Origin: a virus
Taxonomy: Duplodnaviria; Caudoviricetes
Reading direction: 5' to 3' (one strand)
Length of the DNA stretch: 64,000 nucleotides
IMG/VR virus record: IMGVR_UViG_3300037067_018433
The notes below the pieces were generated by a model. That model was not told the origin of the DNA, ran no database searches, and saw only the letters and a program-made list of their open reading frames with translations. How positions within the stretch are numbered: the first letter of the stretch is position 1; each line of letters begins with the position of its first letter. Positions 1 through 64,000 of the stretch are shown here, in pieces. A program made the translations under genes and the position numbers.

Positions 1-1
1 G

Positions 2-1231
2 GCGGCGCTGACGAGGGAAGAGGAGCGGCTGCTCGAGACCTCCCGTCCTGACCTGCGCTACGAGTCGGCGGCCGCCAACCCCCACCGCACGTACCCCGGC
101 AGCCGGCTGTTGACGGCGCCGGCCATCGCCGCGCTGCCCGCGGCGGGCGTAGGGGCTGGTCTAGGGTACCTGGCGTCGTCCCAGACCGACCTCCCGGCCT
201 GGGCCAAGAGCCTCATCACCGCGGGTGGTGCGGGTGTCGGGGGCGTGGCGGGCTCCGCAACGGCCCACGCGCTGCGCCAGAGCCACGCACGGGCCCTGCG
301 CCGGGAGCACACGGAGAAGAGCGCGTCGCTGGTCGAGACCCTGGTTCCGTACGTCCTGGACGCCCTGCAGAAGGAAGCGGCGAGTCTCGGGTGGCTCAAG
401 GGGCTGCTTGGGGGTTCGGACGATGCTGCCCGGGCTGCGGCGGGTACGGCAGGCGGCCTTGAGCGGACGGTGGTCCCCGCCCTTCTCTCCAAGGCGGTCG
501 CCGAACCCCTGGCCTCCTTGCCACCGACTGCCCTCTCCAGGGCCGCGGCCCCCGTTGTTCGAGCATCGGAGGAGCTGGACCCTGGATTCCTGCGCCCGGG
601 AAAGTCGCGCATGCGCACCGGGGCGAACGAGACGTTTGAGGATCCTCGATCGACCCAGGAGATCCTCGCGGATCCGGAGTACGTCGCGCGCATCCATGGA
701 GCGCGGCCGACCGAGGTCGCGTCCATCAAGCCGCCGGATGACCCGGACGCCGCTATCCGCGCCGCGCTCCAGGCGCACCCGGAGAAGGCACTCGAGCTCG
801 ACATGCTGTCGGACACGCTGCGGCGTGGGGGAGAGCCCATGTCGCACTTCGACCCCCGCGTGCTCAGTCGCGTGGGGGCCCCGTCGATGCCCGCGTCCGG
901 CGCCCTGGGTTCTCTCCCGTTCAACATCGGCGGGTCGTCCGTGCCCATCCAGGCTCTCCCCCAGTTCGGACCCGGTGTCCTGCGCATGAACGTGATGAAC
1001 CGGAGCCCAGAGGAGATCCTGAACGGTCTCGAGTGGCGACCGGGCGGGGTGCCCGGCACACGGTCGACCATGCTGCCGCCGGCCCCAACGCTCCCGGCCG
1101 GCGCCTACTCGTCGATGGGCGAAGCGCCGACGCTCATGCGCGGATCACGCGCCCCCGACGCGTACATGCCCACGTCCCCCGCTGTGCACATGCCGACGGT
1201 TCCCAACGGCACACCCACGGTACCTGCTTGA
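2..1231 (+). CDS. Gly/Ala/Pro-rich putative virion (internal head) protein, 5'-truncated
   Basis: Frame is open from position 2; glycine-zipper-like segments (GVGAGLGYLA, GGAGVGGVAG); LQKEAAS K-x-A site. Confidence 0.6.
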   Translation, partial: AALTREEERLLETSRPDLRYESAAANPHRTYPGSRLLTAPAIAALPAAGVGAGLGYLASSQTDLPAWAKSLITAGGAGVGGVAGSATAHALRQSHARALRREHTEKSASLVETLVPYVLDALQKEAASLGWLKGLLGGSDDAARAAAGTAGGLERTVVPALLSKAVAEPLASLPPTALSRAAAPVVRASEELDPGFLRPGKSRMRTGANETFEDPRSTQEILADPEYVARIHGARPTEVASIKPPDDPDAAIRAALQAHPEKALELDMLSDTLRRGGEPMSHFDPRVLSRVGAPSMPASGALGSLPFNIGGSSVPIQALPQFGPGVLRMNVMNRSPEEILNGLEWRPGGVPGTRSTMLPPAPTLPAGAYSSMGEAPTLMRGSRAPDAYMPTSPAVHMPTVPNGTPTVPA

Positions 1232-1232
1232 T

Positions 1233-1508
1233 ATGCGCGTGCCGGAAGCCGTGTGGATCGAGGCCACCAAGCACCTGACCAAGGTAGCGGAAGACGCCGG
1301 ACAGCCCGCGGGGTTGGGGGAGCCCGAAGACGTTCGACGGGTCCGACGCTTCCGTGACTTGCTCAGCCGGTTGTTCCGCAAGAGCCGTACCATGCGCACC
1401 GTCAGCGTTGTTTCGGACCTTGATCCAACAGGGGAACTGGCCGAGCACCTACCGATGCTAAAGGAAAGGGCGGGGGGTACTGGTGTACCGACCCCGCCCT
1501 CTCCTTGA
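1233..1508 (+). CDS. hypothetical protein
   Basis: ATG 1 nt after the upstream stop; 91 aa; TKVAE motif. Confidence 0.5.
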   Translation: MRVPEAVWIEATKHLTKVAEDAGQPAGLGEPEDVRRVRRFRDLLSRLFRKSRTMRTVSVVSDLDPTGELAEHLPMLKERAGGTGVPTPPSP

Positions 1509-1521
1509 TCGTTACCGCCGC

Positions 1522-1800
1522 CTACTTCGCGGTCGAGCCGAGCGGGTTGCCGCCCCGCAACCGGGCACGCGCCTCATCCTCGGTGATCCCCGCTTCCTGC
1601 GCCAGTTCGCGCGCGTTGCGAATGACGCGCTCCCGGCGCGACTCGCCCTTGCGCCGGGTGTTGGTGCGGATGGCGGCGAACGTCCGGTGGACCTCGTCGA
1701 TCACCACTTCCTTCTTCCCGTCCTTCTCCACCACGCGCGGGCTCCGGTGGAGCTCCTCGCGCAGCCACTTCCCGTTCATGGTGATCTCGTTGCTCTTCAC
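1522..1800 (-). CDS. hypothetical protein
   Basis: GTG start in GTGA overlap, AAGGAG SD; GC3-rich codons. Confidence 0.6.
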   Translation of the reverse strand: MKSNEITMNGKWLREELHRSPRVVEKDGKKEVVIDEVHRTFAAIRTNTRRKGESRRERVIRNARELAQEAGITEDEARARLRGGNPLGSTAK

Positions 1801-2114
1801 GGCGTCTCCTTTCCCCGAAGCAGGTTCCAGACGCGCTTGAGCGCCTTGCGGATACGCTGCTTCGCGATCTTCTGCGTGGGGGCCGTGGGCGCCTCGATGA
1901 TGATGTTCCCGACCGCCTGCCCGAACTGCTCGTCGGTCCCGAGCCGACGCTTCGCCGCGTGCATCGAGAACCCGTCGTTCTTCGCCCACGGTCGACCGTC
2001 CTTCCGGGTCCCCCGCGGCTGCTGGAGGAACGGATCCACCTTGCGTCGGCGCCGGCGGTCGCGCCGCTTGGCGGTCAGCAGCGGACTCCGGAGCTTGTGG
2101 ACGCCATCCTTCAC
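1797..2114 (-). CDS. basic hypothetical protein
   Basis: GTG start in GTGA overlap, GAGGTG SD. Confidence 0.55.
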   Translation of the reverse strand: MKDGVHKLRSPLLTAKRRDRRRRRKVDPFLQQPRGTRKDGRPWAKNDGFSMHAAKRRLGTDEQFGQAVGNIIIEAPTAPTQKIAKQRIRKALKRVWNLLRGKETP

Positions 2115-2551
2115 GGCGTCACCTCGATCTGCGCCGCCTCGCTCTTCTCCTGTACCTCGGCCACCGGGGCGTCCGCGTCCTCGGTGGCCGGTTCGACGGC
2201 CGACAGGTCGACGCCCAGCTTGGAGGCCGTCACGCCGATGACGTTGCCCATCTCGAAGATCTGGCCGTTGAGGTTCCGCACGACCTCGGAGCGGATGGTG
2301 ATGCTCTTCTTGAGCTTCTCCATATCCGGCTCGAGCTCCTTCAGCATCGCCGTGAGATTCTCGATCTCGGTGCGGTGCTTGGCGATCTCGAACTCGACGA
2401 ACGTGAGCTTGTTGGTCATGCCCAGGGTGGCGGTCTCCGCGTCCTTGGCGTCGTTCGCGCACTTGAGCACCTGGCTCTGCGCGCGGCACACGTGGGCCTT
2501 CACCCCCTCGGCGTACGCCCGGCCCCTCTTCTGCTTGTTGACCTTGCTCAC
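2111..2551 (-). CDS. coiled-coil hypothetical protein
   Basis: GTG start in GTGA overlap, GGAGGTG SD; heptad-like sequence. Confidence 0.6.
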   Translation of the reverse strand: MSKVNKQKRGRAYAEGVKAHVCRAQSQVLKCANDAKDAETATLGMTNKLTFVEFEIAKHRTEIENLTAMLKELEPDMEKLKKSITIRSEVVRNLNGQIFEMGNVIGVTASKLGVDLSAVEPATEDADAPVAEVQEKSEAAQIEVTP

Positions 2552-3156
2552 GGCGTCACCTCCGGCGGCGTCTCGGGCTTGGGCGCGGGCGCGTCCGCCT
2601 TCTTGTGGACGCTCGTGCACGCCACCTTCTTGCCGGGGGGGCACACGCTGCGCATCCCGTGCAGGATCTCCAGCTCCTCGGGGCTCAGCTTCGCCTCCTT
2701 CTGCGCGTTCAGCGGGGTGCCGTGGACGATGTTGGCCATGATGTCCGCGAGGTCGTGCGTCTCCAGGGCCGCCTCGAGCTCCGCCAACGAGGAGATGCGC
2801 CCCGACTTCAGCTGCTTGACGCGCTCCAGCGCGTCGGCGAGCGCCTTCTGCAGCTCGTCGCTGAGCGGACGCTGCTCGATGTACGCGAGGTAGTCGGGGT
2901 TCATGTACTGGAACGCCGCCTCGATGTCCGCGGCGTCGCACTCGCGCGCGCTCCACGCCTTCTTGAACAGCATGGGATCACGCTGGCGGAGGGCCCACGC
3001 CAACAGCGTGCTCCAGTTCTCGAAGCGCTCGTACAGCTTCTTGCTGAGCTCCTCCGACGTGATGCGCAGCATGTCCAACAGGAACATGTGGTTCCTGGCC
3101 TGGGCCGCCCGGCCACTACCGAGCGCATGCAGGACGTTCTCTTCCGTGACCTTCAT
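2548..3156 (-). CDS. hypothetical protein
   Basis: 202-aa ORF with AGGAG SD; phage-like codon bias. Confidence 0.7.
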   Translation of the reverse strand: MKVTEENVLHALGSGRAAQARNHMFLLDMLRITSEELSKKLYERFENWSTLLAWALRQRDPMLFKKAWSARECDAADIEAAFQYMNPDYLAYIEQRPLSDELQKALADALERVKQLKSGRISSLAELEAALETHDLADIMANIVHGTPLNAQKEAKLSPEELEILHGMRSVCPPGKKVACTSVHKKADAPAPKPETPPEVTP

Positions 3157-3247
3157 CTTTCTCTCCTATCCTGACCGGTTGCCCGGCCGAAATGGGACCG
3201 CCCCATGCGGTCACCGTGGAACGCGAAGCCGCGCGCTATCTATCAGA

Positions 3248-4090
3248 TCAGACGATCCAGTGGATCACGATGCAGCCGGTCGAGCTCCCCCAGGACGACG
3301 ACATGCTCCCGTAGTAGTCAAGCATCTGATCCTGGATCGTGTACTTGTACGACCGGTAGGTGTCCTGGGTCCAGGTGTTCGGTGTAATCAACACGTCCGG
3401 CATGTGGCAGCTCTCCTGCGGATCGGGGTCGCCGTTGATCGCAAGCTCATCGCTGTCGCAGTCACCGATGCCCCACGCCTGCTGAGCGATATTCCCGCGC
3501 GTGCAGTCCTCGTCGGCCACGTTGATCGTCCACACGCAGTCCTGCATGTCCGTCCACGAGCGACCCGTCTCGTTTCCGGAACAGTCGGTGCTAGCGTACT
3601 CGATGATGGACAGGTCGAGGTATGTCAGCCACGTACCAACGTCCGGTTCGTTGACGACGTAGCTGTTGGCCGTGCCGACGTAGACGTACAAACCGTCCGC
3701 GGAAGTCTTGATCGAGTCCACCACCCAGCCCCAATAGATCGAGCCGCTGAAGTACGCCTCGGCACCGGTGTTCCAATCGCCGTTGACACGACTGGTGACT
3801 GCCCCGCCGATGTCGCGTACCAGAAGTTTCTTGCAGGAGTCCCAGTTCGCCTCGCCCATCGACGTGTAGTATTTGTACGAGTAGTAGTTGAGACAGATGA
3901 AGGTCTCGGAAGCCGGGAGCCGGAATCCCGGGGGATCCAGCGCATCGTCGACCACGGGCGCCGCGGACAGGCCCGTCAGATCGAACGACGCATCGATGGC
4001 GGCCTGGGGAGACCCGACCACAGGCACCTCCCACTGAGCGAACACCGGCGAACACAGCAGCACAACGAGGGCGAACACCAACTTCTTCAT
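3248..4090 (-). CDS. secreted Cys/Trp/Asp-rich protein
   Basis: Sec signal peptide MKKLVFALVVLLCSPVFA; AAGGAG SD. Confidence 0.75.
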   Translation of the reverse strand: MKKLVFALVVLLCSPVFAQWEVPVVGSPQAAIDASFDLTGLSAAPVVDDALDPPGFRLPASETFICLNYYSYKYYTSMGEANWDSCKKLLVRDIGGAVTSRVNGDWNTGAEAYFSGSIYWGWVVDSIKTSADGLYVYVGTANSYVVNEPDVGTWLTYLDLSIIEYASTDCSGNETGRSWTDMQDCVWTINVADEDCTRGNIAQQAWGIGDCDSDELAINGDPDPQESCHMPDVLITPNTWTQDTYRSYKYTIQDQMLDYYGSMSSSWGSSTGCIVIHWIV

Positions 4091-4153
4091 GCTCTCTCCT
4101 TCTTCCGGGGAACCCCCGGATTAGCCCGGCTCCGCCATGGAACCGGATCTACG

Positions 4154-4195
4154 AAAATGAAGCGGCCCCCGGGACCTGTCCCCGAGGGCCGCTTC
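4154..4195 (-). terminator. intrinsic terminator closing the RNA island
   Basis: GC-rich hairpin (GAAGCGGCCC...GGGCCGCTTC) followed by ATTTT on the minus strand. Confidence 0.6.
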
Positions 4196-4331
4196 GTGGT
4201 TTCGAGTGTTGAAGGTTCTCCAAGAATCCGCCGGCGACAGGTGCCGGCTTCTCCACGCTGAACTTGGACTCAGAGCCCTTTCTGGGGGTTGAGTTTCGTG
4301 TCGCACAACGTGGGAACGCGATCACGAACGG

Positions 4332-4555
4332 TGGCGCCCGATGGTATCGAGCCATCCCTGGGGACTACTAGGACGAGGGCTGCCGAGTCGAACGGCTCAT
4401 CATTCTATCTGGAGGGGTGATCTACGCAACATTACGCCGTCAGCAACTGCTCCCTGGGAGGTACCTCAGTTGTGGAGGTAGACGTCGTTCACCCAGTCAA
4501 CCGTCACCCAATCCGTCCCTCGCTCGTTCATCCGTGCTCACCTGAGCTGGGCGCC
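4332..4555 (-). ncRNA. tRNA-like structured RNA with a large insertion in the anticodon arm
   Basis: 7-bp GGCGCCC/GGGCGCC stem plus discriminator A; GCTC-AGGT-GAGC D-like arm; GATGG-CTCGATA-CCATC T-like arm; ~150-nt internal structured insert. Confidence 0.4.
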
Positions 4556-4804
4556 GGACCGGGGAGGGCCGAAACGCTTCGGTCAGTCCCCGGTCTTCAA
4601 AGTCCATGGGCGTTGAGCCATCGAGTGCGCCCTTTGCTTTCGACGGGCTAGGATGAGCCCCACGATGATCGACTGGAGATGGCTCTCCAAAACGTCGTCG
4701 ATCTTACCCTCGCTCGTCTGGGCACCGCAATGCACGGTGTCCCGGGGTATCTCCGCCAAGCGTCCCTGGTGGAGCGTCAGCTGTCGCGGCAGCTGCTGTT
4801 TGGA

Positions 4805-4879
4805 TCGAGGTGGTGGGACTCGAACCCACGGTGAAACGCGCTCCCAAAGCGCGTGGCATCGCCGCTAGCCAACACCTCG
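4805..4879 (-). tRNA. tRNA-Pro (UGG)
   Basis: Acceptor CGAGGTG/CACCTCG + A73; anticodon arm CGCGC-TTTGGGA-GCGCG; T arm GTGGG-TTCGAGT-CCCAC. Confidence 0.88.
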
Positions 4880-5011
4880 GTCGGTAGATCTTGCAGGTCG
4901 CAATCCCGTAGCGGATCTACCTTGCTCCTCCTGTTTGCATCTCCTAGGCGATGCACCAGTTGTCCTAGTAACAACCGTGGGATCCCGGGGAGCATTCCCG
5001 AATCCCTGTCG

Positions 5012-5397
5012 TGGAGGTGTGGGGAATCGAACCCCAGTCCACCTGGCTTTGGATCGAGGTCGTTCACGGGCGTGTCCAGCTTCATGACCGCCAGCCCGCT
5101 GGCTGACTGGCGACCGGTAGACGTCTCGATTGTCGCTCTCCGCCGACATCACCAAACGGAGAGTAACGCCACCTGTTCATGACAAGGCTGCCCGATCCCG
5201 GTAACCCGGATCGGAGCCCCGCTCGGTGCCGCTGTTTAGGCGGCGGCCGCGACCGGCGCGAACGCCGGTGCACGACGATCCGAGAGGCGAACGACGTTGT
5301 CGTTGGCACTTGAGGTTGCCGCGAGTTTGATGGGCTACGCAGCCTGCCCAGCCCGCACCTGTTCACCGCTGTCCAAGTGTCGAAACCGATCACCCCC
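5012..5397 (-). ncRNA. ssrA: tmRNA (one-piece), tag ANDNVVRLSDRRAPAFAPVAAAA*
   Basis: 5' GGGGGTGATCGGTTTCGAC; 3' GGGGTTCGATTCCCCACACCTCCA; acceptor stem with G3.U; tag ORF 5307-5236 starts ANDN and ends AA-TAA. Confidence 0.95.
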
Positions 5398-5615
5398 AGA
5401 GGCGCCACCCAACCGTCGGGCGCCCATCGACATGGTAGCTGCGAACTACCTTGCACGTTCAGTTGTCAGAGACCAACTGCCCGATGGTACAGAAAGTGGA
5501 GGCACCCGGCAAGGTGCTTTGAGGCGCTTGCCTGCTGAAGCCCGACCCTGGGCCCAGGGCGCCGGGTGCCCCCGCTAGCCGGCGACCAAAGTTCTCTTCG
5601 GTGCCTTGCGACCGG

Positions 5616-5810
5616 CTAGTCCCGGATGACACGGTCCGCCGGCCACCAGCCGACGGTCTTGATCCTCACGGACCCGGGTCCGGAAAACCCGGGCATGGGG
5701 TCCTGGTAGTCGACGACTTCCCTCGCGTACGAGTCCAGCGGCTGCTCGTCGCGTTCCGGGAGCATCGGCAGTCTCCGCACCATCTTCGTGACCAGGTCCT
5801 TGTTGCTCAT
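5616..5810 (-). CDS. hypothetical protein
   Basis: ATGA overlap with the upstream gene. Confidence 0.5.
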   Translation of the reverse strand: MSNKDLVTKMVRRLPMLPERDEQPLDSYAREVVDYQDPMPGFSGPGSVRIKTVGWWPADRVIRD

Positions 5811-6073
5811 GTCTTCTTCAACTCCTCGTTGCAGCGGGTGGCGAGTTCGTAGTACGCCTTGCACCACGTCTCCTTGTCCGCCACCTCGTCCTTCGGCAGG
5901 TTCCCCGCCTTGTTGAACGCGTAGTAGGCCGTGCCCAGCAGGTCGTTCTTGTCCTGGATGACCTTCTTGGCCGCATCCAGGTTGTCCTCGAGCTGGAGAG
6001 CGTAGGCCTGAAGAGCCCGGACCACCAGCGCGGTGTTCAACTGCGCCTTCAGCGTCACTTCGTCGACCATCAC
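5807..6073 (-). CDS. hypothetical protein
   Basis: GGAGG SD; overlap-coupled. Confidence 0.6.
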   Translation of the reverse strand: MMVDEVTLKAQLNTALVVRALQAYALQLEDNLDAAKKVIQDKNDLLGTAYYAFNKAGNLPKDEVADKETWCKAYYELATRCNEELKKT

Positions 6074-6264
6074 AACCTCCGCGGGAGCACCAACTCCCTC
6101 ATCAGCGCGGCGTCCGACCCGGGCAGGTAGGTTCCCTGGGAATCCCTCCTCGGCGTCCAGCCGCCATCGTCCTCCGGGCGTGCGGCCTCGTCAAACACCA
6201 GGAGCGGATCTTCGGCCGCGGACTGGGCGTCCGCGAGTACGTCGTCCCAGATGTCACGTGGCAT
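6070..6264 (-). CDS. hypothetical protein
   Basis: 64-aa ORF filling the operon gap, overlapping both neighbours. Confidence 0.5.
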   Translation of the reverse strand: MPRDIWDDVLADAQSAAEDPLLVFDEAARPEDDGGWTPRRDSQGTYLPGSDAALMRELVLPRRL

Positions 6265-7162
6265 CGACGGGGGCTTCCTTGGGCTCGACCTTCTCCTGCT
6301 TCATCTCGCGCTTCTCGTCGTGCTTCTCGCGCCACATCGGGTCCTCCCAGCGCACCGGATTCCCCGCCGTCTTGGGGTCCTGCTCCGCGGCCTTCGCCGC
6401 TTCCACCGCGGCCTTCGCCGCGTTCCGCCACTGCGGAGGCACGCGGTCAACAGGGCCCTTCCAGGTGCGGCTGTCCGCCTCCGGCTGCTGCACGACGCGC
6501 CGCAGTCCGAACTCGTCGACCTCGACCGCCGCGCGGTGGTAGCTGATCTCCACCATGCCGGACGGGCTGGCGATGATCTTGGCGGCGCGCTGGCGCCGGC
6601 TCACCGCCAGCTTGCCGACGAGCCCGTCGACCTGGTAGCTCGGCGGGCAGCTGCCCGACCAGTTGGAGATGACGATCAGCCGGCGGCCGGCGACGAGCCG
6701 CTGCACGAACTCGTCGTCCACGTCCGCCTTCAGCAGCATCGCATCCGGGATGCCCGGGGGCACGACGAAGCCCGGGGCGCGGTACAGCTTGTTCGCCTTC
6801 TCCGCCAGCCGGATCAGGACGCTGTCCGTCAGCTCGACGGGGTGCGAGACGGTCCCCTCGTACTGCACCACGGTCATCGTACCCTCGTGGTCGAAGCAGA
6901 ACTCGAACGCCTCGTCGATGGACGCGGTGAAGAACTGGACGTAGACCGAGTTCGTCCCCGGCTGGTCGTAGATGACGCAGCTGCCGGTCTCGAAGCCCGG
7001 GATGCCGCGCAGTTCCTTCTCGACGATTTCCGAGGCGGCTTCCTTCGTGGGGACGTCGAGCACCAACAGCTTGTCGCGCCGCTGGCCGATGGGCCGGAAC
7101 TTGACGTGCAGATCCTGCAGCGCCCTCGCGGTCGAGTTCTCGTTCTTGAACGTGACTCCCAT
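6254..7162 (-). CDS. hypothetical protein
   Basis: Start refined to ATG 7162 with AAGGAGG SD. Confidence 0.7.
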   Translation of the reverse strand: MGVTFKNENSTARALQDLHVKFRPIGQRRDKLLVLDVPTKEAASEIVEKELRGIPGFETGSCVIYDQPGTNSVYVQFFTASIDEAFEFCFDHEGTMTVVQYEGTVSHPVELTDSVLIRLAEKANKLYRAPGFVVPPGIPDAMLLKADVDDEFVQRLVAGRRLIVISNWSGSCPPSYQVDGLVGKLAVSRRQRAAKIIASPSGMVEISYHRAAVEVDEFGLRRVVQQPEADSRTWKGPVDRVPPQWRNAAKAAVEAAKAAEQDPKTAGNPVRWEDPMWREKHDEKREMKQEKVEPKEAPVDAT

Positions 7163-7237
7163 GAGATCCTCCTTGGCTTGCGCCACTGTTGACCAGCGGA
7201 CAGCCCGCTGGCTGACGGTATTGCTCCGTCTCATTTA

Positions 7238-7265
7238 TCTTATGCCGGTTTCGATCCCTGTTTTT
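7238..7265 (-). promoter_or_regulatory. phage-specific bipartite promoter motif, copy 1
   Basis: AAAAA-N14-GGCATAAGA on the minus strand, upstream of a minus-strand block. Confidence 0.65.
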
Positions 7266-7278
7266 ACATCCCCACCAT

Positions 7279-7294
7279 GTGCTATGCTGAGCCC
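7279..7294 (+). promoter_or_regulatory. extended -10 sigma70-like promoter, leaderless
   Basis: TG-C-TATGCT, 6 nt before ATG 7295; no SD. Confidence 0.55.
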
Positions 7295-8686
7295 ATGGAG
7301 CTTGGGGTTCGGCATCTTCGGAAGCTGGCGGAGTTCGCGCCGGGGCTCCCCAGCCGCTCGCGGTACGAGCCGTTGCCGTCGGTTACCGCGCCCAAGCCCT
7401 TCAAGCTGAACATCCAGCGGCACGTCGCCGACCGAGCCGGGGAGCACCTAGATCTTCGGTTGGTGGATCCCGACACGGGGCTCGCGCACAGCTGGGCGCT
7501 CAAGAAGTGGCCCGCTCCGGGTACCGGGACCTACGCCCCTCAACAGCCGACGCATGAAGGGGCGTACGCCGGATGGAGTGGTACGATCCCCACCGGTACG
7601 TACGGAGCTGGGACGGTTGAGAGCCAGCGGCTGGAGGACGCTGAGGTCATCCACAGTTCACCCAACGAGCTGCGCTTCAACCTGTACAGCGGCAAGATCC
7701 CCGAGCAGCTCGTGCTCAAGCGGACGTCGGGTGACCGGATGTGGGTGCTGCACAACGCCACGCCCTCACGCCACACGAAGCACTGGGCCGAACTGCTGCC
7801 GAACTACAAGCCCTCTCTCGGCCACGTGCAGTTCAAGGCGCTCGACCCTACCAAGTCCGACGAAATCTGGCAGCCCAAGATCGACGGGGCCCATGGCATC
7901 GTGGTAGCGGAAGGCGGGAAACCCGTCCGGCTGTTCTCCTATCGCGATGCCAAGAACGAGACTGGATTGATCGAGCACACGCACAAGCTGCCGGAGTGGT
8001 GGAAGAACGTGGCGCCCGCCGGCCTCAAGCCGACGGTGTTGCGCGCGGAGATCACCGGACGTGACTCCTCCGGTAAGCCGGTGCCCAGCGCCACCATCGG
8101 CGGCATCCTCAACGCCACCGTTCCCCACAGCCGCCAGATGCAGACGGATCAAGGGGTGAACCTGCGGCTCATCGGGTTCCGCGTGCAGCGGGAGGACGGC
8201 AAGGTCGTTCCGGACAACGCGCCGTACAAGCCGCAGTTGTCCACCATCCGTAGACTGGCCGCCGACATTCCCGTGCTCTACCCGATGCCGACCGCAGAGA
8301 ACCCCCAGCAGAAGGCCAAGCTGCTGGCGGATGTCGCCTCCGGCCACCACAGCCTCACCGGAGAGGGTGTGGTTGTGATCAAGCCACAGGGCACGTACAA
8401 GGCGCCCATCACCGAGACGCACGACGTCACCATCCGCAAGATTCTGCCGAGCATCAGGGAGGGGGAGGCCGGGGGTTTCGAGTTCAGCTGGGGCGATGGC
8501 CCCGTAGTAGGCGTGGTGGGCACCGGGTTCACCCACGCCCAGAAGCGCGAGATGCTGGCGAAGCCCGCGGACTGGGAGGGACGTGTGGTCAAGGTCACCG
8601 CCAAGCAGCGGTTCCCGAGCGGCGCTCTCCGCGGGGCGGCGTACGTCCAGGAGCACGAATCGAAGTCCCCGACGCCCTTTGGCTAG
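7295..8686 (+). CDS. LigD-type 3'-phosphoesterase fused to an ATP-dependent DNA ligase-like domain
   Basis: PE motifs IQRH..AGEHLDLRL, SWAL, PTH..Y..W.G.IP.G.YGAG.V; ligase motif I PKIDG, EGVVV, OB-fold VGTGFT. Confidence 0.8.
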   Translation: MELGVRHLRKLAEFAPGLPSRSRYEPLPSVTAPKPFKLNIQRHVADRAGEHLDLRLVDPDTGLAHSWALKKWPAPGTGTYAPQQPTHEGAYAGWSGTIPTGTYGAGTVESQRLEDAEVIHSSPNELRFNLYSGKIPEQLVLKRTSGDRMWVLHNATPSRHTKHWAELLPNYKPSLGHVQFKALDPTKSDEIWQPKIDGAHGIVVAEGGKPVRLFSYRDAKNETGLIEHTHKLPEWWKNVAPAGLKPTVLRAEITGRDSSGKPVPSATIGGILNATVPHSRQMQTDQGVNLRLIGFRVQREDGKVVPDNAPYKPQLSTIRRLAADIPVLYPMPTAENPQQKAKLLADVASGHHSLTGEGVVVIKPQGTYKAPITETHDVTIRKILPSIREGEAGGFEFSWGDGPVVGVVGTGFTHAQKREMLAKPADWEGRVVKVTAKQRFPSGALRGAAYVQEHESKSPTPFG

Positions 8687-8722
8687 TTGCCTTCGGTCCA
8701 TACTGCGCGGTACACTGAGTTC
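8687..8722 (+). promoter_or_regulatory. sigma70-like promoter, leaderless
   Basis: TTGCCT-N18-TACACT-N6-ATG(8723). Confidence 0.55.
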
Positions 8723-9208
8723 ATGGAACGAGCCGAAGAGGTTGCCCAGTACCTTCAGGGTTCCCTGCTCGAACGACTCAGGAAGATCGCGGCTGACGAA
8801 GCGGCTGCGTCGACCAAGGTGGCGGCCGCTCCCCCTCCGACTCCGCCTCACGACCCTCCCCCTCTTCCGCTGATGAAGAAGGTGGCGCACCTGTCTTCAT
8901 CCGAGCGTGAAGCACGCCGCGCCCACGGCGCTACCGCCGTCAACATGCTGGCGGACATGCTGTACGGACCGCGGGTCGGTCAGGAGCAGAAGCTCGCGGC
9001 GGCCATCGCCGGCGAGACGTTCAAGGTGGCGGCGAGGGACCTGGCGGATTGGGCTCCTCGATCCAACCCCGTCATCCAGAGCGTGCTGGCGCAGGCGAAT
9101 GTGAAGACGGCGTCAGCCGGTGACCGGGAGACCGCCGAGTACGTCGGGCGCCTGTTGGCCCACGGGCTGTACGCCCGGCACCTGGAGGCGACGGGCGCGT
9201 GCCGATAA
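8723..9208 (+). CDS. K-x-A-rich putative head protein
   Basis: 6 of 7 lysines are in K-x-A; GRLLAHG motif. Confidence 0.65.
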   Translation: MERAEEVAQYLQGSLLERLRKIAADEAAASTKVAAAPPPTPPHDPPPLPLMKKVAHLSSSEREARRAHGATAVNMLADMLYGPRVGQEQKLAAAIAGETFKVAARDLADWAPRSNPVIQSVLAQANVKTASAGDRETAEYVGRLLAHGLYARHLEATGACR

Positions 9209-9738
9209 CAGGCCGTGATCTGGCTCCGATGGCCGACGACGCGTTAGTGCTGGCGACCAGGGTGGTTCGCGCCCTGCGTCAGAAGCAGGAAAAGAAGACG
9301 GAGAAGAAGAAGATGCCGACCAAGACCGCCGAGGAGCTGAACCTGCTGGGGGCCATCGCGTTCGGCCGGGCACTCGCCGAGAGGGATCTCGAGCCGTTCA
9401 AGCTGGCGTACCTGAAGGGCACGACCGTCAAGACGGCGGCCGCCGCAGCGGAGTGGCTCAAGGAGCTCGAGCAGCTGACGAAGAACGCGGACGCCGCGGA
9501 CGTCGCACGCGAGCACCCGTACCTGTCGACGGTCCCGGGGCCGAGAACGGCTGTCGTGAAGGGGCAGGGGCAGGAGCGCGAGACGCACAAGAAGCGCGCG
9601 TCTCTGGGTTCCGCCTACGATACGTTCGCGCAGACGCTGCCCGAGGACCAGCGTGAGTCGTTCTTCAAGATCGCGGAGAAGGTCAACGACGACGTCATTC
9701 GAGCGGCGGCCGTAGTGCTGCCGGCGATGGGGCGCTGA
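9199..9738 (+). CDS. K-x-A-rich putative head protein
   Basis: KTA, KLA, KTA, KNA, KRA, KIA; FGRALAE motif; true start may be further downstream. Confidence 0.65.
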   Translation: MPITGRDLAPMADDALVLATRVVRALRQKQEKKTEKKKMPTKTAEELNLLGAIAFGRALAERDLEPFKLAYLKGTTVKTAAAAAEWLKELEQLTKNADAADVAREHPYLSTVPGPRTAVVKGQGQERETHKKRASLGSAYDTFAQTLPEDQRESFFKIAEKVNDDVIRAAAVVLPAMGR

Positions 9739-9740
9739 CC

Positions 9741-10112
9741 ATGTGGCGCAAGTTCTGGACCTGGCTCAAGGACAAGGTCTGGCCCTGGCTCAAGAAGTGG
9801 TGGAAGTGGATGCTGTTCCCGATCGGCATCCTGCTGTTCATCCTCAGCCTCCGGCGGCGAACGACGACGGTCGTGGTGAGCGACGGACACGCGACCGACC
9901 TCGCCATCAAGAAGCATGACGAGCAGATCGCACAGCAGGTGACGGAGGCCGAAGCGAAGGCGGCTGCGGAGCTGAAGAAGATCGAAGAACAGCACGCGGC
10001 GACCATCGAGAGCCTCAACGCCGCACAGCGTCTCAAGTATGAGGAGTTGAAGCAGCAAGGTCCGCGCGAGATCAACGCGTGGCTGTTGCGGGTGGGTAGG
10101 GGTGAAGCATGA
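9741..10112 (+). CDS. membrane-anchored coiled-coil protein (possible lysis/spanin-like)
   Basis: Trp/Lys amphipathic N-terminus, one TM helix, coiled coil. Confidence 0.55.
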   Translation: MWRKFWTWLKDKVWPWLKKWWKWMLFPIGILLFILSLRRRTTTVVVSDGHATDLAIKKHDEQIAQQVTEAEAKAAAELKKIEEQHAATIESLNAAQRLKYEELKQQGPREINAWLLRVGRGEA

Positions 10113-10606
10113 CCACCAAGTCGCGCATCAGCCTGTTCTCCGTTCTGCTCATCATCGCCCTGGTGTTGACCGCCTGGTGCTGGCCGGCGAATGCCGAGGA
10201 CTTCCCACCGGGTGAGGACCAGATCGTACCGTTGGCGGTGGGTGACCGGGCACCGTTCGAGGGCCAGCTGTTCGAGACCACAACTGCGATCAGGTGGGGC
10301 TTTAGAATTCAATCACTGCGCCTGCGCCTGGATGCGGATGTGGCGGCTGCCAACGAATCGTGCGCGGTCCAGACCGAGCTGCTGACCACCAAGCTCAACC
10401 TTGCTCAGGAGCGGTTCGACTTCAACGTCACCATGCTGACCGACGCTCGGGATCAGCTCCAGGCGCAGGTCGTGCAGCTGACCGAGGCACTCGCCGACGC
10501 CCAGGATACGCCATGGTACAGATCCTGGACGTTCGGGCTCGTCGTCGGCATCGTTGGCGCTGGGCTGTTGGCGGTCGGCGGTGCGTACCTCGCATCAGCC
10601 ATCTAG
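10109..10606 (+). CDS. signal peptide + coiled coil + C-terminal TM protein (possible lysis accessory)
   Basis: N-terminal hydrophobic signal ending ANA; C-terminal TM after PWYRSWTFG; ATGA overlap. Confidence 0.55.
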   Translation: MTTKSRISLFSVLLIIALVLTAWCWPANAEDFPPGEDQIVPLAVGDRAPFEGQLFETTTAIRWGFRIQSLRLRLDADVAAANESCAVQTELLTTKLNLAQERFDFNVTMLTDARDQLQAQVVQLTEALADAQDTPWYRSWTFGLVVGIVGAGLLAVGGAYLASAI

Positions 10607-10692
10607 CGAATATCTGCGACCGCACCGCACTGGCTACGATTCAGACTAAAGGAAAAGGGAGAGGTAGGACCGGCTACGGCCGGCGTTTCTCC

Positions 10693-10983
10693 CTAGGCAG
10701 CGATGAGGTAGACGCGGGTGGGGATTCCGGGATCCGTGAGCGTGACGATGGCGAAGGTCCCGGGCGCGGGCGTCACCAGCTGGTAGACGCGTCCGGTGTC
10801 GGGGTCGACCCGCGGTTCGCAGGTCGGCGGCGTTCCGGTGTACGCCACCAGGCACTCGGGGGGCACCCACAGGTGCAGCTCCCTCTTCATGCCGATGACC
10901 ACCAGCTCTTCGCCCGGCTTCTCCCCGGGAACCACGGTGCCGGCCTTGAGACCCTGGAGGAACTTCAGCGGCAGCTTCGTCAT
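10693..10983 (-). CDS. hypothetical protein
   Basis: ATGA overlap, GGAG SD. Confidence 0.6.
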   Translation of the reverse strand: MTKLPLKFLQGLKAGTVVPGEKPGEELVVIGMKRELHLWVPPECLVAYTGTPPTCEPRVDPDTGRVYQLVTPAPGTFAIVTLTDPGIPTRVYLIAA

Positions 10984-11159
10984 GTCGCGTTCTCCCTGTT
11001 GCAGATGAGCCGCAGCGCGGTCTCCTGCATGTGATTGACGGACCCCCGGTTGATCAGACGTGCGCGGATGTGCGCCTCGCGGTGGCGGTCGCAGACGGCC
11101 ACCCTGTCCCCCGTGCGGCTATCCCGTCGACAGCCGCACGGTTCGTGGGTGACCCGCAC
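10980..11159 (-). CDS. small Cys/His hypothetical protein
   Basis: TAGTG overlap; CGC...CDRH. Confidence 0.45.
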   Translation of the reverse strand: MRVTHEPCGCRRDSRTGDRVAVCDRHREAHIRARLINRGSVNHMQETALRLICNRENAT

Positions 11160-11626
11160 TACGGCGCCACCTCCGTGGTCACCTCGGCGTGGTACGCGTA
11201 CGGGTTCTCCACCGGACCCCGGAAGGTCACGGTGAACTCCACGCGTAGCGCATCGATGTGGAAGCCCATCTGCAGGGGCCCGACGCCGACGGCCGCCGCG
11301 TCGCCGATGAGCTTGCCGATCCCCGACATGGCGTCCGCCAACTGTGGGCGGAGGACGCGGGGAATGGACATCCCGAAGCCGTTCTCCCCGAGCACGAACG
11401 ACCGCAGCTGCGGGTCGCCGTTGCCGATCAGCTCGAGCTCGGCGCTGAACGGCATGACCAGGTTGGAGCCGTCGACGGTGACCTCGCCGTCGATGGTGAA
11501 CACCCCCTTCACCCCGGGTTCCGTGAACGTGATGCCCTCGGTGATGCCCGTGGCGTAGGCCGCGCCCGCGACGATGCACAGCGACAGACAGACGGAAATG
11601 GCGACGGTGATGATCGTGCGTCTCAT
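11159..11626 (-). CDS. secreted hypothetical protein
   Basis: Signal peptide MRRTIITVAISVCLSLCIVAGAAYA; AAGGAGG SD. Confidence 0.7.
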   Translation of the reverse strand: MRRTIITVAISVCLSLCIVAGAAYATGITEGITFTEPGVKGVFTIDGEVTVDGSNLVMPFSAELELIGNGDPQLRSFVLGENGFGMSIPRVLRPQLADAMSGIGKLIGDAAAVGVGPLQMGFHIDALRVEFTVTFRGPVENPYAYHAEVTTEVAP

Positions 11627-11783
11627 GGAATCCTCCTTGCCCAGTGGGCGGAATGCCGGCGGGTGTCCCCTTGCCGACTCGGGGGCTCCGGAGCTACCCC
11701 GGAGTATTACGCGGCGTCCCAGCCGATAGGTGGGATCGTCAGCTGGTGCCTGGACGGACGCCAACTACTCTTCCCTGCATTGA

Positions 11784-11813
11784 TCTTATGCCAGATCCAA
11801 TAGGAGGATTTTC
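11784..11813 (-). promoter_or_regulatory. phage-specific bipartite promoter motif, copy 2
   Basis: GAAAA-N16-GGCATAAGA. Confidence 0.65.
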
Positions 11814-11814
11814 G

Positions 11815-12459
11815 CTACTTCTTCTTGGGGCTGGCTTGGGCCGCGGTGCGCTCGGCCATGTTCTCGCGGAGGCGCTTCATGTCGGCGAGCAAGCTGCGTC
11901 CCCAGTTCATGGACACCCGGATGCTCCGCGTGCACCCGGCCATGACCCAGCGCGTGTACGGCGTCAGCGTTCGGCACATGTCAGGCAGCCGGAAGTGGAC
12001 AGGCGGCAGGTACCCCAGCAGCATGTATGCCCCGCAGATATCCCAGCTGAAGTCCATGCCGCCACCGGTCAACGCCATCACCGGTTCGTCGTCCACCATC
12101 ACCACGGTCAGTGCGCAGGAGGAGTTGTCCAGGATCTCTTGGGCTTCGCTGGGATTCAGGCGGAGGTTGGGCAGCGGGTAGTAGCAGTTCATCATCGGCG
12201 TGTAGCGATCGGGATTCTCCTGCATCCTGTTCCGGATGGCGTCCTGGATCTTGTCGAGCGGACTGTCCTTGTCCAGCAGCAGATCATCTAGATCCGTGTT
12301 CTCGCCATCCAACCACGCCATGCACTGCTTGCGATCCCAGTCCGTGACGTCGGGGTACACGAGGTCCCACTTCTCGCCGAATCCTTCGGACCAGTAGTAG
12401 TCCACCGGCTTGACGTCGATGGCCGCGCAACTAAGGGCCTTGATCGGTGTTCGCTTCAC
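11815..12459 (-). CDS. hypothetical protein
   Basis: GTG start in GTGA overlap with AAGGAG SD; PMMNCYYPLP and ALTGGGMDFSW motifs. Confidence 0.7.
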   Translation of the reverse strand: MKRTPIKALSCAAIDVKPVDYYWSEGFGEKWDLVYPDVTDWDRKQCMAWLDGENTDLDDLLLDKDSPLDKIQDAIRNRMQENPDRYTPMMNCYYPLPNLRLNPSEAQEILDNSSCALTVVMVDDEPVMALTGGGMDFSWDICGAYMLLGYLPPVHFRLPDMCRTLTPYTRWVMAGCTRSIRVSMNWGRSLLADMKRLRENMAERTAAQASPKKK

Positions 12460-12821
12460 GTCTTCTCCTTGCACCTGCAGCCGGCGGCCGGGCAGCGTAG
12501 GCTCTGGCAGCGTGGGCAGGTGGTGACCTTCTTCGGGTCGGATGGGTGGAACATGCAACAGACCGGGCAGAAGTAGCCGAGGGGCTGGGGTTCTACTCCC
12601 AGCAGCCCCAGTACACGGCGCACGATGCGCTCCTGCACCACCAGCGGCTGCTTCAGGTGCGGGAGCAGTCGACTGGCGACCGTCTCCTCCCAGATACCAG
12701 GAGCGCGGTCGCCGTAGGCTTTCTTGATCTTGTCGGAGTCCGGACCGAGGATGACGGCGCTGACCGGCCCGTCACCCTCGGCTTCGATTCCGAAGATGGC
12801 GTACCTGCAGCGAAGGATCAC
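12456..12821 (-). CDS. Zn-finger hypothetical protein
   Basis: C-terminal CPVC, CPRC and C....C.C cysteine clusters. Confidence 0.6.
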   Translation of the reverse strand: MILRCRYAIFGIEAEGDGPVSAVILGPDSDKIKKAYGDRAPGIWEETVASRLLPHLKQPLVVQERIVRRVLGLLGVEPQPLGYFCPVCCMFHPSDPKKVTTCPRCQSLRCPAAGCRCKEKT

Positions 12822-14600
12822 TTATCCTTCGCCCCGCTCTTGAGCTCGCGGATGGCGGGCAGGACCTTCTCGCTGAAGAACGCCATCACCTTCTTGAGGT
12901 TGTTGTTGACCTTCTCCACGCGCTCGTTCAGGCACTTCAGCTCGGCCATCAGCTCGGTGTGCGTGGGGATGCCCACGGTGGGTACGCATTCGGCGGCGAC
13001 GGCGGCCGGCTTGGGCTGGACGACCATGGACGACCCGCTGGCTCCGATGGGCTGCATGCGCGGCATGCCGGGGGCCGGGGGCCCGGGGATGGAAGCGTCG
13101 GTGACCGCCTTGGGGGTAGCCGGAGACGCCGCTGCAGGGGCCACGGCGCCCGTGAGAATCGGGGGCAGGGCCATTGGCAGGTCCAGCTGTACGGGGGGCG
13201 CCACGGGCGCCGCAGGAGGCGCTGCGGGGGCCCCGGGCTCGCCCGGCAGGTCGCCCGGACGCATCTCCGGGCCCTCCTTGCCCTTCTTCCCTCCCGCCTT
13301 GGTCGTACGCTTCTTCGCCGGTGCGGCTTCCGGTGCGGCTGCCGGGGTGGCGGGCGCGGCCGCAGCCCCGGGCTTGGGACTGCCCGCGTTCTGCCAGGCC
13401 TGGACCTGCTCGCGGTACGCGCGGTACGTGGACTTCGCGTAGTTGTAGATGCTCTGGGCCTTCTGCAGCGCGTCGCGGTACTCGGAGGGCACCGTCGCAC
13501 TCGTGACGTCCTTGTACCAGAACGGGGGCTTGGGCAGCGGCTTCGGACAGCCGACGGACGCCGCGTCCGACAGCAGGATGGCCACCTTCAGCATCGCTTC
13601 CTGGCCCGGGGGATCCGCGTTCTCTCCCAGCGCCTTGAGCATGTCGTGCGCCGCGTTCATCATCGCGACCACGAGCTTCGGGTCTTCCTCGAGGTTCAGC
13701 ATCAGCGTGATGATGGACACCACGTACGTCTGGGGGTCGGTCTTGCTGGAACCGGATGGAACGGGGATGCTTGGATCGGGCATAGCTCCTCCTTCGCGGT
13801 CTACACGCCGCACATGCAGGCCCTCACGGGCAACACACAGGTCGAACAGGCCGGCCGCCCGACCTTCGTTGTCGGTGGTCAGCGGGTTGTTGAGCAAGCA
13901 GTGCACGACCATCATGTCCGTGCACCCATAGCATGCGTCGATGCGCCCGGAACGCGCCGGGCACCTGATCTGCGACTGGTGCTTCTCCCAGCCGTTCATC
14001 ACCTGCGACATGATCTCCACGCGCCACATGTCGAATGGCGTCGTGCGCGACTCGCCGTACGCCGGCTGCTGGGTGGCGTAGTAGTCCACCAGCGCCGGGT
14101 GATCGGCGGGTGACACACGGACACCGGCGCCGCGTTCGTTCACGGTCTGCGAGAGCTCCGTGGTATTGGGCAGTTCTGCCATCAGTTCCTTCTCCTGTAG
14201 CACGAATTCGGCGCGAGCGGAACCATGTCCGTCCCTCTTCTTCATGTGCAGGTCGATGTCACTCGCGTCGTTCTCGTTGATCGCTCGGAACGTCGCGTCC
14301 TGCATCAGCTTGATCGGGCCGTCCACGTCCTTGCGGCTGAACCGCTCCCCGGTTCCCTTCTCCTGCCACCCCGCGTTCTCCAGCTTCGGGAAGTACCAGG
14401 TGATGTACAGATCCCAGCCGATGTTCTGCGGGAGAGCCACGAATCCGCGTGCCGCCAGCAGGTTCATGACCTCCAGCTTGCAGTGGTTCTCGAACGCCTC
14501 CCCCAGCTTGTTCTTCCGCGGACCCCAGGGGGTGCGATGGTACAGCCGGTTCACGCTGACCGGTATCTCGGGCAGCGTCAGGCACAGGACTACAGGCCCG
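12818..14600 (-). CDS. rusA: RusA-like Holliday junction resolvase, in frame with two further domains (start uncertain)
   Basis: P.SVN.LY...DVDGPIKLMQDA...NDASD RusA-type acidic motifs; internal SD+ATG at 14182 and 13783. Confidence 0.6.
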
Positions 14601-15069
14601 GCGGTAGTTGTCCCCTGTACCCGCCCCTTGGGCCCTGGCCGAGGCTCCCGCCACGTTGGGTGGCCCCGTAGTCCGTCTTGAGGCCCTCCACCGAGCGTGA
14701 GACCATGGCCATCTGCCGGCCGAGGGACGCCTTCTTCGGCGCCAGCTGCTTCTGCTGGATCTTCAGCTTCACCACGATCTGCTTCCATTCACGGTACTCC
14801 TGATCTGACTCCAGCCGGCGGATCGCGTTCTTGCAGCGGTCCTCGATGTACTCGAGGTTGGCCTTGGCTTCTTCCAGTCGCGCGTCGATGTCCGCTTCCA
14901 CCGAGCTGATGAACTGCCACCACTTCAGCGTGTTGTGGTAGTGGGAGAAGATGGTCTTGGATCCACTACCACTGAGGTCGGCCGGCAAGTCCAACAGCTT
15001 GTCGGAAGGCGCGTCCAAATCGAGGTCGATCTTGCGCGCCGCCAGCTCCCTCATGGCCTGGGCGTACAT
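14590..15069 (-). CDS. coiled-coil protein, possibly a UvsY-like recombination mediator
   Basis: Helical coiled coil in the RecA/nuclease cluster; function inferred from context only. Confidence 0.45.
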   Translation of the reverse strand: MYAQAMRELAARKIDLDLDAPSDKLLDLPADLSGSGSKTIFSHYHNTLKWWQFISSVEADIDARLEEAKANLEYIEDRCKNAIRRLESDQEYREWKQIVVKLKIQQKQLAPKKASLGRQMAMVSRSVEGLKTDYGATQRGGSLGQGPRGGYRGQLPPGL

Positions 15070-15125
15070 CGAGTACGGGAGGCCCTCGCGTGGGGGGTCT
15101 TCGGTGGCCTTCCCCGGGCCTAGCT

Positions 15126-15941
15126 TCAGACCCCCGGATTGGTCTTCGCGCGTTCGGCGCACTTGAGCACCTCCGTCAGTGGGACCGCTTTGTTCCGCGG
15201 GTGAGGGCAAGCAGGGGCGTAGGCGCACGCCCCGCAGCTGTAGCTGTCGTCGGTGCCCGGTGGCATGTTGCCCGCCATCTTGTGCCCCAGCACGGTACTG
15301 GCACGCCTGCGCATCGCGTCCCAGTACGAGTCGGGGATCTTCACGACGACGTGGCGCTCCTCGTACGAGCGCCGGCTGATGTAGATGAACCACACGGCAT
15401 CCAGCTGCAGGCAGTGCTGGTAGACACTTGCCTGCAGCAGGTCCTTCTCTCGCGTCGTGCTCAGGCTGGCGTACTCGGATTCGCCCAGACCCTTGATCTC
15501 GTGCCCGATACGCCAGTTCTTGTACTCGAGCACCGAGTCCCCGCTGCCCGCCAAACACAGGCGCTCCACATCCGGCATGTCCTTCGTGAGCGGGACCTCC
15601 GCCCGGTACTTGAAGACGCCCGAGCGCTTCGCAGTACGCGCGAACGACCGCTGGATCATGCCGTGCAGGATCTTTCCCACACGACCCGCCCGCATGACGT
15701 TGGGTGGGATGGCGGTGTTGAGCCGTGGAATGCCCTCGAACTCCATGGACGCCTTGCGCAAGCAATCAGCGAGCGCGCTGGGGTGGATAGCGGCCGATCG
15801 CTCGGACGCCTGGTCCTCGTCCTCGAACACGTTGACGAAGCGGTAGACGTTGCGCGCCGCCTTGTTGACGACCACCGGCTCGCCCAGCTGGTGCCCCAGC
15901 AGCTCGAGCGCCTTGGTCAACTCCTGTAGGGGGTCGCTCAC
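15126..15941 (-). CDS. Cas4-like PD-(D/E)XK exonuclease
   Basis: HPSAL..C, G..LH, D...EIK, Q..VY, C-terminal CxxCxxxxxC. Confidence 0.85.
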   Translation of the reverse strand: MSDPLQELTKALELLGHQLGEPVVVNKAARNVYRFVNVFEDEDQASERSAAIHPSALADCLRKASMEFEGIPRLNTAIPPNVMRAGRVGKILHGMIQRSFARTAKRSGVFKYRAEVPLTKDMPDVERLCLAGSGDSVLEYKNWRIGHEIKGLGESEYASLSTTREKDLLQASVYQHCLQLDAVWFIYISRRSYEERHVVVKIPDSYWDAMRRRASTVLGHKMAGNMPPGTDDSYSCGACAYAPACPHPRNKAVPLTEVLKCAERAKTNPGV

Positions 15942-16216
15942 GTGTCCTCCTCACGCCACCACTCGATCGCTTTCGATGGGACGTAGTCAGGATCAGGAAC
16001 CGTCCACGTCGTGAAGTTGTTCTCGCAGATGGAGGGGATGAGCTCTTCGACGTATGCGGTAGCCGCCATGTCTGCATCCTCGAACTGTTTAGGGTCGTGG
16101 TGTTTGGGTGCGGCCTGCAGATGGAAGTGGACGTCGGCGGCCCCCGTCGACGTCGGGAACCGGACGTGACACCGGTACCACACCCACCCCTTTTCAAGCG
16201 CCTCAGCCGTTGGCAT
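15938..16216 (-). CDS. hypothetical protein
   Basis: TGATG overlap with the upstream gene. Confidence 0.55.
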   Translation of the reverse strand: MPTAEALEKGWVWYRCHVRFPTSTGAADVHFHLQAAPKHHDPKQFEDADMAATAYVEELIPSICENNFTTWTVPDPDYVPSKAIEWWREEDT

Positions 16217-16422
16217 CACAGGCCCTCCCACAGATCTACGCGGGTAGTGACACCTTTGGAGTCGGTGACGTCGAACAACTGGGCCAGGTTGCCGTCGCTG
16301 TTCCGCTGGATGTCCAGGGCCGCCTTCGCCGCTTCCTTCGGGCTGGTAGCGGTGACGTCGATCTCCCAGCGGACGAGGTAGTCGTGGTTGCGCGGGCGCC
16401 TGGTCTTCTTAGTCTTCGCCAT
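16216..16422 (-). CDS. hypothetical protein
   Basis: AGGAGG SD; Y.V.WEIDV.A.SP.EAA motif. Confidence 0.6.
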   Translation of the reverse strand: MAKTKKTRRPRNHDYLVRWEIDVTATSPKEAAKAALDIQRNSDGNLAQLFDVTDSKGVTTRVDLWEGL

Positions 16423-16981
16423 CGGGTCCTCCTGATCGCAGCTCGTCCATCATGTCGTTGAACACGTCCCGCGCCTCGTCGCTTTTCCCGAAGATCGCCG
16501 CGAGGTCTCGTCGGCCTAGAGAATCGTTGAGCGCGCTGCACACAGCGTCCGCCATCGCCTTGCCCATGGTCAAACGCAGCTGTCGGCGCTCCTCATCCTT
16601 CGCCTGCTGCGCCTTCAGCGCGGCTGTGAAGGCCGTGGCCCGCGTCTTCTTGTCGGCCGCCACTTGTTCGGCAGTCGGGTAGCTCCAATCCGCCATCTTC
16701 TTGATGGCGTCCGGGTCATGGTCTCCGTCGAGGAGCACGTGCATATCGAGGTCCGTCGGATTGTCTCCCGACTGGACGTCCACATCGAGTCGATCACGGG
16801 CGTCTGGTCGGAGCAGATCTGCCCCCACATACTCAGCCACCGCGTGACGGAACAAGCACTTCGCAGCGTCCCGAAGTCCGTCGTCGATGTTCCGGTTCAG
16901 GAAATGGTCGCCTAGCTCGTGCTGCACCTGCAGCGCGAATGCTGCAGCCACAACTTCTGGGGGGGTCAGCTGCTTGCTCAT
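16409..16981 (-). CDS. hypothetical protein
   Basis: ATGA overlap with recA; AGGAG SD. Confidence 0.6.
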   Translation of the reverse strand: MSKQLTPPEVVAAAFALQVQHELGDHFLNRNIDDGLRDAAKCLFRHAVAEYVGADLLRPDARDRLDVDVQSGDNPTDLDMHVLLDGDHDPDAIKKMADWSYPTAEQVAADKKTRATAFTAALKAQQAKDEERRQLRLTMGKAMADAVCSALNDSLGRRDLAAIFGKSDEARDVFNDMMDELRSGGPDGED

Positions 16982-18177
16982 CGTTTCTCCTGTGGTCCCA
17001 GCAGCGGAGGCCGCGGCAGGGTGTTGAGGAGCATCCGGTAGAGACTGAACCACAAAGAGGGATCGGTCCGCATGCGGTTCATCACTTCGACGGATCCCGA
17101 GGCTTCGACCACCACGTTCCCTTCCTGGTCCATGACCTTCGTCTTCGGGCCGGCTTGCACGACGTGGTCGTGGCGCCGGAGCGTCTCGAACAAATCGGAG
17201 ATCACGTCCGGGCCCGACTCGAAGTACATGACGTACTCTCCGTACTGCCCGTCGTGCGTATCACGCTTGGCCTTGGTGAGCTCCCAGCCGATGGTCTTCC
17301 CGACCTTGGGCTCCCCCTGGAGCGGCAGCTTGCCCTTGTTCTGCAACTGCAGGTCCATGGTGTTGTAGTGTCGACGGGCGAAGGCCCCGTGCTTGGTACT
17401 CCACTTGCGTGCCTGCCAGCCGCCCGTGGCCAGGTTGGCGCGCGCCTGACCCACGATCACCAGGGTCGGGCGGTCGAGTCCCCCCAGTCGGTGGCAGACG
17501 CTGGTGTACTTCTTCACGAACTCGGTATCCAGCTGCGCCATCGGGAGCCCGGACCCGCCCTCGATCTGCATGTCGGACGCTATCTCGCCGGCCTTGGCCC
17601 GCTGCTCGACGAAGTCCTTGGGCATCAGGCCATCGATGGAGTTGATGATGATCAGCTGGCAGAGGTTGGACTTGGCGGTGAGCAGCACCTTCCGGTACAT
17701 CGACTCGGCTTCGGTGGTCTGGCAGAACAGCACTTCGCCGATCTGGGACTGCAGATCCGCCCGCATCTCACCACTCAGCTTGGCGCCCAGCGACGCTTCG
17801 TAGTTGTCGATGTCCTCCTCGCCCAGCGCTACGCGCACGCCCATCTTGCGCGCCCACAGCTTGTCGAAGCCTGAGGGCTCGGTGTACCCGATGAAGATCC
17901 CGGACTTCTCGCCGTACAAAAACTGGTTCATCTTCATCAGGCAGTTGAGCAACGCGTCCTTGCCCACGCCCTCCTGCCCGTCGAGCTGGTTGATGGTGCC
18001 CGACGGGAAGCCTCCGGCCAGCGCCAGGTCCACGGACGCGACGCCCGTAGGTCGGCGCAGCGGTGTGGGGTCCACCATGTTCGAGGCGCGCGTGACCTTC
18101 ACGTCCCCCTGGTTCAGCAGCGACAGGAGGGCATCGATCGGAGTTGCAGGCTCCTTCTCCTTCTTTTTACGTTGCAT
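16978..18177 (-). CDS. recA: RecA/UvsX-like recombinase
   Basis: PTGVASVDLALAGGFPSG, Walker A-like GQEGVGKD, IIINSI, IVGQAR. Confidence 0.88.
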   Translation of the reverse strand: MQRKKKEKEPATPIDALLSLLNQGDVKVTRASNMVDPTPLRRPTGVASVDLALAGGFPSGTINQLDGQEGVGKDALLNCLMKMNQFLYGEKSGIFIGYTEPSGFDKLWARKMGVRVALGEEDIDNYEASLGAKLSGEMRADLQSQIGEVLFCQTTEAESMYRKVLLTAKSNLCQLIIINSIDGLMPKDFVEQRAKAGEIASDMQIEGGSGLPMAQLDTEFVKKYTSVCHRLGGLDRPTLVIVGQARANLATGGWQARKWSTKHGAFARRHYNTMDLQLQNKGKLPLQGEPKVGKTIGWELTKAKRDTHDGQYGEYVMYFESGPDVISDLFETLRRHDHVVQAGPKTKVMDQEGNVVVEASGSVEVMNRMRTDPSLWFSLYRMLLNTLPRPPLLGPQEKR

Positions 18178-18325
18178 CGTGGTGCTCCTCTTCGATGTAC
18201 TCCGTCCCGTGGACCGGGCACCGTGGGATGCTGTCTGGGTCCCTGGTGTCCAGGACGAGCAGCGCCCCGCACTTCGGGCACTTGCCGTCGGGTGGTGCCT
18301 TGATCTGCACGTTCAGCTTTTCCAT
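18167..18325 (-). CDS. small Zn-ribbon protein (52 aa, not in the ORF track)
   Basis: MEKLNVQIKAPPDGKCPKCG...CPVHGT; ATG directly after the polymerase stop. Confidence 0.6.
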   Translation of the reverse strand: MEKLNVQIKAPPDGKCPKCGALLVLDTRDPDSIPRCPVHGTEYIEEEHHDAT

Positions 18326-20278
18326 CTAGCCCTTCGCTTCCTTCCAGTTGGGGCCGATACCGCCGTCGGCCGTGATGTCCACAGGCAAATGGATGCCCAT
18401 GTCTTCTTGCGGGTTGGTCGCCAGCTTCAGGCAGCGGGCTAGCGCTTCCTTCGCCACGCTGTCCTCCGCGGTGCTCACCAGCTCGTCGTGCACCGGGGCC
18501 TGCGGAACGAACGCGATGCTTCGTAGGTCCGGGTCACGCCAGATGCGGATCTGGATGAGCTTCATCAGGTCTGCGGCGGCCCCCTGGATCTCGGAGTTCA
18601 CCGCTTGGCGACACGCCTCGTTCCAGTCGGGGCTCCGCATCTGCTTCATCAGTTCCCACTCGGGAACATTGAAGTTGAGCTTTCCCGCCGGCAGCTGCCG
18701 ACGCCAGCCCAGGAGCGTCGTCACGTACCCGGTCTCGGACACGAACGCCTTGGTCCGCTCGATGAACTTGCCCACGCCCGGGAACCTGTCCAGCCACTTC
18801 CGCTGCAGGCCCCGGGCGTACTCCAGGTTCTCGTCACGGTCGGTCGACGGCAGCTTGTGCAGCTGGGTGATGAGCTTCCACTCGGTCTCCCCGTACAGCA
18901 GCCCGAAGCCCGTGCGCTTCTTGTCGTTGCGCTCGTCCTCGAGCTCCTGCTGGTGAGGGGTTCTCTTCTTGGTCTTGTGCGCCTCGTTGACCTCCTCGTA
19001 CGGGACGCCCTCCATCATCTCGACGGTCTTGCTGTGGACGTCGATGCCGTCGCGGAACAGTTGGATCATCACCTCGTCGCCGGACAAGGCCGCCGCCAGC
19101 TTCAGCTCGACCTGCTCGAGGTCGAAGTCCAGCACCTTCCACCCCGGTGGGGCGATGAACAGGTTCCTGAACGCCTTCGGAATGTTCTGGAGGTTGGGGG
19201 CCGATGATGACAAGCGCCCCGTTCGAGCACCTCCTTGGTTGAACGACGTGTGCAGGCGGCTGAAGGGATCGAGCTGCTTCCGCAGGCCCGTGGTGTACGT
19301 GCCCAGCTGCTTCACCGCGTCCCGCGAGTCCAGGACCGCCTGGACCAGCTCGTGGTTCACGTTCGGCAGCTTGAGCCACGCTTCGAGCACGTCCACGTCC
19401 AGCGACGGGCTCTTGATCCCCTTCTTCCCGCCGCCCGTGAACTTGACCGGCGGGTACTTCAGCTTGTCGAAGAACAGCTCTCCCAGCTGCTTGGGGGAGT
19501 TGAGGTTGACCGGGTACCCGGCCAGGGCCGACACCTTGCGCGACTGCTCGTCGATCTCCTGCTGGAGGGGACCCGCCAGCGAGCTCATCTTGTCGACGTC
19601 GATGAGCGAGCCGGCACGCTCGTACTCGTACAGGATGCGGGTCATGGGGATCTCGATGGTCTTGTACAGCTCCCACTGGTTTCCGACCAGGGGATTCGGC
19701 GTGGCGATCAGTCGCCGGCGTAGCTCGTCGGCGTTCACCCCCGTCATCCACGCGTCCATCGTGGCGTAGCCCATGACCTTGGTGCGGTTGTCGGGGTTGA
19801 GCAGCGCCATCACCAGGTCTTCCTTGCCGAAGACGTCGCGGAAGGTCCCCCAGTCGGTGTACCGAGGATCGTAGCGCTCGTACAGCCCGTCCTTGGACAG
19901 GTACTTGAGGTCGTGGTGGGGACGCGCGCTGTTCTCGCGCATGCTGCCTACGGCGCAATCGAAGATGGGGTCGGCCACTTTGATCCCGATGTTGGCCAAC
20001 CGGTGCATGTCGAACTTCGCGTTCTGCATGTCCTTGAGCTTGCCGCCCAGCAGTAGCGGATTGAGGATGGGGATGAGGATGCTGGGCAGGCAGACCCGCC
20101 GGTTCCCGCAGGCTAGAGACATGATCAGGACCTTGTCCTTCCACGAGAAGTCCTTGCCGTTGGTCTCGGTATCGAACGCGAACGTCTCGTAGTGGTCGGC
20201 GTACTCCAGGAACTCCTGGACCTCGCGCTCGGTACCGAGGTACTCGGGGACCGGAACCTGCCCGCCCAGCGATTCCAT
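18326..20278 (-). CDS. polA: family A DNA polymerase with 3'-5' exonuclease
   Basis: ExoI FDTET, ExoII QNAKFD, TGRLSSSAPNLQNIP, motif A DLEQVELK, motif B KRTGFGLLYG, motif C VHDEL. Confidence 0.95.
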   Translation of the reverse strand: MESLGGQVPVPEYLGTEREVQEFLEYADHYETFAFDTETNGKDFSWKDKVLIMSLACGNRRVCLPSILIPILNPLLLGGKLKDMQNAKFDMHRLANIGIKVADPIFDCAVGSMRENSARPHHDLKYLSKDGLYERYDPRYTDWGTFRDVFGKEDLVMALLNPDNRTKVMGYATMDAWMTGVNADELRRRLIATPNPLVGNQWELYKTIEIPMTRILYEYERAGSLIDVDKMSSLAGPLQQEIDEQSRKVSALAGYPVNLNSPKQLGELFFDKLKYPPVKFTGGGKKGIKSPSLDVDVLEAWLKLPNVNHELVQAVLDSRDAVKQLGTYTTGLRKQLDPFSRLHTSFNQGGARTGRLSSSAPNLQNIPKAFRNLFIAPPGWKVLDFDLEQVELKLAAALSGDEVMIQLFRDGIDVHSKTVEMMEGVPYEEVNEAHKTKKRTPHQQELEDERNDKKRTGFGLLYGETEWKLITQLHKLPSTDRDENLEYARGLQRKWLDRFPGVGKFIERTKAFVSETGYVTTLLGWRRQLPAGKLNFNVPEWELMKQMRSPDWNEACRQAVNSEIQGAAADLMKLIQIRIWRDPDLRSIAFVPQAPVHDELVSTAEDSVAKEALARCLKLATNPQEDMGIHLPVDITADGGIGPNWKEAKG

Positions 20279-20281
20279 CAG

Positions 20282-21628
20282 CTACTCCAGGTCATCGGCG
20301 GTGAGGGGGTCGTCTTCATCCTCCTCGACCGGAGGTGCCTGGCCGATGGCCGCGAGCATCGGGTTGGCAGTAGACGCCGCGGGGGACGCCATGTACGGGG
20401 GCATGGGAGCCGCGACCGGCGGCGCCTGCGGAGTCGCGGGCTGCGGCGGAGGCAGCTGTGCCTGGAGGAACGGAGGGAGGGGCGCCGGCGCCGGGGGAGT
20501 TGCAGGAGCGCCCACTGTTGACGGCAGGCCGCTGCGCGGCTGTGCGTTGGGATCCGCACCGAGACCACCGGCCGTGACGTTGATGCCGAACTGCTTCTTG
20601 ATGCGTTTCTGCAGCGAGGCAGGCGGTAGCGCCGCGTAGATGGTGGGCAGATCGTACGGCGTGATGGTCATGCCGCGATCCGCCAGGGACTTGACGTACT
20701 CCTGCTGGATATCGCTGGTCATCGGCTTGCCGTCAGGTCCCAGCAGCACCTGGACCTCGATGGTCCCGGGCTTGTTCTTCGCCGGGTCGATGGGACGGCG
20801 GAACTGGAGGTTCACGTCGAACACGGTCAGCGGGCGCGGGGTCGCGCAGCCCTTGCACTGGATGAGCTTGTGGTACGTGTGATTGCGCGTGTTGCAGTGG
20901 GGGCACACGCCGCCGTTGGTCAGCAAGCGCAGGAACTCGGCGTCCGACAACCCGCTGGTGTCGACGCTTGCCACGATCTGGTTGCAGTTGTTGCAGGCCG
21001 CGGCGTACACGGTGATGCGCCCGCCGCACTTGCAGTAGTCGCCCAGCTGGTCGTCCAGGGTCTCCAGCGCCTCCTGGTCCTGGCGCCCGAACTCGATGTG
21101 TCCGTAGTAGCCCAGGACGCGAGGCAGCTGCTGGTTGCAGAACGGGCAGTTCGTGTTGGTGGACGTCTGCTGGCACTGCTTCCAGTTCGTCATGATCTTG
21201 CCCTGGCGTGCCTTCTCGGGGTTGCTGTGCGGGAGCTTCTGCTCGTGATAGAAGTGCAGGCCCAGCATGTTGTACGCGAAGCGCGCCATCACGCTGTCGT
21301 GATCGGGTACCATGCACGCCAAACACAGCTCGTACGACGCGAAGTCGTTGAGTCCGCGTCCGCAGATCACGAAGCCCTTCTTGCCCGTACGGGTCTCGGG
21401 CCAGAAGTGGGAGTTGAAGCGCCAGAACGGAAGGTCCATGTTCTCATGCCGCGTCGGGTCGTACCAGACGTCCGTCGGGTACTGTCCGGGGATGAGCTTC
21501 GCCGGCGTCCAGACCATGGTATCGAGGAACATCCGGTTGTACTTTCCCTTGACGTCCCCCCGGTAGCTCTTCTGCTGGTTCTCGCGGAACTTCCGGGAAG
21601 CACTCGCGTAGTCGTACGGCGTATTCAT
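20282..21628 (-). CDS. multi-Zn-finger putative ssDNA-binding protein
   Basis: 14 Cys, mostly in CxxC/CxC; Pro-rich linker; acidic tail EEDEDDPLTADDLE; lies between primase and polymerase. Confidence 0.5.
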   Translation of the reverse strand: MNTPYDYASASRKFRENQQKSYRGDVKGKYNRMFLDTMVWTPAKLIPGQYPTDVWYDPTRHENMDLPFWRFNSHFWPETRTGKKGFVICGRGLNDFASYELCLACMVPDHDSVMARFAYNMLGLHFYHEQKLPHSNPEKARQGKIMTNWKQCQQTSTNTNCPFCNQQLPRVLGYYGHIEFGRQDQEALETLDDQLGDYCKCGGRITVYAAACNNCNQIVASVDTSGLSDAEFLRLLTNGGVCPHCNTRNHTYHKLIQCKGCATPRPLTVFDVNLQFRRPIDPAKNKPGTIEVQVLLGPDGKPMTSDIQQEYVKSLADRGMTITPYDLPTIYAALPPASLQKRIKKQFGINVTAGGLGADPNAQPRSGLPSTVGAPATPPAPAPLPPFLQAQLPPPQPATPQAPPVAAPMPPYMASPAASTANPMLAAIGQAPPVEEDEDDPLTADDLE

Positions 21629-22560
21629 GATCTCACCTTTCTCTGGCCGACAACAGCGGCCAGTTGCTGTGCGTTCAGGTCGTCCGGTTGGATGTCCGGA
21701 TTGTCGTCCTCGTAGTTCAGGAGATCGACCAGCGGTCCCATGCGCTCGAGCAGCCGCATGTACAACCGCCGCGATGCGTCTCTGCCCGCACGGTCGTTGT
21801 CGTACAGGATCCACACGGGCCGGTAGACGGCTACGATCAGTTCCACTTGTTCGGGGGTGAACCCTACACCCTGCGTGGCGACCACCGGATACCCAAGCTG
21901 GTGCACCCACATGGCCGCCTTGTAGCCCTCGACGATGCCGTAGGGACCGGTCGGCGGCAGCAGGTTGAACCCCCACAGGTGGTTTCGGTGCCCCTGGTCA
22001 GTGCCGGGCTTGATGCCCACTTCGTCTTCGTACAGCTTGTACTTGGGGATCGTATCCTTGTCGACGGCCCCTCCGACGATCGCCACCAGGCCTCCGTGGC
22101 GGTCGTACACCGGGTACGTCACCCGGCGCTCGTTGAGGTCGTACCCCACCTGGAACCGGTCCAGCGTGCGAACCTTGAACCCGGCGTTCAGCAGGTTCCG
22201 CGGCAGGTTGGACTGGAACACGCCAACCATTGCCGCGAGGCTACCGATCCTCTCTTCCACCTCCTCGTCTGTCGTCTTCGGGCGAGCCGGCCGCATCTGC
22301 TTGAGCGCCCGGGCGAATGTCTTGGCCCCCTCCCGGTCCATGCCCCGACGGGACAAGAACTGGTCGAGCCACTCGTTGTACCCACAGGTGAAGCAGATCA
22401 CTTTACCTGTGTCCAGGTACACGCTCATGCTAGGGTGACGCTCGGTACCCGGGGCGTTCACCGGATGGAACGGGCAGTACACGGAGACCCGGTTGGGTAG
22501 CGTGCGGTGGACCCGCACGTACCCTTCCAGCATCTGGGCGATTTCCGACCCGTCGGCCAT
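21625..22560 (-). CDS. dnaG: DnaG-type DNA primase
   Basis: CPFH...CFTC Zn finger; TOPRIM IVEGY and YDND. Confidence 0.9.
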   Translation of the reverse strand: MADGSEIAQMLEGYVRVHRTLPNRVSVYCPFHPVNAPGTERHPSMSVYLDTGKVICFTCGYNEWLDQFLSRRGMDREGAKTFARALKQMRPARPKTTDEEVEERIGSLAAMVGVFQSNLPRNLLNAGFKVRTLDRFQVGYDLNERRVTYPVYDRHGGLVAIVGGAVDKDTIPKYKLYEDEVGIKPGTDQGHRNHLWGFNLLPPTGPYGIVEGYKAAMWVHQLGYPVVATQGVGFTPEQVELIVAVYRPVWILYDNDRAGRDASRRLYMRLLERMGPLVDLLNYEDDNPDIQPDDLNAQQLAAVVGQRKVRS

Positions 22561-23948
22561 CAGTCCTTCTTCACCTTGGCCGCGTGCCCGGCGCGGCTTG
22601 CTCCACCGAGGCTGTTGGTCGGCGGCCGTGCGGCGTCCAACGGATCCTCGTCGACCTCCTTGCGCAAGAGGCTCTTCAGCTTCTTGTAGTCGTCCACGCG
22701 CTCGCACCAGTCGGTCATGCCCTCGCAGAACGCGCCGCTGACCAGGAACCCTGGGAGCTCGAACTCGCGGGCCCCCGTTGGCTGGAGCAGCAGCTGTCGG
22801 GCGCCGGAGCGGTCCGCCCGGATCTTGGTGATGCGCAACGTCATGTCCGCGTCCTGGCCCAGGGCGTCGGCGTTGGCGATGTCCCGCTGGGAGTCCACCG
22901 GGACGTCCTTCTCTCCTTCGCGGTTCGCCTGGTGCGTGACGATCACCGGCACGTTCAGGGACAGCGCCAACTGCTTGGCGTCGGAACTGAGGTTGCTGAT
23001 GACCGTCCATTCACGGCTTCGCTTGCCCGTTCGGACGTCTGCCGCGTGCAGCAGCCCGTCGATGAACACGGCGATGGCCCCCGTGTCGCGCGCCGCCTGC
23101 TCGACATCCAACAGGCTGTACGCCTTCTTGCGACGGGCAGGGCTGATGGCGGGTCCCGCGAACACGATCTCACGACCCAGCTTTTCCGAGTACCGGATGT
23201 CGGCCAGTGCATCGCCCAGCGTCTGGTACTCCGTGGGCGACAGCAGCCCCTTGTTGAACCGTCCGTAGTCGACCTTGGCCCGGATGCAGGCCAGCCGGTT
23301 CATGAGCTGGTTCCTGCTCATCTCGAAGCTGACGAACAGCACCCGACCCTCGCGCTGCTGGCTGATGTGGTTGAGCACGTGCAGCAGCTCGAACGTCTTC
23401 CCGCTCTTCGGGCGCCCGTAGAGCACGATGAAGTCCGTGGGCTGGATGCCTCGCGTCTCGGTGTTGAGCACCGGCCACGGATAGGGGAGTCCGGTGATGG
23501 TGGCGTCCTTTCCCCGTTCGTACCACGCCAGGGGCTCAGCGGACATGCCACCGGCGGTGACCGTCGTGTTCGGCTGGTGGTCGTACAGGAGCGTGCGCAT
23601 CTGGGTGATGGCCTCTTGCACGGCTTGTGGTGTGGTGAGCGTCTTGGATTGCAGTGCAGCCAGCTGCACGGCCACCTGACGCTGGAGCGACAGGCCGATC
23701 AGTTCCGCGGCCACGGCCGCCGGCGACACGTCCGGCGGCGCGGGCTCCGGGATGACACCCGGGTTCTGGCGCACGAACTCGCTCAGGGTCGGGAGCGACG
23801 AGTACTCGGCCCGGTGCTCGACCAGGTACTTGAACGCCTGCTGCACGCCGGGCATGCCCAGGTGCTCGGCTCGTAGTCCGCCGCTCAGCAGCTCGTCCAG
23901 GCACCGGCGTTCCAGCACCATTCCCAACATCGACAACTCAGGATTCAA
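22560..23948 (-). CDS. dnaB: DnaB-like replicative helicase
   Basis: Walker A GRPKSGKT, SFEM, VFIDG, HQANR, GQDAD. Confidence 0.92.
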   Translation of the reverse strand: MNPELSMLGMVLERRCLDELLSGGLRAEHLGMPGVQQAFKYLVEHRAEYSSLPTLSEFVRQNPGVIPEPAPPDVSPAAVAAELIGLSLQRQVAVQLAALQSKTLTTPQAVQEAITQMRTLLYDHQPNTTVTAGGMSAEPLAWYERGKDATITGLPYPWPVLNTETRGIQPTDFIVLYGRPKSGKTFELLHVLNHISQQREGRVLFVSFEMSRNQLMNRLACIRAKVDYGRFNKGLLSPTEYQTLGDALADIRYSEKLGREIVFAGPAISPARRKKAYSLLDVEQAARDTGAIAVFIDGLLHAADVRTGKRSREWTVISNLSSDAKQLALSLNVPVIVTHQANREGEKDVPVDSQRDIANADALGQDADMTLRITKIRADRSGARQLLLQPTGAREFELPGFLVSGAFCEGMTDWCERVDDYKKLKSLLRKEVDEDPLDAARPPTNSLGGASRAGHAAKVKKD

Positions 23949-23962
23949 GCGATCCTCCCTTC

Positions 23963-24289
23963 TCAGAACTGTTGCAGGTCCTTGTCCTTCCGTAGGGCAC
24001 TGGCGATGTCCGCCGGCTCCTCGAGATCCGGGGGCAGCGTCATCGTCGTGCCGCCCGGTCCCAGGTTCTGCCCCATGGCTTTCTCCACCAGCTCGACCAG
24101 CGTCGTGGCGGCGTCGACCACCTCTCTAGGCCAGGTCGTCGTCTGGGAGTAGCCCGCCTGCCCCGGCGGCCCGATCCCATTTCGGTTCTTCAACACCGCC
24201 TGGGCATCCAGCGTCAGGCCCTGGGACGTCATCCGCAGCTCCAGGCGCACCAACGCCAACACGTCCAACTTCAGCACGCCTTCGTACAT
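23963..24289 (-). CDS. hypothetical protein
   Basis: ATG with GGAGG upstream. Confidence 0.5.
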   Translation of the reverse strand: MYEGVLKLDVLALVRLELRMTSQGLTLDAQAVLKNRNGIGPPGQAGYSQTTTWPREVVDAATTLVELVEKAMGQNLGPGGTTMTLPPDLEEPADIASALRKDKDLQQF

Positions 24290-24497
24290 AGTCCAACACC
24301 TCCAGTGCATAGGGTGTGGCACCCTCCGCTACGTGCCGCGCCACGTTGTACAAGTACGTCAGGTGAACAGCGGCCTTCGCCTGATCAGAGAAGTCGACAG
24401 CCTCTTCCACCTCCGCGCCCGCCTCGATGGAGCTGTACGCCGGTAGATCCGGGTGTTCCGGCGTATGACGGGCGCGGATGACGACTCGGATGATCAC
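24126..24497 (-). CDS. hypothetical protein
   Basis: GTGA overlap at start; 3' part overlaps the next gene. Confidence 0.45.
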   Translation of the reverse strand: MIIRVVIRARHTPEHPDLPAYSSIEAGAEVEEAVDFSDQAKAAVHLTYLYNVARHVAEGATPYALEVLDYVRRRAEVGRVGVGAPGAADDVPGPDAGCPGGVEEPKWDRAAGAGGLLPDDDLA

Positions 24498-24952
24498 AGC
24501 ATCTTCTCCAGTGCCCCGAGTTCAACTTCCTTGGGTCCCAGGACAGAGACGATGGGCGGGACGTCGATTTCGAGACCGTCGAGCTGGTGTCCGTACCGAC
24601 CCTGGAGCACCAGCAGCGCGTTCTTGCCGTCCTTGCCGTCCTTGCCCCGGAACTTGTAGTTGATCTCCACGACCGTCCGGAACTCTTCGTCCGTGACGAT
24701 CTCTTCGAGCGCGTCGAAGTTGACGGCGCGGCCGCCGGCCAGCTTGGTCGACAGCAGGCCCATGGTCTCCGACTTGCGCGACTCCTTGGATGTGGCCTTG
24801 ACGCGGTCGGCCACGATCTTGCGCGAGTCGTTGTACTGCTCCACCAGCTTCTGGAGCGTCGAGACGACGCCGCTGTTCTGCTGGACGAAGTCCTTGAGCG
24901 CCTTGTGCGCGCTGTCCAGGGCCTCGACCGGATCGATTTCGTTCATCCTCAT
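24494..24952 (-). CDS. hypothetical protein
   Basis: ATGA overlap with UDG; AAGGAG SD. Confidence 0.65.
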   Translation of the reverse strand: MRMNEIDPVEALDSAHKALKDFVQQNSGVVSTLQKLVEQYNDSRKIVADRVKATSKESRKSETMGLLSTKLAGGRAVNFDALEEIVTDEEFRTVVEINYKFRGKDGKDGKNALLVLQGRYGHQLDGLEIDVPPIVSVLGPKEVELGALEKML

Positions 24953-25641
24953 GCTCCTTCCGGTGCCACAGGGCTCATGCCCTGGGCGATGCGCAGGTAG
25001 GCCCACGAACGGTCGTACAGCCCCTGCAGGTCGTCCTCGGTCGCCTTCTGCAACTGCGGCTTGTCCGCGGTCCGCAGCAGGTAGGCGGGGTGGAAGATGG
25101 GTTGCGCGCAGTACGCGACCTTGCGCTCCACCCCCTGCACGAACACGTCGTGCATGTTCTCCCGCAGCTTGGTGATCGAGCCCTTGAGCCCAAAGCTCAG
25201 GCACGCGTACTCGCCGGCCAACACGAGGGCGATGGGATCGATGATGCGCACGAGACGCTCGACCCACGGTCGGCAGTTGCCGATCTCTTCCGCTGTCGGT
25301 TTGGCGTTCTCCCACTTCGGGGGGTCGGTGAGCGTGTTGAGCTGGGCAGGCCAGCAGCTGCACGTGTTCCAGATGTAGAAGTCGTCGACGTTTCCCGGCT
25401 CCCCGTTGGGCGTCTTCAGCTTGGCGAGCATCTCGTTCAGCCTCTTGCCGGAGCGCCCGACGAACGCCGATCCGTCGTCGTTCTCCTCGGGTCCCGGCGC
25501 CTCCCCGAAGATGATGATGCGCGCGGCGTCCGCATCCCCCCGTCCCTGGACGACCTGCTTGCGGGTCTTGACCAGTCGGGGACACTTCTCGCACGACGCC
25601 ATCTCTGCGAAGAGCTCGTCGACCTGTACCTGCTTGCTCAA
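24949..25641 (-). CDS. uracil-DNA glycosylase, family 4
   Basis: CEKC, GEAPGPEE, FVGRSG, N...CWP, HPAYLLR. Confidence 0.92.
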   Translation of the reverse strand: MSKQVQVDELFAEMASCEKCPRLVKTRKQVVQGRGDADAARIIIFGEAPGPEENDDGSAFVGRSGKRLNEMLAKLKTPNGEPGNVDDFYIWNTCSCWPAQLNTLTDPPKWENAKPTAEEIGNCRPWVERLVRIIDPIALVLAGEYACLSFGLKGSITKLRENMHDVFVQGVERKVAYCAQPIFHPAYLLRTADKPQLQKATEDDLQGLYDRSWAYLRIAQGMSPVAPEGA

Positions 25642-26231
25642 CGCAACAGCCCCGCTGCCCGCATCTTCGCCAGCACCTGTGGCGGGATGTTCCGCGGGTC
25701 GATACCCTGACCGGGTAGCGCAAGCCCGCTACCCTGGGCACGACGGAACATCTCCTCCATCTCCTTCGCCTCCTTCTCGAGCTTCGCGCTCATCTCCGCC
25801 TGGAGCGCCTCACGGAACTTGAGGCGGATGAACTCTGCTGCGGGGATCGCAGCGTCGATCATCTTGACGCGCGCCACGAAGTCGAGCGGGATGTAGGACG
25901 GGCGGTCCTCCGTGTCGAAGTCCGGGCGCAACGCGCCGATGGTCTGGAGAATCGGGCGCCCACTAGGCGCCTGTGTTGGGAACGCGACCTCGAGGTAGCG
26001 CACCACGCACCGCAATCCGACGCACTTCCGCTGCCCGAAGCTCGCGGGCAGTTCCTCGATTTCGGGGTCGAAGCGTCCGGTGAGCAGCTCGCCGTCCTTC
26101 GTCTTGATGTGGTACCAGACGCCCCCTTCCTCCACCAACTTCTTCTGCTCGGCCTCCATCTGCTCCTGGAGTTCCGGAGGCAGGCCCTCCACGTCCTCTG
26201 CCTCGATCTTGTCCTCCGACGCGTCGCTCAT
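25638..26231 (-). CDS. hypothetical protein
   Basis: ATGA overlap; GGAG SD. Confidence 0.65.
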   Translation of the reverse strand: MSDASEDKIEAEDVEGLPPELQEQMEAEQKKLVEEGGVWYHIKTKDGELLTGRFDPEIEELPASFGQRKCVGLRCVVRYLEVAFPTQAPSGRPILQTIGALRPDFDTEDRPSYIPLDFVARVKMIDAAIPAAEFIRLKFREALQAEMSAKLEKEAKEMEEMFRRAQGSGLALPGQGIDPRNIPPQVLAKMRAAGLLR

Positions 26232-27670
26232 GCTCCACTCCCTTCGGCGCTCAAGTAGCGCCAGCTGTAGGGGCCACCTCGATCTGGTGGCCAAGAAACG
26301 ATCAACTGCTTCAGCTTTCGGCACGTGCGTAGACATGGGCCTATATGATCTTCCACGAAAATTACAATTGGCAAGTGCTTTCCTGGTACCAGGCGCTGTG
26401 CCCGGCCGATGATCTGCTGGAAGCTGCCCTCCCAGCTGAACGGCTCGCAGACCACCAGCATGTCCAACGCCTGCTTGTTGAGCGCCTTCTCCCCCAGCCG
26501 TAGCTGGCAGATGAGGATCTTGCCCCGGTTCGTGGCCACGGTTCTCTGCTCGCCCTTCACTCCTCCATGGACGACGCTGGCGTCCGGCAACAGTGCGTGC
26601 AGCTGCTGCAGCATGTACCGACGGTCGCTGAGCACCAGGATGTTCCGGCCTTGCGCCGCCCCCTGCTTGATGAGGTCCACGATCTCATACGTCCGTGGTT
26701 GGAGACCCGCCAGGTACGTGTGGAGCTTCGGAATGTTGATCTGGTTGTACAGCATGACGTGGGCCTTGAACATGGGGTCGGCGGGATCGATGCGGTGCTG
26801 GACGCGGTAGAAGTAGAACGACGGCCGGAGGTCCTGCTTCAGGTAGGTCATGCGCGCCGGCCCCAGGTGCAGGTAGTACATCTGCTCCAGCCCGTCCTGG
26901 CGCCTGGGGGTAGCGGACAGCCAGTAGCGACGGCCGGCGAACAACGGCGCGGCCTTCGAGAACTCCTTCGCGCCCATGATCTGCGCTTCGTCGAAGATAG
27001 CCACCGCGAACCTGTTGCGCACCTCCACTGGCAACGTCTGCTCGTTGGCCATCCTGTACAGCGTCTCGACCAACGCCACGACCACCGGCTTGTCCCAGTC
27101 GTGGTGTCCGTCACCAACCAGCCCGACGGGCACCGGGGACCCATCGTCCATGACGAGGTGCCGGTGGATCTCGTCCTTCCACTGCTGCTGAAGGCCCGAG
27201 CTGTCGACGATGACGATGAACGGGTTGCGGAACTGGGCGGCGGCATGCAGCGCGATCACGGTTTTGCCCACGCCGCACGAGATCACCAGTCCCCCAGCGT
27301 CGTGCTGCAAGAGCCGGGCGACGGCCGCCTGTTGCACGCCGTCATGCCGGATGGCGTCGAGCACCACTTGGCTGCGCATGGGTACCGTCTCGAACTCCTT
27401 CGGTCGTAGATCAATGAGGGGGATACCCCAGTCGGTGAACCGGTTGCGGAACACCTCGCCGTCGAACGGCCCCCAGATGTAGCGCGGTACGCCGATGTGG
27501 TGGACGCCGTCGGCCCACGCCAGCAGCGGCTCCCGCTGCTTCTTCAACTTGCTGGTGGCGTTGGGCGTGAACGTCAGGCTGGCCTTCAGCTGTCGAAGGT
27601 CGACAAGTTCCTTGGGCAGCCACAAAAGGCCGCTCAGATAGGCAGTGCCCGGCTCCATGTTGTATGCCAC
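26228..27670 (-). CDS. superfamily 2 (UvsW/XPB-like) helicase
   Basis: CGVGKT, FDEAQ, LSATP.R.DG, QIIGRAQR; GTG start with AAGGAG. Confidence 0.9.
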   Translation of the reverse strand: MAYNMEPGTAYLSGLLWLPKELVDLRQLKASLTFTPNATSKLKKQREPLLAWADGVHHIGVPRYIWGPFDGEVFRNRFTDWGIPLIDLRPKEFETVPMRSQVVLDAIRHDGVQQAAVARLLQHDAGGLVISCGVGKTVIALHAAAQFRNPFIVIVDSSGLQQQWKDEIHRHLVMDDGSPVPVGLVGDGHHDWDKPVVVALVETLYRMANEQTLPVEVRNRFAVAIFDEAQIMGAKEFSKAAPLFAGRRYWLSATPRRQDGLEQMYYLHLGPARMTYLKQDLRPSFYFYRVQHRIDPADPMFKAHVMLYNQINIPKLHTYLAGLQPRTYEIVDLIKQGAAQGRNILVLSDRRYMLQQLHALLPDASVVHGGVKGEQRTVATNRGKILICQLRLGEKALNKQALDMLVVCEPFSWEGSFQQIIGRAQRLVPGKHLPIVIFVEDHIGPCLRTCRKLKQLIVSWPPDRGGPYSWRYLSAEGSGA

Positions 27671-27783
27671 CGGAGGCTCCTTTCGTGACCCGCCGGTGCG
27701 CAACCATCGAGGCTGCCACTTGGACGTGGGGTCTGTCAACGAAAAAAATGGACCGAAATCGAAACGCAGAGCGCCAGCAAGTT

Positions 27784-27812
27784 TCTTATGCCTATTTTGA
27801 TCTTTTATTTTC
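27784..27812 (-). promoter_or_regulatory. phage-specific bipartite promoter motif, copy 3 (heads the replication block)
   Basis: GAAAA-N15-GGCATAAGA. Confidence 0.65.
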
Positions 27813-27817
27813 GCGCG

Positions 27818-27853
27818 TTGACACGGTGCGGCGCCCGCGTCTAGTCTTGGATT
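27818..27853 (+). promoter_or_regulatory. sigma70-like promoter, leaderless
   Basis: TTGACA-N18-TAGTCT-N6-ATG(27854). Confidence 0.7.
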
Positions 27854-29089
27854 ATGGAGACGTTGGACATCCAGGATGACCACGGTGCGCTGCTGGCGCT
27901 TGTCGGCGACGCGATCCCCGAGAACATCAAGCAGGCGAGCATCACCGACCTGGACGTCAACCAGGCACCGGACGACCTGTTCGCCCTGGTCATCGAGCGT
28001 GCGGGGCAGCCGCCGCTCCGGAAGTTCGCGTGCAGCGACGGGCCTACCACCTACGTTTCGGCGCTGTACCTCACGCAGACCTACCGGCACCTGACGCCGG
28101 CCGCGGTCAAGACCGCAGCGAAGAGCCTCCTGCAGGCGGCGGACGTCTACCGCGTGACGCTGCCCGCGGATGTGGCGAAGTTGGCGGCGACCGGTGGCCT
28201 GTCGCAGTTCGAGGAGCCCGAGACCAAGGTCGCGGGCCTGGACGACATGCTGAAGGTGATCCGCGAGCGGCGGCAGGAGAACAAGCTGCGGAAGACCGCC
28301 GACCTGACGGGAACCGAGCTCACTCCTGTGGGCACCCCACGTCCACCAACGGACGCCGTCAAGAAGCTGGCGGCCGTCGACAACCACGTATCGTGGTCCG
28401 GACCGACGGTCGAAGAGATCGAGCCGCCCCTTCGCCTCGTCGAGCTCGGCGTCAAGACCGCCGGTGGCAACACCTATCCTCTGGACAAGGTCCGTGACCT
28501 GATGGACCTCGAGCGCGCGTTCGCCCACAACATCACGGCCATCCCCGTGGACGACCGGGTGAAGGTGGCGTGTGCGGTGGTCGAGCGCGAGCAGGACATG
28601 GGCCTCCCGTCGGGCGCCCCCGTGCTCAAGTACGCGGGCAAGAGCTTCCGTTCCGCCCGTGAGCTGGAGCAGGCGCTGTGGTCACGCGTCACCATGGGCA
28701 AGCGCGCGCACAAGGACACCACCGGCTACAACAAGCTGGCGGCGATCAAAGACCCCCAGGAGTACGCCGAGAAGCTGGCGGCCGTCGACCGCTCCATCGG
28801 CCTGGATCGGGAGTGGGACCGCGGGCTCGAGGACCCGTGGGCCGCGACGCTGTCCGCGAAGAAGACCGCCGAGGTCATCTACAACCAGAACGGGGTGTTC
28901 GTCTCCGACCACCAGCTGGAGCGCATGGCCGCCAAGGAACCGAAGAAGGTGCTGTGCGCGATCCTCGACGCCGACATGGTGGAGGAATTCATCAAGGACC
29001 CGGTCGGTGTCTTCCGGTCGATGCCCGAGCCGATGAAGCAGTCCATTGGGCGTCTGGCCAACGACCCGCTGTGGCGGGCTGATCCGTAG
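27854..29089 (+). CDS. K-x-A-rich putative head protein
   Basis: About 14 of 28 lysines are in K-x-A (manual count); apparent internal helical duplication. Confidence 0.7.
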   Translation: METLDIQDDHGALLALVGDAIPENIKQASITDLDVNQAPDDLFALVIERAGQPPLRKFACSDGPTTYVSALYLTQTYRHLTPAAVKTAAKSLLQAADVYRVTLPADVAKLAATGGLSQFEEPETKVAGLDDMLKVIRERRQENKLRKTADLTGTELTPVGTPRPPTDAVKKLAAVDNHVSWSGPTVEEIEPPLRLVELGVKTAGGNTYPLDKVRDLMDLERAFAHNITAIPVDDRVKVACAVVEREQDMGLPSGAPVLKYAGKSFRSARELEQALWSRVTMGKRAHKDTTGYNKLAAIKDPQEYAEKLAAVDRSIGLDREWDRGLEDPWAATLSAKKTAEVIYNQNGVFVSDHQLERMAAKEPKKVLCAILDADMVEEFIKDPVGVFRSMPEPMKQSIGRLANDPLWRADP

Positions 29090-29166
29090 GTTCGTTCCGG
29101 ACGGCATGTCGCCGTCCGGTTGCTCCTCGGCTCCTGCGGGAGCCGCAAGGAAAAACGGAGATCATC

Positions 29167-30243
29167 ATGGCAACGAAGCTCGACAGTCTGCTCAAGCGCA
29201 CCGCGCGCTCCTCGCACATCCTCGACAACTGCCAGCGGGGGGTGCAGGGGGAAATCAACCAGCTCTGGCAGGAGCTCGACCACCTCGACCAGGTCATCGA
29301 GGGGCACGTCGGCTTCCCCGAGATCGACCGGCTGTCCGTCAGCACCATCAGCGCCGGTGCCGGCGCCACCGCCGTGCTGGTCGAGGGCCGCAACTTCATC
29401 CCCACGGGCTGGAAGCGCGGGATGGTCAACATCAACCCCGGCGTGAACATGGGCATCGACTGGTACGCGGCCCAGCCGGGGAGCGACGGCAACCGTCTGC
29501 GCATCGTCTACGTGAAGGGCGGCGCGGGTCTGGGCGTGGCCTACAACCCGGCCAACAACACGGCGACCGTGACGCTGGCGGCCGGTGGTTCGACCGCGAA
29601 CGCCGTCATCGCGGCGGTCCAGGCGACGGCCGCGGTCTACGCCCAGGTCAATGGGGTTCTCCAGTACGGCCACAGCGGTGCGGGCGTCATCAACGTGGCG
29701 CAGGCTTCCACCGCGATCGTCGGCGGTACGGGCACCGCGCTGCGCTGCGCGGCGCTCACCGTCGACCCGGGCGGCGCCAACAACGCCGTTCTGTACACGG
29801 CACGCGTTCCGGGAACCCCCGGCAACAGCATCACCGTCGCGTACACGGTGGGCGTCGTCGGTGCGGCCCCCGTGGTCACCGTGACCGGTCAGCGCATCAG
29901 CGTGGCCATCGACGCCGGCGTCACGACGGCCAACGCCGTGATCCTGGCGGTCAACAACCACACGACGGCCCGCGGCCTGGTCCACGCCAGCCGCGTGTAT
30001 GGCGACACGGGCGCCGGGACCATCCCGGGTCTCATGGCCGCTGCCGCACTGACCAACGGCGCGGACGGCCAGGGGCTGCGCGTCGAGGTCGGTGGTCTGG
30101 CGGGCGTGCTCTACAACGTCACCGACACCACGTTCAACTTCGACGTGGGAGCGCTGGCCGAGCAGGTGAACACGGAGCTCACCACGCTCCGCGTCGACAT
30201 CTGCGGGCACGGCTTCCGCATCCCGATGGCGGTCGTCGCGTAG
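29167..30243 (+). CDS. virion structural protein with a duplicated beta-rich domain
   Basis: Two repeats (G..GN.(L/I).(I/V).Y...TANAVI.AV); Ala/Gly/Val/Thr-rich. Confidence 0.65.
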   Translation: MATKLDSLLKRTARSSHILDNCQRGVQGEINQLWQELDHLDQVIEGHVGFPEIDRLSVSTISAGAGATAVLVEGRNFIPTGWKRGMVNINPGVNMGIDWYAAQPGSDGNRLRIVYVKGGAGLGVAYNPANNTATVTLAAGGSTANAVIAAVQATAAVYAQVNGVLQYGHSGAGVINVAQASTAIVGGTGTALRCAALTVDPGGANNAVLYTARVPGTPGNSITVAYTVGVVGAAPVVTVTGQRISVAIDAGVTTANAVILAVNNHTTARGLVHASRVYGDTGAGTIPGLMAAAALTNGADGQGLRVEVGGLAGVLYNVTDTTFNFDVGALAEQVNTELTTLRVDICGHGFRIPMAVVA

Positions 30244-30270
30244 TTCCACCTTTCCGCCGCCGCGCTCCTC

Positions 30271-30286
30271 GTGATACGATGAGTCC
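30271..30286 (+). promoter_or_regulatory. extended -10 promoter, leaderless
   Basis: TG-A-TACGAT-N6-ATG(30287). Confidence 0.55.
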
Positions 30287-31084
30287 ATGGCGGGTCATGT
30301 AGCTACCGATCTCCCCCCTCGTGTAGCGCTGACCCGCCAATCCACCTTCTCCTCGGCTTACGTGCACCCTCTGGCCGCCGACCGGCTGCTTGAGGAGAAG
30401 TACGGGGTCGAGTGGTTGCTCTGGGAACCCGAGACGTTGTGGACCACCATCACCAAGGACTTCGCACTGCACGCCGAGTTGAGCAGGACGGTGCGCGCCG
30501 GACTGCAGGCGGTGCGCACGTTGCACAACACCGATCAGTTCTTCGAGGAGTGGCAGGTCACCAACTGGGTCACCCAGGCGCTAGACGGTACGCTCCCGGA
30601 CTTCGACTCGCTGCAGGATGCCGAACCCGGCCAGCTCATGCACGCCGTGTACTGCGCGAAGCTGTCCCGCGGCAACATGCCGTACGCTGACGAAGTCCAG
30701 AAGTGGATGGCCTGCGAGTTTCTGGACGCCGGGCTGCTCTACGCGCCTCCCCCACTCGAGTTCATCCAGGACGAGATCGCGATGATGGAGGCGCACTGTC
30801 GCAAGTGTGGGAACGTGGAGTGGTCCGAGGGGCTCACCGAGTGCCCCAACTGCGGCGCCGGTCGCGACCAGCTGGACATATTGGCCCGTCACCAGTGGAC
30901 CATGGTCAAGGACATGTGGTCCTTGATCAAGAACAAGGTAGCGAACAGCGTGTCGTTGGCCGAGGACATGATGGGCGTGCAGATGGCCCGGCTGCTGGCG
31001 GCCAGGGATCATCTGAACGACCGCGTCTCTCTGCTGAACACACAACTCAAGGAGCTGGACTTTGGACCTGTGCCCACGCCATAA
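30287..31084 (+). CDS. hypothetical protein with Zn ribbon
   Basis: WEPETLW motif; CRKC...CPNC. Confidence 0.7.
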   Translation: MAGHVATDLPPRVALTRQSTFSSAYVHPLAADRLLEEKYGVEWLLWEPETLWTTITKDFALHAELSRTVRAGLQAVRTLHNTDQFFEEWQVTNWVTQALDGTLPDFDSLQDAEPGQLMHAVYCAKLSRGNMPYADEVQKWMACEFLDAGLLYAPPPLEFIQDEIAMMEAHCRKCGNVEWSEGLTECPNCGAGRDQLDILARHQWTMVKDMWSLIKNKVANSVSLAEDMMGVQMARLLAARDHLNDRVSLLNTQLKELDFGPVPTP

Positions 31085-32081
31085 CCGGGAGCTGCTCGCG
31101 GGCTTCTGCGACGTCTTCGTCAAGAGGGCGGCGATCGGGCATGTCGGTCTGGGTACGGAGCCGACACCCATCCAGCACTGGCACCGGAAGTTTGCCGCGC
31201 TGCCGGAGGATGAGCAGCTGAAGCTGTCGGCGTTTGCATCGATCATCGCCCCCGTGCTGTACAAGCAGGCGGGCGCCGCGCAAAGTGCTCTGCGCGCGGT
31301 TGGCTCGCTGGACGATGTGGCGCCGGCGGTGCGCTCCGTCGAGCGTGCGGCACCCGCACTCCGTGTTCTTGAAGGTGGTGGGGAGGCCGCGGGATACGTC
31401 CGGCCGCGGGTCATGGTGGACATGAACGCCCCGCCCTCCGGTGTCCCGTTCAACGCGCTCCCGCCGCCTCCAACAACGCCCGCACCATCAGTGCTCCAGT
31501 CCTCGCTCTCCAACGCGGACCTTCCAGGAACTCCGATCCCCTCCGGCGGCGCTTCCGTTGGTGCTGTGCCCCCGGTCCCCACGACCCCGGGTCTTCCTTC
31601 CTGGGCGAACCGCGCGCTCGGTTCGTACAAGGGGATGAAGCCCTGGCAGAAGGGCATGTTCGCGTTTGGTGTGGGCATGCCGCTGTACCAGTACAGTCAG
31701 GGGCAGATCGGTCCTGGGGAGTTGGCGGCGGGCATCGGGGGCAGCGTGCTCACCATGGGTATGGGCATGCCGATGCAGCTCGCGGGGTCCCTCGGCGCCC
31801 CGATGTTGGCTGGCCGTGTGATCGACCCGGCCCTTGGTTGGCGCCCCATGGAGCAGCGGTTGCAGGAAGCGCAGCAATCGGGCCAGCAACAGATGCTGTC
31901 CGCTGTCCAACAGCAGATGGGCGGGTATCAGATCCCACAGTACGCACCCGGTGGCTACCAGTTCAGTGCCAACGGTCTGGCGATGTCCGGTCCCCAGGGC
32001 ACGCAGCTACGGCCTGACCTGGGCCTCCCCTTTCAGATGGCGCAGCGTGAGGCCATCGAACGCCGCTTCCCGGGGTTGTGA
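31062..32081 (+). CDS. putative internal head/ejection protein
   Basis: N-terminal KRA/KFA/KQA sites, then Gly-rich hydrophobic segments. Confidence 0.6.
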   Translation: MDLCPRHNRELLAGFCDVFVKRAAIGHVGLGTEPTPIQHWHRKFAALPEDEQLKLSAFASIIAPVLYKQAGAAQSALRAVGSLDDVAPAVRSVERAAPALRVLEGGGEAAGYVRPRVMVDMNAPPSGVPFNALPPPPTTPAPSVLQSSLSNADLPGTPIPSGGASVGAVPPVPTTPGLPSWANRALGSYKGMKPWQKGMFAFGVGMPLYQYSQGQIGPGELAAGIGGSVLTMGMGMPMQLAGSLGAPMLAGRVIDPALGWRPMEQRLQEAQQSGQQQMLSAVQQQMGGYQIPQYAPGGYQFSANGLAMSGPQGTQLRPDLGLPFQMAQREAIERRFPGL

Positions 32082-32905
32082 TGCCACTAAAGGATCAGAT
32101 GATTCTGGAGGCGTTCGTGGCCACCCTCTTCGGGAAGACCGCGGGTGCCGCGTCGAGCGTCGCGGAGATGGCGCGGATGCTGGGCGCGAAGCCGAGGTAC
32201 GGCGTCGGGGCACTGGCTGGCGGTGCGCTGGGTGCGTTGGCCGGAGCCGGGACCACGCCGCGTGGGGAGGAGCCAGGGCTCAATCGGCGGGCGGCCGTCG
32301 GTGCAGCCATCGGGGCGCTGGGCGGGGCGGGAGCCGCCAAGGGGCTGCACTGGCTGGGGGCGGGTCCGGTGTCGGGCGCCGAGCGTGCGGCGCGTGCGCT
32401 GCACGCCCAGTACTACGGGCTCACCGGACGCCTTCCGGGTCAGGGGGCCATGTCCCCGTCCGAGATGGCTGCGCGTCTGGAGAAGCTGGACATTGGACCG
32501 CGGGCGGCGCAGGCCGCGTTGACCGCGGCCAAGCCCGGCACCAACCTCGGTCCGTTGCGCGCGAGACTGGAAGCCGCACGCACAGGTATCGACACACTGC
32601 CCGGGGTGCTCAAGGGCTTGGCGACCCGTCCCCTGGACACTGTGCGCACGGCGTGGCAGGCTCAGACACCGTTGGGCAAGGCGGTGACCTTGGGTAGCGG
32701 CGTGTTCCCGATTCGCGAACTGCGCAAAGGAAAGACGGAGTACGGACCCACCAAGGAGTACAGCTCCCGTCGCCAACACGCGCTGTCCGAGATCGGGAAG
32801 AACCTGGGGTACGTGGCGGCGGGTGCCGCACCCGTAGCTCCGTTGATCACGGCGGGTACGCTGTTGGGCGAAGCCGGGAAGACCATCGGGTCGCTCGTGG
32901 GGTAG
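32081..32905 (+). CDS. putative internal head/ejection protein, glycine zipper
   Basis: EAFVATLFGKTA leader, then GALAGGALGALAGAG. Confidence 0.6.
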   Translation: MPLKDQMILEAFVATLFGKTAGAASSVAEMARMLGAKPRYGVGALAGGALGALAGAGTTPRGEEPGLNRRAAVGAAIGALGGAGAAKGLHWLGAGPVSGAERAARALHAQYYGLTGRLPGQGAMSPSEMAARLEKLDIGPRAAQAALTAAKPGTNLGPLRARLEAARTGIDTLPGVLKGLATRPLDTVRTAWQAQTPLGKAVTLGSGVFPIRELRKGKTEYGPTKEYSSRRQHALSEIGKNLGYVAAGAAPVAPLITAGTLLGEAGKTIGSLVG

Positions 32906-32908
32906 CAG

Positions 32909-34846
32909 ATGACCTATTCGACCCTGTCCCAGATGCAGAACATGGGCGCCAGCCGGATGCCCGGCTCGCAGATGATGCGCTACCCGAGCCCATACCTGGA
33001 CATCGGGAACACGTATTACCCACAGACCATCCGCGAGCTGCTGCAGCTCTGCCGGATGTTCTACTGGACGCATCCGCTCATCAGCGCCACGATCAACAAG
33101 CTGGCGCGGTACCCGGTTACTGATCTTACGTTCGCCCACAGCAAGTCCAATGCAGTCGCCGACTTCTGGCTGAACCTGATGTGTGACATCGTGCGCATCC
33201 GCTCGTTCTTGATCCGCGTGCACCTGGACACGCTAGCGTTGGGTAACGCCTTCGTGTCCATCATCTACCCGTTCAAGCGGCGACTGGTTTGCGGAAAGTG
33301 CAAGCAGAGCACCGACGCCAAGCTCAACTACGATCACTGGGAGTACATGGGCGGGAAGTTCGTTCTGGACTGCCCGCACTGCGGCCACCGCGGTCCGTCG
33401 ACGGTCGACGATGTCTACATCCGCTCCCCGCGCGATGTGCGCCTGCACCTGTGGGACCCGATGGACGTCATCATCGAGGACACCGACTACCCGGGCACCA
33501 CCCGCTACATGTACCGGATCCCCAGGAACCTCGGGAACTCCATCCGCCTGGGGAAGAAGGCGGTGGTCTGCCAGGTCCCCATGTTCTTCATCGAGGCCGT
33601 CGAGCGCTCGAAGATGGTCGTGTTCAGCGCCGACAACCTCTTCCACATCAAGCGCCAGGTGGTCAGCGGCAAGCACAAGGGCTGGGGCATGCCGCTCATC
33701 GCCAACGTCCTCAAGCTGGCGTTCCAGCTCCAGATCATGATGAAGACCAACGAGCAGATCATGACGGAGCACATGATCCCGCTGCGCTTCCTCTTCCCGC
33801 AGGCGCCGGGAGTCACGGCCGATCCGTTCAGCAACGTGTGGATGACCAACTGGAAGGCCAAGGTCGAGGAGGAGGTCCGGCACTGGAGACAGGACCCGAA
33901 CTACCTCCCGATCACTCCGCTGCCTGTAGGTGCCCAATCCATCGGCGGCGAGGGCCGCGCGCTCATGCTGAACGCCGAGATGCGCATGCAGCTCGAGATG
34001 ATCGTCGCGTCCATGGAGGTCCCGCAATCCTTCGTGTTCAGCGGCGGGAACTACACCGGGTCCATCGTCGACATGCGGCAGCTCGAGAACCTGTGCCTCG
34101 GTATGGTCGAGGACGACCGGGAGCTGGTGCGCTGGGTGATCGAGCACCTTGCGGCGTACCTCAAGATGCCGAAGCCCGAGAGCTGGCACTTCAAGCCGTT
34201 CAAGCAGGCGGACGACTTGACCCGCCGCCAGCTGTACATCGCGCTGTGGGATCGCGGGTTGGCCGACGGCCACGCGGTCTGTGCGATGAACGACCTCGAG
34301 TTCGACGCGGTCACCGACATGCGGAAGAAGGAAGCCAAGATCGACGCCGAGATCAAGGGTGAGCAAGCCAAGGCCGCGGCCACGGCCCAGGGGGAGGCGC
34401 AGATCACGGCCGCCAGGTTCCAGGTACGGGCGCAGGCCGCGGCGGCCCAGCAGATGAAGGCCCTGCAGCAGGGGCCGATGAGCGGGAGCACCCCACCCGG
34501 CGGCATCGGTGGTCCCCAGGAGACGGAGCAACCCACGCCGTCGACAGACGATCTCCTCCCCACCTCGGGCATCGAGTCGAACACCCGGTTCTTCGAGTCG
34601 GGCGACGGGCTAGCGGTTACCTCCGACGGGACGCGCGTACAGCCCGAGGCCCTCGCCCGCGGCTTCGCCTCGCAGCTGGCGGGCATGGATACCGCGCAAC
34701 GCGACCTGTACCTGTCGCAGTTGCAGGCGGAGATGCCGCAGGTGCACGGGCTGGTGATGCAGCACCTTTCAGGTCCTGCACCCGGCACCATCACGCAGCC
34801 GCTCCCCGAGCAGCGCCCGCCACGCGCAGAGCTCTCCACGATCTAA
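32909..34846 (+). CDS. portal protein with Zn-ribbon insertion
   Basis: HPLISATINKLARYP, LGNAFV, GWGMPLI, IPLRFLFP; size and position. Confidence 0.75.
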   Translation: MTYSTLSQMQNMGASRMPGSQMMRYPSPYLDIGNTYYPQTIRELLQLCRMFYWTHPLISATINKLARYPVTDLTFAHSKSNAVADFWLNLMCDIVRIRSFLIRVHLDTLALGNAFVSIIYPFKRRLVCGKCKQSTDAKLNYDHWEYMGGKFVLDCPHCGHRGPSTVDDVYIRSPRDVRLHLWDPMDVIIEDTDYPGTTRYMYRIPRNLGNSIRLGKKAVVCQVPMFFIEAVERSKMVVFSADNLFHIKRQVVSGKHKGWGMPLIANVLKLAFQLQIMMKTNEQIMTEHMIPLRFLFPQAPGVTADPFSNVWMTNWKAKVEEEVRHWRQDPNYLPITPLPVGAQSIGGEGRALMLNAEMRMQLEMIVASMEVPQSFVFSGGNYTGSIVDMRQLENLCLGMVEDDRELVRWVIEHLAAYLKMPKPESWHFKPFKQADDLTRRQLYIALWDRGLADGHAVCAMNDLEFDAVTDMRKKEAKIDAEIKGEQAKAAATAQGEAQITAARFQVRAQAAAAQQMKALQQGPMSGSTPPGGIGGPQETEQPTPSTDDLLPTSGIESNTRFFESGDGLAVTSDGTRVQPEALARGFASQLAGMDTAQRDLYLSQLQAEMPQVHGLVMQHLSGPAPGTITQPLPEQRPPRAELSTI

Positions 34847-34863
34847 AAGAAAAAGGAGAGGAA

Positions 34864-34898
34864 TGGGGAGTCAGGCAGGTGGACTGCCTGACTCCCCA
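34864..34898. terminator. 15-bp perfect hairpin, probably a terminator between convergent units
   Basis: TGGGGAGTCAGGCAG-GTGGA-CTGCCTGACTCCCCA; A-rich tract at 34845-34854. Confidence 0.6.
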
Positions 34899-35044
34899 GA
34901 GACCTAGCGCTCGACGTTGAGCGTAGGGGGCCGGATTCCTTGGCTCTCGGCGAGACCCGCCCAGAGGCCGAAGAAGATCCCGGCGAACAGCTCACCCAGG
35001 AACAGCATTGGCGTCTCCTTCTGTTGTTAGACGGCGACTACCGG

Positions 35045-35095
35045 CTACCCGGGTTGTCGCATGTCGTCGATGAGCTCTTCCAGCTCATCCAGCAA
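35045..35095 (-). CDS. 16-aa micropeptide MLDELEELIDDMRQPG
   Basis: TTG start after GGAGAAAGGG; same length and similar C-terminus as 35215-35265. Confidence 0.35.
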   Translation of the reverse strand: MLDELEELIDDMRQPG

Positions 35096-35214
35096 AGGGA
35101 GGCCCTTTCTCCGTCGATCAGCAGTCGGCGGTCGGGGACCCGATAACCATCAGGTCGTGGCCAACGGCCCTGTTGCCGTATGGCTTCCCGGCTGCCTGGG
35201 TGCTTCTCTGAGGA

Positions 35215-35265
35215 CTACCCCGGTTTGCGCGCGTCGTCCAAGTCGTCGTCCGGCGTTGTCTTCAT
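35215..35265 (-). CDS. 16-aa micropeptide MKTTPDDDLDDARKPG
   Basis: ATG after AAAGGAG; first SD-preceded ORF after promoter motif copy 4. Confidence 0.4.
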   Translation of the reverse strand: MKTTPDDDLDDARKPG

Positions 35266-35308
35266 CAACTTCTCCTTTCTGGAGAGCAGCACACTCTCCT
35301 ACCAATGA

Positions 35309-35338
35309 TCTTATGCCGAATTCCCCTATCCCCTTTTC
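35309..35338 (-). promoter_or_regulatory. phage-specific bipartite promoter motif, copy 4
   Basis: GAAAA-N16-GGCATAAGA. Confidence 0.65.
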
Positions 35339-35368
35339 TCTACGGCCGTTCACGGGGTAGTATGGGGT

Positions 35369-38300
35369 ATGCCCGCTGTTCCCGGACAGACCAAGGTGCG
35401 CGCGGTCCTCGATCCGAACTCCGAGATGGAGGTAGTCAAGGACTCCGCTACCTCGGCCATGAACGACGTGTTCCCGATCGTCGGAAAGACACGAGAGCTT
35501 CGACTGGGCAACGTGCGGGTGGACGACACGCTGTCGTGGGATGATCTTCGTGGGCAGCTGGATGCCAAGCTCAACGAGAAGACGTGGGGCGTGCCGCTCA
35601 ACGGAACGCTGTCGTTGATCGACAAGCTGTCGGGCAAAGTCCTGGACAAGAAGGATGTGCGGCTAGCGGAGTTGCCGAAGCTGACGCCGCGTCTCAGCTA
35701 CCTGGTCAACGGCCAGGAGTATCAGCTGGACAAGCAGTGGCGCCTCAAGCCCGGGATCTACGCACGCGTGAAGGACAACGGGGAACTGGAGAGCCACATC
35801 AACGTGGCGGGCGGCGAGCGCTACGCCCTCAACTTCGACCCGACCAGCCGCCGCTTCATGTTCGACCACGCCGGATCAAGCATCCCGCTGTTCCCGATGT
35901 TGCGCGCGCTGGGTGTCGACGACAGCACGCTGCGGCTGTCTTGGGGCAAGGAGATCTACGACGCGAACGCCACCGAGAAGTACGAGGGCGCCATCCGCAA
36001 GTTCTACCGGGTGTCCACGGGCAAGGAAGCACCGTCCCTGGACGTGGCGGTGCAGCACCTGCGACAAACGCTGCCCGCCAAGGAGCTCAGCCCTGATGTG
36101 ACCGAGCACACGCTGGGCGTGCGCGTCGACCGGCTCAACGGACAGGCTTTGGCCCTCGCCTCGAAGAACCTGCTCAGCATCGCGCGTGGTACGCGAGAAC
36201 CCGACGATCGCGACGCCATCCTGTTCAAGAACCTGTTCAGCACCGAGGACTACGTCGGGGAGAAGATCCGGGTCATGGGCTCGGGTCTCCGCCGGCGCCT
36301 CACCAACACCATCGACCGCCACAACAACCTCGAGCACCTGGTGTACCCCGGCATGTTCGACAAGGCGGTGGCCAGCGTGTTCACGGAGTCCGCGGTCAGC
36401 CGCATCCCGACCCAGGACAACCCCGTCGAGATGCTCGAGGGCTTCAGCCGCACCACGATCATCGGGCCCGGGGCCATCGGCGACACGCGGATGGTCACGG
36501 ACGAAGCGAAGGCCGTGGACAAGAGCCACCTCGGGTTCCTCGATCCGATCGACACGCCGGAAGGCGAGAAGGTGGGCATCGCCAGCCACCTGGCGCTCGG
36601 CGTCTCCAAGAAAGGCAACGAGCTGTTCACGCCCGTGTACGACGTCCGCCAGAAGCGGATGGTGCCGATCAATACAGCCACCTTCTACCGGTCGAACGTC
36701 GCGCTGCCGGACAGCGTGCGCTGGGTCGAGCGCAACGGTACCAAGGTCCCCGAGGCCGTGGACAAGCAGGTGCGCATCGCGGGCCCCGGCAACGACATGG
36801 CCGACGTACCGTGGGACAAGGTGGACTACGTCATCCCCAACGCCGCCATGCTGATGGGCACGGGCACGAATCTGGTGCCGTTCGCCCAGAACAACTCGGG
36901 CAACCGCCTGTCGATGAGCGCGCGCCACCTGGGGCAGACCGTACCGTTGGTACACCGGGAAGCGGCGCTGGTGCAGTCCGCGGGTCCCGAGGGCAAGTCC
37001 ATGGACCGACTGCCTGGCGCGTTGACCGCGGCCAGTTCCCGGGTCGCCGGCGTGGTCACGAAGGTCGAGCGCGGCGCCATCCACATCCGGGATGCCGCCG
37101 GCAAGTCTCACACCCACCAGATCTACGACTACTTCCCGCTCAACGACAAGCGAACCGGGATCCATGCGGAGCCCGTGGTCAAGGTGGGCGACCACGTGAA
37201 GGACGGCCAGCTGATCGCGGATTCGTGGTTCACGAAGGATGGGCGCCTGGCCATCGGCGCCAACATGCGCACGGCGTTCCTCGCGCTGCCCGTGATGACG
37301 CACGAGGACTCGGTCGTCATCTCCGAGTCCGCTGCGAAGAACTTGGCGAGCTTGCATCTCCACCGGCACCAGTTCGTACCGGACGAGAACACCAAGGTGG
37401 GCAAGGCGCCGTTCGCCGCCTACTACCCGGCGCGCTACGGCAGCACCCAGCTGGACAAGCTGGACAGCGACGGTATCGTGCGCGAAGGGCAGAAGGTGGT
37501 GCCGGGGGATCCCCTGACGCTGGCCCTTCGCCCCCAGCAGTACACCACCGAGACCCAGGCCATCGCCCGGTTGTCCAAGTCCCTGGTCAAGCCGTATGCG
37601 GACACGTCCACGACCTGGGAGCAGGACGTGCCGGGGACCGTCGTCCGTGTGCACAAGCTGCCGGACGGCCGCGCGCACGTCGTGATCGCTACCGAAGAGC
37701 CCATGCAGGTGGCTGACAAGCTGAGCAACAGACACGCCGGCAAGGGCACCGTGGGCGCAGTCTACCGTGACGATCAAATGCCGAAGGACAAGAACGGCAA
37801 GCCGGTGGACATCGTCATGAACCCGTACGCCATCCCTGGTCGCCAGAACATCGGCCAGGTCTACGAGATGGCGGCCGGCAAGATCGCCATCAAGACAGGC
37901 AAGCCGTACATGACCCGCAACTACCAACCGGGCGTGGACTACGGCGAGCTGCTGCGGAAGGAAATGAAGGAACACGGGCTGGACGAGCAGGAAGAACTGT
38001 TCGACGCCCAGACCGGAGCGTCGTTGGGCAAGGCGCTTGTCGGGCCCATGTACATCCTCAAGCAGCGGCACCAGGTCGACCGTAAGATCCACGCGCGCGC
38101 CGGGGGCCCGGGGTATCCGTACGATATCGACCGGCAACCGCGGCGTGGCGGTGAAGGCGGAGCGCAGAGTCTCGGGGGGCTGGGGGAGCTGGCGCTGCTG
38201 GCGCATGGCGCACGCAGCATTCTGCGCGAGGCGCACAGCTCGAAGTCCGACATGGCGTCTCAGGATGAGATGTGGCGGGCCATCCAGCTGGGCCAGCCGC

Positions 38301-41300
38301 TTCCTCCTCCGAGACCGACGTTTGCCCAGAAGAAGTTCGAGGGCTACCTCAACACGCTCGGCGTCCGCCTGAAGAAGGACGGGACTCGCGTCCAGATGGT
38401 GCCGCTGACCGACCACGACACCCTGCGCATGAGCAGTGGGGCCCTCAGCAAGCCGAACCTCACGCTCAAGGGGCACGAGTTGATCCCGGAGACAGGCGGG
38501 CTGTTCGACCCCCATGTTACCGGCGGGCTCGATGGCGACCGCATGAGCCACATCCAGCTGCCGGAGTCCATCCCCAACCCGTTCTTCGAGCGCGGGGTGC
38601 TGGCGTTGACCGGCATGACCCAGGACCAGCTGCTGGATGTTCTGGGCGGCCGCCTGGCGGTGGACAAGGAGCGCAAGCTGGTCGCGGCCAAGACCCCCGG
38701 CTCCCGTACCGGGTCCGACGCCGTGGGTTGGATGCTCGACCAGGTGGACGTGAAGAAGGACGCTATCACCGTCCGCGCGCAGCTCCCCAAGTTGACGGGT
38801 ACCCAGCTGGACCGCTCCAACCGGAAGCTGCGGTATCTCGAGGCGCTGGATGAGGTGGGTCTCCGACCGCGGACCGCGTACATGACCAGCGTGATCCCCG
38901 TGCTCCCCCCGACCATGCGCCCGCTGACCGTGCTGCCGACCGGGGATCTCGCATCCGACCCCCTCAACGAGACGTACAAGGCTCTGGGCACCGTCGTCTC
39001 CAAGTACGAGGACATGGACCCGAGCCTTCCCGACCGCAGCCGTGGGCGCCTGCGCAAGGAGTTGTACACGTCGCTCTCCGCGCTTCAAGGAGTGGGCGCC
39101 GGCTACAAGCGCATCCAGGGGGGAGAAACCCAGGGCATCATGGATGTGTTCACGCAGCCGACCGCCAAGCACGCGTGGATCTTCCAGCACCTGTTCAAGC
39201 CGCGCCAGGACCTATCGGCGCGCTCGGTCATCACCCCGGATCCCGACATCACCATCGATGAGGTTGGCGTACCCCACCGCATCGCCACCGAGATCTTCAA
39301 GCCGTTCACCGTCCGCGAGCTCAGCCGCGTTGGGTACAGTCCGCTGCAAGCCGAGCAGATGATCAAGGCGAACGACCCGATGGCTGAAGCGTCCCTGCGC
39401 AAGGTGATGAGCGAGAAGCTGGTGCTCATGAAGCGGGACCCGGTGCTCCACCAGCAGGGCATTCAGGCGCTCAAGCCGATCATGCGCAAGGGGCTGTCCA
39501 TAACGATAAACCCTATGATTGCCGCGGGATACGGGGCGGACTTCGACGGAGATCAAACGGCGTTGTTCGTTCCCCAGTCGCCGGCCGCCCAGCAAGAAGC
39601 GCGGGGGATGCTACCGTCGGTCAACCTCCTGCACAAAGCGTCCGGGCGCCCGGTGTACGCGCCGACCAACGAAATGCAGCTCGGATTGTTCCGCGCCACG
39701 ACCATCAAACCCGACCCGCATGCGCCGAACTACAAGACAGTGGAAGAGGCGCTGGCCGCAGCTGTCGCCGGCAAGCAGAAATGGGGAACGATCAATGTTG
39801 GCGGGCGTGCGACAACCATGGGCCGCGTTCGATTGTGGGCCACGCTTCCGATGGACATGCGCAAGGACGCCATCCTGTACGACCCCAACGTGGTGTGGAA
39901 CTCCAAGGTCACTGGCGGGTTCCTCAAGCAGCTGGCCGAGACCCATGCCCCCGAGTACGCGGGCGTCGCGCAGAAGGTCATGAACCTGGGCGCGAGCAAC
40001 GTCTACGAGCAGGCCTTCAGCCTGTCGTTGAACGACTTCCGCACCGACACCCAGTCGAGGGACGCCGCGTTCCGCACGGCGAACTCCGACATCCGCAAGC
40101 TGCCGGCGACCCTGTCCAAGATCGACCGCGACTCCAAGACCGTCGGCATCTGGGTGAACGCCGGCGAGGCCATGGAGAAGGCGCACTGGGACAAGGTCAC
40201 GGCGAACCCCCCGCAGCTGGCGATGATGGCGCTGGCCGGGATCAAGCCATCGCGTGACCAGTACAAGCAGCTGGTGATGGCGCCCATGATCGTAGCGGGA
40301 ATCAAGGGCAAGCCCATCCCGGTGCCCGTCGGCCACTCGTTCAGCGAAGGGCTCACGACCTCCGACTTCTGGACCCAGGCGCAGGCCGCGCGTGTCGCGT
40401 CCATGCGCAAGACCCAGGAGGTCCGGGAGCCGGGGTACCTCTCCAAGCAGATCATCAACACCGTGGCCGATACCGTGGTGGCGTCCCGCGACTGTGGGAC
40501 AACCGAGGGTATCGCGATGGCCGTCGACCACCCGGACGTCACCGATAGATACCTGGCGAAGGCCGCGCCCGGGGCGGCTGCCGGGGGGCTCGTCACCCAG
40601 TCGCTTGTGGATCACTGGAGGAAGGAAGGGACGCAGTCGGTTGTCGTCCGTTCCCCGCTCAAGTGCAAGCTGCCGCAAGGGATCTGTCAACGCTGCTCAG
40701 GGCTGATGGGGGACGGGCATCTCCCTGGAATAGGTACCAATATCGGGGTCATTGCCGGACAGGCGCTTGGAGAACGATCAACCCAGCTTATGCTGAAATC
40801 GGTTCATTGTCTGCACGAGCACACGGTAGTTACCGTTCGTTGTAGGAAACGTGTTTGGAGCACCACCTTGGGGCGTCTGTACGAACGGTATGCCCCTACC
40901 ACTAGGGTTGGATCTGCTCCTGTTGACGACCTGTCGGTGTGGTCCAACGGGAAGTGGAACAAGATCCGTTCGGTGGTTTGCCACGAGCAAACACCCGGAA
41001 CAACCATGGTGATGCTCAAAACCCGCGCTGGAGGCTTCATCATCAGCCAGGACAACCACCCCCACATGTTGGCGGAGGCCCCGACTATCTGCGCGTGTGG
41101 AACGATTCCGAAACCTGAGAACGCCAAACGGCGGATCAGCGGTTGGTGGTGTAGGAAGTGCGGAGTTCGGGTAAAGGTGTTGGCTCCGTCTTCACCCGTG
41201 TTGGCAGTTGAGCCACGATCCATAGGACGTCGTACCCATAACGCCGTCCTTGTTCCCCCTCCTCCTGCTGATTGGGTTGGTGTTCCCCTACAGGACGGCT

Positions 41301-42805
41301 GGCTCGCTGGGATGTACGCAGCTGAAGGATGCGTACAGGTAATGTCGTACGACTACATGTGGAAGGACGGGGTGACCAAATCGAGGTACTCCTATCGTGT
41401 AGGCGTAGACATTGCCGAGCCGAAGGGGTTTCTGCAAAAGCGCGTCTTGCAGTCAGCAAAGCAGGAGCACCCACGCCTGCGGGTTACTCACGATAGCAGG
41501 AAGGTGCACTTCTACGACGTATCGACCGCTGCGTACTATGAGCGCTGTTTCGGCCGGTACGCTTGGAATAAAGGGCTTCCTGATGGGTGGACAGGCTTCA
41601 ACCGAAAGTGGCTTGGTGACTTCCTCGCTGGAATGATCGACGGCGATGGTACGGTATCGAGGAATCAAGAAAGCTGTTGGTACAATGTAGGGATCAGCAC
41701 GACCAGCGCCCTGTTGGCAGAGCAACTTCGTTGGATAGTGGAGCGCCTGGGTGGCTGTGCCCACGTCAACACTACCCCATGGAGGAAAAGCAAGATCAGG
41801 CGTAAGGATGGATCGATACGCCCGGTGGTATCCAAGCATCAAGGGTACATTGTGGGGTTCTCGTACACCGCACCCCTGGTGGGTTGGTTGGGTGAGTGCA
41901 CTAAGTTGGGCGGTATCCCTGCGCGAGAAAAAAACATCGAGCAGGCGCAACCCGAACTGGTGGAGTTCATACAGCCCATCCGTTTCTTGGAAACGCCTCT
42001 CGTGTATGATCTCGAGACGGAAGACGGCACGCTGGCCGCCAACGGTATCTGGACGCACAACAGTGGAGGCGTCGTGGGCAAGGGATCCGGGTCCTCGGCC
42101 ATCAACCAGTTCGACCGCATCGAGCACCTACTGCGCATGCCCAAGGTCATCCCGAACGCCGCGGTGTTGGCGGAGAACGAGGGGGTGGTCAAGTCGGTAC
42201 GTGCGGATCCCGCCGGCGGGTTCCGGGTAGGCATCGAGGCCCACGGGAAGCTGGTGGACCACCACGTTCCGGGTACGACTAAGCTGGCGCCCGACGTGCG
42301 CGCCGGGTATAGGGTGTCCGCCGGTACCCCGTTGTCGACGGGCTACATCAACATGCACGACCTCCTGCGCACGGCGGGCTTGCCCGCGGTCCAGAATCAG
42401 ATCACGAACGAGCTGGACGACATCTACCGGCCGCAGGGCATCCGTAGACGCAACGTCGAGGTCGTCGTGCGGGGCATCACCAACCTGGGCCAGGTCGAGG
42501 ACGCAGGCGGCCACGAGCACATGCGGCGGGGCGACATGGTCCCGCTGTCCGTGGTCCATGGGTGGAACGAGAGCCACAAGGATCACATCAAGGTGAGCCC
42601 GATGCTCAAGGGCATTGCGTTCGCACCGCTGGACCTCACCGAGGACTGGATGTCGAAGCTGCACCACGAGCGGCTCAAGGACACGCTGGTTGACGCGGCA
42701 CTCGAGGGCCACCAGGCCGACGTCGCCGGCCTGAACCCGTTCTCTGCGATCGCGTTTTCCCCGGGTTTCGGCACGGGGCTGTCCGGTAAGCCGGGGGCCT
42801 ACTGA
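35369..42805 (+). CDS. rpoBC: single-chain beta-beta' DNA-directed RNA polymerase, intein-containing
   Basis: beta motifs DTPEG, LVPF..NNSGNR.SM, HEDS, DKLSNRHAGKG, PSR-like PGRQNIGQ; beta' motifs PVLPPTMRP, R.VI.P, RDPVLH, catalytic GADFDGD, GYL, ALGE..TQL. Confidence 0.95.
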   Translation: MPAVPGQTKVRAVLDPNSEMEVVKDSATSAMNDVFPIVGKTRELRLGNVRVDDTLSWDDLRGQLDAKLNEKTWGVPLNGTLSLIDKLSGKVLDKKDVRLAELPKLTPRLSYLVNGQEYQLDKQWRLKPGIYARVKDNGELESHINVAGGERYALNFDPTSRRFMFDHAGSSIPLFPMLRALGVDDSTLRLSWGKEIYDANATEKYEGAIRKFYRVSTGKEAPSLDVAVQHLRQTLPAKELSPDVTEHTLGVRVDRLNGQALALASKNLLSIARGTREPDDRDAILFKNLFSTEDYVGEKIRVMGSGLRRRLTNTIDRHNNLEHLVYPGMFDKAVASVFTESAVSRIPTQDNPVEMLEGFSRTTIIGPGAIGDTRMVTDEAKAVDKSHLGFLDPIDTPEGEKVGIASHLALGVSKKGNELFTPVYDVRQKRMVPINTATFYRSNVALPDSVRWVERNGTKVPEAVDKQVRIAGPGNDMADVPWDKVDYVIPNAAMLMGTGTNLVPFAQNNSGNRLSMSARHLGQTVPLVHREAALVQSAGPEGKSMDRLPGALTAASSRVAGVVTKVERGAIHIRDAAGKSHTHQIYDYFPLNDKRTGIHAEPVVKVGDHVKDGQLIADSWFTKDGRLAIGANMRTAFLALPVMTHEDSVVISESAAKNLASLHLHRHQFVPDENTKVGKAPFAAYYPARYGSTQLDKLDSDGIVREGQKVVPGDPLTLALRPQQYTTETQAIARLSKSLVKPYADTSTTWEQDVPGTVVRVHKLPDGRAHVVIATEEPMQVADKLSNRHAGKGTVGAVYRDDQMPKDKNGKPVDIVMNPYAIPGRQNIGQVYEMAAGKIAIKTGKPYMTRNYQPGVDYGELLRKEMKEHGLDEQEELFDAQTGASLGKALVGPMYILKQRHQVDRKIHARAGGPGYPYDIDRQPRRGGEGGAQSLGGLGELALLAHGARSILREAHSSKSDMASQDEMWRAIQLGQPLPPPRPTFAQKKFEGYLNTLGVRLKKDGTRVQMVPLTDHDTLRMSSGALSKPNLTLKGHELIPETGGLFDPHVTGGLDGDRMSHIQLPESIPNPFFERGVLALTGMTQDQLLDVLGGRLAVDKERKLVAAKTPGSRTGSDAVGWMLDQVDVKKDAITVRAQLPKLTGTQLDRSNRKLRYLEALDEVGLRPRTAYMTSVIPVLPPTMRPLTVLPTGDLASDPLNETYKALGTVVSKYEDMDPSLPDRSRGRLRKELYTSLSALQGVGAGYKRIQGGETQGIMDVFTQPTAKHAWIFQHLFKPRQDLSARSVITPDPDITIDEVGVPHRIATEIFKPFTVRELSRVGYSPLQAEQMIKANDPMAEASLRKVMSEKLVLMKRDPVLHQQGIQALKPIMRKGLSITINPMIAAGYGADFDGDQTALFVPQSPAAQQEARGMLPSVNLLHKASGRPVYAPTNEMQLGLFRATTIKPDPHAPNYKTVEEALAAAVAGKQKWGTINVGGRATTMGRVRLWATLPMDMRKDAILYDPNVVWNSKVTGGFLKQLAETHAPEYAGVAQKVMNLGASNVYEQAFSLSLNDFRTDTQSRDAAFRTANSDIRKLPATLSKIDRDSKTVGIWVNAGEAMEKAHWDKVTANPPQLAMMALAGIKPSRDQYKQLVMAPMIVAGIKGKPIPVPVGHSFSEGLTTSDFWTQAQAARVASMRKTQEVREPGYLSKQIINTVADTVVASRDCGTTEGIAMAVDHPDVTDRYLAKAAPGAAAGGLVTQSLVDHWRKEGTQSVVVRSPLKCKLPQGICQRCSGLMGDGHLPGIGTNIGVIAGQALGERSTQLMLKSVHCLHEHTVVTVRCRKRVWSTTLGRLYERYAPTTRVGSAPVDDLSVWSNGKWNKIRSVVCHEQTPGTTMVMLKTRAGGFIISQDNHPHMLAEAPTICACGTIPKPENAKRRISGWWCRKCGVRVKVLAPSSPVLAVEPRSIGRRTHNAVLVPPPPADWVGVPLQDGWLAGMYAAEGCVQVMSYDYMWKDGVTKSRYSYRVGVDIAEPKGFLQKRVLQSAKQEHPRLRVTHDSRKVHFYDVSTAAYYERCFGRYAWNKGLPDGWTGFNRKWLGDFLAGMIDGDGTVSRNQESCWYNVGISTTSALLAEQLRWIVERLGGCAHVNTTPWRKSKIRRKDGSIRPVVSKHQGYIVGFSYTAPLVGWLGECTKLGGIPAREKNIEQAQPELVEFIQPIRFLETPLVYDLETEDGTLAANGIWTHNSGGVVGKGSGSSAINQFDRIEHLLRMPKVIPNAAVLAENEGVVKSVRADPAGGFRVGIEAHGKLVDHHVPGTTKLAPDVRAGYRVSAGTPLSTGYINMHDLLRTAGLPAVQNQITNELDDIYRPQGIRRRNVEVVVRGITNLGQVEDAGGHEHMRRGDMVPLSVVHGWNESHKDHIKVSPMLKGIAFAPLDLTEDWMSKLHHERLKDTLVDAALEGHQADVAGLNPFSAIAFSPGFGTGLSGKPGAY
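40808..42061 (+). mobile_element. intein (418 aa) with LAGLIDADG homing endonuclease
   Basis: Starts CLHEHT, ends VYDLET...GIWTHN before Ser; GWLAGMYAAEG and FLAGMIDGDG motifs; visibly lower GC. Confidence 0.93.
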
Positions 42806-43893
42806 TGGGCAACAGTCCTGCGTCGTCCGGGCTGCATGCCGCTCGAATCCTTCGCGCACGTGTCACCAACGTCGACACGCGACGGTACACGGTCGACGTG
42901 CAGACCGAGCAAGAGAACCGCGACTACCCCAACGTGCAGATCGGCTCTCCGATGTACCACTTCCTTGGCGAGGGCCAAGGTGGTCTTCCGGACATCGGGG
43001 CACGGTGTCTGATCGCCATACCGTCCGACGACACACCGCCCACCATCCTGGTGTTCCTGGACCTGCCGTTCATGGCGTCGCCCACCGAACTGGAGCAGGG
43101 TGGCGGATCGGACCTTCCACAGGCGGGCAGCGACGAGTACCAGATGTCGTTCGCCGGCGCCAAGCCCAAGTGCTTGCCGGGCGACTACTGGCTCATTGGA
43201 CGCGACGGCAACTTCTTCTTCCTCCGACGCGGCGGGACGATCCAGGAGGGGGCGAGTGCCTTCTGCCAGCGCATGTACCTCCGCCCGCGCAACGTCATCC
43301 GCGACTTCTGCGAGAACTACCTGCTGTCGACCGTGGGCATCGACTTGTTGCTGGAGAGCGAACGGGAGGCGGACAGCGATTCCGTAGATCTCGGAACGCA
43401 CCTCCGGCTCCAGGTCAACGAGCTGCTGGGGGACACCAAGGCCACGGTACTGCTGGAGGCAGGCAAGCTGGGGGACGACAAGGTCCTGCGGCTAGCGGTG
43501 GTCGAGGAAGGGATCGACCGCGCATCGGGGTCCTACGCCAACCCGGACGCCGAGTGGTCGGTCAAGAAGGATGGAACGGTCGACGGTGTGTTCGGTGCCA
43601 CGACGCTCGAGTACCAGTCGCTGGACGAGTCGGTGATCGGCAACCGTACGGAGACCATCCGCGGCCGTACATCGTTGAGCGCGCTGGACAGCAGCGAGGA
43701 CATCACGGGCACGAAGCGCATCGAGGCCACGACCATCCAGCTCTCGGGGAAGGTCATCTTTGGATCAGGGGCTCAGCCGATCTGCGGGAACGCCGACGCG
43801 TTCTACCAGTGGTGCCTCACCCATACGCACGACGCCAGCGGGGTGCCCGTTCCCCCTCCCCCTCCGATCGCTATCCGCAACGTCGTAGGCTAA
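42805..43893 (+). CDS. baseplate central spike (gpV/gp5-like)
   Basis: N-terminal OB-like ARVTNVD...LPDIGARCLI; beta-rich body; C-terminal HTH (HxH) apex motif. Confidence 0.65.
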   Translation: MGNSPASSGLHAARILRARVTNVDTRRYTVDVQTEQENRDYPNVQIGSPMYHFLGEGQGGLPDIGARCLIAIPSDDTPPTILVFLDLPFMASPTELEQGGGSDLPQAGSDEYQMSFAGAKPKCLPGDYWLIGRDGNFFFLRRGGTIQEGASAFCQRMYLRPRNVIRDFCENYLLSTVGIDLLLESEREADSDSVDLGTHLRLQVNELLGDTKATVLLEAGKLGDDKVLRLAVVEEGIDRASGSYANPDAEWSVKKDGTVDGVFGATTLEYQSLDESVIGNRTETIRGRTSLSALDSSEDITGTKRIEATTIQLSGKVIFGSGAQPICGNADAFYQWCLTHTHDASGVPVPPPPPIAIRNVVG

Positions 43894-43942
43894 AGGAAAG
43901 AGCCGGTGTTAGGACGCCCCGAACGGGGCCACCGGCCTGTTG

Positions 43943-44146
43943 CTACTCGCCTTCGACCCGGTGCCCGTACCCCTCATCGGGCTCGGAGCTCCGCAGCACG
44001 GCGAACACCAGCAGGGGGACCGTCAACCACAGGCTCCCGAGGCCTTGATCGACGAGCCCCCAGACAAGCAGTACGCAGAACCCGATGGTCACCAGCTTCC
44101 ACCAGAACCACGACAGACGTCCCGTACGATGCGAGCAGCCAGGCAT
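43943..44146 (-). CDS. small membrane protein
   Basis: Two hydrophobic helices; AAGGAGG SD; directly downstream of promoter motif copy 5. Confidence 0.6.
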   Translation of the reverse strand: MPGCSHRTGRLSWFWWKLVTIGFCVLLVWGLVDQGLGSLWLTVPLLVFAVLRSSEPDEGYGHRVEGE

Positions 44147-44165
44147 ACTGTTCCTCCTTCAGCTG

Positions 44166-44195
44166 TCTTATGACAGATCGAATCTGCCGGTTTTC
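44166..44195 (-). promoter_or_regulatory. phage-specific bipartite promoter motif, copy 5
   Basis: GAAAA-N16-GTCATAAGA. Confidence 0.6.
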
Positions 44196-44220
44196 ACCAC
44201 AAACAACCGCGTGGTACGCT
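44193..44220 (+). promoter_or_regulatory. sigma70-like promoter
   Basis: TTCACC-N16-TACGCT with TGn; same arrangement and the 12-mer GCGTGGTACGCT recur at 59227-59254. Confidence 0.55.
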
Positions 44221-44244
44221 GGGACCAGCAGGAGGTGAGACGCG

Positions 44245-46281
44245 ATGGAGCCTCTGTACTTGGAGAAGAAGTCGAGCGGTTTCAAGGTTGCTGTGGGGGC
44301 ACAGCTTCCTGTCAACGATGCAGAATGGCCTGCAGCGATACTGGGAGAGCTCTATAAACAAGCGCCGTACGTGGAGAATTTGTACCAAACCGAAATTCGC
44401 TTTGACGAGAAGGAGCCCGAGCGCGGGTACGCGTACGGCCGCATCCTCGTGTACAGCCGCACGAACCTTCCGCAGTCGGCGGCCTTCGGTCCGAAGGGCA
44501 AGGCGTCGGGCGTCCAGTACATCCAGATCCCGTTCATCGTGCGCGACTTCAAGGTGGCGCCGTTGGACCTGATCATGCTGGAGAACGGGGAGTTCCGGCC
44601 GCAGAACCGCAAGCGCCTGCGCGACGGCCTGTTCAAGCCCGGCGTGGCCGAGGGCACGGACATCGCCCGCTGGAACACGCTCATCAACATCGACCGCTAC
44701 CCGATGGGCATGGGTGGCCTGCCCCTCGACAGCCTGAACACCCAGATCCTGCCCTACGACAAGTTCGGCAGTGCGAAGACTGGCGAGCTGCTGGTGGACC
44801 TGGCGCCGCTCGACGCGTCGATCATGCTCAAGATCGCGGCGGCTCTCGACGATCCGTGGTGCCTCGACTGCCTCAAGAGCGAGGGGTACGCTGAGGTCCG
44901 CTCGTATCTGACCAAGGTCGCCGACCTGTCGACGGACGACGGTCGTCGGGATGCCGTGGCTCTGCACATCCCGCCCACGGTCATCCAGATCACACGCCTC
45001 CCGGGTGCCGTGTACCACGTCAAGCGCGCCAACGCCGAGGCCTTCGAGCCGGTGGAAGAGGACCTCGACCGGCAGCAGGCGACCGACACCCTGGGGCCGG
45101 ATGCGGTGAAGGCCGTGGACGAGACCGGGCTGGTCACGGTGTCCACCAGCCCCGTCGTGCGTACGGACTTGGTGGAGGAGAAGGTCGAGCCCATCAAGGA
45201 CTTCGGTCTGTACCGCGTCAAGACTCCGGATGGCCAGCAGCTGCTCGGGGTCGTGTTCCCGAAGATCGTCGACCTCGACGGCACCACGCTGCCGACCTCT
45301 GTCTTCAGCAACGGGTCCCAGAACGGCATCCAGAAGCAGATCGCCGGCGTGCGGGCCGGCGCGGTGACCGACCTGCCGACCGTGAGAGCGCCCAAGGGTC
45401 CTGGCGTGTTCTTCCGCCAGTCGGGCGCTGAGGTCTTGGCGCTCATGCCGCTGGTGGTTGAGAACGTGTCCGAGGACCCGGAAGGTACCCGAACGTACGA
45501 CGCGACCACCATGGCTGGGATGAAGGTGCGGCTGCACGCGACGCCCGGTGCTGTTGGTGTGGCCGAGGCCGGCGAGAACGAGTACATGATGCCCGGGGAC
45601 ATGAAGTTCATGCCGCTGCCCAACGAAGGGCACGTGGCGCTGGTCGAGGCGCCCGAGGACTTCGTGAAGCTGGGTCACGCCCGCCGCTCGAGCCTCAAGA
45701 TCGTGTACCATGGGGACGATCGGTACACGCTGGACGGCTGCGGCCTGGACAAGCTGGGGGCCCGCGCCCACCGGTACATCGCGCCGGAGGATGCGCTGTT
45801 CCTCATGTCGACCGTCGGCTTCCACCCGGAGTTCGCCGTCGCCAAGCTGGCTCGTGCGCGGGAGACAGGCGTCGTGACCGTGCCCAAGCTGCGGTCCATC
45901 ACGACGCTGTCGGAGAAGCTGGCGTACGCGCGCAAGAACCTGGCCGACCACGGCTACGAGAAGTGGGCGTCCCGCCTGCCGAAGCCGCAGTTCCTGGTCA
46001 AGGAAGCGCTACTGCTCAACGATCCCGCGTCGCTCGACAACATCCTCGGCCTCGGGTTCATCAACCCCCACAACATCTCGGTGTTCATCAGCTACATCCC
46101 GGAGCTGGAACGGACGCTGGGCAAGGTCTGTCAGATCCTGTTCACTGCGCGCCTGGGGGAGCCCGACGGTTCTGAGCTGGAGGCGGCGGCCGAGCGCGCC
46201 ATGCACGGACTGGAGAGCACCATTTCCGGGCTGGAGCTGGTAGGCCTGGAGATGCAGGGCGGGGACGATTCCGGCTCCTAG
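44245..46281 (+). CDS. large K-x-A-containing putative virion protein
   Basis: 678 aa; GGAGG SD; many K-x-A sites; LGLGFINP.N...F..YIP motif. Confidence 0.7.
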   Translation: MEPLYLEKKSSGFKVAVGAQLPVNDAEWPAAILGELYKQAPYVENLYQTEIRFDEKEPERGYAYGRILVYSRTNLPQSAAFGPKGKASGVQYIQIPFIVRDFKVAPLDLIMLENGEFRPQNRKRLRDGLFKPGVAEGTDIARWNTLINIDRYPMGMGGLPLDSLNTQILPYDKFGSAKTGELLVDLAPLDASIMLKIAAALDDPWCLDCLKSEGYAEVRSYLTKVADLSTDDGRRDAVALHIPPTVIQITRLPGAVYHVKRANAEAFEPVEEDLDRQQATDTLGPDAVKAVDETGLVTVSTSPVVRTDLVEEKVEPIKDFGLYRVKTPDGQQLLGVVFPKIVDLDGTTLPTSVFSNGSQNGIQKQIAGVRAGAVTDLPTVRAPKGPGVFFRQSGAEVLALMPLVVENVSEDPEGTRTYDATTMAGMKVRLHATPGAVGVAEAGENEYMMPGDMKFMPLPNEGHVALVEAPEDFVKLGHARRSSLKIVYHGDDRYTLDGCGLDKLGARAHRYIAPEDALFLMSTVGFHPEFAVAKLARARETGVVTVPKLRSITTLSEKLAYARKNLADHGYEKWASRLPKPQFLVKEALLLNDPASLDNILGLGFINPHNISVFISYIPELERTLGKVCQILFTARLGEPDGSELEAAAERAMHGLESTISGLELVGLEMQGGDDSGS

Positions 46282-46327
46282 CAGTTCCCCCCTTTTCTTT
46301 CCGTCCGATTTGCCGTACCTTTGGCCT

Positions 46328-47308
46328 GTGGCTCGACGCCCGAAAATGCGCGAGGAGAATTTCGACGCGTTCCTCGCGCCGCTGACCTTGTACTCTCGTA
46401 GCCCCGCCGAGTACTACATCAAGTACGTCCTGACCCACGACCTGCACGCGAACCTGGAGGATCTGACGCCCCGGTTGGAGGCCTTCGACTTGATGTTGCC
46501 GGCGGGGGCCCTGGTCTACGTCCGGCGGTTGGCCGAAGACCTCGAACAACGGATGCCGTCGCCGTTCGTGCCCAACGACGCGTCGAACATCCCCAGCCAG
46601 TACTTCCTCCACCAGCAGGGTGTCTGGGGAATGTGGCATCCAGATCAGGCACTCCGAGACGCGCAGTCGATCCAAAATGACCCAGTGCTCCGCGAGAAGG
46701 TGCGCGGCTTGTTGACCGCCGGCGTCCACTACCGCGACCTGGTCGCCGCCTTGAACCAGAAGGGCACACTTACCGCGACTGACCGAACCCTCGACTACTA
46801 CAAGCACTACTTCTGGAACCTGGAGCTCCTGACCATCGACGAGCGAGAGTCGCTGTTTCAGGATTACCGGGTGCCCACCGCCGTGCGCAGCGCATCGCGT
46901 TCGCGAACGTCAGGGGGTCGGGCCAAGGCGCTGAAGGACTATGGGCACGAGCCACGATCAGTCGATAAGCGTCAGGGCTTCGAGGAGCTGTTCAGCGCCG
47001 GGCACGGCGGACTGGAAGCAGCTACCATGATCCCCGACCCCCTTGAGCGCATGCAAGCAGTGGTGCAGAGCGGGCAGGCTATGATCATGGGGCATCGCGG
47101 CTTGTTGGAGCTTCAACAGCAGCAGAAGGACGCCATCGACGGGCTCCCGGTGGCCGAGACAGTACGAACCAAGCGCCTCGAACGTACCAGTTTCACCATG
47201 AAGGAGCTGTTGGAGAAAGGAAAAACCCCTCCGCTGCTCCCGGGGCGGTCGCTGACTCTTGTCGATGCCGAATACAAGGAGGTGAATAGTGGATCCAAAG
47301 CAGGCTGA
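46328..47308 (+). CDS. hypothetical protein upstream of TerL (TerS candidate)
   Basis: TACCTT-N6-GTG possible leaderless start; role inferred from position only. Confidence 0.55.
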   Translation: MARRPKMREENFDAFLAPLTLYSRSPAEYYIKYVLTHDLHANLEDLTPRLEAFDLMLPAGALVYVRRLAEDLEQRMPSPFVPNDASNIPSQYFLHQQGVWGMWHPDQALRDAQSIQNDPVLREKVRGLLTAGVHYRDLVAALNQKGTLTATDRTLDYYKHYFWNLELLTIDERESLFQDYRVPTAVRSASRSRTSGGRAKALKDYGHEPRSVDKRQGFEELFSAGHGGLEAATMIPDPLERMQAVVQSGQAMIMGHRGLLELQQQQKDAIDGLPVAETVRTKRLERTSFTMKELLEKGKTPPLLPGRSLTLVDAEYKEVNSGSKAG

Positions 47309-47969
47309 GCGCGCAATGGATTTCCGGCGCATCGGTGGGGCGGCGGCCCCCGACACGCACGTGGTGTTCGACGATCGGTTCTACCTCGAGTACCTGAGCG
47401 CCGACGGCACGGACACCGTGTACCACCTGTTTGCGCTGCCGGAGTACACGGGGCCCTGGGCGCCACCCGACGGCATGAACTGGATGCGTGCGTCGTTGGA
47501 GGCGTTCCGCGTGCGCGCCGCGCTGCCCTATGAAGGAAGCAGCGCCTGGTGCCACGCGCAGTGGGACAGCGAGCCGCTTCCAGAGATTGTCCACTATGCC
47601 GTTCGACGCGTGGACGACATGGTGGGGGACTGGTTGGTATCGTTGGACATCGGGCCCGAGCGCATCACCGGCGGCGCGCTGCTGAAGAAGATGCAGGAGA
47701 AGATGTTCCCCGGCCGCTCGTTCTTCGCCGCGCGCATGGCGCTGCTGGATCGCTTCCGTTCGCAGACTGTGCGCGAGGTGCTGGCCGCCTTGGGTCAGCC
47801 GCTACCCGACGGCGCGGACATCGACGAGGAGCTGAAGACACCGATGGCCGCGCTGTTCCCGCTGCACCCCGGCATGTGGTACGTGCGGTTCCGCGAGCTT
47901 CAGAACCGAGTGACCGACCACAAGTTGCTGGCCGAGTCGTTCCTCGGTAGCCTGGTTCGCAGTGCTTGA
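47289..47969 (+). CDS. hypothetical protein
   Basis: AAGGAGGT SD; overlaps the TerL start. Confidence 0.65.
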   Translation: MDPKQAERAMDFRRIGGAAAPDTHVVFDDRFYLEYLSADGTDTVYHLFALPEYTGPWAPPDGMNWMRASLEAFRVRAALPYEGSSAWCHAQWDSEPLPEIVHYAVRRVDDMVGDWLVSLDIGPERITGGALLKKMQEKMFPGRSFFAARMALLDRFRSQTVREVLAALGQPLPDGADIDEELKTPMAALFPLHPGMWYVRFRELQNRVTDHKLLAESFLGSLVRSA

Positions 47970-49740
47970 TCACGCTGAGTTCGTGCTAGACCAGCCCGAG
48001 CCTGTTCTGGGCTCGGAGGCCGACGTTCGGCGCTTTGCTGGAAAGCCGATGGAGCTCCTGCCGTCGGAGTTCGTGGAGCTCAACTTCGAGTTCCCGGGTT
48101 ACGGCGCGTTCAGTTTTGAGGGACGTGAGTATCTACGTCCCATCTACGACTCAGATGATCAACTGCAATTGGTAGTCAGCGGCCGTCAGTGCGAAAAGAG
48201 CACTTTGCGCGGCGATCAGTGCATCCACTTTGCGGTGACCTACCCGGGCATCCGCGAGATGTACGTCACGCCTTCCGACCGTCAGACCAAGGACTTCAGC
48301 TTCGAGCGGTTGCGCAGCCCGCTGCTCGACAGCCCGAAGCTAGCGCGCTACATCAAGTCGTCTCAGGACCTCAGCGTCTACGACCCCGTCCTCACCATCG
48401 GCAAATCGACATCCGTCATCAGCCTCCGCAGCTGCTTCCTGCACGCGGACCGCGTCCGTGGTCGACGCGCGGACGTCCTGTTCATCGACGAGCTGCAGGA
48501 CATCCTGGCCGAGAACATCCCGGTCATCGAGCAGTGCGTGTTCCACGGGCGCCCGGACCTCAAGCTGATCTACTACAGCGGCACGCCCAAGACGTTCGAC
48601 AACCCGCTCGAGACCATGTGGTCCCAGTCCTCCACCATGACCGAGCTGATGTTCCCCTGCCGGCACCACGGGCTTCCGGGGGAACCGTGGACATGGCACT
48701 GGTTCCACATCACCCATGAATGCCTAGGGGACAAGGGGCTGATCTGTCCGAAGTGCGGTAAGCCCGTCCAATGGAATGATCCGAACGCCGTGTGGGTGGA
48801 CACTGCGACCAACGCCGCGGATCGCGACAAGCGGCCGGTCAAGGCCTACCACATTCCACAACCCGTCACGCCCATGGCGCACGATCCTGAGGGCAAGGCA
48901 TGGCGCATCCTCAAGCGGCAGCAGAAGGAATACCCCGCCTACCGGTTCTTCAACGAGGTCATGGGCGTCAGCTACGACTTCGGAAAGCGTCCGCTCACAC
49001 CGGCGGAACTCGCGCGCTGCTGCTACCCGGCGTGGGAAATGCGCCCCGATCAGCTCACCCACATGATGCAGCTATCGGGTGAGTACCCGGTGTACGCGGG
49101 CATCGACTGGGGTGGGGAGGAGTACGCGTACACGGTCATCGCGCTGGGCACGTACGCGCTCAGCCCCGACCCCAACCGCTTCTTCCAGTTCTACTGGCAC
49201 CGCTTCAGCGGCAAGGAGACGAGCCGCGAGGAGCAGCTCGAGCAGCTCTACAACTTGATCAAGGCGTTCCGCGTCCGGTACACGGTCGCCGACTACGGCA
49301 TGGGGTACTACGAGAACGACTGGCTGGTCCGGCGGCTAGGCGCCAGGAAGTTCGCCAAGATGCAGTACCTCGGCAAGCAGCAGGGTAAGATCGTGTGGCG
49401 TCCCAAGATCGGCTGGTTCACGGCGTACAAGAGCGCGGTGGTCCAGGACTACCTGGCGGCCATCAAGAAGGAAAAGATCGTGTTCCCCGCCTGGTCCTCG
49501 TTCGGCGACCCGTTCGGCCAGGACATGCTCAACCTGCGCGGGGAGTGGAATGAACGCCGGCAGGAAATGATGTGGGGGCACGGTGCCCAGCAAGCGGTCG
49601 ACTCGTTCCACGCGTCGCTCTACTGTCTGACCGCGTCGCTGCGTGACCACCCACGCCCGGACATCACCCACCTCACGGTGGACGACACCATCGTTGATCC
49701 TGAAGCGCTGGGAGAAGAAGTACCCTTCCGGCAGGTCTAG
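47962..49740 (+). CDS. terL: terminase large subunit
   Basis: Walker A GRQCEKST, RVRG, Walker B FIDELQD, SGTP, nuclease GIDWG, DYGMG, DSFHA. Confidence 0.9.
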   Translation: MLDHAEFVLDQPEPVLGSEADVRRFAGKPMELLPSEFVELNFEFPGYGAFSFEGREYLRPIYDSDDQLQLVVSGRQCEKSTLRGDQCIHFAVTYPGIREMYVTPSDRQTKDFSFERLRSPLLDSPKLARYIKSSQDLSVYDPVLTIGKSTSVISLRSCFLHADRVRGRRADVLFIDELQDILAENIPVIEQCVFHGRPDLKLIYYSGTPKTFDNPLETMWSQSSTMTELMFPCRHHGLPGEPWTWHWFHITHECLGDKGLICPKCGKPVQWNDPNAVWVDTATNAADRDKRPVKAYHIPQPVTPMAHDPEGKAWRILKRQQKEYPAYRFFNEVMGVSYDFGKRPLTPAELARCCYPAWEMRPDQLTHMMQLSGEYPVYAGIDWGGEEYAYTVIALGTYALSPDPNRFFQFYWHRFSGKETSREEQLEQLYNLIKAFRVRYTVADYGMGYYENDWLVRRLGARKFAKMQYLGKQQGKIVWRPKIGWFTAYKSAVVQDYLAAIKKEKIVFPAWSSFGDPFGQDMLNLRGEWNERRQEMMWGHGAQQAVDSFHASLYCLTASLRDHPRPDITHLTVDDTIVDPEALGEEVPFRQV

Positions 49741-50522
49741 TCCTCGAGCGCCATCAGCACCTTGGCCGCGGTACTCGGGTCCCCTACCCGCCCGTCTTCC
49801 GCCGTGAACTGCTGAAGCTCGATCTCCTGGACGGTCATATCGGGGAACGTGAGCGCGTCGTGTACGATGCGATGGAAGTCCTCGTCCGGCGCGATGATCT
49901 TGATGTACACCATGACCGACCGCTGCAGAGCGTCGATGCACAGGGAGATGCGATGCACCAGCATCATCTCTTCTTCCCGGATGGGCATCCGATGGTGGGT
50001 CTTGAGCGCGTGCTGCATCTGTGAGGTAACGATCCAGAACGGGCGCCAGGGGTGCCGGTCCTCCTTGTGCAGCAGGTGCAGGGCGTGGAAGTCCTCGGCC
50101 GTCAGCCGTGCGATGACCACCAGCCAGTAGTCGACCATGCTCGCCTTCGGTGGCCGCTTGGCGTTGTACTTGTCGACCATGCTGCTGGCCTTGTCGTACA
50201 GACCAAGGAGCTCGTCATCGGTAGGTCTCCAGAACGCGTGGGCGATGCCCAGCATCTGGCTGAGATTGCGCAGCAGCCGGTGCAGCTGCCGCACCTCGAG
50301 CGTCAGCATTTCCACGCGCGCCGGCAGCGCGACGCCCGTCATGAACTCCTTCCGCGTGACCTGCGCTAGCCGTGTGATGCTATCGAGCGGGTAGTAGCGG
50401 TCCTTCCCCTGGGGAACAGGCGCGATGTCGAAGAGCACCAGCTGTTGGCGCAGCTTGGCGCGCTTCCAGCCCAGCAGCTCCATGGCCCGGTCTTCGGATA
50501 TCAGCTTCTTGAACTCGTCCAT
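49737..50522 (-). CDS. putative DNA-binding regulator (N-terminal MerR/Xis-like HTH)
   Basis: ISEDRAMELLGW...GKDRYYPLDSI, then coiled coil; stop overlaps the TerL stop. Confidence 0.5.
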   Translation of the reverse strand: MDEFKKLISEDRAMELLGWKRAKLRQQLVLFDIAPVPQGKDRYYPLDSITRLAQVTRKEFMTGVALPARVEMLTLEVRQLHRLLRNLSQMLGIAHAFWRPTDDELLGLYDKASSMVDKYNAKRPPKASMVDYWLVVIARLTAEDFHALHLLHKEDRHPWRPFWIVTSQMQHALKTHHRMPIREEEMMLVHRISLCIDALQRSVMVYIKIIAPDEDFHRIVHDALTFPDMTVQEIELQQFTAEDGRVGDPSTAAKVLMALED

Positions 50523-50615
50523 CTAACCCTCCAGTTTCCCTTGCCGATCGCCTTCATGCTAATCTGAGGTTAGGGTACCTGAACGGCGGGAGCCGTCAAG
50601 CACCTTGGAGAAGCG

Positions 50616-51455
50616 ATGCGGAGCCTGGCAACCACCCCTGACCTGCAGGCCGATGCCACGATCGACCCGCAGGAGCTTCGTGAACTGGGTGAGCGGGCGG
50701 CGCTGAAGTTCATGAACGACCACGCGCCCTTGGTAGAGGCCGTGGCCCGCACGCTGGAAGCCAGCGGGCGGACGTTCAACAAGCACCACGTGCAGCGGGT
50801 CGTGGAGTACGCGAACCTGCGCGCGTTTCGAGCGCTTCGCCAGCCTGGCCCTGGGGAGATCGGTAAGGTCGTCGAGTTCCCCGAGGGTCCGGCAACGGCT
50901 GTCGCGGTGATCGCCCGTCTGCGACACACGACGCCCACGGAGGAGAAGATGGGATCTCTTGCGCACCTCGTTTCGCCCCCGACGGGCATGGCCAAGCTGG
51001 CGGAGGCCGAGCGTTGCGGCTCCATGTACGGCTTCATGCTGAACATGCGGGACGCGGCAGACGCCTGCCGCTCGGAGGCCGTTGTGCTCCAGCACAAGAT
51101 GGCGGCCGTCCAGTCGGACATCTGCCGACACGCCGAGTACGTGCTGCGCAACGGCGCTGAGCTGGGCGACGTGCACGCGGCGTTGGCCGCCGGATGCCCC
51201 AACAAGCCGGTGATGCTCAAGATCGCCATGGACCTCGTCCTGGCGAAGGCCGCGCCACGCGCCGGTCTGTACGGCGAGGAGGGGGCTGCATCGATGGAGA
51301 AGCGTGCGTCGGGCACCCCCAACCCGAACCACCCGCTGGTGACGAAGATGGCGGAGATGGTGTCGCTCTACGACCAGCTGAGCGTCAAGAGCCGCGCCGC
51401 TGAGATCCTCGACGAGCAGCGTCGGAACCTCTACCGGTCCGCAGTGGGAGGTTGA
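50616..51455 (+). CDS. K-x-A-rich putative head protein
   Basis: KLA, KMA, KIA, KAA, KRA, KMA; RVVEYAN motif; TGnTAATCT upstream. Confidence 0.65.
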   Translation: MRSLATTPDLQADATIDPQELRELGERAALKFMNDHAPLVEAVARTLEASGRTFNKHHVQRVVEYANLRAFRALRQPGPGEIGKVVEFPEGPATAVAVIARLRHTTPTEEKMGSLAHLVSPPTGMAKLAEAERCGSMYGFMLNMRDAADACRSEAVVLQHKMAAVQSDICRHAEYVLRNGAELGDVHAALAAGCPNKPVMLKIAMDLVLAKAAPRAGLYGEEGAASMEKRASGTPNPNHPLVTKMAEMVSLYDQLSVKSRAAEILDEQRRNLYRSAVGG

Positions 51456-51457
51456 TC

Positions 51458-51907
51458 ATGGTAGCGCAGACCCTGTCCCAGCGACTCCCCAACCTCATCG
51501 GTCAGGCCGCGGCGCTGGCTGGCATCACGGTGGGCGCCGAGTACGCCGCCGGCCTGATGCGCCGGTCCATCAGCGCCATCAGCTACAACAACGACTTCCG
51601 TCGGGTGCTGGACGCCAGCCCCGACCTCAAGACCCGCGACAGCCAGCAGGTGATGGACCGCTTCCGCATCCTGGCGACGCTGGCCCCCACGCTGTCCAAG
51701 GACCCCACCATCGCCGCCGGCTGGATCCGCCAGACGCTGGAGTTCCCGGTCATCACGCCGACGGTGCTGAAGGACCTGGTGTCGGTGGAGGAGTCGGCGC
51801 GCGGTCTGCGCGGCGGGAGCATGGGCAACGTCAGCGTTCCTCAGATCATGGCGCAGCACATGTCCAAGGGTATGCAGAGCGGCCGGGGCGACGACCGAGG
51901 CTACTGA
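51458..51907 (+). CDS. hypothetical virion-module protein
   Basis: GGAGG SD; LAPTLSKDP motif. Confidence 0.65.
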   Translation: MVAQTLSQRLPNLIGQAAALAGITVGAEYAAGLMRRSISAISYNNDFRRVLDASPDLKTRDSQQVMDRFRILATLAPTLSKDPTIAAGWIRQTLEFPVITPTVLKDLVSVEESARGLRGGSMGNVSVPQIMAQHMSKGMQSGRGDDRGY

Positions 51908-53547
51908 TGATCGAGAAGCTGGCCTTCATCCCGGAAGTCGACGAGTTCGGGTTCGAGCGCGTGGTGCCGTTCGGCACACACGGCAACGGCCTGGAGAAGG
52001 TGGCGTCGCTTCCAGATGGTGTCCAGAAATACGCGGACAAGTTCAAGCCGGAGCATGGGGAGCTTGGTCTTCTGATCACAGCAATGGGTGGTCTGGAGTG
52101 CTGGGGCCCGAACTCGAACTCCGATGGATTCACGAAGAGCTCACTCCTCCACCTGCCCTCCGATTGGGCCGACGAACCTGAGCACGATCGTACAGTCTCA
52201 GCAGGGTGGGCTTGGGGCATCCCCACGTTCTATGGAGCCAAGCTGTTCGCCCATCACCGGAACAAGAAGGATGATCAGTCCGTCGGTGACGTGGGGTACG
52301 TGGCGTGGGACCCGAAGATGCAGTGGGTGCTGCTCGCTGTACTCATCGACCCGGAGCGCGCCAAGAAGCGGGGTGGGGACTGGATGCTGGATCGTGTGGG
52401 CCAAGGTCGACCGATCCCATTCAGTATGGGGTGCCGCGTACCCTTCGACGTGCTCTCCACGAGCTCCGACTGGGGCGAGTACGAGAAGGCGCTGGCCACG
52501 TACGACCCAGCCAAGCACAAGCTGCCGGCGGACGCCATCCTCCACTACCACGACCACATCAAGCACATCTACGGGCTCAGCCGGACGCGCAAGGACTACA
52601 CCGACGAGATGCTGTTCCACGCCAACGAGGTCCGGCGTGATGGACGGAAGATCTACGTCGAGAACCCCTACCCCTTCTTCTTCGATATCTCCGCCGTCGG
52701 GGTCCCGGCCGACCAGACGGCGTGGGCCATGATGAAGCTCGGGTCGCGCTGTGCGATCACGGGCACCAAATGCGCCGGGCAGTGCGGCGCCGGCACCTGC
52801 CAGCAGTACACACTGCCCGGCGCCATCCTGGAGGAGCGATTCGACATGCTCATGGACAAGGCGGCGTCCCTGCATACGGCGTCCTTGGGCAAGGGCGCCG
52901 TCGTTCGCAAGGGCGCGGACATCGAGAAGCAGGTCTCTCCCCAGATGCAGCAACAGACGCCGCTGAAGGACGACGAACCAGAGCTGCCCAAGGGGTTGCT
53001 GGATCGTATGGGGGACAAGCCCCTGTCCCACAGCCTGTCGACCCCCACGTGCATGGGCATGCTGCTCAAGCCTCGGGAGTTCCGGCGCGTCGTCCTCATC
53101 CGCATGGGGAAGAAGGGGCTGGCCGACAAGCTGGACCACGAGGGCGCCGACCTCCCGGCTTCCATCGACGAAGAGTCCCCTGGTACGATGGGAATCGATG
53201 CGTTCGACGACGACCTGGCGAAGATGCTGGAACCGATGCTCGGCGAGAGGAGCTGGTTGGGCCCCATGGCAGTGAAGAAGATCCACATCACCATCATGCG
53301 CGGTGGCCCGTCGGGTGACGAGCCCGAGGTTCAGCGCAAGGTGGCGGCCCTGTACAACGGCTACCGCAAGCAGGCTTCCGCCCTGATCGAGAGGGCGCCC
53401 GTGGTGCTGTCCCGTCGACCGAGCCTGCGGGCCAGCGTCTATGGGTTCGGGGACCTGACGAAGCACGGGGGCATCCAGATCAACGGCTCGCTGACTCCGC
53501 TGGTGACCAGCAAGACGCGCGACTACTTCCGCGCCGCGTACGTGTAG
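51907..53547 (+). CDS. prohead maturation protease (serine)
   Basis: GPNSNSDGF, FAHHRN (His), FSMGC (Ser), FFDIS.V..PAD motifs; upstream of scaffold-like genes and MCP. Confidence 0.7.
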   Translation: MIEKLAFIPEVDEFGFERVVPFGTHGNGLEKVASLPDGVQKYADKFKPEHGELGLLITAMGGLECWGPNSNSDGFTKSSLLHLPSDWADEPEHDRTVSAGWAWGIPTFYGAKLFAHHRNKKDDQSVGDVGYVAWDPKMQWVLLAVLIDPERAKKRGGDWMLDRVGQGRPIPFSMGCRVPFDVLSTSSDWGEYEKALATYDPAKHKLPADAILHYHDHIKHIYGLSRTRKDYTDEMLFHANEVRRDGRKIYVENPYPFFFDISAVGVPADQTAWAMMKLGSRCAITGTKCAGQCGAGTCQQYTLPGAILEERFDMLMDKAASLHTASLGKGAVVRKGADIEKQVSPQMQQQTPLKDDEPELPKGLLDRMGDKPLSHSLSTPTCMGMLLKPREFRRVVLIRMGKKGLADKLDHEGADLPASIDEESPGTMGIDAFDDDLAKMLEPMLGERSWLGPMAVKKIHITIMRGGPSGDEPEVQRKVAALYNGYRKQASALIERAPVVLSRRPSLRASVYGFGDLTKHGGIQINGSLTPLVTSKTRDYFRAAYV

Positions 53548-53556
53548 GAGGATCCG

Positions 53557-54483
53557 ATGAGTGATCAGCAGCATCTGCAGCGCGCGGCACGTGACCTGGT
53601 CCTCGACCACCTCATCGCGCCGGATCTCGACCCCGCCCAGATGTCGGACGAGAAGCTGGCGTCGCTCTACGACCAGCTGATGGACGTGCCTGGTGCGGTG
53701 AAGGTGGCGTCCGACGAGGCAGCTGCGCTGGCCGCGGACCCCCAGGTCCTCGACGTGGCGAAGGTAGCGGAGGTCGACATCCTCGGACGCACCGCGGCCC
53801 ACGCGTACGCCAACACCTTCTTCAAGGGCCTGGACAAGTACGCGCAGGGGCTCGAGGGGATCCGCGCCCGCCTGATGGGCACGTCACCCGAGGAGCGGTT
53901 GGAACGCGAGCGCGCCCGCCGCGAGCAGGAGCTGAGCCTCAAGCCGCGCGAAGTGAGCCTGAGCCTCGGGGCACGCGGCGCCGGCGGCAGCCTCGACACG
54001 GATCTCGCGCTCCAGGGTCTCGGGGTGACGGAGGCAACCCAGCGCCAGGAGCTGGCCAACCAGCTGCGCAAGTTGCAGCTTGGTGATCAGTACGCGCGTC
54101 GTGAACGTGAGGAGCGCCTCTTCCAGCAGCTGCACGGGGAGAACCAGGTGGCGGGTCCCCTGACGCATGCGCTGGCCGGTGGTGCGCTTGGCGGGATGGC
54201 GGGGAGCACGGGCCGCTCCATGACCGGGGGTCTGGCGGACGCCATGAAGACGCTGGGCGTCGGTGGTGGGCTGGGCGCGCGTGCGCGTTCCGCGATGATG
54301 CAGGGCGCCGAGGGCATGGGGAAGTTGAAGCTCCCCGGCATCCGCGGTGGAGCAACGGCCGGTCTGGGTGTGTACCTCGCCCGCAAGCTGCTCACGAACC
54401 CGAATCCCGCGACGCGTCCCGTCACGCGTCTGGAGCGCGAGCGGTACATCCCGGGGTCGATGCAAGCGGACGTTCAGCCGTAG
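53557..54483 (+). CDS. putative internal head protein (tagged N-domain + glycine zipper)
   Basis: KVAEVDILGRTAAHAY...KYA; C-terminal AGGALGGMAG. Confidence 0.6.
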   Translation: MSDQQHLQRAARDLVLDHLIAPDLDPAQMSDEKLASLYDQLMDVPGAVKVASDEAAALAADPQVLDVAKVAEVDILGRTAAHAYANTFFKGLDKYAQGLEGIRARLMGTSPEERLERERARREQELSLKPREVSLSLGARGAGGSLDTDLALQGLGVTEATQRQELANQLRKLQLGDQYARREREERLFQQLHGENQVAGPLTHALAGGALGGMAGSTGRSMTGGLADAMKTLGVGGGLGARARSAMMQGAEGMGKLKLPGIRGGATAGLGVYLARKLLTNPNPATRPVTRLERERYIPGSMQADVQP

Positions 54484-54533
54484 CGCTTCCTACGGAGGTC
54501 GGTGTTTCTGTACTCTGGGGATAGGAGCTGCTG

Positions 54534-55238
54534 ATGAACCGCGAGATGGCTGCCACGTTCGGACATGCTCCCGTAGATCCTGGGATGGTCAAGGAAGCCG
54601 CGTATCGCGACGCGTTCACCAAGCTGGCGGCCGAAGAGGGGATCGACCTGACCAAGCTCTCGGACATCGACCTGGCTAACGAGTACTCGGCGTTCTGCGG
54701 CCAGCTGAAGATCGCGGAGATCCAGCAGGCCAAGTTTGCGGAGTTCGAGCGCGTCGGTCGGGCACTAGCCCGCCACTGGTTCTACAAGGCAGCAGCCGAG
54801 GCCGCCGCTCTCCCCCTGTCATTGGAGCAGCAGATCGCGGAACTCCAGGGTCTGGATCTTCCGCCGGATGTTCTTGAACAGGGCGTGCAGAACCTTTCGG
54901 CGCAGAAGGCGCAGATAGCTGCGGGTCGCGCCGAAGCTCTCCGTGCGGCACGTCAAGCAGAGATGACAGCCAAGGCGACGGGAGAGGGCGCTGCGTGGGA
55001 GCGCGCGTTTGGCGCGGCATCCGCCAAGAAGCCAGGGTTGTGGTCTCATCTCAGCCCGGCTGGCTTGGGTGAAGCCCTGTCCAAGGGGAATTGGGGTACG
55101 GCGCTGCGCAAGGCCGCTCCGTTGGGAGCGGCGGTTCTGGGTGGCAAGTACCTCCTCGACCGCCGACGTGAGCGAGAGATGGCTGGACAACAGGCGTCCA
55201 TGGGTGCGCCTCCGGCCGTGAGCATGGCGGGCGTCTAG
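54534..55238 (+). CDS. putative internal head protein, paralogous N-domain
   Basis: IDLTKLSD.DL and KFAEFERVGRALARH resemble the 53557 protein. Confidence 0.6.
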   Translation: MNREMAATFGHAPVDPGMVKEAAYRDAFTKLAAEEGIDLTKLSDIDLANEYSAFCGQLKIAEIQQAKFAEFERVGRALARHWFYKAAAEAAALPLSLEQQIAELQGLDLPPDVLEQGVQNLSAQKAQIAAGRAEALRAARQAEMTAKATGEGAAWERAFGAASAKKPGLWSHLSPAGLGEALSKGNWGTALRKAAPLGAAVLGGKYLLDRRREREMAGQQASMGAPPAVSMAGV

Positions 55239-55339
55239 CCCGCGGGGAACGAGACGCGCTGCGGAGAGCGGACGACCCGCTGATGGGTTGAATGCTCGGG
55301 GATGCGTGACCGCGGCTCGGTCCTACAAGGAACAGGACG

Positions 55340-56065
55340 ATGGCCAACGAGAACACCGAACTGCAGGCGTTCCTGCAGAAGAACAGTCCTACCATGACCA
55401 AGGAGGCCATGGAGGGGGCGATCAGGGAGATCGAGGACAGCTTCATCAAGGCGGCGACCGGTGCGGGAAGCGCCGTGACCGCGGCCGAGCTGGTCAAGCT
55501 GGCTGAGGAGCATCCCGACCAGTGGCACAACCTGGTCAACAACTACGTCAGCGAGTGCCTCGTCGCCGCCGAGCAGGAGAAGCAGGCGGCCGCGGTTCGG
55601 GAGCAGGAGGCGCTCCAGAAGCAGGCGCAGAGCGCCGAGGCCATCGCGCTGGGCCAGCTCATGGCGCACGCCATGGTCGACGAGCTGACCAAGATCGGCG
55701 AGGAGATGTACGCCGCGAAGAAGGCGGACGACGAGAAGGACGAGAAGGGCGAGAAGGAAGACAAGGACAAGAAGGACGGGAACCCCTTCGCCAAGAAGGA
55801 CGACGACAAGAAGGACGACAAGAAGGACGACGACAAGAAGGACGGTGGGGACCTTCCGCCGGCGCTCGCGCAGGCCATGAAGAGCGAGGAGAAGGAGGGG
55901 GCCGCCAAGCCGGCGCCCCTGCCGCTCGAGGTGGTCGAACTGCGCAGCGCCATCCGTACCAAGGTGGCGCACCAGGTCCCGATCACTCCGCAGGAGGACC
56001 GCATCCTCGGTCTGTGCAAGCTGGCCGAGAGCGGGTACAACGTCGACTGGTCCGGCGTGAAGTAG
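55340..56065 (+). CDS. scaffold-like protein
   Basis: Helical, many K-x-A, LGQLMAHAMVDELTKIG, Lys/Asp low-complexity tract. Confidence 0.6.
   Translation: MANENTELQAFLQKNSPTMTKEAMEGAIREIEDSFIKAATGAGSAVTAAELVKLAEEHPDQWHNLVNNYVSECLVAAEQEKQAAAVREQEALQKQAQSAEAIALGQLMAHAMVDELTKIGEEMYAAKKADDEKDEKGEKEDKDKKDGNPFAKKDDDKKDDKKDDDKKDGGDLPPALAQAMKSEEKEGAAKPAPLPLEVVELRSAIRTKVAHQVPITPQEDRILGLCKLAESGYNVDWSGVK
55727..55843 (+). repeat. low-complexity coding repeat (KKDDD / DEK)
   Basis: Tandem aagaaggacgac(gac) units. Confidence 0.7.
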
Positions 56066-56075
56066 GGGGTGGGCT

Positions 56076-57092
56076 ATGGAAACTCGCCGCCCACTCAAGG
56101 ATCTCATCGCAGCGGCCGTTGCGCAGGCTGAGCAAGAGAAGCTCGCAGCGCACCAGCCCAAGCCGGAAGTGAAGACCGCCGAAGCGGCTCCGGCCCTCGA
56201 CGTGGGGGACACCAAGGTGGCGCTGGCTCTGGCCAAGGTGGGTCATGAGCTGGCCGTCAACCTGAAGAAGCAAGCGGAGGAAGCCACCGCGGCCAGCGCG
56301 AGCCTGACGCGCGGACCTGCGCAGAGCGCGCCGCAGACCACGCTGGCGTCCCCCGGGCGCACCCCCGACATGTCGCCGTCCGCCGGTCCCCTCTCCTCGA
56401 AGGACACCTCCGAGAAGCCGGGGGCACCGTCGCTGACCCCGACGACCACCAGCCCGCAGCAGGAGTTCCCGGAAGCCAAGAAGCTGGCGGCTGCCCAGGT
56501 GCTCGCCGAGACCCATGCTCGGTACGCGGCGGCCGCCGCGGTGATGAACAAGACCGCCAACCAGCCGCTCGGCGGTGTGACGGACGGCGCCAAGCCGGTG
56601 GCTGGCGAGCCCCCGGAGAAGCGGCCGGACGCCCCGTCGTCCCACGGCACCCCGCTGCCACCCACGACCCCCGAGGCCGTGGCGGCGTTCACCAACCTGA
56701 ACGCCGACAAGCAGCACACCGCGGACATGCCGGCGCAGGTCGCGTCGCCCGCCGCCGGCGCCTCACGTCCGGACGCGGCCATGGCCCACGTCCAGGCCGG
56801 CGCGTCGACCGCAACCAAGGCCGCGGCCATGCGCGCGTACCTCAACGTGCTGCCGCCGACCAGCAAGCTCGCGGCCGCCATCCGCAATCAGCTGGCGGAG
56901 CTGAACAAGCAGGCGGGCGATCCGGCGCTGCCCATCAACCCGCCCGTCGACCTGGCTGCGCAGATGAACCCCACGCTGCCGCCGCCGGTTCGCGCTGATC
57001 TCCCCGGGTCCCCCGTGGCTCCGGGCATCGTCCCGACGCCAGACGCGCGGGGCAGCAACGACCCCGGCATTGCGCCGGCGTTGGTTCGGTAG
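56076..57092 (+). CDS. Pro/Ala-rich K-x-A-rich scaffold/head protein
   Basis: At least 9 K-x-A sites separated by disordered linkers. Confidence 0.6.
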   Translation: METRRPLKDLIAAAVAQAEQEKLAAHQPKPEVKTAEAAPALDVGDTKVALALAKVGHELAVNLKKQAEEATAASASLTRGPAQSAPQTTLASPGRTPDMSPSAGPLSSKDTSEKPGAPSLTPTTTSPQQEFPEAKKLAAAQVLAETHARYAAAAAVMNKTANQPLGGVTDGAKPVAGEPPEKRPDAPSSHGTPLPPTTPEAVAAFTNLNADKQHTADMPAQVASPAAGASRPDAAMAHVQAGASTATKAAAMRAYLNVLPPTSKLAAAIRNQLAELNKQAGDPALPINPPVDLAAQMNPTLPPPVRADLPGSPVAPGIVPTPDARGSNDPGIAPALVR

Positions 57093-57102
57093 GGAGGGCA
57101 TC

Positions 57103-57507
57103 ATGGAAGCCATGGAGAAGATCGCGAGCATGAAGCCCTACGAGCAGGTCGACCTGATGGCCGGCTCGCTCGAGAAGCTGGCGGAGAAGTGCAACAGCTT
57201 GTCCGTCGAGAACACGAAGATCGCAGCACAGCTGGAGATGGAGAAGCTGTGCACGCAGGTGCTGGAATCGGGGCAAACCCCGTGGACGTCCCGTGCGGAT
57301 GCCTTGGCCGGGCTGAACAAGCTCGCGGCCGAGGGCAAGCTGGACGCGCTGAAGGTGGGCCTCGAGCTGGGACCGGGCATGGTGGCCAAGGTGGCGAGCG
57401 GTCTGTCGTCCGAGACGCAGGTGGACGGCAAGACGCGCACTACGGACATCGCGGGTCACCGCGCCAACGTCCTGGCGGCGCTCACCGGAGGGGTCGCAGA
57501 CGGCTAG
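57103..57507 (+). CDS. K-x-A-rich scaffold-like protein
   Basis: KIA, KLA, KIA, KLA, KVA; GGAGG SD. Confidence 0.6.
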   Translation: MEAMEKIASMKPYEQVDLMAGSLEKLAEKCNSLSVENTKIAAQLEMEKLCTQVLESGQTPWTSRADALAGLNKLAAEGKLDALKVGLELGPGMVAKVASGLSSETQVDGKTRTTDIAGHRANVLAALTGGVADG

Positions 57508-57552
57508 CGACCAAGCAGAAGGCTGAAGCAACAGGAAGAAGGAGAGTAGCAG

Positions 57553-58035
57553 ATGGTTCCCCCGAATATGGACGTCGTTCGACCGACGTTCGCCAAGGTC
57601 GAGACGAAGTCGCACCCGCTGATCGCGGCTCTGCAGGCGTCCGTGTCCCCGACCTCGGTCCTCCCCCTGATCCAGGGCGAGTGGCTGAGCGAGGCCAACG
57701 ACGTCTGGCAGCGCCCCGGCACCCCCGCCGGCAACGAGATCACGATCCCCATGTGGCCCCACTGGAACCAGCAGGGTGCCACCACCGTCCAGGCGTGTCT
57801 CCAGACGTCCGCGCTCGTCCCGTGCTACGAGGCGTGGACCCTGGTGTGGGACGCGCTGGTCGCTCCGCCCCTCGCCTACGGCAACCAGCTTGCCGTGGCG
57901 GTCGCCGCCGGTGGCACGTACGCCGGCTACGCAGAGCTGCTGCGCCTGACGGGCGCCGGCTACCCCATCGGCTTCGTCATCGGAATTGTGCCGACGGCCA
58001 CCGGCCAGCGGCTCTTCTTCCGGACGAACTACTAG
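57553..58035 (+). CDS. capsid decoration/cement protein (putative)
   Basis: 160 aa, immediately upstream of the MCP; PLIQGEWL. Confidence 0.5.
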   Translation: MVPPNMDVVRPTFAKVETKSHPLIAALQASVSPTSVLPLIQGEWLSEANDVWQRPGTPAGNEITIPMWPHWNQQGATTVQACLQTSALVPCYEAWTLVWDALVAPPLAYGNQLAVAVAAGGTYAGYAELLRLTGAGYPIGFVIGIVPTATGQRLFFRTNY

Positions 58036-58048
58036 GAGGAGGAAGAAC

Positions 58049-59170
58049 ATGGACGCCCAGATGGTCAATGCCTCCTTCTCCCGCCAGAGCGACTTCGAGG
58101 CCTACCGCGAGAAGGTCGCGGCGGAGATGCGTCCCCTCATCCAGGACCACATCTACGAAGCAGGCTTCGCTCGCAAGATCATCCCCACCAGCCCGCCGGG
58201 ACAGCTCCAGGTGTCCACGAGCGGCCACGACACGCTGCACTGCGTCCTCGAGCTGCCGACGCCCGACGTCCGCGCGATGACCATCGACTTCCGTGGCGAC
58301 ACGGGAGCCTCGATCGTCCGCGGGCCGAAGGTGGCCGTCGCGTTCTGGACCATCCAGACCGAGAAGCAGCAGATCGTCGAGCAGGAGCTGCTGGCGTACT
58401 CCAACCCCATCGTGACGATGGTGGAAGAGCGCATCCCGAAGGCCATCCAGGAGGTCGAGGACCGGACCCTGGTGACCTACGCGGAGCTCGCGGTTCAGGC
58501 CGTGCAGCTGGCGGCCAACGGCGTGGCCACCGCGCTCAACTCGGCGACCATCGCCGTCGGCGGCGTCGTCGAGGATGCGTGCCTCAAGGGCGAGCTGGCG
58601 CGCGTCGCGTTCCCGACCACCTCGTCCGTGCCGCTCACCATCCAGCGGCCGGACGTCCCCCGCCTCAAGCGGCTCTTCACGCGCAACAAGATGCTGCGCG
58701 CGGAGACCATCCTCATCCCCGAGTTCGACTACGGCGGGGTGTCCGAGTGGACGATCGCCGACCTCGGCAACGAGCTCACCGGCGAGACCCTGCGCACCGG
58801 CCTGAAGACGGAGACGTTCTTCAACAGCCGCGTCGTGCAGACGCTCAAGACCAACATCCTGCGCCCGGGCAACATCTACGCGTTCGCGCCGCCGGAAGCG
58901 TTGGGCGTGTTCTACATGCTCAACGACACCAAGTTCTTCATCGACAAGCGCGGCAACAAGATCGAGTTCTGGGCCTGGGAAGACATCGGCATGTGCATCG
59001 CGAACATCCGCGCCTGCGGGAAGCTCGAGCTGTACCCGTGCGATGCGAACCCCGTCACCAACGCCGACGCCCTGCTGGCGAACGTCACGACCCTGGCCGA
59101 GGGCAACCTCGGGGTGCTCAACAACGGGGCCGACGCCAACAACTACGTCCGCGCGATCGTCCAGTTCTAG
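58049..59170 (+). CDS. major capsid protein
   Basis: 373 aa; AGGAGGAGG SD; very high GC3; YEAGFARKII, AIQEVED, PPEALGVFY, F.AWEDIGM.IAN; followed by a terminator. Confidence 0.8.
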   Translation: MDAQMVNASFSRQSDFEAYREKVAAEMRPLIQDHIYEAGFARKIIPTSPPGQLQVSTSGHDTLHCVLELPTPDVRAMTIDFRGDTGASIVRGPKVAVAFWTIQTEKQQIVEQELLAYSNPIVTMVEERIPKAIQEVEDRTLVTYAELAVQAVQLAANGVATALNSATIAVGGVVEDACLKGELARVAFPTTSSVPLTIQRPDVPRLKRLFTRNKMLRAETILIPEFDYGGVSEWTIADLGNELTGETLRTGLKTETFFNSRVVQTLKTNILRPGNIYAFAPPEALGVFYMLNDTKFFIDKRGNKIEFWAWEDIGMCIANIRACGKLELYPCDANPVTNADALLANVTTLAEGNLGVLNNGADANNYVRAIVQF

Positions 59171-59192
59171 CTCTCCTGCCACCCACCAACTA

Positions 59193-59229
59193 CCCCTGGG
59201 GCCTTCGGGCCCCGGGGCTCCTTCTGTTC
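59193..59229 (+). terminator. terminator after the MCP
   Basis: CCCCTGGGGCC-TTCG-GGCCCCGGGG hairpin, pyrimidine tail. Confidence 0.6.
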
Positions 59230-59273
59230 ACCAGCGAGTCCTGCGTGGTACGCTTGATTCAGGAGTGAAAACC

Positions 59274-60026
59274 ATGCGCATCACGGTGTCCGCTCGTTCA
59301 TCGCACCCGAAGTTGACCACCATGCAGCTCATGAACTTCTACGCCTCCAATCCCAGGATCGAGGGGCAGGAGATCCGCGTTGGCCATCCTGCGTACGTGG
59401 ATGAGCACCAGCTGGACGCCAACGATGCCATGCTCCGCGGCCTGGTGCGGGATGGGTATGTGGACCTGCTGGACGAAGAGGGCCGCCCGTGGAAGATGCC
59501 GGAGCCGTACGTGTACGACCCGATGGCGCCCCTCATCCCCGAGGTCGTCGCACCCGTCGTTCCGACGCTCCCCGAGCCCCCTACTTCGCTGCCGATGATC
59601 GAAGCGCCGGTCCTGACGCCGATCAAGGTCCTCGAGGTCAAGGTCCAGGAGCCTACGGAGCCCCCGCCGGTGGCCGAGCCAGAGCCTGTCGAGCCGGAGC
59701 CGGTGGTGGCGCCGCCTGTCGTCGAACCGGCGCCTGCGGAGACCCCACCGGTGGCCGAGCCAGAGCCTGTCGAGCCGGAGCCGGTGGTGGAGCCCCCGCC
59801 GGCGGCAGAGCCTGCGGTGGTCGAGCCGCCGGCTATCGAACCGCCGGCGGTCGAGTCCGACCCTGCCCCGGCCGCCGACCCCGTGGAGCCGATCATCCCC
59901 GCGCTCACCGTGGTCCCCGACCTGGAGGAAGCCGCGCCCCCGAAGGAGGAGCCCGTCGACTTTCTGCGCGACGTCGTGATGAAGCGCGCGACGCAGGAAA
60001 CGAAGAAGTCGCGCCGCCGGAGCTAG
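59274..60026 (+). CDS. Pro/Glu-rich protein
   Basis: AGGAG SD; P/E/V-rich low-complexity tail. Confidence 0.65.
   Translation: MRITVSARSSHPKLTTMQLMNFYASNPRIEGQEIRVGHPAYVDEHQLDANDAMLRGLVRDGYVDLLDEEGRPWKMPEPYVYDPMAPLIPEVVAPVVPTLPEPPTSLPMIEAPVLTPIKVLEVKVQEPTEPPPVAEPEPVEPEPVVAPPVVEPAPAETPPVAEPEPVEPEPVVEPPPAAEPAVVEPPAIEPPAVESDPAPAADPVEPIIPALTVVPDLEEAAPPKEEPVDFLRDVVMKRATQETKKSRRRS
59667..59790 (+). repeat. 43-nt exact direct repeat within the CDS
   Basis: 59667-59709 = 59748-59790 (PVAEPEPVEPEPVV). Confidence 0.85.
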
Positions 60027-60027
60027 C

Positions 60028-60552
60028 ATGGACGCGCAGCTCTCCAATCTTCAGGGTGCGGTCAACCTGGACGAGCTCTATCGATCCACCCTGGCCCTCA
60101 TCCGTTCCTGGTTGCGGGACTTCGCACAGCTGAACCTTCTGCTCGAGCGCGAGGAGACCGACGAGAAGACGCTGCTCATGTGCCTGCAGATGGCGGTGGT
60201 CGACGTGAACGCCACGCCGCCCCCGACCAGCTGGCCGCTGCGCACCATGATCGACCGCGCCTACATCCACATCCTGACGTACGGGACCACGGTGTACGTC
60301 ATGGAGTCGCTGATGATCCTGGAGACGCGCAACCACCTGAACTGGCAGGAAGGCGGCCAAGCTCTCGGCCTAATGGATCGCAGTCCGATGCTGGAGCAGC
60401 GCTCCCGATACTTCCGCGACGTGTTCGAGACGAAGTTGAAGCAGAAGAAGATCTCCGACTCGATCAACGACGCGATGGGTATCGGAGATACTGGAGTTCA
60501 TTCAGAATACTGGTTGGTAAACGGATGGCTGTGGACCAGCCAACTGCCGTAG
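60028..60552 (+). CDS. head-tail adaptor/neck protein (putative)
   Basis: IRSWLRD...N...E..D, AV.D.N.TPP; position after the MCP. Confidence 0.55.
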   Translation: MDAQLSNLQGAVNLDELYRSTLALIRSWLRDFAQLNLLLEREETDEKTLLMCLQMAVVDVNATPPPTSWPLRTMIDRAYIHILTYGTTVYVMESLMILETRNHLNWQEGGQALGLMDRSPMLEQRSRYFRDVFETKLKQKKISDSINDAMGIGDTGVHSEYWLVNGWLWTSQLP

Positions 60553-60561
60553 GAGTACAAG

Positions 60562-61944
60562 ATGTCCGAACAGCCGCGTAACCAGGCCTTGATCGAGTCG
60601 TACATCGGGGATCTGGACGAGCTTCTCCAGAAGCCGTTCCACGTCAAAGGCTACCTGGAGGATGCCTCGGGGAAGAGGAACGCTCTCGGACTGGCGGTGG
60701 GCAAGAGCTGGATCGAGCACCGGCACGCGGTGGTCCTGGCGTTGCCGTTTGCAGCGGAAGCCGCGCCGACGCCTGCCAGTGTGGGCATCCCGCTCTACCC
60801 CTACGAACAAGCCCGCCTGTACCTCGAGTTCACCGGGGCCCTTGCGGGTACCGAGGCCATGACGGTGCGCATCTGGCACCGTCACGTGGCGTACGACGAC
60901 GCGCTGTCCTTTGGTCCCTGGACCATGTGGAAGGAGATCGACAACATCCACCACCTGGTCGAGCACCTGGACAACGGCCTGTACCATCGCGAGATCTACG
61001 TACAGCTGGTGACCTACGGCCCGCTGACGGCAACCGCGACAGCCGTCAACGTGTGGGTGGCCGGCGCGACCGGCATCGTCGAGAGCTCGTTCGCCGACGT
61101 CAACGTCGACGCCGGGGATCTCGACGTCCACATCTCGGCCATCCCCGAGGCTCCTGGGGAGACCGCCGATTCGGTGTTCACCTACGACGGTGACCTGGGA
61201 GAGCGGCGGGTCGTGCCCATCGATGGCGGGTCCATCACGCCGCCCGTAGCCGGCGGCAACGTCGTACAGTTCACCGGCGTCATGCTGGCGGGCAAGGCCT
61301 GGAAGGTCTTCAACCTGACGGAGAGGACCTGGCACCACATCTCGAGCGCCATCACGGACCCCGCCGGCGGCGGCATGGGCACCTTCACCATCGCGCCCCC
61401 GGTGGTCGCCGCCAACTGCGTGCTGCTCATCCCCTACCAGTCGACGCCCCACGCCTGGAACAGCGCGGCGGACGCCGAGCAGACGATGGCTGTCGTTGGT
61501 GATCCCCCGCGCATCAACGGCCCGGTGACGTTCATCAGCCAGACGGCGGCCACCGACAACGGCACGTATCAGTGGGTGATTCCATGCGCGCTCTACGGCC
61601 GGTGGCAGTTGCAGATCATCTGGTCGACGGCAGCCGGTACGCGTACGGTGCAGTTCCGCAGCTACGGCAAGGTGGATGACGCCGCGTGGCCGCTTCCCGC
61701 AGGTGGACCGCCCACCGTTACCACGATCAACCAGGCGCTCTGCATCGACGACAAGTGGGATCCACACACGCTTGGAGGCGCCACGCAGTTCGGGGCGGTC
61801 GCCGCAGGTAACGGAACGCTCGTCGCACGGATCCTGGAGCAGACGGGCTACCACAGCATCGCGGTAGAAGCGGTGGTTGCGGGCGACGATGCCAACAACA
61901 CCGTGATCACAGCGTACTACACGCTGTATGGAGCGACGAAATGA
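60562..61944 (+). CDS. virion structural protein
   Basis: beta-rich, 460 aa; AGGAG SD. Confidence 0.6.
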   Translation: MSEQPRNQALIESYIGDLDELLQKPFHVKGYLEDASGKRNALGLAVGKSWIEHRHAVVLALPFAAEAAPTPASVGIPLYPYEQARLYLEFTGALAGTEAMTVRIWHRHVAYDDALSFGPWTMWKEIDNIHHLVEHLDNGLYHREIYVQLVTYGPLTATATAVNVWVAGATGIVESSFADVNVDAGDLDVHISAIPEAPGETADSVFTYDGDLGERRVVPIDGGSITPPVAGGNVVQFTGVMLAGKAWKVFNLTERTWHHISSAITDPAGGGMGTFTIAPPVVAANCVLLIPYQSTPHAWNSAADAEQTMAVVGDPPRINGPVTFISQTAATDNGTYQWVIPCALYGRWQLQIIWSTAAGTRTVQFRSYGKVDDAAWPLPAGGPPTVTTINQALCIDDKWDPHTLGGATQFGAVAAGNGTLVARILEQTGYHSIAVEAVVAGDDANNTVITAYYTLYGATK

Positions 61945-62357
61945 GCCTCGCGTACAAGGACAGTAGGTCGAAGCCGAAGATGCTGCACCCCGAGCTTCTG
62001 CCGGACCTGGATGCGGCGTTGGAGGCCATCTCCACGTTCAAGTCCGACCACTACGTTGCATCAAAGGGCAACATCCCAGTCGCCCGTGCCCAGCACCTGA
62101 TGCGGGAGTTCGGAAAGGTCGAGCCGATGCTGCTCGCGGCGATCAAGGACTTGTCGGTCAAGACGAAGGCAGAAGCGGTCAGCTTCGTGCAGGCCAACAC
62201 CGCCGAGTTCCCGGCGGTCAAGTTCGTCAACCTGATCCAGGACAACCTGACGCGTGTGGAACAGACCGGCGTGGACGGGGAAGGCCACCCGATCTACGAG
62301 ACGATCCCCGCTACCTGGGCGGAGACGATCACCGCGGCGAAGGTGGAGGAGGTCTAG
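61941..62357 (+). CDS. hypothetical protein
   Basis: ATGA overlap. Confidence 0.6.
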   Translation: MSLAYKDSRSKPKMLHPELLPDLDAALEAISTFKSDHYVASKGNIPVARAQHLMREFGKVEPMLLAAIKDLSVKTKAEAVSFVQANTAEFPAVKFVNLIQDNLTRVEQTGVDGEGHPIYETIPATWAETITAAKVEEV

Positions 62358-62358
62358 C

Positions 62359-62952
62359 ATGTCTGGTCACGTTCTGTTTCGCTCTCGACTTGCCCAGGCC
62401 CCCGCCTTCACCGCGGCCAACGACGAGAAGTCGGGGCACCCGATCCTGAACGAGTTCCGAGAGATCGTGCTCGCGGGCTACAACTGGGTTGGCCGGTTTC
62501 TGAACGTGGCGGAAGCCAATCCGCTCAGCTACCAAGTCCCCGAGCAGGAGCTTGCGGCGGCCGTGGCCATCGTCGTCGCCACCCCGCAGTATTTTCCGTC
62601 GTCGGCAGGTATGGCGATGCTGGGGTTCAAGGATCTGAGTGCAGGGTTCACCACAGTCACAGGGGCCAACGCCGGGGACACCATGAAAGTGGAGTTCCAG
62701 GTGTCAGATGACACCACCAATCCGCCTGCTGCTGGCTCGTGGACCCCGGCATCCGCTGTGGCCGTGGATCAGGCGACCGCAGCCCTTGGTCCGGCGGCAG
62801 GCTGGCTGACTACGTCGGTCGGTCCTGCATTGACGACGGCGTGGACAGTGAACTGGAACAAGCTGAACGTCCGGAGGTTCAGGTTCCTGGTGACGGCCGG
62901 GGTCCACGATGGAACCCTGACCCGGTTGCATATCCGCCAGACGGCGTTGTAG
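62359..62952 (+). CDS. virion structural protein (putative)
   Basis: GGAGG SD; beta-sandwich-like composition. Confidence 0.55.
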   Translation: MSGHVLFRSRLAQAPAFTAANDEKSGHPILNEFREIVLAGYNWVGRFLNVAEANPLSYQVPEQELAAAVAIVVATPQYFPSSAGMAMLGFKDLSAGFTTVTGANAGDTMKVEFQVSDDTTNPPAAGSWTPASAVAVDQATAALGPAAGWLTTSVGPALTTAWTVNWNKLNVRRFRFLVTAGVHDGTLTRLHIRQTAL

Positions 62953-62961
62953 GAGCAGCAG

Positions 62962-63477
62962 ATGTCAGCGCCTTGCGACAACCAGAGAATCCAGGAGATC
63001 GACCGTCACCTGCACAACGTCGAGCGGTGGTACGGAAAGCTGGCGGTGCAAACGGCCACCGACTGGGCGGACAACAACATCGCTACGCCGTACCGGGCGA
63101 TCAGTGGAGCCAACGTGTACGGGGGCGACGCGAACGACGAGGCGAAAGTCGTGGGTACGGCAGACACCCCGGACATCGCGGGGACCACGTACTACGATGT
63201 GCACCGGCTGTTGATCGTTGCAGCGTCGACCACCACCGTCTGGAAACTTCGGGTGGTGTACGGCGCGGGGACCATGGCGGATGCGATCGCCGCTGGCCAG
63301 TACAGCACCCTGATGATCAAGATCGACCCAGCGGTAGGCCAGACGCCGTCCGTGGCCCACGACGTCATGATGCCGCGGTTGCGCTGTGGCGTCGATCAGG
63401 TCTGGGTTCAGGCGTGGAACGCGACGGACAATGCCACGGTTGACTTCTACGTCGGATGGCACGCCTACCTGGTGTAG
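62962..63477 (+). CDS. virion structural protein (putative)
   Basis: AGGAG SD; EIDRHLHNVERWYG motif. Confidence 0.6.
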   Translation: MSAPCDNQRIQEIDRHLHNVERWYGKLAVQTATDWADNNIATPYRAISGANVYGGDANDEAKVVGTADTPDIAGTTYYDVHRLLIVAASTTTVWKLRVVYGAGTMADAIAAGQYSTLMIKIDPAVGQTPSVAHDVMMPRLRCGVDQVWVQAWNATDNATVDFYVGWHAYLV

Positions 63478-63484
63478 GTGATCA

Positions 63485-64000
63485 ATGAGTCTTGTGGGCA
63501 AAAACGGCACCCCAGCGGAACGCCAGCGGGGTCTGATCTTCGTTGAGGACTTCCGGTCGGTGGACGACGTTGTACGCAACGGGATGGTCGTGGGCGGTGG
63601 CACGCCGACGTTCGGGCCGGGTGCGGTCTACACGAACGGAACAACGGACGACCTTCAATACCCCATCGCGAACACGACGCTGACTGGAAGCCGTGCGTTC
63701 ACTGTAATGATGGAGTTGTCTCCCACGGCATTGAATGCAGCACGACGAACTGCTGTGTATCTGGGCGGTGCGAACGGGATCTATCTTGGGCTCCTAAACA
63801 CCAACAGGTTTGGTGGGGGACTGAACGGCGTCACGAGCATTGATAGCAATGTGACGCCCGACCTGTCATCGTGGTACTGGTTGGCGTTGTCTCATCCGGG
63901 TGGGGCCGGTACACTACGGCTGTACTTGAACGGAATCGAGGTAGGATCGGTTCCCGCTATCACTCCTGCAATTACAGCGGGCCTCGTAGAAGTAGGGATG
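63485..64000 (+). CDS. LamG/concanavalin A-like tail or fibre protein, 3'-truncated (not in the ORF track)
   Basis: Open frame MSLVGKNG...AFTVMMEL...SWYWLALS...LRLYLNGIEV. Confidence 0.7.
   Translation, partial: MSLVGKNGTPAERQRGLIFVEDFRSVDDVVRNGMVVGGGTPTFGPGAVYTNGTTDDLQYPIANTTLTGSRAFTVMMELSPTALNAARRTAVYLGGANGIYLGLLNTNRFGGGLNGVTSIDSNVTPDLSSWYWLALSHPGGAGTLRLYLNGIEVGSVPAITPAITAGLVEVGM

Follow-up and report, generated by a model that had tools for sequence, protein, structure and literature searches.

A conserved promoter motif and its candidate phage-encoded readers in an Arash-like phage lineage

A 64,000-nt stretch of DNA from a giant uncultured phage, referred to here as the window, carries a recurrent two-box sequence, AAAA-N15/16-GKCATAAGA, ahead of its replication genes, together with a gene for a fused beta-beta' RNA polymerase in its virion module. 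This arrangement raises the question of whether the sequence is a promoter and, if so, whether the phage's own enzyme or that of the host reads it.

Two promoter classes in the window

The first-pass annotation had described five copies of the motif, all intergenic and on the minus strand, and we recovered exactly these, with cores at 7238, 11784, 27784, 35309 and 44166. None appeared in any of 100 dinucleotide-preserving shuffles (mean 0.00, maximum 0), and the 9-mer core by itself was seen five times in the window against 0.21 expected. Each of the five is intergenic with respect to the called genes and points into a minus-strand unit, including the replication block, as had been claimed. 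Four occupy divergent gaps, back-to-back with a plus-strand TAnnnT promoter as described (TATGCT at 7283, TAGTCT at 27842, TAGTAT at 35358 and TACGCT at 44215), and the copy at 11784 is flanked by two minus-strand genes, directly past the upstream gene's stop codon. The A-tract box, which had been placed in or next to the plus-strand -35 region, is indeed the reverse complement of that region at 7238, 35309 and 44166 and sits 3 nt from a plus-strand TTGACA at 27784. In a 98.4-kb composite of the window phage, all eight occurrences of CATAAG are on the minus strand, and six of them belong to the full motif, the sixth full copy lying at window -3631, approximately 3.6 kb left of the window; overlap with the -35 region of a divergent plus promoter is found in 3/6 copies.

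Table 1. Promoters, transcription units and polymerase features, in window coordinates.
Feature	Position	Strand	Details
Motif copy 1	7232..7267	-	GTAAAAA, 16-nt spacer, CATAAG 7239-7244, ATAA, ATG; predicted start G 7232
Unit of copy 1		-	gene 6254-7162, tmRNA 5011-5397, tRNA-Pro 4805-4879, genes down to ~2548
Motif copy 2	11778..11815	-	GCGAAAA, 18 nt, CATAAG 11785-11790, ATCA, ATG; heads genes 11159-11626 and 10693-10983
Motif copy 3	27778..27814	-	GCGAAAA, 17 nt, CATAAG 27785-27790, AAAC, TTG
Replication block of copy 3 (~16 kb)			SF2 helicase 26228-27670, UDG, DnaB 22560-23948, PD-(D/E)XK nuclease, DNA polymerase A 18326-20278, RecA-like 16978-18177
Motif copy 4	35303..35340	-	GAGAAAA, 18 nt, CATAAG 35310-35315, ATCA, TTG
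Unit of copy 4 (~450 nt)			micro-ORFs, 34-aa hydrophobic ORF 34904-35008; hairpin end near 34850-34900
Motif copy 5	44160..44197	-	GTGAAAA, 18 nt, CATAAG 44167-44172, ACAG, CTG
Unit of copy 5			67-aa gene 43943-44146; 14-nt leader with GAAGGAGG
Second-class promoter	7283..7297	+	TGc-TATGCT, 6 nt, ATG 7295; gene ends 8686
Second-class promoter	27818..27856	+	TTGACA 27818, 18 nt, TAGTCT 27842, 6 nt, leaderless ATG; gene 27854-29089
Second-class promoter, polymerase gene	35358..35371	+	TAGTAT, 5 nt, leaderless ATG
Second-class promoter	44189..44247	+	GGTTTTCACC, 16 nt, TGG-TACGCT (hexamer 44215), AGGAGG leader, ATG 44245
TAGCAT hexamer	50556..50561	-	inside conserved AGnTAGCAT, upstream of gene 49737-50522 in the virion module
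Fused beta-beta' RNA polymerase	35369..42805	+	2478 aa
LAGLIDADG intein in polymerase	~40808-42067		~aa 1814-2233

The motif comprises a GnGAAAA box, a spacer, the hexamer CATAAG, 4 nt and NTG. The boxes are 16-18 nt apart in 6/6 copies from the phage itself and in 7 copies from relatives, which falls within the 16-19 nt of two-element sigma-70-family promoters, and NTG lies exactly 4 nt past the hexamer in 6/6 own copies and in 12/14 with relatives added, placing a T/G pair where -1/+1 would fall. This spacing, an A that never varies as second base of the hexamer and the pyrimidine/purine pair 6-7 nt past the hexamer are shared with sigma-70-family promoters (extended -10 TGn-TATAAT, sigma-28/FliA), as is the TGn present in the phages Arash and D181. 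Three features set the motif apart: all copies have G rather than T at -7, the high-G+C subfamily has C at -12, and GnGAAAA replaces TTGACA. The usual pairing of A at -11 with T at -7 was thus found only in its first half. Host sigma-70 prefers T at -7, and the G is a departure from the housekeeping sigma, not from the sigma-70 family as a whole.

Fold analysis of the five sites revealed neither a hairpin nor dyad symmetry, the sites folding like shuffles (z -1.7 to +1.2) with unrelated spacers, and an N4-type hairpin promoter was rejected for this lack of a fold signal. A sigma-54 promoter (GG-N10-GC) was rejected on inspection, as no GC lies 10 nt past the GG in the six copies. What stands of the original description as a novel bipartite motif is a genuine, oriented, promoter-like and lineage-specific signal; what does not stand is that it is a new kind of signal, the geometry being standard for the sigma-70 family.

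Units headed by the motif have leaders with strong ribosome-binding sites, their real starts lying 14-190 nt past the motif. The ATG directly past the motif at 7234 was rejected as a start codon, as was a leaderless start at the motif's NTG in all units, because the ribosome-binding sites mark starts further downstream. The motif class would drive every non-structural unit seen so far, namely the replication block, the tmRNA/tRNA unit and the small accessory units, which are embedded in the virion module.

Virion genes and the polymerase gene are headed by a second class, TA(G)nnT, situated 5-6 nt ahead of leaderless start codons; some variants carry TTGACA or TGn, and they are often leaderless. 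This supports the earlier assignment of sigma70-like promoters to virion genes, and the polymerase gene lies, as had been reported, behind TAGTAT in the virion module, where it is flanked by portal and terminase genes. Its promoter is kept in three related contigs (L002, L090 and L091) as TAGAAT or TAGACT followed by 6 nt and ATG, and the promoter at 44189..44247 has a near-identical copy at approximately window -3560. The TAGCAT hexamer ahead of a minus-strand gene of the virion module indicates that the second-class signal exists on the minus strand too. A strict scan with the E. coli consensus missed the plus-strand promoters. The second class resembles ordinary housekeeping-sigma promoters, and the host enzyme may be its reader.

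The motif in relatives and cultured phages

The core YATAAG-N4-NTG is found at matching positions in relatives of 46-68% G+C, and with a strong strand bias in Salmonella phage Arash and Vibrio phage D181. L002 (68% G+C), L090 (46%), L091 (60%, with 4 motif copies), L010 and L011 have the motif in the syntenic position, ahead of the polymerase gene and facing away from it. The -35-like box was not conserved in L011, Arash or D181.

The most over-represented 8-mer in Arash is GGTATAAG, with 30 occurrences on the minus strand and 1 on the plus strand (controls 4 and 6). These 30 same-strand copies stand ahead of genes, often right past terminators, and in 24 of them TGn lies directly upstream of the hexamer, as is frequent in D181. 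In D181, k-mer screens gave no signal and GGYATAAG was not enriched (10 vs 2; controls 8 and 6); enrichment appeared only with TATAAG-N5-TG, which occurs 23 versus 4 times by strand (controls 4 and 1), all 15 intergenic copies being on the minus strand. The last hexamer base is G in 23 cases in Arash, against A in 1, C in 3 and T in 1, and in D181 G in 23 against T in 3, with the TATAAT form at background level in both. Judged from sequence, the motif is a real promoter class that the window phage has in common with its relatives, among them cultured phages of Salmonella and Vibrio.

With regard to the second class, TAGWCT was not enriched in Arash and no plus-strand leaderless class was found there. 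Perfect TTGACA-N17-TAnnnT promoters on the same strand as the motif number 10 in Arash and 7 in D181, versus 0, which suggests that host RNA polymerase may start the programme there and that the motif may represent a middle class. Promoters are described in neither the mReC paper (PMC7481178) nor the Arash paper (PMC10585845), the word "promoter" being absent from each (0 occurrences).

The phage polymerase and sigma factor

The fused polymerase contains Rpb2_6 (1.5e-52) and other beta/beta' domains of the multisubunit type (Rpb2 and Rpb1), and a region that we read as the counterpart of the clamp helices in E. coli beta' is kept in 12 relatives. More than 100 metagenomic homologues were found, on contigs up to 215 kb, and the Arash polymerase has 31% identity. 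A viral-contig search with the polymerase returned no relative, the phage DNA collection yielded no near match, and a metagenome scan with the polymerase alignment was dominated by cellular rpoBC, its useful yield being L010 and L011.

A homologue search that started from the Arash sigma missed the sigma of the window phage. Stepping along the phage contig, we found it as P0145, a 250-aa sigma-70-family protein whose gene lies in a cluster of virion genes approximately 30.7 kb left of the window. A PDB sequence search gave SigA/HrdB regions 2-3 as the best matches (E=6e-6), Pfam matched region 3 (E=0.0033), the AlphaFold model (pLDDT 72) matched sigma factors along its entire length (E down to 3.5e-7), and 16/16 orthologues matched sigma-70-family models. 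A candidate cognate sigma is thus backed by sequence, profile and fold, with orthologues in Arash (gp10; 26% identity, E=2e-25) and D181, both of which also encode the polymerase. None of the curated sigma subfamilies fits P0145 (34.7 bits vs cut-offs of 190-700). The residues aligned to sigma-70 Q437/T440 are K/H in P0145, R/K in Arash and A/S in D181; their covariation with the -12 base (C/T) was rejected, with two clades only and no clear rule. The fused enzyme on which the earlier proposal rested is present, but that proposal had left P0145 unlinked to the motif.

Clues to the host point in two directions: the TAG-type -10 hexamers, the leaderless starts and the best PDB matches of P0145, which are actinobacterial SigA, in one, and the tmRNA tag of the window phage, which begins ANDN, in the other.

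N4 carries a virion RNA polymerase for early genes and uses host sigma-70 RNA polymerase for late genes, and the first-pass annotation had modelled the window phage on it. The two may share a logic in which the phage's own enzyme serves non-structural genes, while host-like promoters serve virion genes, among which the polymerase gene lies. However, the analogy was not borne out, since the N4 enzyme is single-subunit, T7-like and reads DNA hairpins without sigma, whereas the window phage has no hairpin, a multisubunit-type enzyme with Rpb2/Rpb1 domains, and a sigma. PhiKZ and AR9 (PMC7598289, PMC7824862) are similar in having phage beta/beta' relatives, one set of them packaged, and host-independent reading of phage promoters; their enzymes are split into 4-5 pieces in two sets without a canonical sigma (PMC7824862), whereas the window phage has one fused chain plus sigma. 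Parallels also exist with the RNA-polymerase-encoding Caudovirales termed mReC (PMC7481178) and with Arash (PMC10585845), which share a homologous polymerase, an orthologous sigma and YATAAG-N4-NTG, with the sigma within structural clusters, the polymerase near the portal and non-structural genes on the opposite strand; the Arash annotation differs in giving beta and beta' a gene each. As a tailed phage with beta/beta' homologues and an orthologous sigma in a structural cluster, the window phage is, by its gene content, a member of the Arash-like/mReC lineage.

Candidate readers of the motif

We consider it probable that the motif serves as promoter for a transcription system which the phage itself encodes, and that its readers are the phage sigma and single-chain polymerase, not the host enzyme. 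P0145 would bind the fused polymerase to form a holoenzyme, which would recognize the -35-like GnGAAAA, the 16-18-nt spacer and the -10-like CATAAG (C -12, A -11, G -7) and start transcription approximately 7 nt downstream of CATAAG, at the conserved T(-1)/G(+1), while the polymerase gene, the virion genes and, probably, the sigma gene would be served by the second class TA(G)nnT. The pairing of each class with its enzyme, the position of the start and the timing are what we infer. The sigma could read the TA(G)nnT class instead of the motif, because regions 2-3 of P0145 resemble housekeeping sigmas most.

Delivery of the enzyme in the virion is a tentative suggestion, made by analogy with mass spectrometry of Arash and its 31%-identical polymerase. 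Beta, beta' and sigma are abundant in purified Arash virions (PMC10585845), in a list of 116 "virion" proteins that, according to its authors, may include carry-over (PMC10585845), as is possible given the ribonucleotide reductase, ligases and helicases listed. The most complete model appears rather unlikely as a whole: a packaged and injected self-contained holoenzyme (one-chain beta-beta' plus sigma, with changed -12/-7 specificity) would read a host-ignored YATAAG code ending in G, host-type promoters would serve virion genes, and mutual exclusion at the shared -35 pairs would time the switch.

Phage sigmas that redirect the host core enzyme are the textbook case (SPO1 gp28, T4 gp55). As with SPO1 gp28 and T4 gp55/gp33, the window lineage combines a phage sigma-family protein with a uniform, distinct consensus on a functional subset of genes; those phages use the host core, whereas the window lineage also codes for an almost complete beta-beta' core of the bacterial type. 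P0145 could likewise work with host core RNA polymerase and bring it to the motif, leaving the fused polymerase to serve the other class or another role, and its closeness to cellular sigmas in regions 2-3, the seat of the core-binding surface, fits such a role. We nevertheless judge this improbable: all lineages examined (window phage, Arash, D181) combine the sigma, the polymerase and the motif; the region that we read as aligned to the beta' clamp helices is kept in the phage enzyme; and one motif core is shared by phages of 45-68% G+C whose hosts are as unlike as Salmonella and Vibrio, which is more easily explained if the phage carries the whole enzyme with it.

Reading by the host itself, through an alternative sigma of the sigma-28/sigma-32 type or through the housekeeping sigma with a MotA-like phage activator at GnGAAAA, is highly improbable. 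The motif loosely resembles group-3 sigma promoters, the sigma-28/FliA consensus being TAAA-N15-GCCGATAA, and shares with sigma-28 promoters an A-rich upstream box 15-16 nt before an 8-nt GGCATAAG; four window copies also fit TAnnnT in the register TAAGAT. However, that register has its final T in only about 6/13 copies, whereas the preceding CA is invariant, and the G(-7) core prevails in Salmonella and Vibrio phages in which the TATAAT form is at background, hosts so unlike not being expected to share an alternative-sigma consensus that matches no known one. That the motif is a repressor operator, a signal for replication or packaging, or a scar left by a mobile element is close to negligible: several copies overlap a divergent promoter's -35 region, as operators often do, but the motif has no dyad symmetry, is strictly co-directional with downstream genes, stands at every non-structural unit start, also at 11784 without a divergent promoter, and consistently precedes leaders with ribosome-binding sites, while the Arash copies likewise precede genes, often behind terminators.

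To our knowledge, phages bring either sigma-less polymerases or a sigma for the host core. The window lineage appears to supply a bacterial-type core together with a sigma, using a promoter code that differs from the host's by a single base. If confirmed, this would constitute a natural orthogonal transcription system of bacterial type, and it would offer a handle on how sigma region 2 can be re-specified at -7 and -12, as well as a means of annotating the transcription units and the classes of genes of a large phage family, most of it uncultured. Through its two cultured members, Arash and the Vibrio D-series phages, the system is open to direct testing.

Strand-restricted CATAAG motif copies in the window phage

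The first-pass annotation had described AAAA-N15/16-GKCATAAGA as five minus-strand copies lying between genes, and all five were recovered at cores 7238, 11784, 27784, 35309 and 44166, exclusively on the minus strand, with 5/5 between called genes. No match was obtained in 100 dinucleotide-preserving shuffles of the window (65% G+C), and the 9-mer core alone was observed 5 times against 0.21 expected in the window. The window is part of a metagenomic phage contig of 203,683 bp, of which an identical 132-kb copy is present in a Logan assembly; one base, at window 488, differs from Logan contig SRR6484325, the rest of the compared overlaps being identical. In a 98.4-kb composite of the ~204-kb contig, assembled along the Logan contig (window -34401 to 64000, negative positions lying left of the window), CATAAG occurred 8 times, never on the plus strand and in 6/8 cases as the full motif. 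The additional full copy, at -3631, also lies in a divergent gap, as do 4/5 window copies; copy 11784 lies between two minus-strand genes, directly following the upstream gene's stop codon.

Aligned on the minus strand, the copies read GnGAAAA, 16-18 unrelated nt, CATAAG, 4 nt and NTG, and TGn stands immediately 5' of the hexamer in three of them. When last-base variants were compared, only CATAAG, with G at the last position, occurred in the composite. Setting CATAAG as -12 to -7 would place the conserved T/G at -1/+1, a predicted start site; pyrimidine/purine is the usual start of bacterial promoters. An ATG following the motif at 7234 was ruled out as a start codon because the units have leaders bearing ribosome-binding sites, 14 to ~190 nt long and each ending in a strong AAGGAGG-type site.

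Among known promoters, the motif is closest to those of the sigma-70 family, bipartite or extended -10. Its A-rich box, 15-16 nt 5' of an 8-nt GGCATAAG, is reminiscent of sigma-28 promoters and offers a lead only. The parallel with phage N4 drawn earlier was not borne out at the promoter level: folding at the motif sites yielded no hairpin beyond chance, which excludes an N4-type promoter.

The proposed position of the motif upstream of the replication block was confirmed for copy 27784, which heads a block of ~16 kb. Since the unit behind copy 7238 includes a tmRNA and a tRNA-Pro, this candidate promoter class would also drive stable RNAs. The unit after copy 35309 contains an acidic micro-ORF of 16 aa, which has its own ribosome-binding site, and a hydrophobic ORF of 34 aa (34904-35008), and terminates at a strong hairpin common to the convergent portal gene.

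Features of the window phage, with window positions unless a relative (L002, L090, L091) or a further piece of the phage (L009) is named
Feature	Position	Strand	Description
Block behind copy 27784		minus	SF2 helicase, UDG, DnaB, DNA polymerase A, RecA-like ATPase, PD-(D/E)XK nuclease
Unit behind copy 7238		minus	includes tmRNA and tRNA-Pro(TGG)
tmRNA	5011-5397	minus	tag ANDNVVRLSDRRAPAFAPVAAAA
tRNA-Pro(TGG)	4805-4879	minus
Units behind copies 35309 and 44166		minus	very short; micro-ORFs / 67-aa gene, amid plus-strand virion genes
Unit after copy 35309	34850-35303	minus
Portal	32909-34846		weak match only
Polymerase gene	35369-42805	plus	strong Rpb2 and Rpb1 domain matches, LAGLIDADG intein
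Intein	~40808-42067	plus	~420 aa
Large terminase	48049-49740		E=8e-41
AGnTAGCAT element	50556-50569; L002 ~14830; L090 ~16800; L091 18463	minus (window)	upstream of HTH-like 261-aa virion-module gene
Sigma gene	~-30.7 kb (L009:2918-3670)	plus	in virion-gene cluster, adjoins pyrophosphatase-domain gene

A second candidate promoter class on virion genes

Plus-strand units start with TA(G)nnT 5-6 nt 5' of a leaderless ATG or GTG; under an identical filter, the 98-kb composite has 8 such starts on the plus strand and 0 on the minus strand. Part of these host-like promoters have TTGACA at 16-18 nt, or TGn 5' of the hexamer. The polymerase gene had been placed behind TAGTAT, and this promoter is indeed kept as TAGTAT, TAGAAT or TAGACT followed by 5-6 nt and ATG in 4 phages. 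The plus-strand promoters at 44189-44222 and ~-3560 (on L003, another piece of the phage) are near identical over ~34 nt, sharing GGTTTTCACC, 16 nt and TGGTACGCTGG, which suggests a tighter consensus inside the class. The second class was looked for in the cultured Salmonella phage Arash and not seen.

A conserved AGnTAGCAT takes the place of the CATAAG motif at the sole minus-strand gene of the virion module (49737-50522) in the window phage, L002 and L090, and the L091 equivalent of this gene has AGnTAGCAT in tandem with a CATAAG-class copy; promoter class thus follows gene function, not strand alone. Translation signals are split as well: among predicted mRNAs of the composite, those of the CATAAG class are leadered with AAGGAGG and many of the second class are leaderless, which could link the mode of translation to promoter class. 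The A-tract box had been described, for four copies, as falling in or next to the -35 region of a divergent promoter; it overlaps that region at copies 7238, 35309 and 44166 and does not overlap it at -3631, 11784 and 27784. With overlap at only 3/6 copies, a switch function, as read from the sequence, is only a possibility.

Conservation of the motif in metagenomic and cultured relatives

The motif is conserved at the syntenic position, divergent from the polymerase gene, in L002 (68% G+C, polymerase 68% identical), L090 (46% G+C, 58% identical) and L091 (60% G+C, 52% identical), the last having four copies, every one heading a minus-strand unit. At this site L010 has TATAAG with a CGAAAT box, and L011, where two divergent junctions carry the motif, has CATAAG-N4-RTG and an upstream box that differs. 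Because flanks and spacers are unrelated, the motif in these relatives is a footprint, not leftover similarity.

Arash, whose polymerase is 31% identical to that of the window phage and whose sigma, gp10, is a full-length orthologue (E=2e-25), has the same layout, with sigma and the structural genes sharing one strand and the non-structural genes on the opposite. The most over-represented 8-mer of its genome is GGTATAAG, with 30 copies on the non-structural strand vs 1 on the other (reversed-pattern controls, 4 and 6); the lone plus-strand copy lies directly upstream of gp9-gp10. The copies align as TGG-TATAAG-N4-GTG, with a ribosome-binding site and an ATG further 3', and frequently stand directly 3' of hairpin-plus-T-tract terminators. 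G is specific to the last hexamer base, the Arash counts for this position being 23 G, 1 A, 3 C and 1 T. The non-structural strand has 17 hairpin-plus-CTTTTTAG terminators. On the plus (structural) strand of Arash (OQ632216.1), five identical TATAAGGGTCTTG copies are spaced ~35-40 kb apart (26744, 66491, 100247, 138594 and 173368). The Vibrio phage D181 also encodes a sigma orthologue, and its TATAAG-N5-TG occurs 23 times on one strand vs 4 on the other (controls, 4 and 1), with 15/15 intergenic copies on the former.

The non-structural strands of Arash and D181 also have perfect TTGACA-N17/18-TAnnnT sites (10 and 7, vs 0 on the other strand), often in a GCTTGACAcc context; these are probably promoters read by the host enzyme and forming a temporal class of their own. 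Given these sites, the motif may represent a middle class in both phages, its timing being less certain.

The polymerase, the phage sigma and the predicted reader

The assignment of the polymerase gene to the virion module was upheld by its flanking portal and large terminase matches. The intein interrupts the beta' part of this 2478-aa fused beta-beta' enzyme after H1813, and G+C falls to 0.60 within it. Relatives differ, with no, one or several inteins and various insertion sites; L090 also has one in its terminase. More than 100 polymerase homologues of ~2050 aa were found in metagenomes, on contigs up to 215 kb. A conserved polymerase region aligns to what we read as the clamp helices of E. 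coli beta'.

For the 250-aa sigma, assigned to the sigma-70 family, the best matches in a PDB sequence search were SigA/HrdB regions 2-3 (E=6e-6), Pfam region 3 matched weakly, and the AlphaFold model (pLDDT 72) gave a full-length match to sigma factors. Its orthologues match sigma-70-family NCBIfam models in 16/16 cases, far under any subfamily cut-off. Seventeen clusters of orthologues, of 45-78% identity, were found in metagenomes.

The lineage was already known from metagenomics (PMC7481178) and Arash (PMC10585845), two papers with no mention of promoters, and a text search of the literature that combined the hexamer with phage and sigma terms gave no relevant match. Phage sigmas such as SPO1 gp28 are alike in having a private promoter code, and phiKZ and AR9 in supplying their own multisubunit-type enzyme. 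The presence of sigma and polymerase together contrasts with a 2021 survey in which polymerase-encoding jumbo phages lacked sigma and sigma-encoding ones lacked polymerase (PMC7824862). In Arash, beta, beta' and sigma rank with the most abundant proteins in purified particles, within a list of 116 proteins that includes metabolic enzymes and for which the authors consider carry-over possible (PMC10585845); virion delivery of the phage enzyme is less certain.

Collectively, the CATAAG motif is strand- and function-specific, has the shape of a sigma-type promoter, and is found, across lineages, together with a bacterial-type polymerase and an orthologous sigma. At the last hexamer base, housekeeping sigma-70 has a strong preference for T; a uniform G in Salmonella and Vibrio phages and in metagenomic phages of 46-68% G+C therefore favours a reader encoded by the phage. 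We infer that this reader would be the phage sigma in complex with the fused polymerase.

Follow-up and report, generated by a model that had tools for sequence, protein, structure and literature searches.

The head genes of this uncultured phage of ~204 kb raise the question of whether a Lys-x-Ala pattern (KxA) that recurs in their products is the cleavage code of the phage's own prohead protease, as the original prediction proposed. The window, i.e. the whole stretch of DNA analysed, covers 64 kb of the genome; 68 genes were called in it from GC3 and frame statistics, and the KxA content of each product was compared with composition-matched shuffles (100,000 permutations per protein; Table 1). 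We counted 154 KxA in the 68 proteins against 104.6 expected, and KxA ranked first of all 400 one-gap residue pairs in an unbiased scan of the same proteins (z 5.4). As had been described, KxA accounts for six of the seven Lys in 8723–9208 and for 14 of the 28 in 27854–29089, in the latter ~25 amino acids apart, and since the excess survives the shuffles it does not merely reflect Ala content. Eight proteins pass a false discovery rate of 0.1 (27854, 8723, 44245, 51907, 50616, 57103, 56076 and, on the minus strand, 6254), the first seven of which had been listed beforehand as KxA carriers. From the same list, the 55340 protein falls marginally over this cut-off, those at 9199, 31062, 53557 and 54534 are weak when taken singly (p 0.02–0.05, as is that at 32909), and the protein placed at 32081 (32099–32905 here) shows no enrichment (one KxA vs 2.3 expected). 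The other 53 proteins of the window are slightly depleted (55 vs 68.4). The further idea that head proteins could be predicted from KxA by itself would go beyond these counts: several of the listed proteins are non-significant singly, that at 32081 is flat, the capsid and portal proteins have few sites, and half of the sites in the 6254 protein come from a low-complexity tail.

Table 1. Features of the 64-kb window discussed in the text, with observed and expected numbers of KxA (positions in the notes column are in amino acids).
Feature	Coordinates	Strand	Length (aa)	KxA observed	KxA expected	p	Notes
Enriched minus-strand protein	6254	-		6	1.88		half of sites in Ala/Lys tail of low complexity
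Ala/Pro-rich protein	8723..9208	+	161	6	1.43	2e-4	
Neighbour of 8723	9199..9738	+	179	6	2.7	0.036	weak
First gene of long plus-strand late block	27854..29089	+	411	14	3.39	1e-5	
Candidate portal	32909..34846	+	645	6	2.2	0.02	weak; weak PHROG portal matches
KxA-rich protein	44245..46281	+	678	10	3.39	9e-4	
Large terminase	47962..49740	+		3	1.8		context gene, not enriched; phrog_675, E 8e-41
KxA-rich head-block protein	50616..51455	+	279	6	1.88		all sites in 127-244
Head-block protein without KxA	51458..51907	+	149	0	0.44		
Prohead protease (predicted)	51907..53547	+	546	9	3.12	2e-3	gp21/assemblin fold
Head-block protein	53557..54483	+	308	4		0.05	weak alone
Head-block protein	54534..55238	+	234	6			five sites in 20-85, one at 193
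Candidate scaffold, Lys/Ala/Glu-rich	55340..56065	+	241	9		0.014	sites along whole chain
Candidate scaffold, Ala-rich	56076..57092	+	338	9	4.09	0.009	sites along whole chain
Small head-core protein	57103..57507	+	134	5	1.55		
Major capsid protein	58049..59170	+	373				phrog_2522 major head protein

The signal was also read in the eight genes upstream of the major capsid gene (50616–57507, hereafter the head block), which were picked by position and not by KxA count and together encode 48 KxA where shuffles predict 19.7 (z 7.2); the 53557 protein counts only within this pooled test. The excess in the block persists when shuffles are limited to segments of 15 or 30 residues, and 13 control pairs scanned in the block (including KA, KxxA, KxxxA, AxK, RxA and ExA) were flat or depleted, none being enriched. 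At the DNA level the pattern AAR-NNN-GCN is tied to the coding frame (84 occurrences vs 5 and 0 in the other frames). Lys is enriched 15–18 fold over background vs about 8 fold for Ala, Arg does not substitute for Lys, and Ser or Ala is the preferred residue directly after the motif. KxA forms the core of a longer signal that reads roughly (L/M/F)-(E)-K-(T/I/L/V/Q)-A-(S/A/E). Lys residues inside KxA are better conserved across the block than other Lys (0.58 vs 0.49), and in five fast-evolving proteins (50616, 53557, 54534, 56076 and 57103) the values are 0.45–0.70 vs 0.14–0.41. The over-representation of KxA is thus confirmed as real and robust.

It also extends across the relatives of this phage. 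All 21 metagenomic relatives tested (GC 53–68%) show an excess of KxA in the genes that precede the capsid gene (z 2.0–9.0; pooled, 781 vs 333.6 expected, z 26.7), and genes downstream of it are flat (z −1.1 to 1.6, with one locus at 3.0). Positional counterparts of the 57103 protein in L001 and L002 are enriched too. The closest cultured members of the clade, Salmonella phage Arash and Vibrio phage D69 (22–26% identity), have KxA as their first or second pair, and their scaffold-like proteins do not align with those of the window. A multisubunit-type RNA polymerase is encoded beside the head genes in this clade. As a control, the same scan of T4 gp67, gp68, gp21 and gp22 placed the known gp21 motif, IxE and LxE, in the two highest ranks, and gave no such top ranking for T4 terminase, tail and portal proteins. 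A simple composition-corrected pair scan can therefore recover prohead-protease motifs from sequence alone, with T4 as control.

The 51907 protein is the only one with a protease fold found in the head block, within the 64 kb covered of the 204-kb genome. It had no family match in Pfam and PHROG at E 0.01 or better, a search of its profile against PDB sequences gave no match, and hhalign of that profile with T4 gp21 returned a probability of 0.2%, with no sequence similarity detectable. Its structure model contains a gp21/assemblin-fold domain at ~aa 46–283 (pLDDT above 90), of which residues 46–266 match T4 gp21 (5jbl_A) with Z 9.8 and rmsd 2.7 over 130 of 165 residues; 5jbl_A was the sole chain with a Z of at least 8 among 48,161 representative chains, followed by herpesvirus proteases (Z 4–6.6). 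Having no profile match to S77 (T4 gp21) or S78 (HK97), the protein is placed with gp21 by its fold but outside those sequence families. The putative catalytic residues H117 (in HHxNKD) and S173 (in VSMG), 56 residues apart, are invariant in 30 homologues, and inteins in homologues sit two residues after S173. D181, D188 and H215, likewise invariant in the family, are candidates for the third member of the triad. The protein is thus a probable Ser-His enzyme with the T4 gp21/herpesvirus assemblin fold. Its gene lies between those for terminase and capsid, and the order from protease to capsid is identical in D69, Arash and L002.

This predicted protease carries KxA on both sides of its catalytic domain: at positions 4, 31 and 41 N-terminal of it, at 288, 318, 329 and 335 in a disordered linker of 74 residues (aa 281–354), and at 478 and 488 in a helical C-terminal domain that starts at ~aa 355. 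Low-confidence (disordered) segments account for 25% of the chain and hold six of the nine sites. Of 30 homologues, 28 retain K31-x-A33 and 29 retain K318-x-A320; 19 have a KxA near the C-terminus, the window protein having none at that column. The 58 family members of 450–650 amino acids hold 470 KxA against 180.6 expected, with an excess in each. The protease with flanking KxA that had been proposed at this locus is supported by the gp21-fold domain, the invariant His and Ser and the conserved K31 and K318 sites. The major capsid protein reads E-K-V-A at residues 21–24, with K22 and A24 invariant in the alignment, and all 119 capsid homologues have a KxA within their first 40 residues, with (E)KxA near residue 24 (consensus GKEK[MILV]AE). 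The EKVA noted earlier near the N-terminus is thus both present and invariant in the family, and we predict that it ends a short N-terminal propeptide.

Considering the fold, the invariant His and Ser, the flanking sites, the clade-wide enrichment in the head core, the capsid N-terminal site and the T4 control, KxA is probably the motif that the phage's own prohead protease, encoded at 51907, recognizes and cleaves. We infer that cutting takes place at KxA, after the Ala (Lys as P3 and Ala as P1), and that the substrates lie inside the head; the i/i+2 spacing of KxA is that between P3 and P1 in the T4 (L/I)-x-E and SPN3US A-x-E motifs (PMC10052503), which we counted in favour of cleavage. Inside the assembled prohead, the 51907 enzyme would release itself at K31-V-A33 and K318-A-A320, either side of its catalytic domain, take ~24 residues off the capsid protein after E-K-V-A24, make many cuts in the scaffold-like proteins of the 50616–57507 block, and trim leader segments from the late proteins 53557, 54534, 44245, 8723 and 27854. 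In the 53557 protein all KxA lie in aa 33–94, suggesting a candidate N-terminal propeptide ahead of a cargo part. The 44245 protein, which had no match in Pfam and PHROG, has its sites clustered in aa 14–260 and 534–586, with none in aa 261–533.

That the excess lacks function and simply follows from composition or low complexity, from helical periodicity or from leaders that paralogues share is very improbable. Several carriers are indeed Ala-rich (16–22% Ala), and some sites lie in low-complexity runs such as the 6254 tail, but the excess withstands both whole-protein and local shuffles, KA, KxxA, KxxxA, AxK and RxA are flat or depleted, and the motif is shared by proteins as unrelated as the protease, the capsid protein and the scaffolds, as well as by relatives of 53–68% GC and by low-identity cultured phages with non-aligning scaffold-like proteins. 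The stronger enrichment of Lys than of Ala, with Arg unable to replace Lys, could instead reflect a different Lys-directed protease, of phage or host, that cuts next to Lys with Ala as a secondary preference, the 51907 protein then being a substrate or a protease of other specificity. The window spans 64 of 204 kb, which leaves room for such an enzyme, but no protein of the head block other than 51907 was found to have a protease fold, a strict need two residues past the cut would be unusual, and, as far as is known, enzymes of the gp21 (PMC10052503) and assemblin types all read P3 and P1; we consider this explanation improbable.

Rather less improbable, albeit still unlikely, is that KxA mainly serves as a binding or targeting motif that docks head-core and cargo proteins on the scaffold, portal, capsid interior or protease, and is not scissile or is cut in some of its copies only. 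The 27854 protein speaks for docking: its model is fairly confident and mostly ordered, 11 of its 14 KxA lie outside low-confidence segments (10 of these within a predicted helix or strand), and few columns of the family are better conserved than those of KxA, whose surroundings are conserved with them; these KxA could therefore serve structure or binding and not cutting. For this protein, predicted to be largely folded, the 'shredding' originally envisaged stays conjectural. The capsid KxA likewise lies within a conserved N-terminal segment, and the T4 leader unites a targeting sequence with a cut site, which makes the two roles hard to tell apart by sequence. Docking accounts poorly, however, for KxA in the disordered linkers flanking the protease's own catalytic domain and for the many copies per chain in scaffold-like proteins, and KxA shares its P3-x-P1 geometry with the sites of related proteases and has the same statistical signature that the true cleavage motif leaves in T4.

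We found no published report of a KxA head-protease motif, and to our knowledge the known head proteases of large phages (T4, phiKZ and SPN3US) all cut after Glu. If cleavage by the 51907 protease is true, a gp21-fold enzyme reading Lys-x-Ala would represent a new specificity class, with a P1 nearer that of herpesvirus assemblins. Once validated, the rule would help to annotate the many environmental phage genomes whose proteins are at present nearly all hypothetical, by marking their propeptides, their scaffolds and the cargo that may be injected. The protease family is large, with 1,815 representatives at 50% identity, and includes the cultured Arash and D69. More tentatively, and in our view less likely than not, KxA may form a clade-wide 'address-and-cut' code, read by a gp21-fold protease with a herpesvirus-like Ala P1. 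Across thousands of uncultured phages of 160–205 kb, it would mark the borders of propeptides, of scaffold fragments and of exchangeable cargo modules, among them enzyme domains joined to the protease chain. Under such a code, the packaged and injected proteome of the clade would be readable from sequence, and the shared Ala-Ser bond would hint at the ancestral specificity of the phage–herpesvirus protease lineage.

Among known systems, T4 gp21 cuts at (L/I)-x-E sites in gp23, gp22, gp67, gp68 and the internal proteins. The two systems share the protease fold, the placing of the protease gene ahead of the scaffold and capsid genes within a head module, and a motif with two-residue spacing that is enriched in the core/scaffold proteins and in the protease, which in both is flanked by its own sites. 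They differ in the motif, Lys-x-Ala here and Leu/Ile-x-Glu in T4, so that the predicted P1 is small and neutral instead of acidic, and in the size of the enzyme, the 51907 protein (546 amino acids) having a long linker and a helical C-terminal domain whereas gp21 is of 212 amino acids. Herpesvirus assemblins, whose catalytic triad is Ser-His-His, cut (V/L/I)-x-A-S between the Ala and the Ser, and the predicted P1 Ala followed by Ser or Ala matches this bond. In the UL26-type protease-scaffold fusion the protease is followed by a linker and a C-terminal scaffold, and the chain cuts itself both behind the protease and close to its C-terminal end (PMC4498786). The 51907 protein, related in fold, has a layout that may parallel this, with a protease domain, a linker with K318-x-A320 and a helical C-terminal part; however, assemblins prefer a hydrophobic P3 where the KxA phage would have Lys, share no sequence similarity with the 51907 protein, and belong to viruses that do not infect bacteria as this one does. 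The phiKZ gp175 and SPN3US gp245 proteases recognize (S/A/G)-x-E or A-x-E and self-cleave; their phages are likewise large, and propeptides with several copies of the motif are found on many of their head proteins (PMC10052503, PMC5694885). A multisubunit-type RNA polymerase is common to them and the KxA clade, but their motifs end in Glu where KxA ends in Ala, and the KxA clade is unrelated to them.

The pattern Lys-x-Ala (KxA) was found 48 times against 19.7 expected (z 7.2) in the head block, the eight consecutive genes (50616-57507) between the terminase region and the major capsid gene, and the excess persisted when shuffling was confined to 15- or 30-residue segments. The block was tested as a unit because this avoids selecting proteins by their KxA count. 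None of 13 control pairs showed an excess there (KA, KxxA, KxxxA, AK, AxK, AxxK, RxA, KxS, KxG, KxV, KxL, ExA and QxA), KA itself occurring 10 times against 19.9. Among the proteins of all 68 genes, which were called by frame-specific GC content in a window of 63-69% GC, KxA ranked first of the 400 one-gap pairs (154 vs 104.6; z 5.4), and the other 53 proteins were slightly depleted (55 vs 68.4). Over the other spacings tested in the same 68 proteins, CxxC alone stood clearly above KxA, with AxxxA close behind. With 20 occurrences against 3.5 expected (z 9.6), CxxC led the two-gap pairs, an indication that small zinc-ribbon-type motifs are numerous in the window proteins. The nucleotide pattern of KxA was confined to the coding frame, and a DNA-level motif was therefore rejected.

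The same pair scan was run on T4 gp67, gp68, gp21 and gp22 as a positive control. Its top two pairs were IxE and LxE, the known gp21 cleavage motif, neither of which came up for the terminase, portal, sheath or tube of T4. A real prohead-protease motif can thus be recovered by a pair scan corrected for composition.

The original prediction held that KxA marks head proteins, citing six of seven Lys within the motif in protein 8723 and 14 of 28 in protein 27854 (proteins being named by gene start). Both counts were confirmed, and composition-matched shuffling of each protein (100,000 permutations) showed the excess to be real, with eight proteins passing an FDR of 0.1: 27854 (p 1e-5), 8723, 44245, 51907, 50616, 6254(-), 57103 and 56076. 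Of the others it had listed, 9199, 31062, 53557 and 54534 were individually weak and 32081 was not enriched. The further claim, that the head proteome can be predicted from the motif, stands only in part: sites are few in the capsid protein and the portal candidate (32909) and absent from 51458 and 57553, two proteins of the block, and half of the sites of the enriched 6254(-) (three of six) come from a low-complexity tail.

The window is a portion of an uncultured phage of ~204 kb (203,683 bp) for which no close cultured relative was found. The nearest cultured phages, Salmonella phage Arash and Vibrio phages D69, D148 and D181, are 22-26% identical to it in the terminase, the capsid protein and the 51907 protein. 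BLAST matches between the window and D69 or Arash were limited to the RNA polymerase, the protease, the capsid protein and one other protein, and their scaffold-like proteins can no longer be aligned to the window counterparts. In both phages KxA was nonetheless the first or second one-gap pair and was enriched in four genes around the 51907 homologues. Two IMG/VR contigs with capsid proteins 40-45% identical to that of the window showed the same enrichment at corresponding gene positions. Of 80 metagenomic loci, 21 covered the entire 10 kb upstream of their capsid gene, and every one of these was enriched there (z 2.0-9.0), in contrast to the genes downstream of it (z -1.1 to 1.6; one locus 3.0). 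The pooled count was 781 KxA against 333.6 (z 26.7), and secondary signals (EK, LxK, MxK and KxxS) extended the consensus to (L/M/F)-E-K-(T/I/L/V/Q)-A-(S/A). In head-block proteins, Lys inside KxA was more conserved than the remaining Lys.

Coordinates of features in the window
Feature	Coordinates	Strand	Remarks
Large terminase	47962-49740		phrog_675, E 8e-41
Major capsid protein	58049-59170		phrog_2522
Real plus-strand gene 27854	27854-29089	+	A minus-strand gene ends at 27670
Divergent intergenic region	27671-27853		183 bp; likely promoter region
Protein with LigD 3'-phosphoesterase-domain match	7277-8686	+	469 aa; sub-threshold match (PF13298, E 5e-7, slightly under curated cut-off)
RNA polymerase-like ORF	35369-42805		2,478 aa
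Candidate prohead protease	51907-53547	+	546 aa
Cys-rich stretch of the protease linker	52750-52800		aa 283-300; C-x6-C-x3-C-x5-C

The divergent intergenic region lies between a minus-strand replication-type block and gene 27854, the first of a long plus-strand late block. Gene 7277 directly precedes the KxA-rich genes 8723 and 9199. Two segments of the polymerase-like ORF resemble Arash gp216 (annotated as RNA polymerase subunit beta) and D69_0264, and the ORF is poor in KxA (7 vs 12.6 expected). According to the Arash paper, polymerase subunits belong to the most abundant proteins of the virion, so the window polymerase may enter the virion and yet be shielded from cutting.

The 51907 protein belongs to a family of 1,815 representatives (950 at E 1e-10 or better), with H117 (HHxNKD), S173 (VSMG), D181, D188 and H215 invariant in a 30-member alignment. 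In its AlphaFold model, pLDDT exceeds 90 over about residues 40-270, residues 281-354 form a disordered linker, and the C-terminal part is helical. The best structural match was T4 gp21 (VIA-align Z 9.8, rmsd 2.7, 130 of 165 residues), the sole chain with a Z of 8 or more among 48,161 representatives, followed by herpesvirus proteases (Z 4-6.6); plain Foldseek, run with the 546-aa model, yielded weak E-values only (0.13), so that the fold was clear only by VIA-align. At sequence level, hhalign to gp21 was negative, the family profile had no match among PDB sequences, and neither this protein nor the KxA-rich proteins had a useful Pfam or PHROG match. Since no such link to gp21, Pfam or PHROG exists, we file the protein by fold: it shares that of gp21 and is not a member of these sequence families.

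Many homologues (P0002, P0003, P0004, P0010, P0052, P0068 and P0145) carry LAGLIDADG-type inteins, absent from the window copy, inserted (window numbering) at G175/C176, two residues past S173, and near 67-70, beside the invariant N69. Inteins at such positions are typical of essential active-site regions. The linker of homologue P0068 (1,497 aa) contains an inorganic-pyrophosphatase-like domain (PF18823, aa 1000-1117) and another module without assignment, with KxA copies around them at aa 751, 766, 979, 1117, 1129 and 1140; the chain resembles a polyprotein that cuts itself and carries enzyme cargo. The Cys-rich stretch at the start of the window linker is common to few homologues only (P0001, P0007, P0008 and P0138); it may form a small insert that binds metal.

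Within the protease family, K31-x-A33 (28 of 30 members) and K318-x-A320 (29 of 30) lie just before and just after the catalytic domain, with further common sites at about 270/277, 335, 478 and 519. All 58 members of 450-650 aa showed an excess (470 KxA vs 180.6 expected), and six of the nine sites of the window enzyme fall within low-confidence segments making up a quarter of the chain. KxA occurs within the first 40 residues of every one of 119 capsid homologues, in most of them at residue 24 (GKEK[MILV]AE), and the D69 and Arash proteins have K-E-A at the equivalent place, near residue 27 in Arash gp226.

We propose that the 51907 protease cuts head proteins at KxA. Proteins 55340, 56076 and 57103, which evolve fast and are dense in KxA, would serve as scaffold or core and be cut up and expelled; 53557 and 54534, with KxA in an N-terminal leader, and 44245, with KxA at both ends, would be trimmed. 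Shredding, as originally proposed, is unsupported for protein 27854: most of its model is ordered, with a mean pLDDT of 75, low-confidence segments hold only three of the 14 sites, and its KxA columns are among the best conserved of its family (13 members). A fold search with this model gave no match, and some of its KxA copies may have a binding role.

The Arash virion proteome lists 116 proteins, nucleotide-metabolism enzymes included, with protein-level coverage only; the table in that paper is at odds with the GenBank labels. Arash gp225 (11754-12356 of its locus), dense in KxA (7 vs 1.9), is labelled hypothetical, i.e. not reported in the virion proteome, and the KxA-rich gp220, gp222 (the 51907-type protein of Arash) and gp223 are labelled structural; anecdotally, this fits the cutting and expulsion of gp225 as a scaffold.

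A general cut after the Glu preceding Lys was rejected, as Glu stands there in only 11 of the 99 window sites. The cut would fall after Ala, since Ser or Ala is favoured just past KxA and assemblin cuts an A|S bond. Our literature search turned up no Lys-x-Ala motif described for a prohead protease, and the phage G paper holds no cleavage data. The enzyme would read Lys as P3 and Ala as P1, given the i/i+2 spacing in common with (L/I)-x-E of T4 and with A-x-E, the prohead-protease motif of SPN3US (PMC10052503). In its overall plan, a protease joined by a linker to a C-terminal part of helices, with sites past the protease and, in many homologues, near the C-terminus, the protein resembles herpesvirus UL26 (PMC4498786).

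Follow-up and report, generated by a model that had tools for sequence, protein, structure and literature searches.

Our literature search for phage RNA polymerases (RNAPs) with fused beta and beta' subunits returned the Arash paper only, the 'moraphage' and PaBG papers being unrelated. In Arash (gp206 and gp216) and in the Vibrio phages D69, D148 and D181, beta runs into beta' through the same direct junction as in the enzyme described here. The Arash-like RNAPs also lack the beta' zinc-binding domain (GGLFD..TGGPEGQNWSH), and these phages likewise show portal-to-RNAP synteny, encode a small gp10-type sigma and have no alpha. However, they share only ~30% identity with the fused RNAP that we analysed, and the beta' of Arash and D69 is divided past the catalytic domain, giving a 1525-aa chain (beta with the N-terminal part of beta') and a separate beta' C-terminal chain of ~606 aa. 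The catalytic loop reads AADYDGD in Arash and D69 but GADFDGD in the fused RNAP. The Arash RNAP has no intein, and a homing-endonuclease gene is annotated in the RNAP-matching region of D148 and D181.

In cells, the rpoBC genes of Helicobacter and Wolbachia encode the two subunits in a single ORF, with the end of beta fused to the start of beta', and the beta and beta' termini meet at the fusion point in cellular enzymes. Cellular rpoBC fusions keep the zinc-binding domain, use alpha2, omega and host sigmas, and nest in their own phyla; alpha2 is thought to be needed in bacterial transcription as an assembly platform. To our knowledge, the alpha-less enzymes described from phages come in fragments, have diverged strongly and work without sigma. 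The RNAPs of phiKZ, AR9 and PBS2 are phage-encoded, lack alpha and omega, are resistant to rifampicin and have a copy in the virion that serves early genes (PMC7598289). They consist of four or five far more divergent polypeptides, occur as two sets of paralogues and lack a sigma, gp226 being used in its place in AR9. The crAss-like gp66, the TMP-fused vRNAP of P23-45 and YonO hold both double-psi beta-barrels in one chain and are virion-delivered where this has been shown; they are minimal and divergent, with no recognisable beta/beta' Pfam domains (PMC7481178, PMC10770324). Beta and beta' that align clearly with the bacterial subunits are found in the tailed phages of 100-300 kb that include mReC (Weinheimer & Aylward 2020, PMC7481178) and the Kleczkowskaviridae Rhizobium phages. 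The mReC enzymes branch outside cellular lineages (PMC7481178), like the fused family, but are encoded by separate beta and beta' genes, listed as two per contig. In the cultured counterpart of the mReC phages, a Rhizobium phage, beta' has retained the four-Cys zinc-binding domain along with an NADFDGD loop, and it joins the bacterial side of our tree.

The fused RNAP is the opposite of the phiKZ type: it is one chain, lies much nearer to bacterial RNAP (E 1e-72), occurs in one set only and comes with a true sigma70-family protein. Unlike gp66, the P23-45 enzyme and YonO, it keeps approximately the full bacterial beta/beta' domain set. The sequence-only reading had held that the class was already described. 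This holds only in part, as the published mReC enzymes have separate beta and beta' genes; furthermore, the mReC capsid (T4-type, PF07068) and terminase (PF03237) families gave no matches in the window, by which we mean the whole 64,000-nucleotide (64-kb) stretch of DNA analysed. We found no paper that takes the fused family past gene annotation.

A single-chain beta-beta' polymerase outside the sampled bacterial phyla

The window belongs to the ~200-kb genome of an uncultured phage. One ORF on its plus strand (35369..42805, with the TGA stop at 42803-42805) encodes an RNAP precursor of 2478 aa, which is reduced to 2060 aa when an intein is removed. Pfam searches placed the beta domains Rpb2_3 (E 6e-9) and Rpb2_6 (E 1.5e-52) in the N-terminal part of this ORF, followed by the beta' domains Rpb1_1 (weak), Rpb1_2 and Rpb1_5, and also detected LAGLIDADG_3. 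The ORF thus encodes a single-chain beta-beta' RNAP of a tailed phage, as had been read from the sequence. The beta module (35369..38383, plus strand; residues 1 to ~1005) is approximately colinear with a minimal bacterial beta of ~1100 aa (query 32-1000 against chain 35-1055) and keeps the flap-tip-helix region in the alignment to bacterial beta; residues 330-983 of the RNAP matched bacterial beta in the PDB at E 1e-72. Beta gives way to beta' at about residue 1008, close to the position near 38390 that had been proposed, and HMMER aligned residues 1002-1054 with residues 2-53 of Thermus beta'. The fusion junction (38303..38428, plus strand) has no linker, ..PPPRPTFAQKKFEGYLNTLGVRLKKDG being followed directly by TRVQMVPLTD.., and it is kept family-wide. 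The polypeptide holds the whole bacterial-type two-barrel catalytic core, with beta head-to-tail with beta'. Alignment with intein-less homologues gave a spliced length of exactly 2060 aa, matching the earlier estimate of ~2060 aa. The description of the enzyme as 'streamlined' stood in comparison with E. coli but not with minimal bacterial beta and beta', to which it is approximately colinear except for the zinc-binding domain.

The same protein was found, in identical form, in two or more independent assemblies, and the DNA was present in a landfill and a groundwater metagenome. An artefact of assembly is thus dismissed as the origin of the fusion, and an assembly chimera was likewise rejected. 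We also considered and rejected the reading of the ORF as a disrupted pseudogene. When 20 kb of DNA was compared with 50,697 phage records, Megablast returned no matches.

The four-Cys zinc-binding domain of the beta' N-terminus is missing, in line with the sequence-only reading. Residues 68-99 of E. coli beta' (32 residues, comprising this domain) are the sole large deletion relative to Salmonella and a Firmicute beta', and the segment at the site of the deletion, GLFDPHVTGGLDGDRMSHIQLPESIPNPFF (38498..38587, plus strand; residues 1044-1073), is free of Cys. The domain is absent from 129 of 129 family members, with a Cys-free segment in 125 of them. The second beta' Zn site (40493..40696, plus strand) is retained: C1709, C1766, C1773 and C1776 correspond to E. 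coli C814, C888, C895 and C898 and are kept in 125-127 of the 129 members. The catalytic Mg loop is GADFDGD, as previously noted (39533..39553, plus strand; residues 1389-1395). Its Asp triad (DFDGD) occurs in every one of the 129 members, while the loop opens with N in 104 members and with G in 24, so that the leading G is a sub-clade trait. Across these members, the catalytic core (DFDGD, the trigger-loop His and the Cys residues of the second Zn site) shows purifying selection.

The Rif cluster I equivalent, SRIPTQDNPVEMLEGFSRTT (36398..36457, plus strand; residues 344-363), was located by HMMER alignment to bacterial beta. In E. coli numbering it carries the changes Q513R, D516T, S522E, H526G and S531T; the first four of these positions had been named before, and S531 differs too. 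His occupies the H526-equivalent position in just 2 of 129 RNAP family members. From the sequence of this pocket, insensitivity of the fused RNAP to rifampicin is plausible.

The fused family is abundant in metagenomes; clustered at 50% identity, it falls into over 150 groups. Among 185,579 species genomes, the closest proteins were only 33-42% identical in the most conserved region and came from many phyla. We built an unrooted tree (LG+G4, quick search), in which phage branches were long. All 28 bacteria, from at least 15 phyla, formed one clan with a support of 100, and the fused family formed a separate clan, sister to Arash and D69, with a support of 97. The phylogeny, which had been suggested as a check, thus placed the RNAP outside all sampled bacterial phyla. 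Among solved structures, bacterial beta/beta' matched at E 1e-72, compared with 1e-29 for archaeal and eukaryotic enzymes.

A probable sigma70-family partner and the absence of alpha

At Pfam E<=0.01, none of the 65 ORFs predicted in the window matched a sigma, alpha or omega family, and a six-frame translation of the window showed no similarity to the sigmas of relatives, which agrees with the earlier observation that neither alpha nor sigma is recognisable there. By walking along the Logan contig that bears the RNAP gene, we located a sigma70-family protein of 250 aa (L023:7544-8296). Its gene belongs to the same phage genome and stands upstream of the RNAP gene at a distance of ~66 kb, not adjacent to it. 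The protein matched the Arash gp10 sigma family in hhalign with a probability of 99.8% (E 3e-28), and the profile of its family matched the structures of SigA, RpoS, SigF and FliA at E 1e-18 to 1e-11, the matches spanning regions 2-4 (profile positions 9-237). The lone sequence gave only a weak Pfam match to Sigma70_r3 (E 0.003), and a profile search from the gp10 sigma alignment missed the sigma of the RNAP-bearing phage. In addition, gp10-like sigmas were found in Arash, Vibrio phage D69 and the IMG/VR relatives G001 and G004. More than 110 sigma clusters were obtained, and the longest contigs of three of them were equal in size to RNAP contigs (109345, 135622 and 91353).

The beta' clamp helices, the usual docking site for sigma region 2, were placed by alignment at 38960..39118 on the plus strand (~residues 1198-1250). 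They are present, but in our reading of the alignment the equivalent of R275 is V and that of E295 is L. Since these two contacts are not conserved, any sigma binding would have to use a co-evolved surface. A complex prediction for the clamp-helix region (P0001:1100-1340) with the sigma-like protein gave a score of 0.28, the mark being 0.32. We infer that the fused RNAP binds this sigma, and that this small phage-encoded sigma70-family protein is the most likely source of its promoter specificity.

Alpha, searched as PF01000 and PF01193, was absent from Arash, D69 and three fragments, whereas the controls were positive in 14 of 14 genomes. Because complete relatives have no alpha homologue, alpha-independence of the fused RNAP is plausible. 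The covalent link between beta and beta' would then probably replace the alpha2 assembly platform, although host alpha could be recruited inside the cell.

Gene neighbourhood, probable virion packaging and competing readings

Directly upstream of the RNAP gene lies a portal protein gene (32909..34846, plus strand), whose product matched the Arash gp204 portal at E 2e-67 and IMG/VR relatives at E 3e-114; another search gave a weak match only. The order portal-RNAP is shared with Arash, D69, L004, L007 and L008, and has been kept across ~30% protein identity. The spacer between the two genes was scanned for a sigma70-consensus promoter and an intrinsic terminator, and neither was found. Downstream, the start of a 362-aa ORF (42805..43893, plus strand) shares a single base with the stop codon of the RNAP gene (TGATG); as a lead only, this ORF may encode a baseplate spike of the gpV/gp5 type. 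The large terminase gene (47962..49740, plus strand; phrog_675, E 8e-41) marks a head and packaging module in which the RNAP gene lies. Portal, RNAP, spike-like ORF and terminase thus form a late structural block, all on the plus strand, and the RNAP gene is also flanked by genes for a major head protein and a baseplate.

Arash is the only system with experimental data, namely virion mass spectrometry (PMC10585845). In the proteome of its purified virions, gp206 (beta and the N-terminal part of beta') ranked top with 3516 spectra, gp216 gave 1210 spectra, and the sigma gp10 gave 467 spectra with 100% coverage (PMC10585845). The RNAP spectra outnumbered those of the major capsid protein, and the authors cautioned that proteins abundant during infection could be contaminants of virion preparations (PMC10585845). 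Arash and D69 each have one RNAP gene set only. For the phage described here, inspection covered ~110 kb out of a genome of ~200 kb (the 64-kb window and ~46 kb of walked loci), and a protein search found no second P0001-like protein on a contig of the same size. Given the polymerase and sigma in Arash virions, the fused enzyme is most likely packed in the capsid as well, by analogy with this one proteome of a relative at ~30% identity.

We lean towards the explanation that the locus encodes a virion-carried, alpha-less and sigma-dependent single-chain RNAP. The enzyme, probably with its sigma, would be packed in the capsid and delivered with the DNA, and would transcribe phage genes without host RNAP, probably uninhibited by rifampicin. 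It is also conceivable, but in our view rather unlikely, that the fused enzyme is a middle or late polymerase that never enters the virion: host RNAP would make the early transcripts, including those of the RNAP and sigma genes, and the fused enzyme would then take over uninjected, in the manner of T7 RNAP or the phiKZ nvRNAP. The contamination raised by the Arash authors would suit this course of events, as would the fact that the virion data come from a relative. Furthermore, a bipartite promoter-like motif, AAAA-N16-GGCATAAGA, was found only at minus-strand (replication and accessory) genes, which could be a class for a different holoenzyme than the structural genes. A polymerase kept out of the virion is, however, harder to reconcile with an RNAP gene that stands within a co-oriented head/tail block, past the portal and overlapping the spike-like gene, and whose synteny with the portal has survived such divergence. 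The high RNAP spectra and complete sigma coverage in Arash (PMC10585845) and the single RNAP gene set of complete relatives also speak for a virion-carried enzyme.

The sequence-only reading had favoured independence from sigma, with an unknown specificity factor. An enzyme that works with a non-sigma factor or with none, like those of AR9, the phiKZ nvRNAP and crAss gp66, would explain why the 64-kb window holds no sigma and why the zinc-binding domain is absent and the sigma70-contacting clamp-helix residues are changed; other phage multisubunit RNAPs do use non-sigma factors (PMC7598289). Yet a sigma70-family gene is present in the same genome, accompanies the RNAP superfamily-wide and has its counterpart detected in Arash virion preparations, so that sigma-independence is unsupported, and the clamp helices and flap-tip region are kept; we regard it as improbable. 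Bacterial beta and beta' head the structure matches (E 1e-72 against 1e-29), as would be expected of a cellular rpoB-rpoC fusion on a bacterial contig, as in Helicobacter or Wolbachia, or of a host gene recently captured by a phage. This origin is scarcely credible in view of the phage genes on the flanks (portal, terminase, major head protein, baseplate), the identity of at most 42% to any of the species genomes in the most conserved region, the full support with which the tree parts the 28 bacteria from the phage clan, and the loss of the zinc-binding domain throughout the family. A bacterial contaminant as the source of the RNAP was rejected because of the phage flanks, the separation in the tree and the same low identity.

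A virion-carried, sigma-dependent enzyme thus remains our preferred explanation. In a more specific form, which we put forward tentatively, it is a complete two-polypeptide holoenzyme of bacterial type, specific for promoters and made of the 2060-aa beta-beta' chain and the 250-aa sigma, without alpha, omega or the zinc-binding domain, both parts being packaged and injected, and it represents a very large and ancient lineage with no described biochemistry. The fused family aligns domain by domain with bacterial RNAP, yet it is single-chain and alpha-less, with a sigma70-family factor. Should the prediction of activity hold, it would rank as the smallest sigma-dependent holoenzyme in nature and offer a tractable model for the roles of alpha and the zinc-binding domain, for the packaging and delivery of a folded enzyme of >220 kDa, and for phage escape from rifamycins and from control that targets host RNAP.

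An intein in the trigger loop

The RNAP precursor is interrupted by a class-1 intein with a LAGLIDADG homing endonuclease (40808..42061, plus strand; 418 aa, residues 1814-2231). The N-terminal half of the trigger loop, GERSTQLMLKSVH (40769..40807, plus strand), ends directly before it at the catalytic His, which is present in 129 of 129 family members. The C-extein (42062..42802, plus strand; residues 2232-2478) starts with Ser+1 and contains the remainder of the trigger loop (SGGVVGKG..) and the beta' C-terminal module. Compared with intein-less homologues of 2056-2063 aa (P0002-P0012), the intein is a single 418-aa insertion whose flanks align without gaps. The splicing residues are C1814, a QDNHP block with the block B His, and H2230-N2231 followed by S2232, and the endonuclease has two LAGLIDADG motifs, LAGMYAAEG and LAGMIDGDG. 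Pfam matched LAGLIDADG_3 (E 1e-7) as well as Hom_end (E 1e-4); the intein by itself gave no significant matches to PDB sequences.

As the intein splits the trigger loop directly past the catalytic His, the precursor is expected to be inactive. Protein splicing through Cys1, His-Asn and Ser+1 would join the broken loop into its canonical form (GERSTQLMLKSVH-SGGV) and give the 2060-aa enzyme; that the precursor does splice is predicted from these residues. It is a possibility that the intein acts as a post-translational switch, leaving the polymerase inert until spliced. The 29 inteins found at the same site are only 17-40% identical, with splicing and endonuclease residues that are invariant or nearly so. 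A dip in G+C to 0.60 coincides with the intein, and inteins are unusually dense in the fused RNAP family as a whole, where eight hot spots fall on catalytic motifs.

Architecture of the fused polymerase

The RNAP ORF (35369-42805, plus strand, 2478 aa) lies in a co-oriented plus-strand structural block that starts at ~29 kb, whereas the replication genes (family-A DNA polymerase, DnaB, UDG and helicases) occupy the minus strand at ~2.5-28.7 kb; G+C content over the 64 kb is ~65%. Pfam placed the beta domains Rpb2_3 and Rpb2_6 at RNAP residues ~349-927, the beta' domains Rpb1_1 (weak), Rpb1_2 and Rpb1_5 from residue ~1158 onwards and a LAGLIDADG domain at residues 2084-2135. When solved structures were searched with HMMER, residues 23-983 matched bacterial beta and residues 1002-1813 bacterial beta' (each E ~1e-72), while archaeal and eukaryotic subunits matched at only ~1e-29. 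The beta C-terminal helix continues into the beta' N-terminus without a linker at residue ~1008 (window ~38390), where a sequence-only reading had already put the junction. That reading also called the enzyme streamlined, which holds against E. coli (2749 aa), but the beta part is almost colinear with a ~1100-aa bacterial beta, and alignment with bacterial beta' showed that, apart from the C-terminal tail and the zinc-binding domain, little is missing.

Individual features were aligned with Salmonella (E. coli numbering), Acinetobacter and bacteria of five other phyla. Compared with Salmonella and with a Firmicute alike, the only large deletion removes beta' 68-99, the four-Cys zinc-binding domain whose absence had been claimed. 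Because the corresponding segment is Cys-free in 125 of 129 intein-free family members, the loss is, judged from these sequences, a family trait; it is common to Salmonella phage Arash and Vibrio phage D69, whereas the domain is still present in a Rhizobium phage whose beta' is a separate protein. The second beta' Zn site is kept. The catalytic loop reads GADFDGD, as previously stated, and its Asp triad is invariant in the family; since its first residue is N in 104/129 members and G in 24/129, the leading G marks a sub-clade. In Rif cluster I, the HMMER alignment confirmed the changes noticed earlier (Q513R, D516T, S522E and H526G) and added S531T. Across the family, only 2/129 members have His at the H526 equivalent, and 119/129 have Thr at the S531 equivalent. 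In bacteria, changes at these positions confer rifampicin resistance, and insensitivity of the fused RNAP is thus a fair inference.

No alpha or omega family match was found in the window, which agrees with the sequence-only reading as regards alpha. Furthermore, the alpha families PF01000 and PF01193 had no match in three fragments or in the complete genomes of Arash and D69, whereas control genomes were positive in 14/14 cases. Joining the two subunits covalently could plausibly take over the role of the alpha2 platform; that RNAP cores without alpha exist is shown by the phiKZ and AR9 enzymes (PMC7598289).

Alignment of seven sequences, including intein-less homologues of 2034-2063 aa, revealed one 418-aa insertion (residues 1814-2231, window 40808-42061), an intein over which G+C dips to 0.60. 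Its removal leaves 2060 aa, matching the ~2060 aa estimated before. The intein splits the trigger loop directly after an invariant His (..LKSVH/C...THN/SGGV.., slashes marking its borders). Although 29 same-site inteins from relatives share only 17-40% mutual identity, all retain the splicing residues (Cys1, block B His, terminal His-Asn, and Ser/Thr at +1) and the two LAGLIDADG motifs with their acidic residues, which indicates from sequence that they would be active splicing and homing elements rather than decaying inserts. In 96 of the 98 relatives longer than 2200 aa, 149 insertions were mapped; they concentrate at some eight hot spots, each at a conserved motif; 45 adjoin the DFDGD loop and the trigger loop holds 33. 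In the numbering of the 2478-aa precursor (P0001), the hot spots in relatives P0005-P0387 lie at ~400, 620-640, 790-820, 950-960, 1050-1060, ~1400, ~1780 and ~1820. Some relatives carry at least three inteins, with proteins of up to 4739 aa.

Family and phylogenetic placement

A word-indexed search recovered single-chain proteins falling into >110 clusters at 90% identity; they measure 2030-2160 aa, or 2400-3700 aa where inteins are present, and their contigs reach 213 kb. An exhaustive search with clustering at 50% identity gave >150 representatives (E<1e-117), and the beta' part of almost every one begins at residue ~985-1020. The identical RNAP protein was found on Logan and ENA assemblies, the largest carrying contig being 203,683 bp, and its DNA is present in one landfill and one groundwater metagenome. 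The closest cultured phages, at ~30% identity, are Vibrio phages D69, D148 and D181 and Salmonella phage Arash; in these, by contrast, beta and the N-terminal part of beta' form a 1525-aa chain and the C-terminal part of beta' is a separate ~606-aa protein.

One genome from each of 185,579 species was queried with the most conserved beta' motifs. Only ordinary rpoC genes were recovered (33-42% identity), scattered over Acidobacteriota, Chloroflexota, Saccharimonadota, Pseudomonadota, Bacillota, Actinomycetota and others; no close cellular copy or prophage of the fused RNAP was found among these genomes. A maximum-likelihood tree was built for the beta' part (LG+G4, quick search; 58 rows, 1027 columns); it is unrooted, has long phage branches and uses a simple model. 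In it, all 28 bacteria (at least 15 phyla) fell on one side of a branch with SH-aLRT 100. The 27 fully fused sequences formed one clan (97), sister to Arash/D69 (100), and the Rhizobium phage lay on the bacterial side. Because bacteria and the fused family separate, nesting within a bacterial clade was not observed in this tree.

The class had been taken as already described. This is correct for RNAP-encoding Caudovirales in general, but the supplement of the paper on that group (mReC) gives beta and beta' as two genes on every contig, and its text mentions fusion for crAss-like phages only (PMC7481178). The mReC marker families for capsid (PF07068) and terminase (PF03237) have no match in the window. 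We found no paper describing the fused, zinc-domain-less family; the Arash paper merely annotates gp206 (beta plus the N-terminal part of beta') and gp216 (the C-terminal part). The enzyme is a new architecture among phage-encoded multisubunit-type RNAPs: fully fused, without alpha and the zinc-binding domain, with a sigma, and intein-rich. Its family is large and uncharacterised, with the Arash virion proteome as sole experimental anchor.

A Candidatus Paceibacterota MAG (DATJQA010000076.1) contains an ADFDGD-bearing open frame of 2022 aa in a 7.6-kb locus, which may represent a cellular fusion of beta and beta' or else an unusually long beta' of this CPR bacterium.

Sigma factor and candidate promoters

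As the sequence-only reading had noted, no sigma was found in the window, either by family search of predicted ORFs or by six-frame comparison with the relatives' sigmas. However, sigma70-region-2 proteins are encoded by Arash, D69 and one IMG/VR relative. Arash gp10 is a sigma of 234 aa with homologues in D69 and two fully fused IMG/VR phages; its family comprises >110 clusters, and the largest contigs of three of them are the same size as RNAP-carrying contigs. By walking along the Logan contig on which the RNAP gene lies, we located the phage's own sigma70-family gene (250 aa) at 7544-8296 of locus L023, ~31 kb before the window start in the same genome. It aligned to the gp10 family with 99.8% probability (hhalign, E 3e-28, 35% identity over 217 columns), and regions 2-4 of SigA, RpoS, SigF and FliA structures align with the family profile. 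The gene lies in a plus-strand block upstream of tail/baseplate genes and adjoins genes for glycine-zipper and InPase-domain proteins.

The clamp helices and flap-tip are the usual sigma docking sites. Both regions are present in the RNAP, although specific sigma70-contact residues differ. Taken together, a sigma in the same genome and the retained docking regions mean that the proposed sigma-independence is not supported; the earlier observations were confirmed, but their interpretation is only partly supported. The L023 sigma is likely the specificity factor of the fused RNAP.

Glycine-zipper proteins precede this sigma, and the InPase-domain gene follows directly (L023:8296-9774, plus strand, 492 aa, InPase E 2e-21), all in the plus-strand structural block. 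Relatives also encode a second sigma70-type protein of larger size (L010/L107, Arash gp196; L011, D69; L013, IMG/VR G002), which passes the Pfam Sigma70_r2 cut-off; its open frames are 262-380 aa and the gp196 CDS is 345 aa.

We also detected a bipartite promoter-like motif of fixed spacing, AAAA-N16-GGCATAAGA, with the wider form (G)AAAA-N16-G(G/T)CATAAGA. Exact copies lie at 7238-7246, 11784-11792, 27784-27792 and 35309-35317 and a copy with one mismatch at 44166-44174, every one on the minus strand, and the genes they precede are all minus-strand genes. By our own estimate, base composition alone would give ~0.2 exact copies, against four observed; at one mismatch, a shuffle control was not significant (7 observed vs 5.7 expected). 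The two-box layout of this candidate promoter fits sigma-type recognition. The copy that lies between the portal and RNAP genes is oriented away from the latter.

Gene neighbourhood and probable virion role

The ORF immediately before the RNAP gene (645 aa) encodes the portal, with matches to Arash gp204 (E 2e-67) and to metagenomic relatives (E as low as 3e-114), and the portal-RNAP order is kept in Arash, D69 and three metagenomic relatives (L004, L007 and L008). In Arash virion preparations, gp206 has the most spectra of any protein (3516), gp216 has 1210 and the sigma gp10 has 467 with 100% coverage (PMC10585845); gp196 is absent from the displayed list of virion proteins. In addition, Arash and D69 each have only one RNAP gene set. 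These results collectively favour a virion polymerase, which would be made late, packaged with sigma in the capsid and injected to begin phage transcription. An enzyme that stays out of the virion and acts in middle or late transcription is the less likely rival.

Downstream, a 362-aa ORF (42805-43893, plus strand), whose ATG overlaps the RNAP stop (TGATG), had no Pfam or PHROG match; ESM Atlas features and structure suggest, as a lead only, a resemblance to baseplate spike proteins of the gpV/gp5/VgrG type. The terminase gene is found 5 kb past the RNAP stop. A perfect 14-bp hairpin (GGGGAGTCAGGCAG-GTGGA-CTGCCTGACTCCCC, 34865-34897), 19 nt past the portal stop, is flanked by the portal gene and a small ORF on the minus strand and was missed by the terminator scan because it lacks a T tract. 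Upstream of the window in the same genome (L017/L022) are very large tail/baseplate genes of 1503 (weak Baseplate_J), 1473, 934 and 910 aa, and the ENA assembly of the phage stops within the 1503-aa gene.
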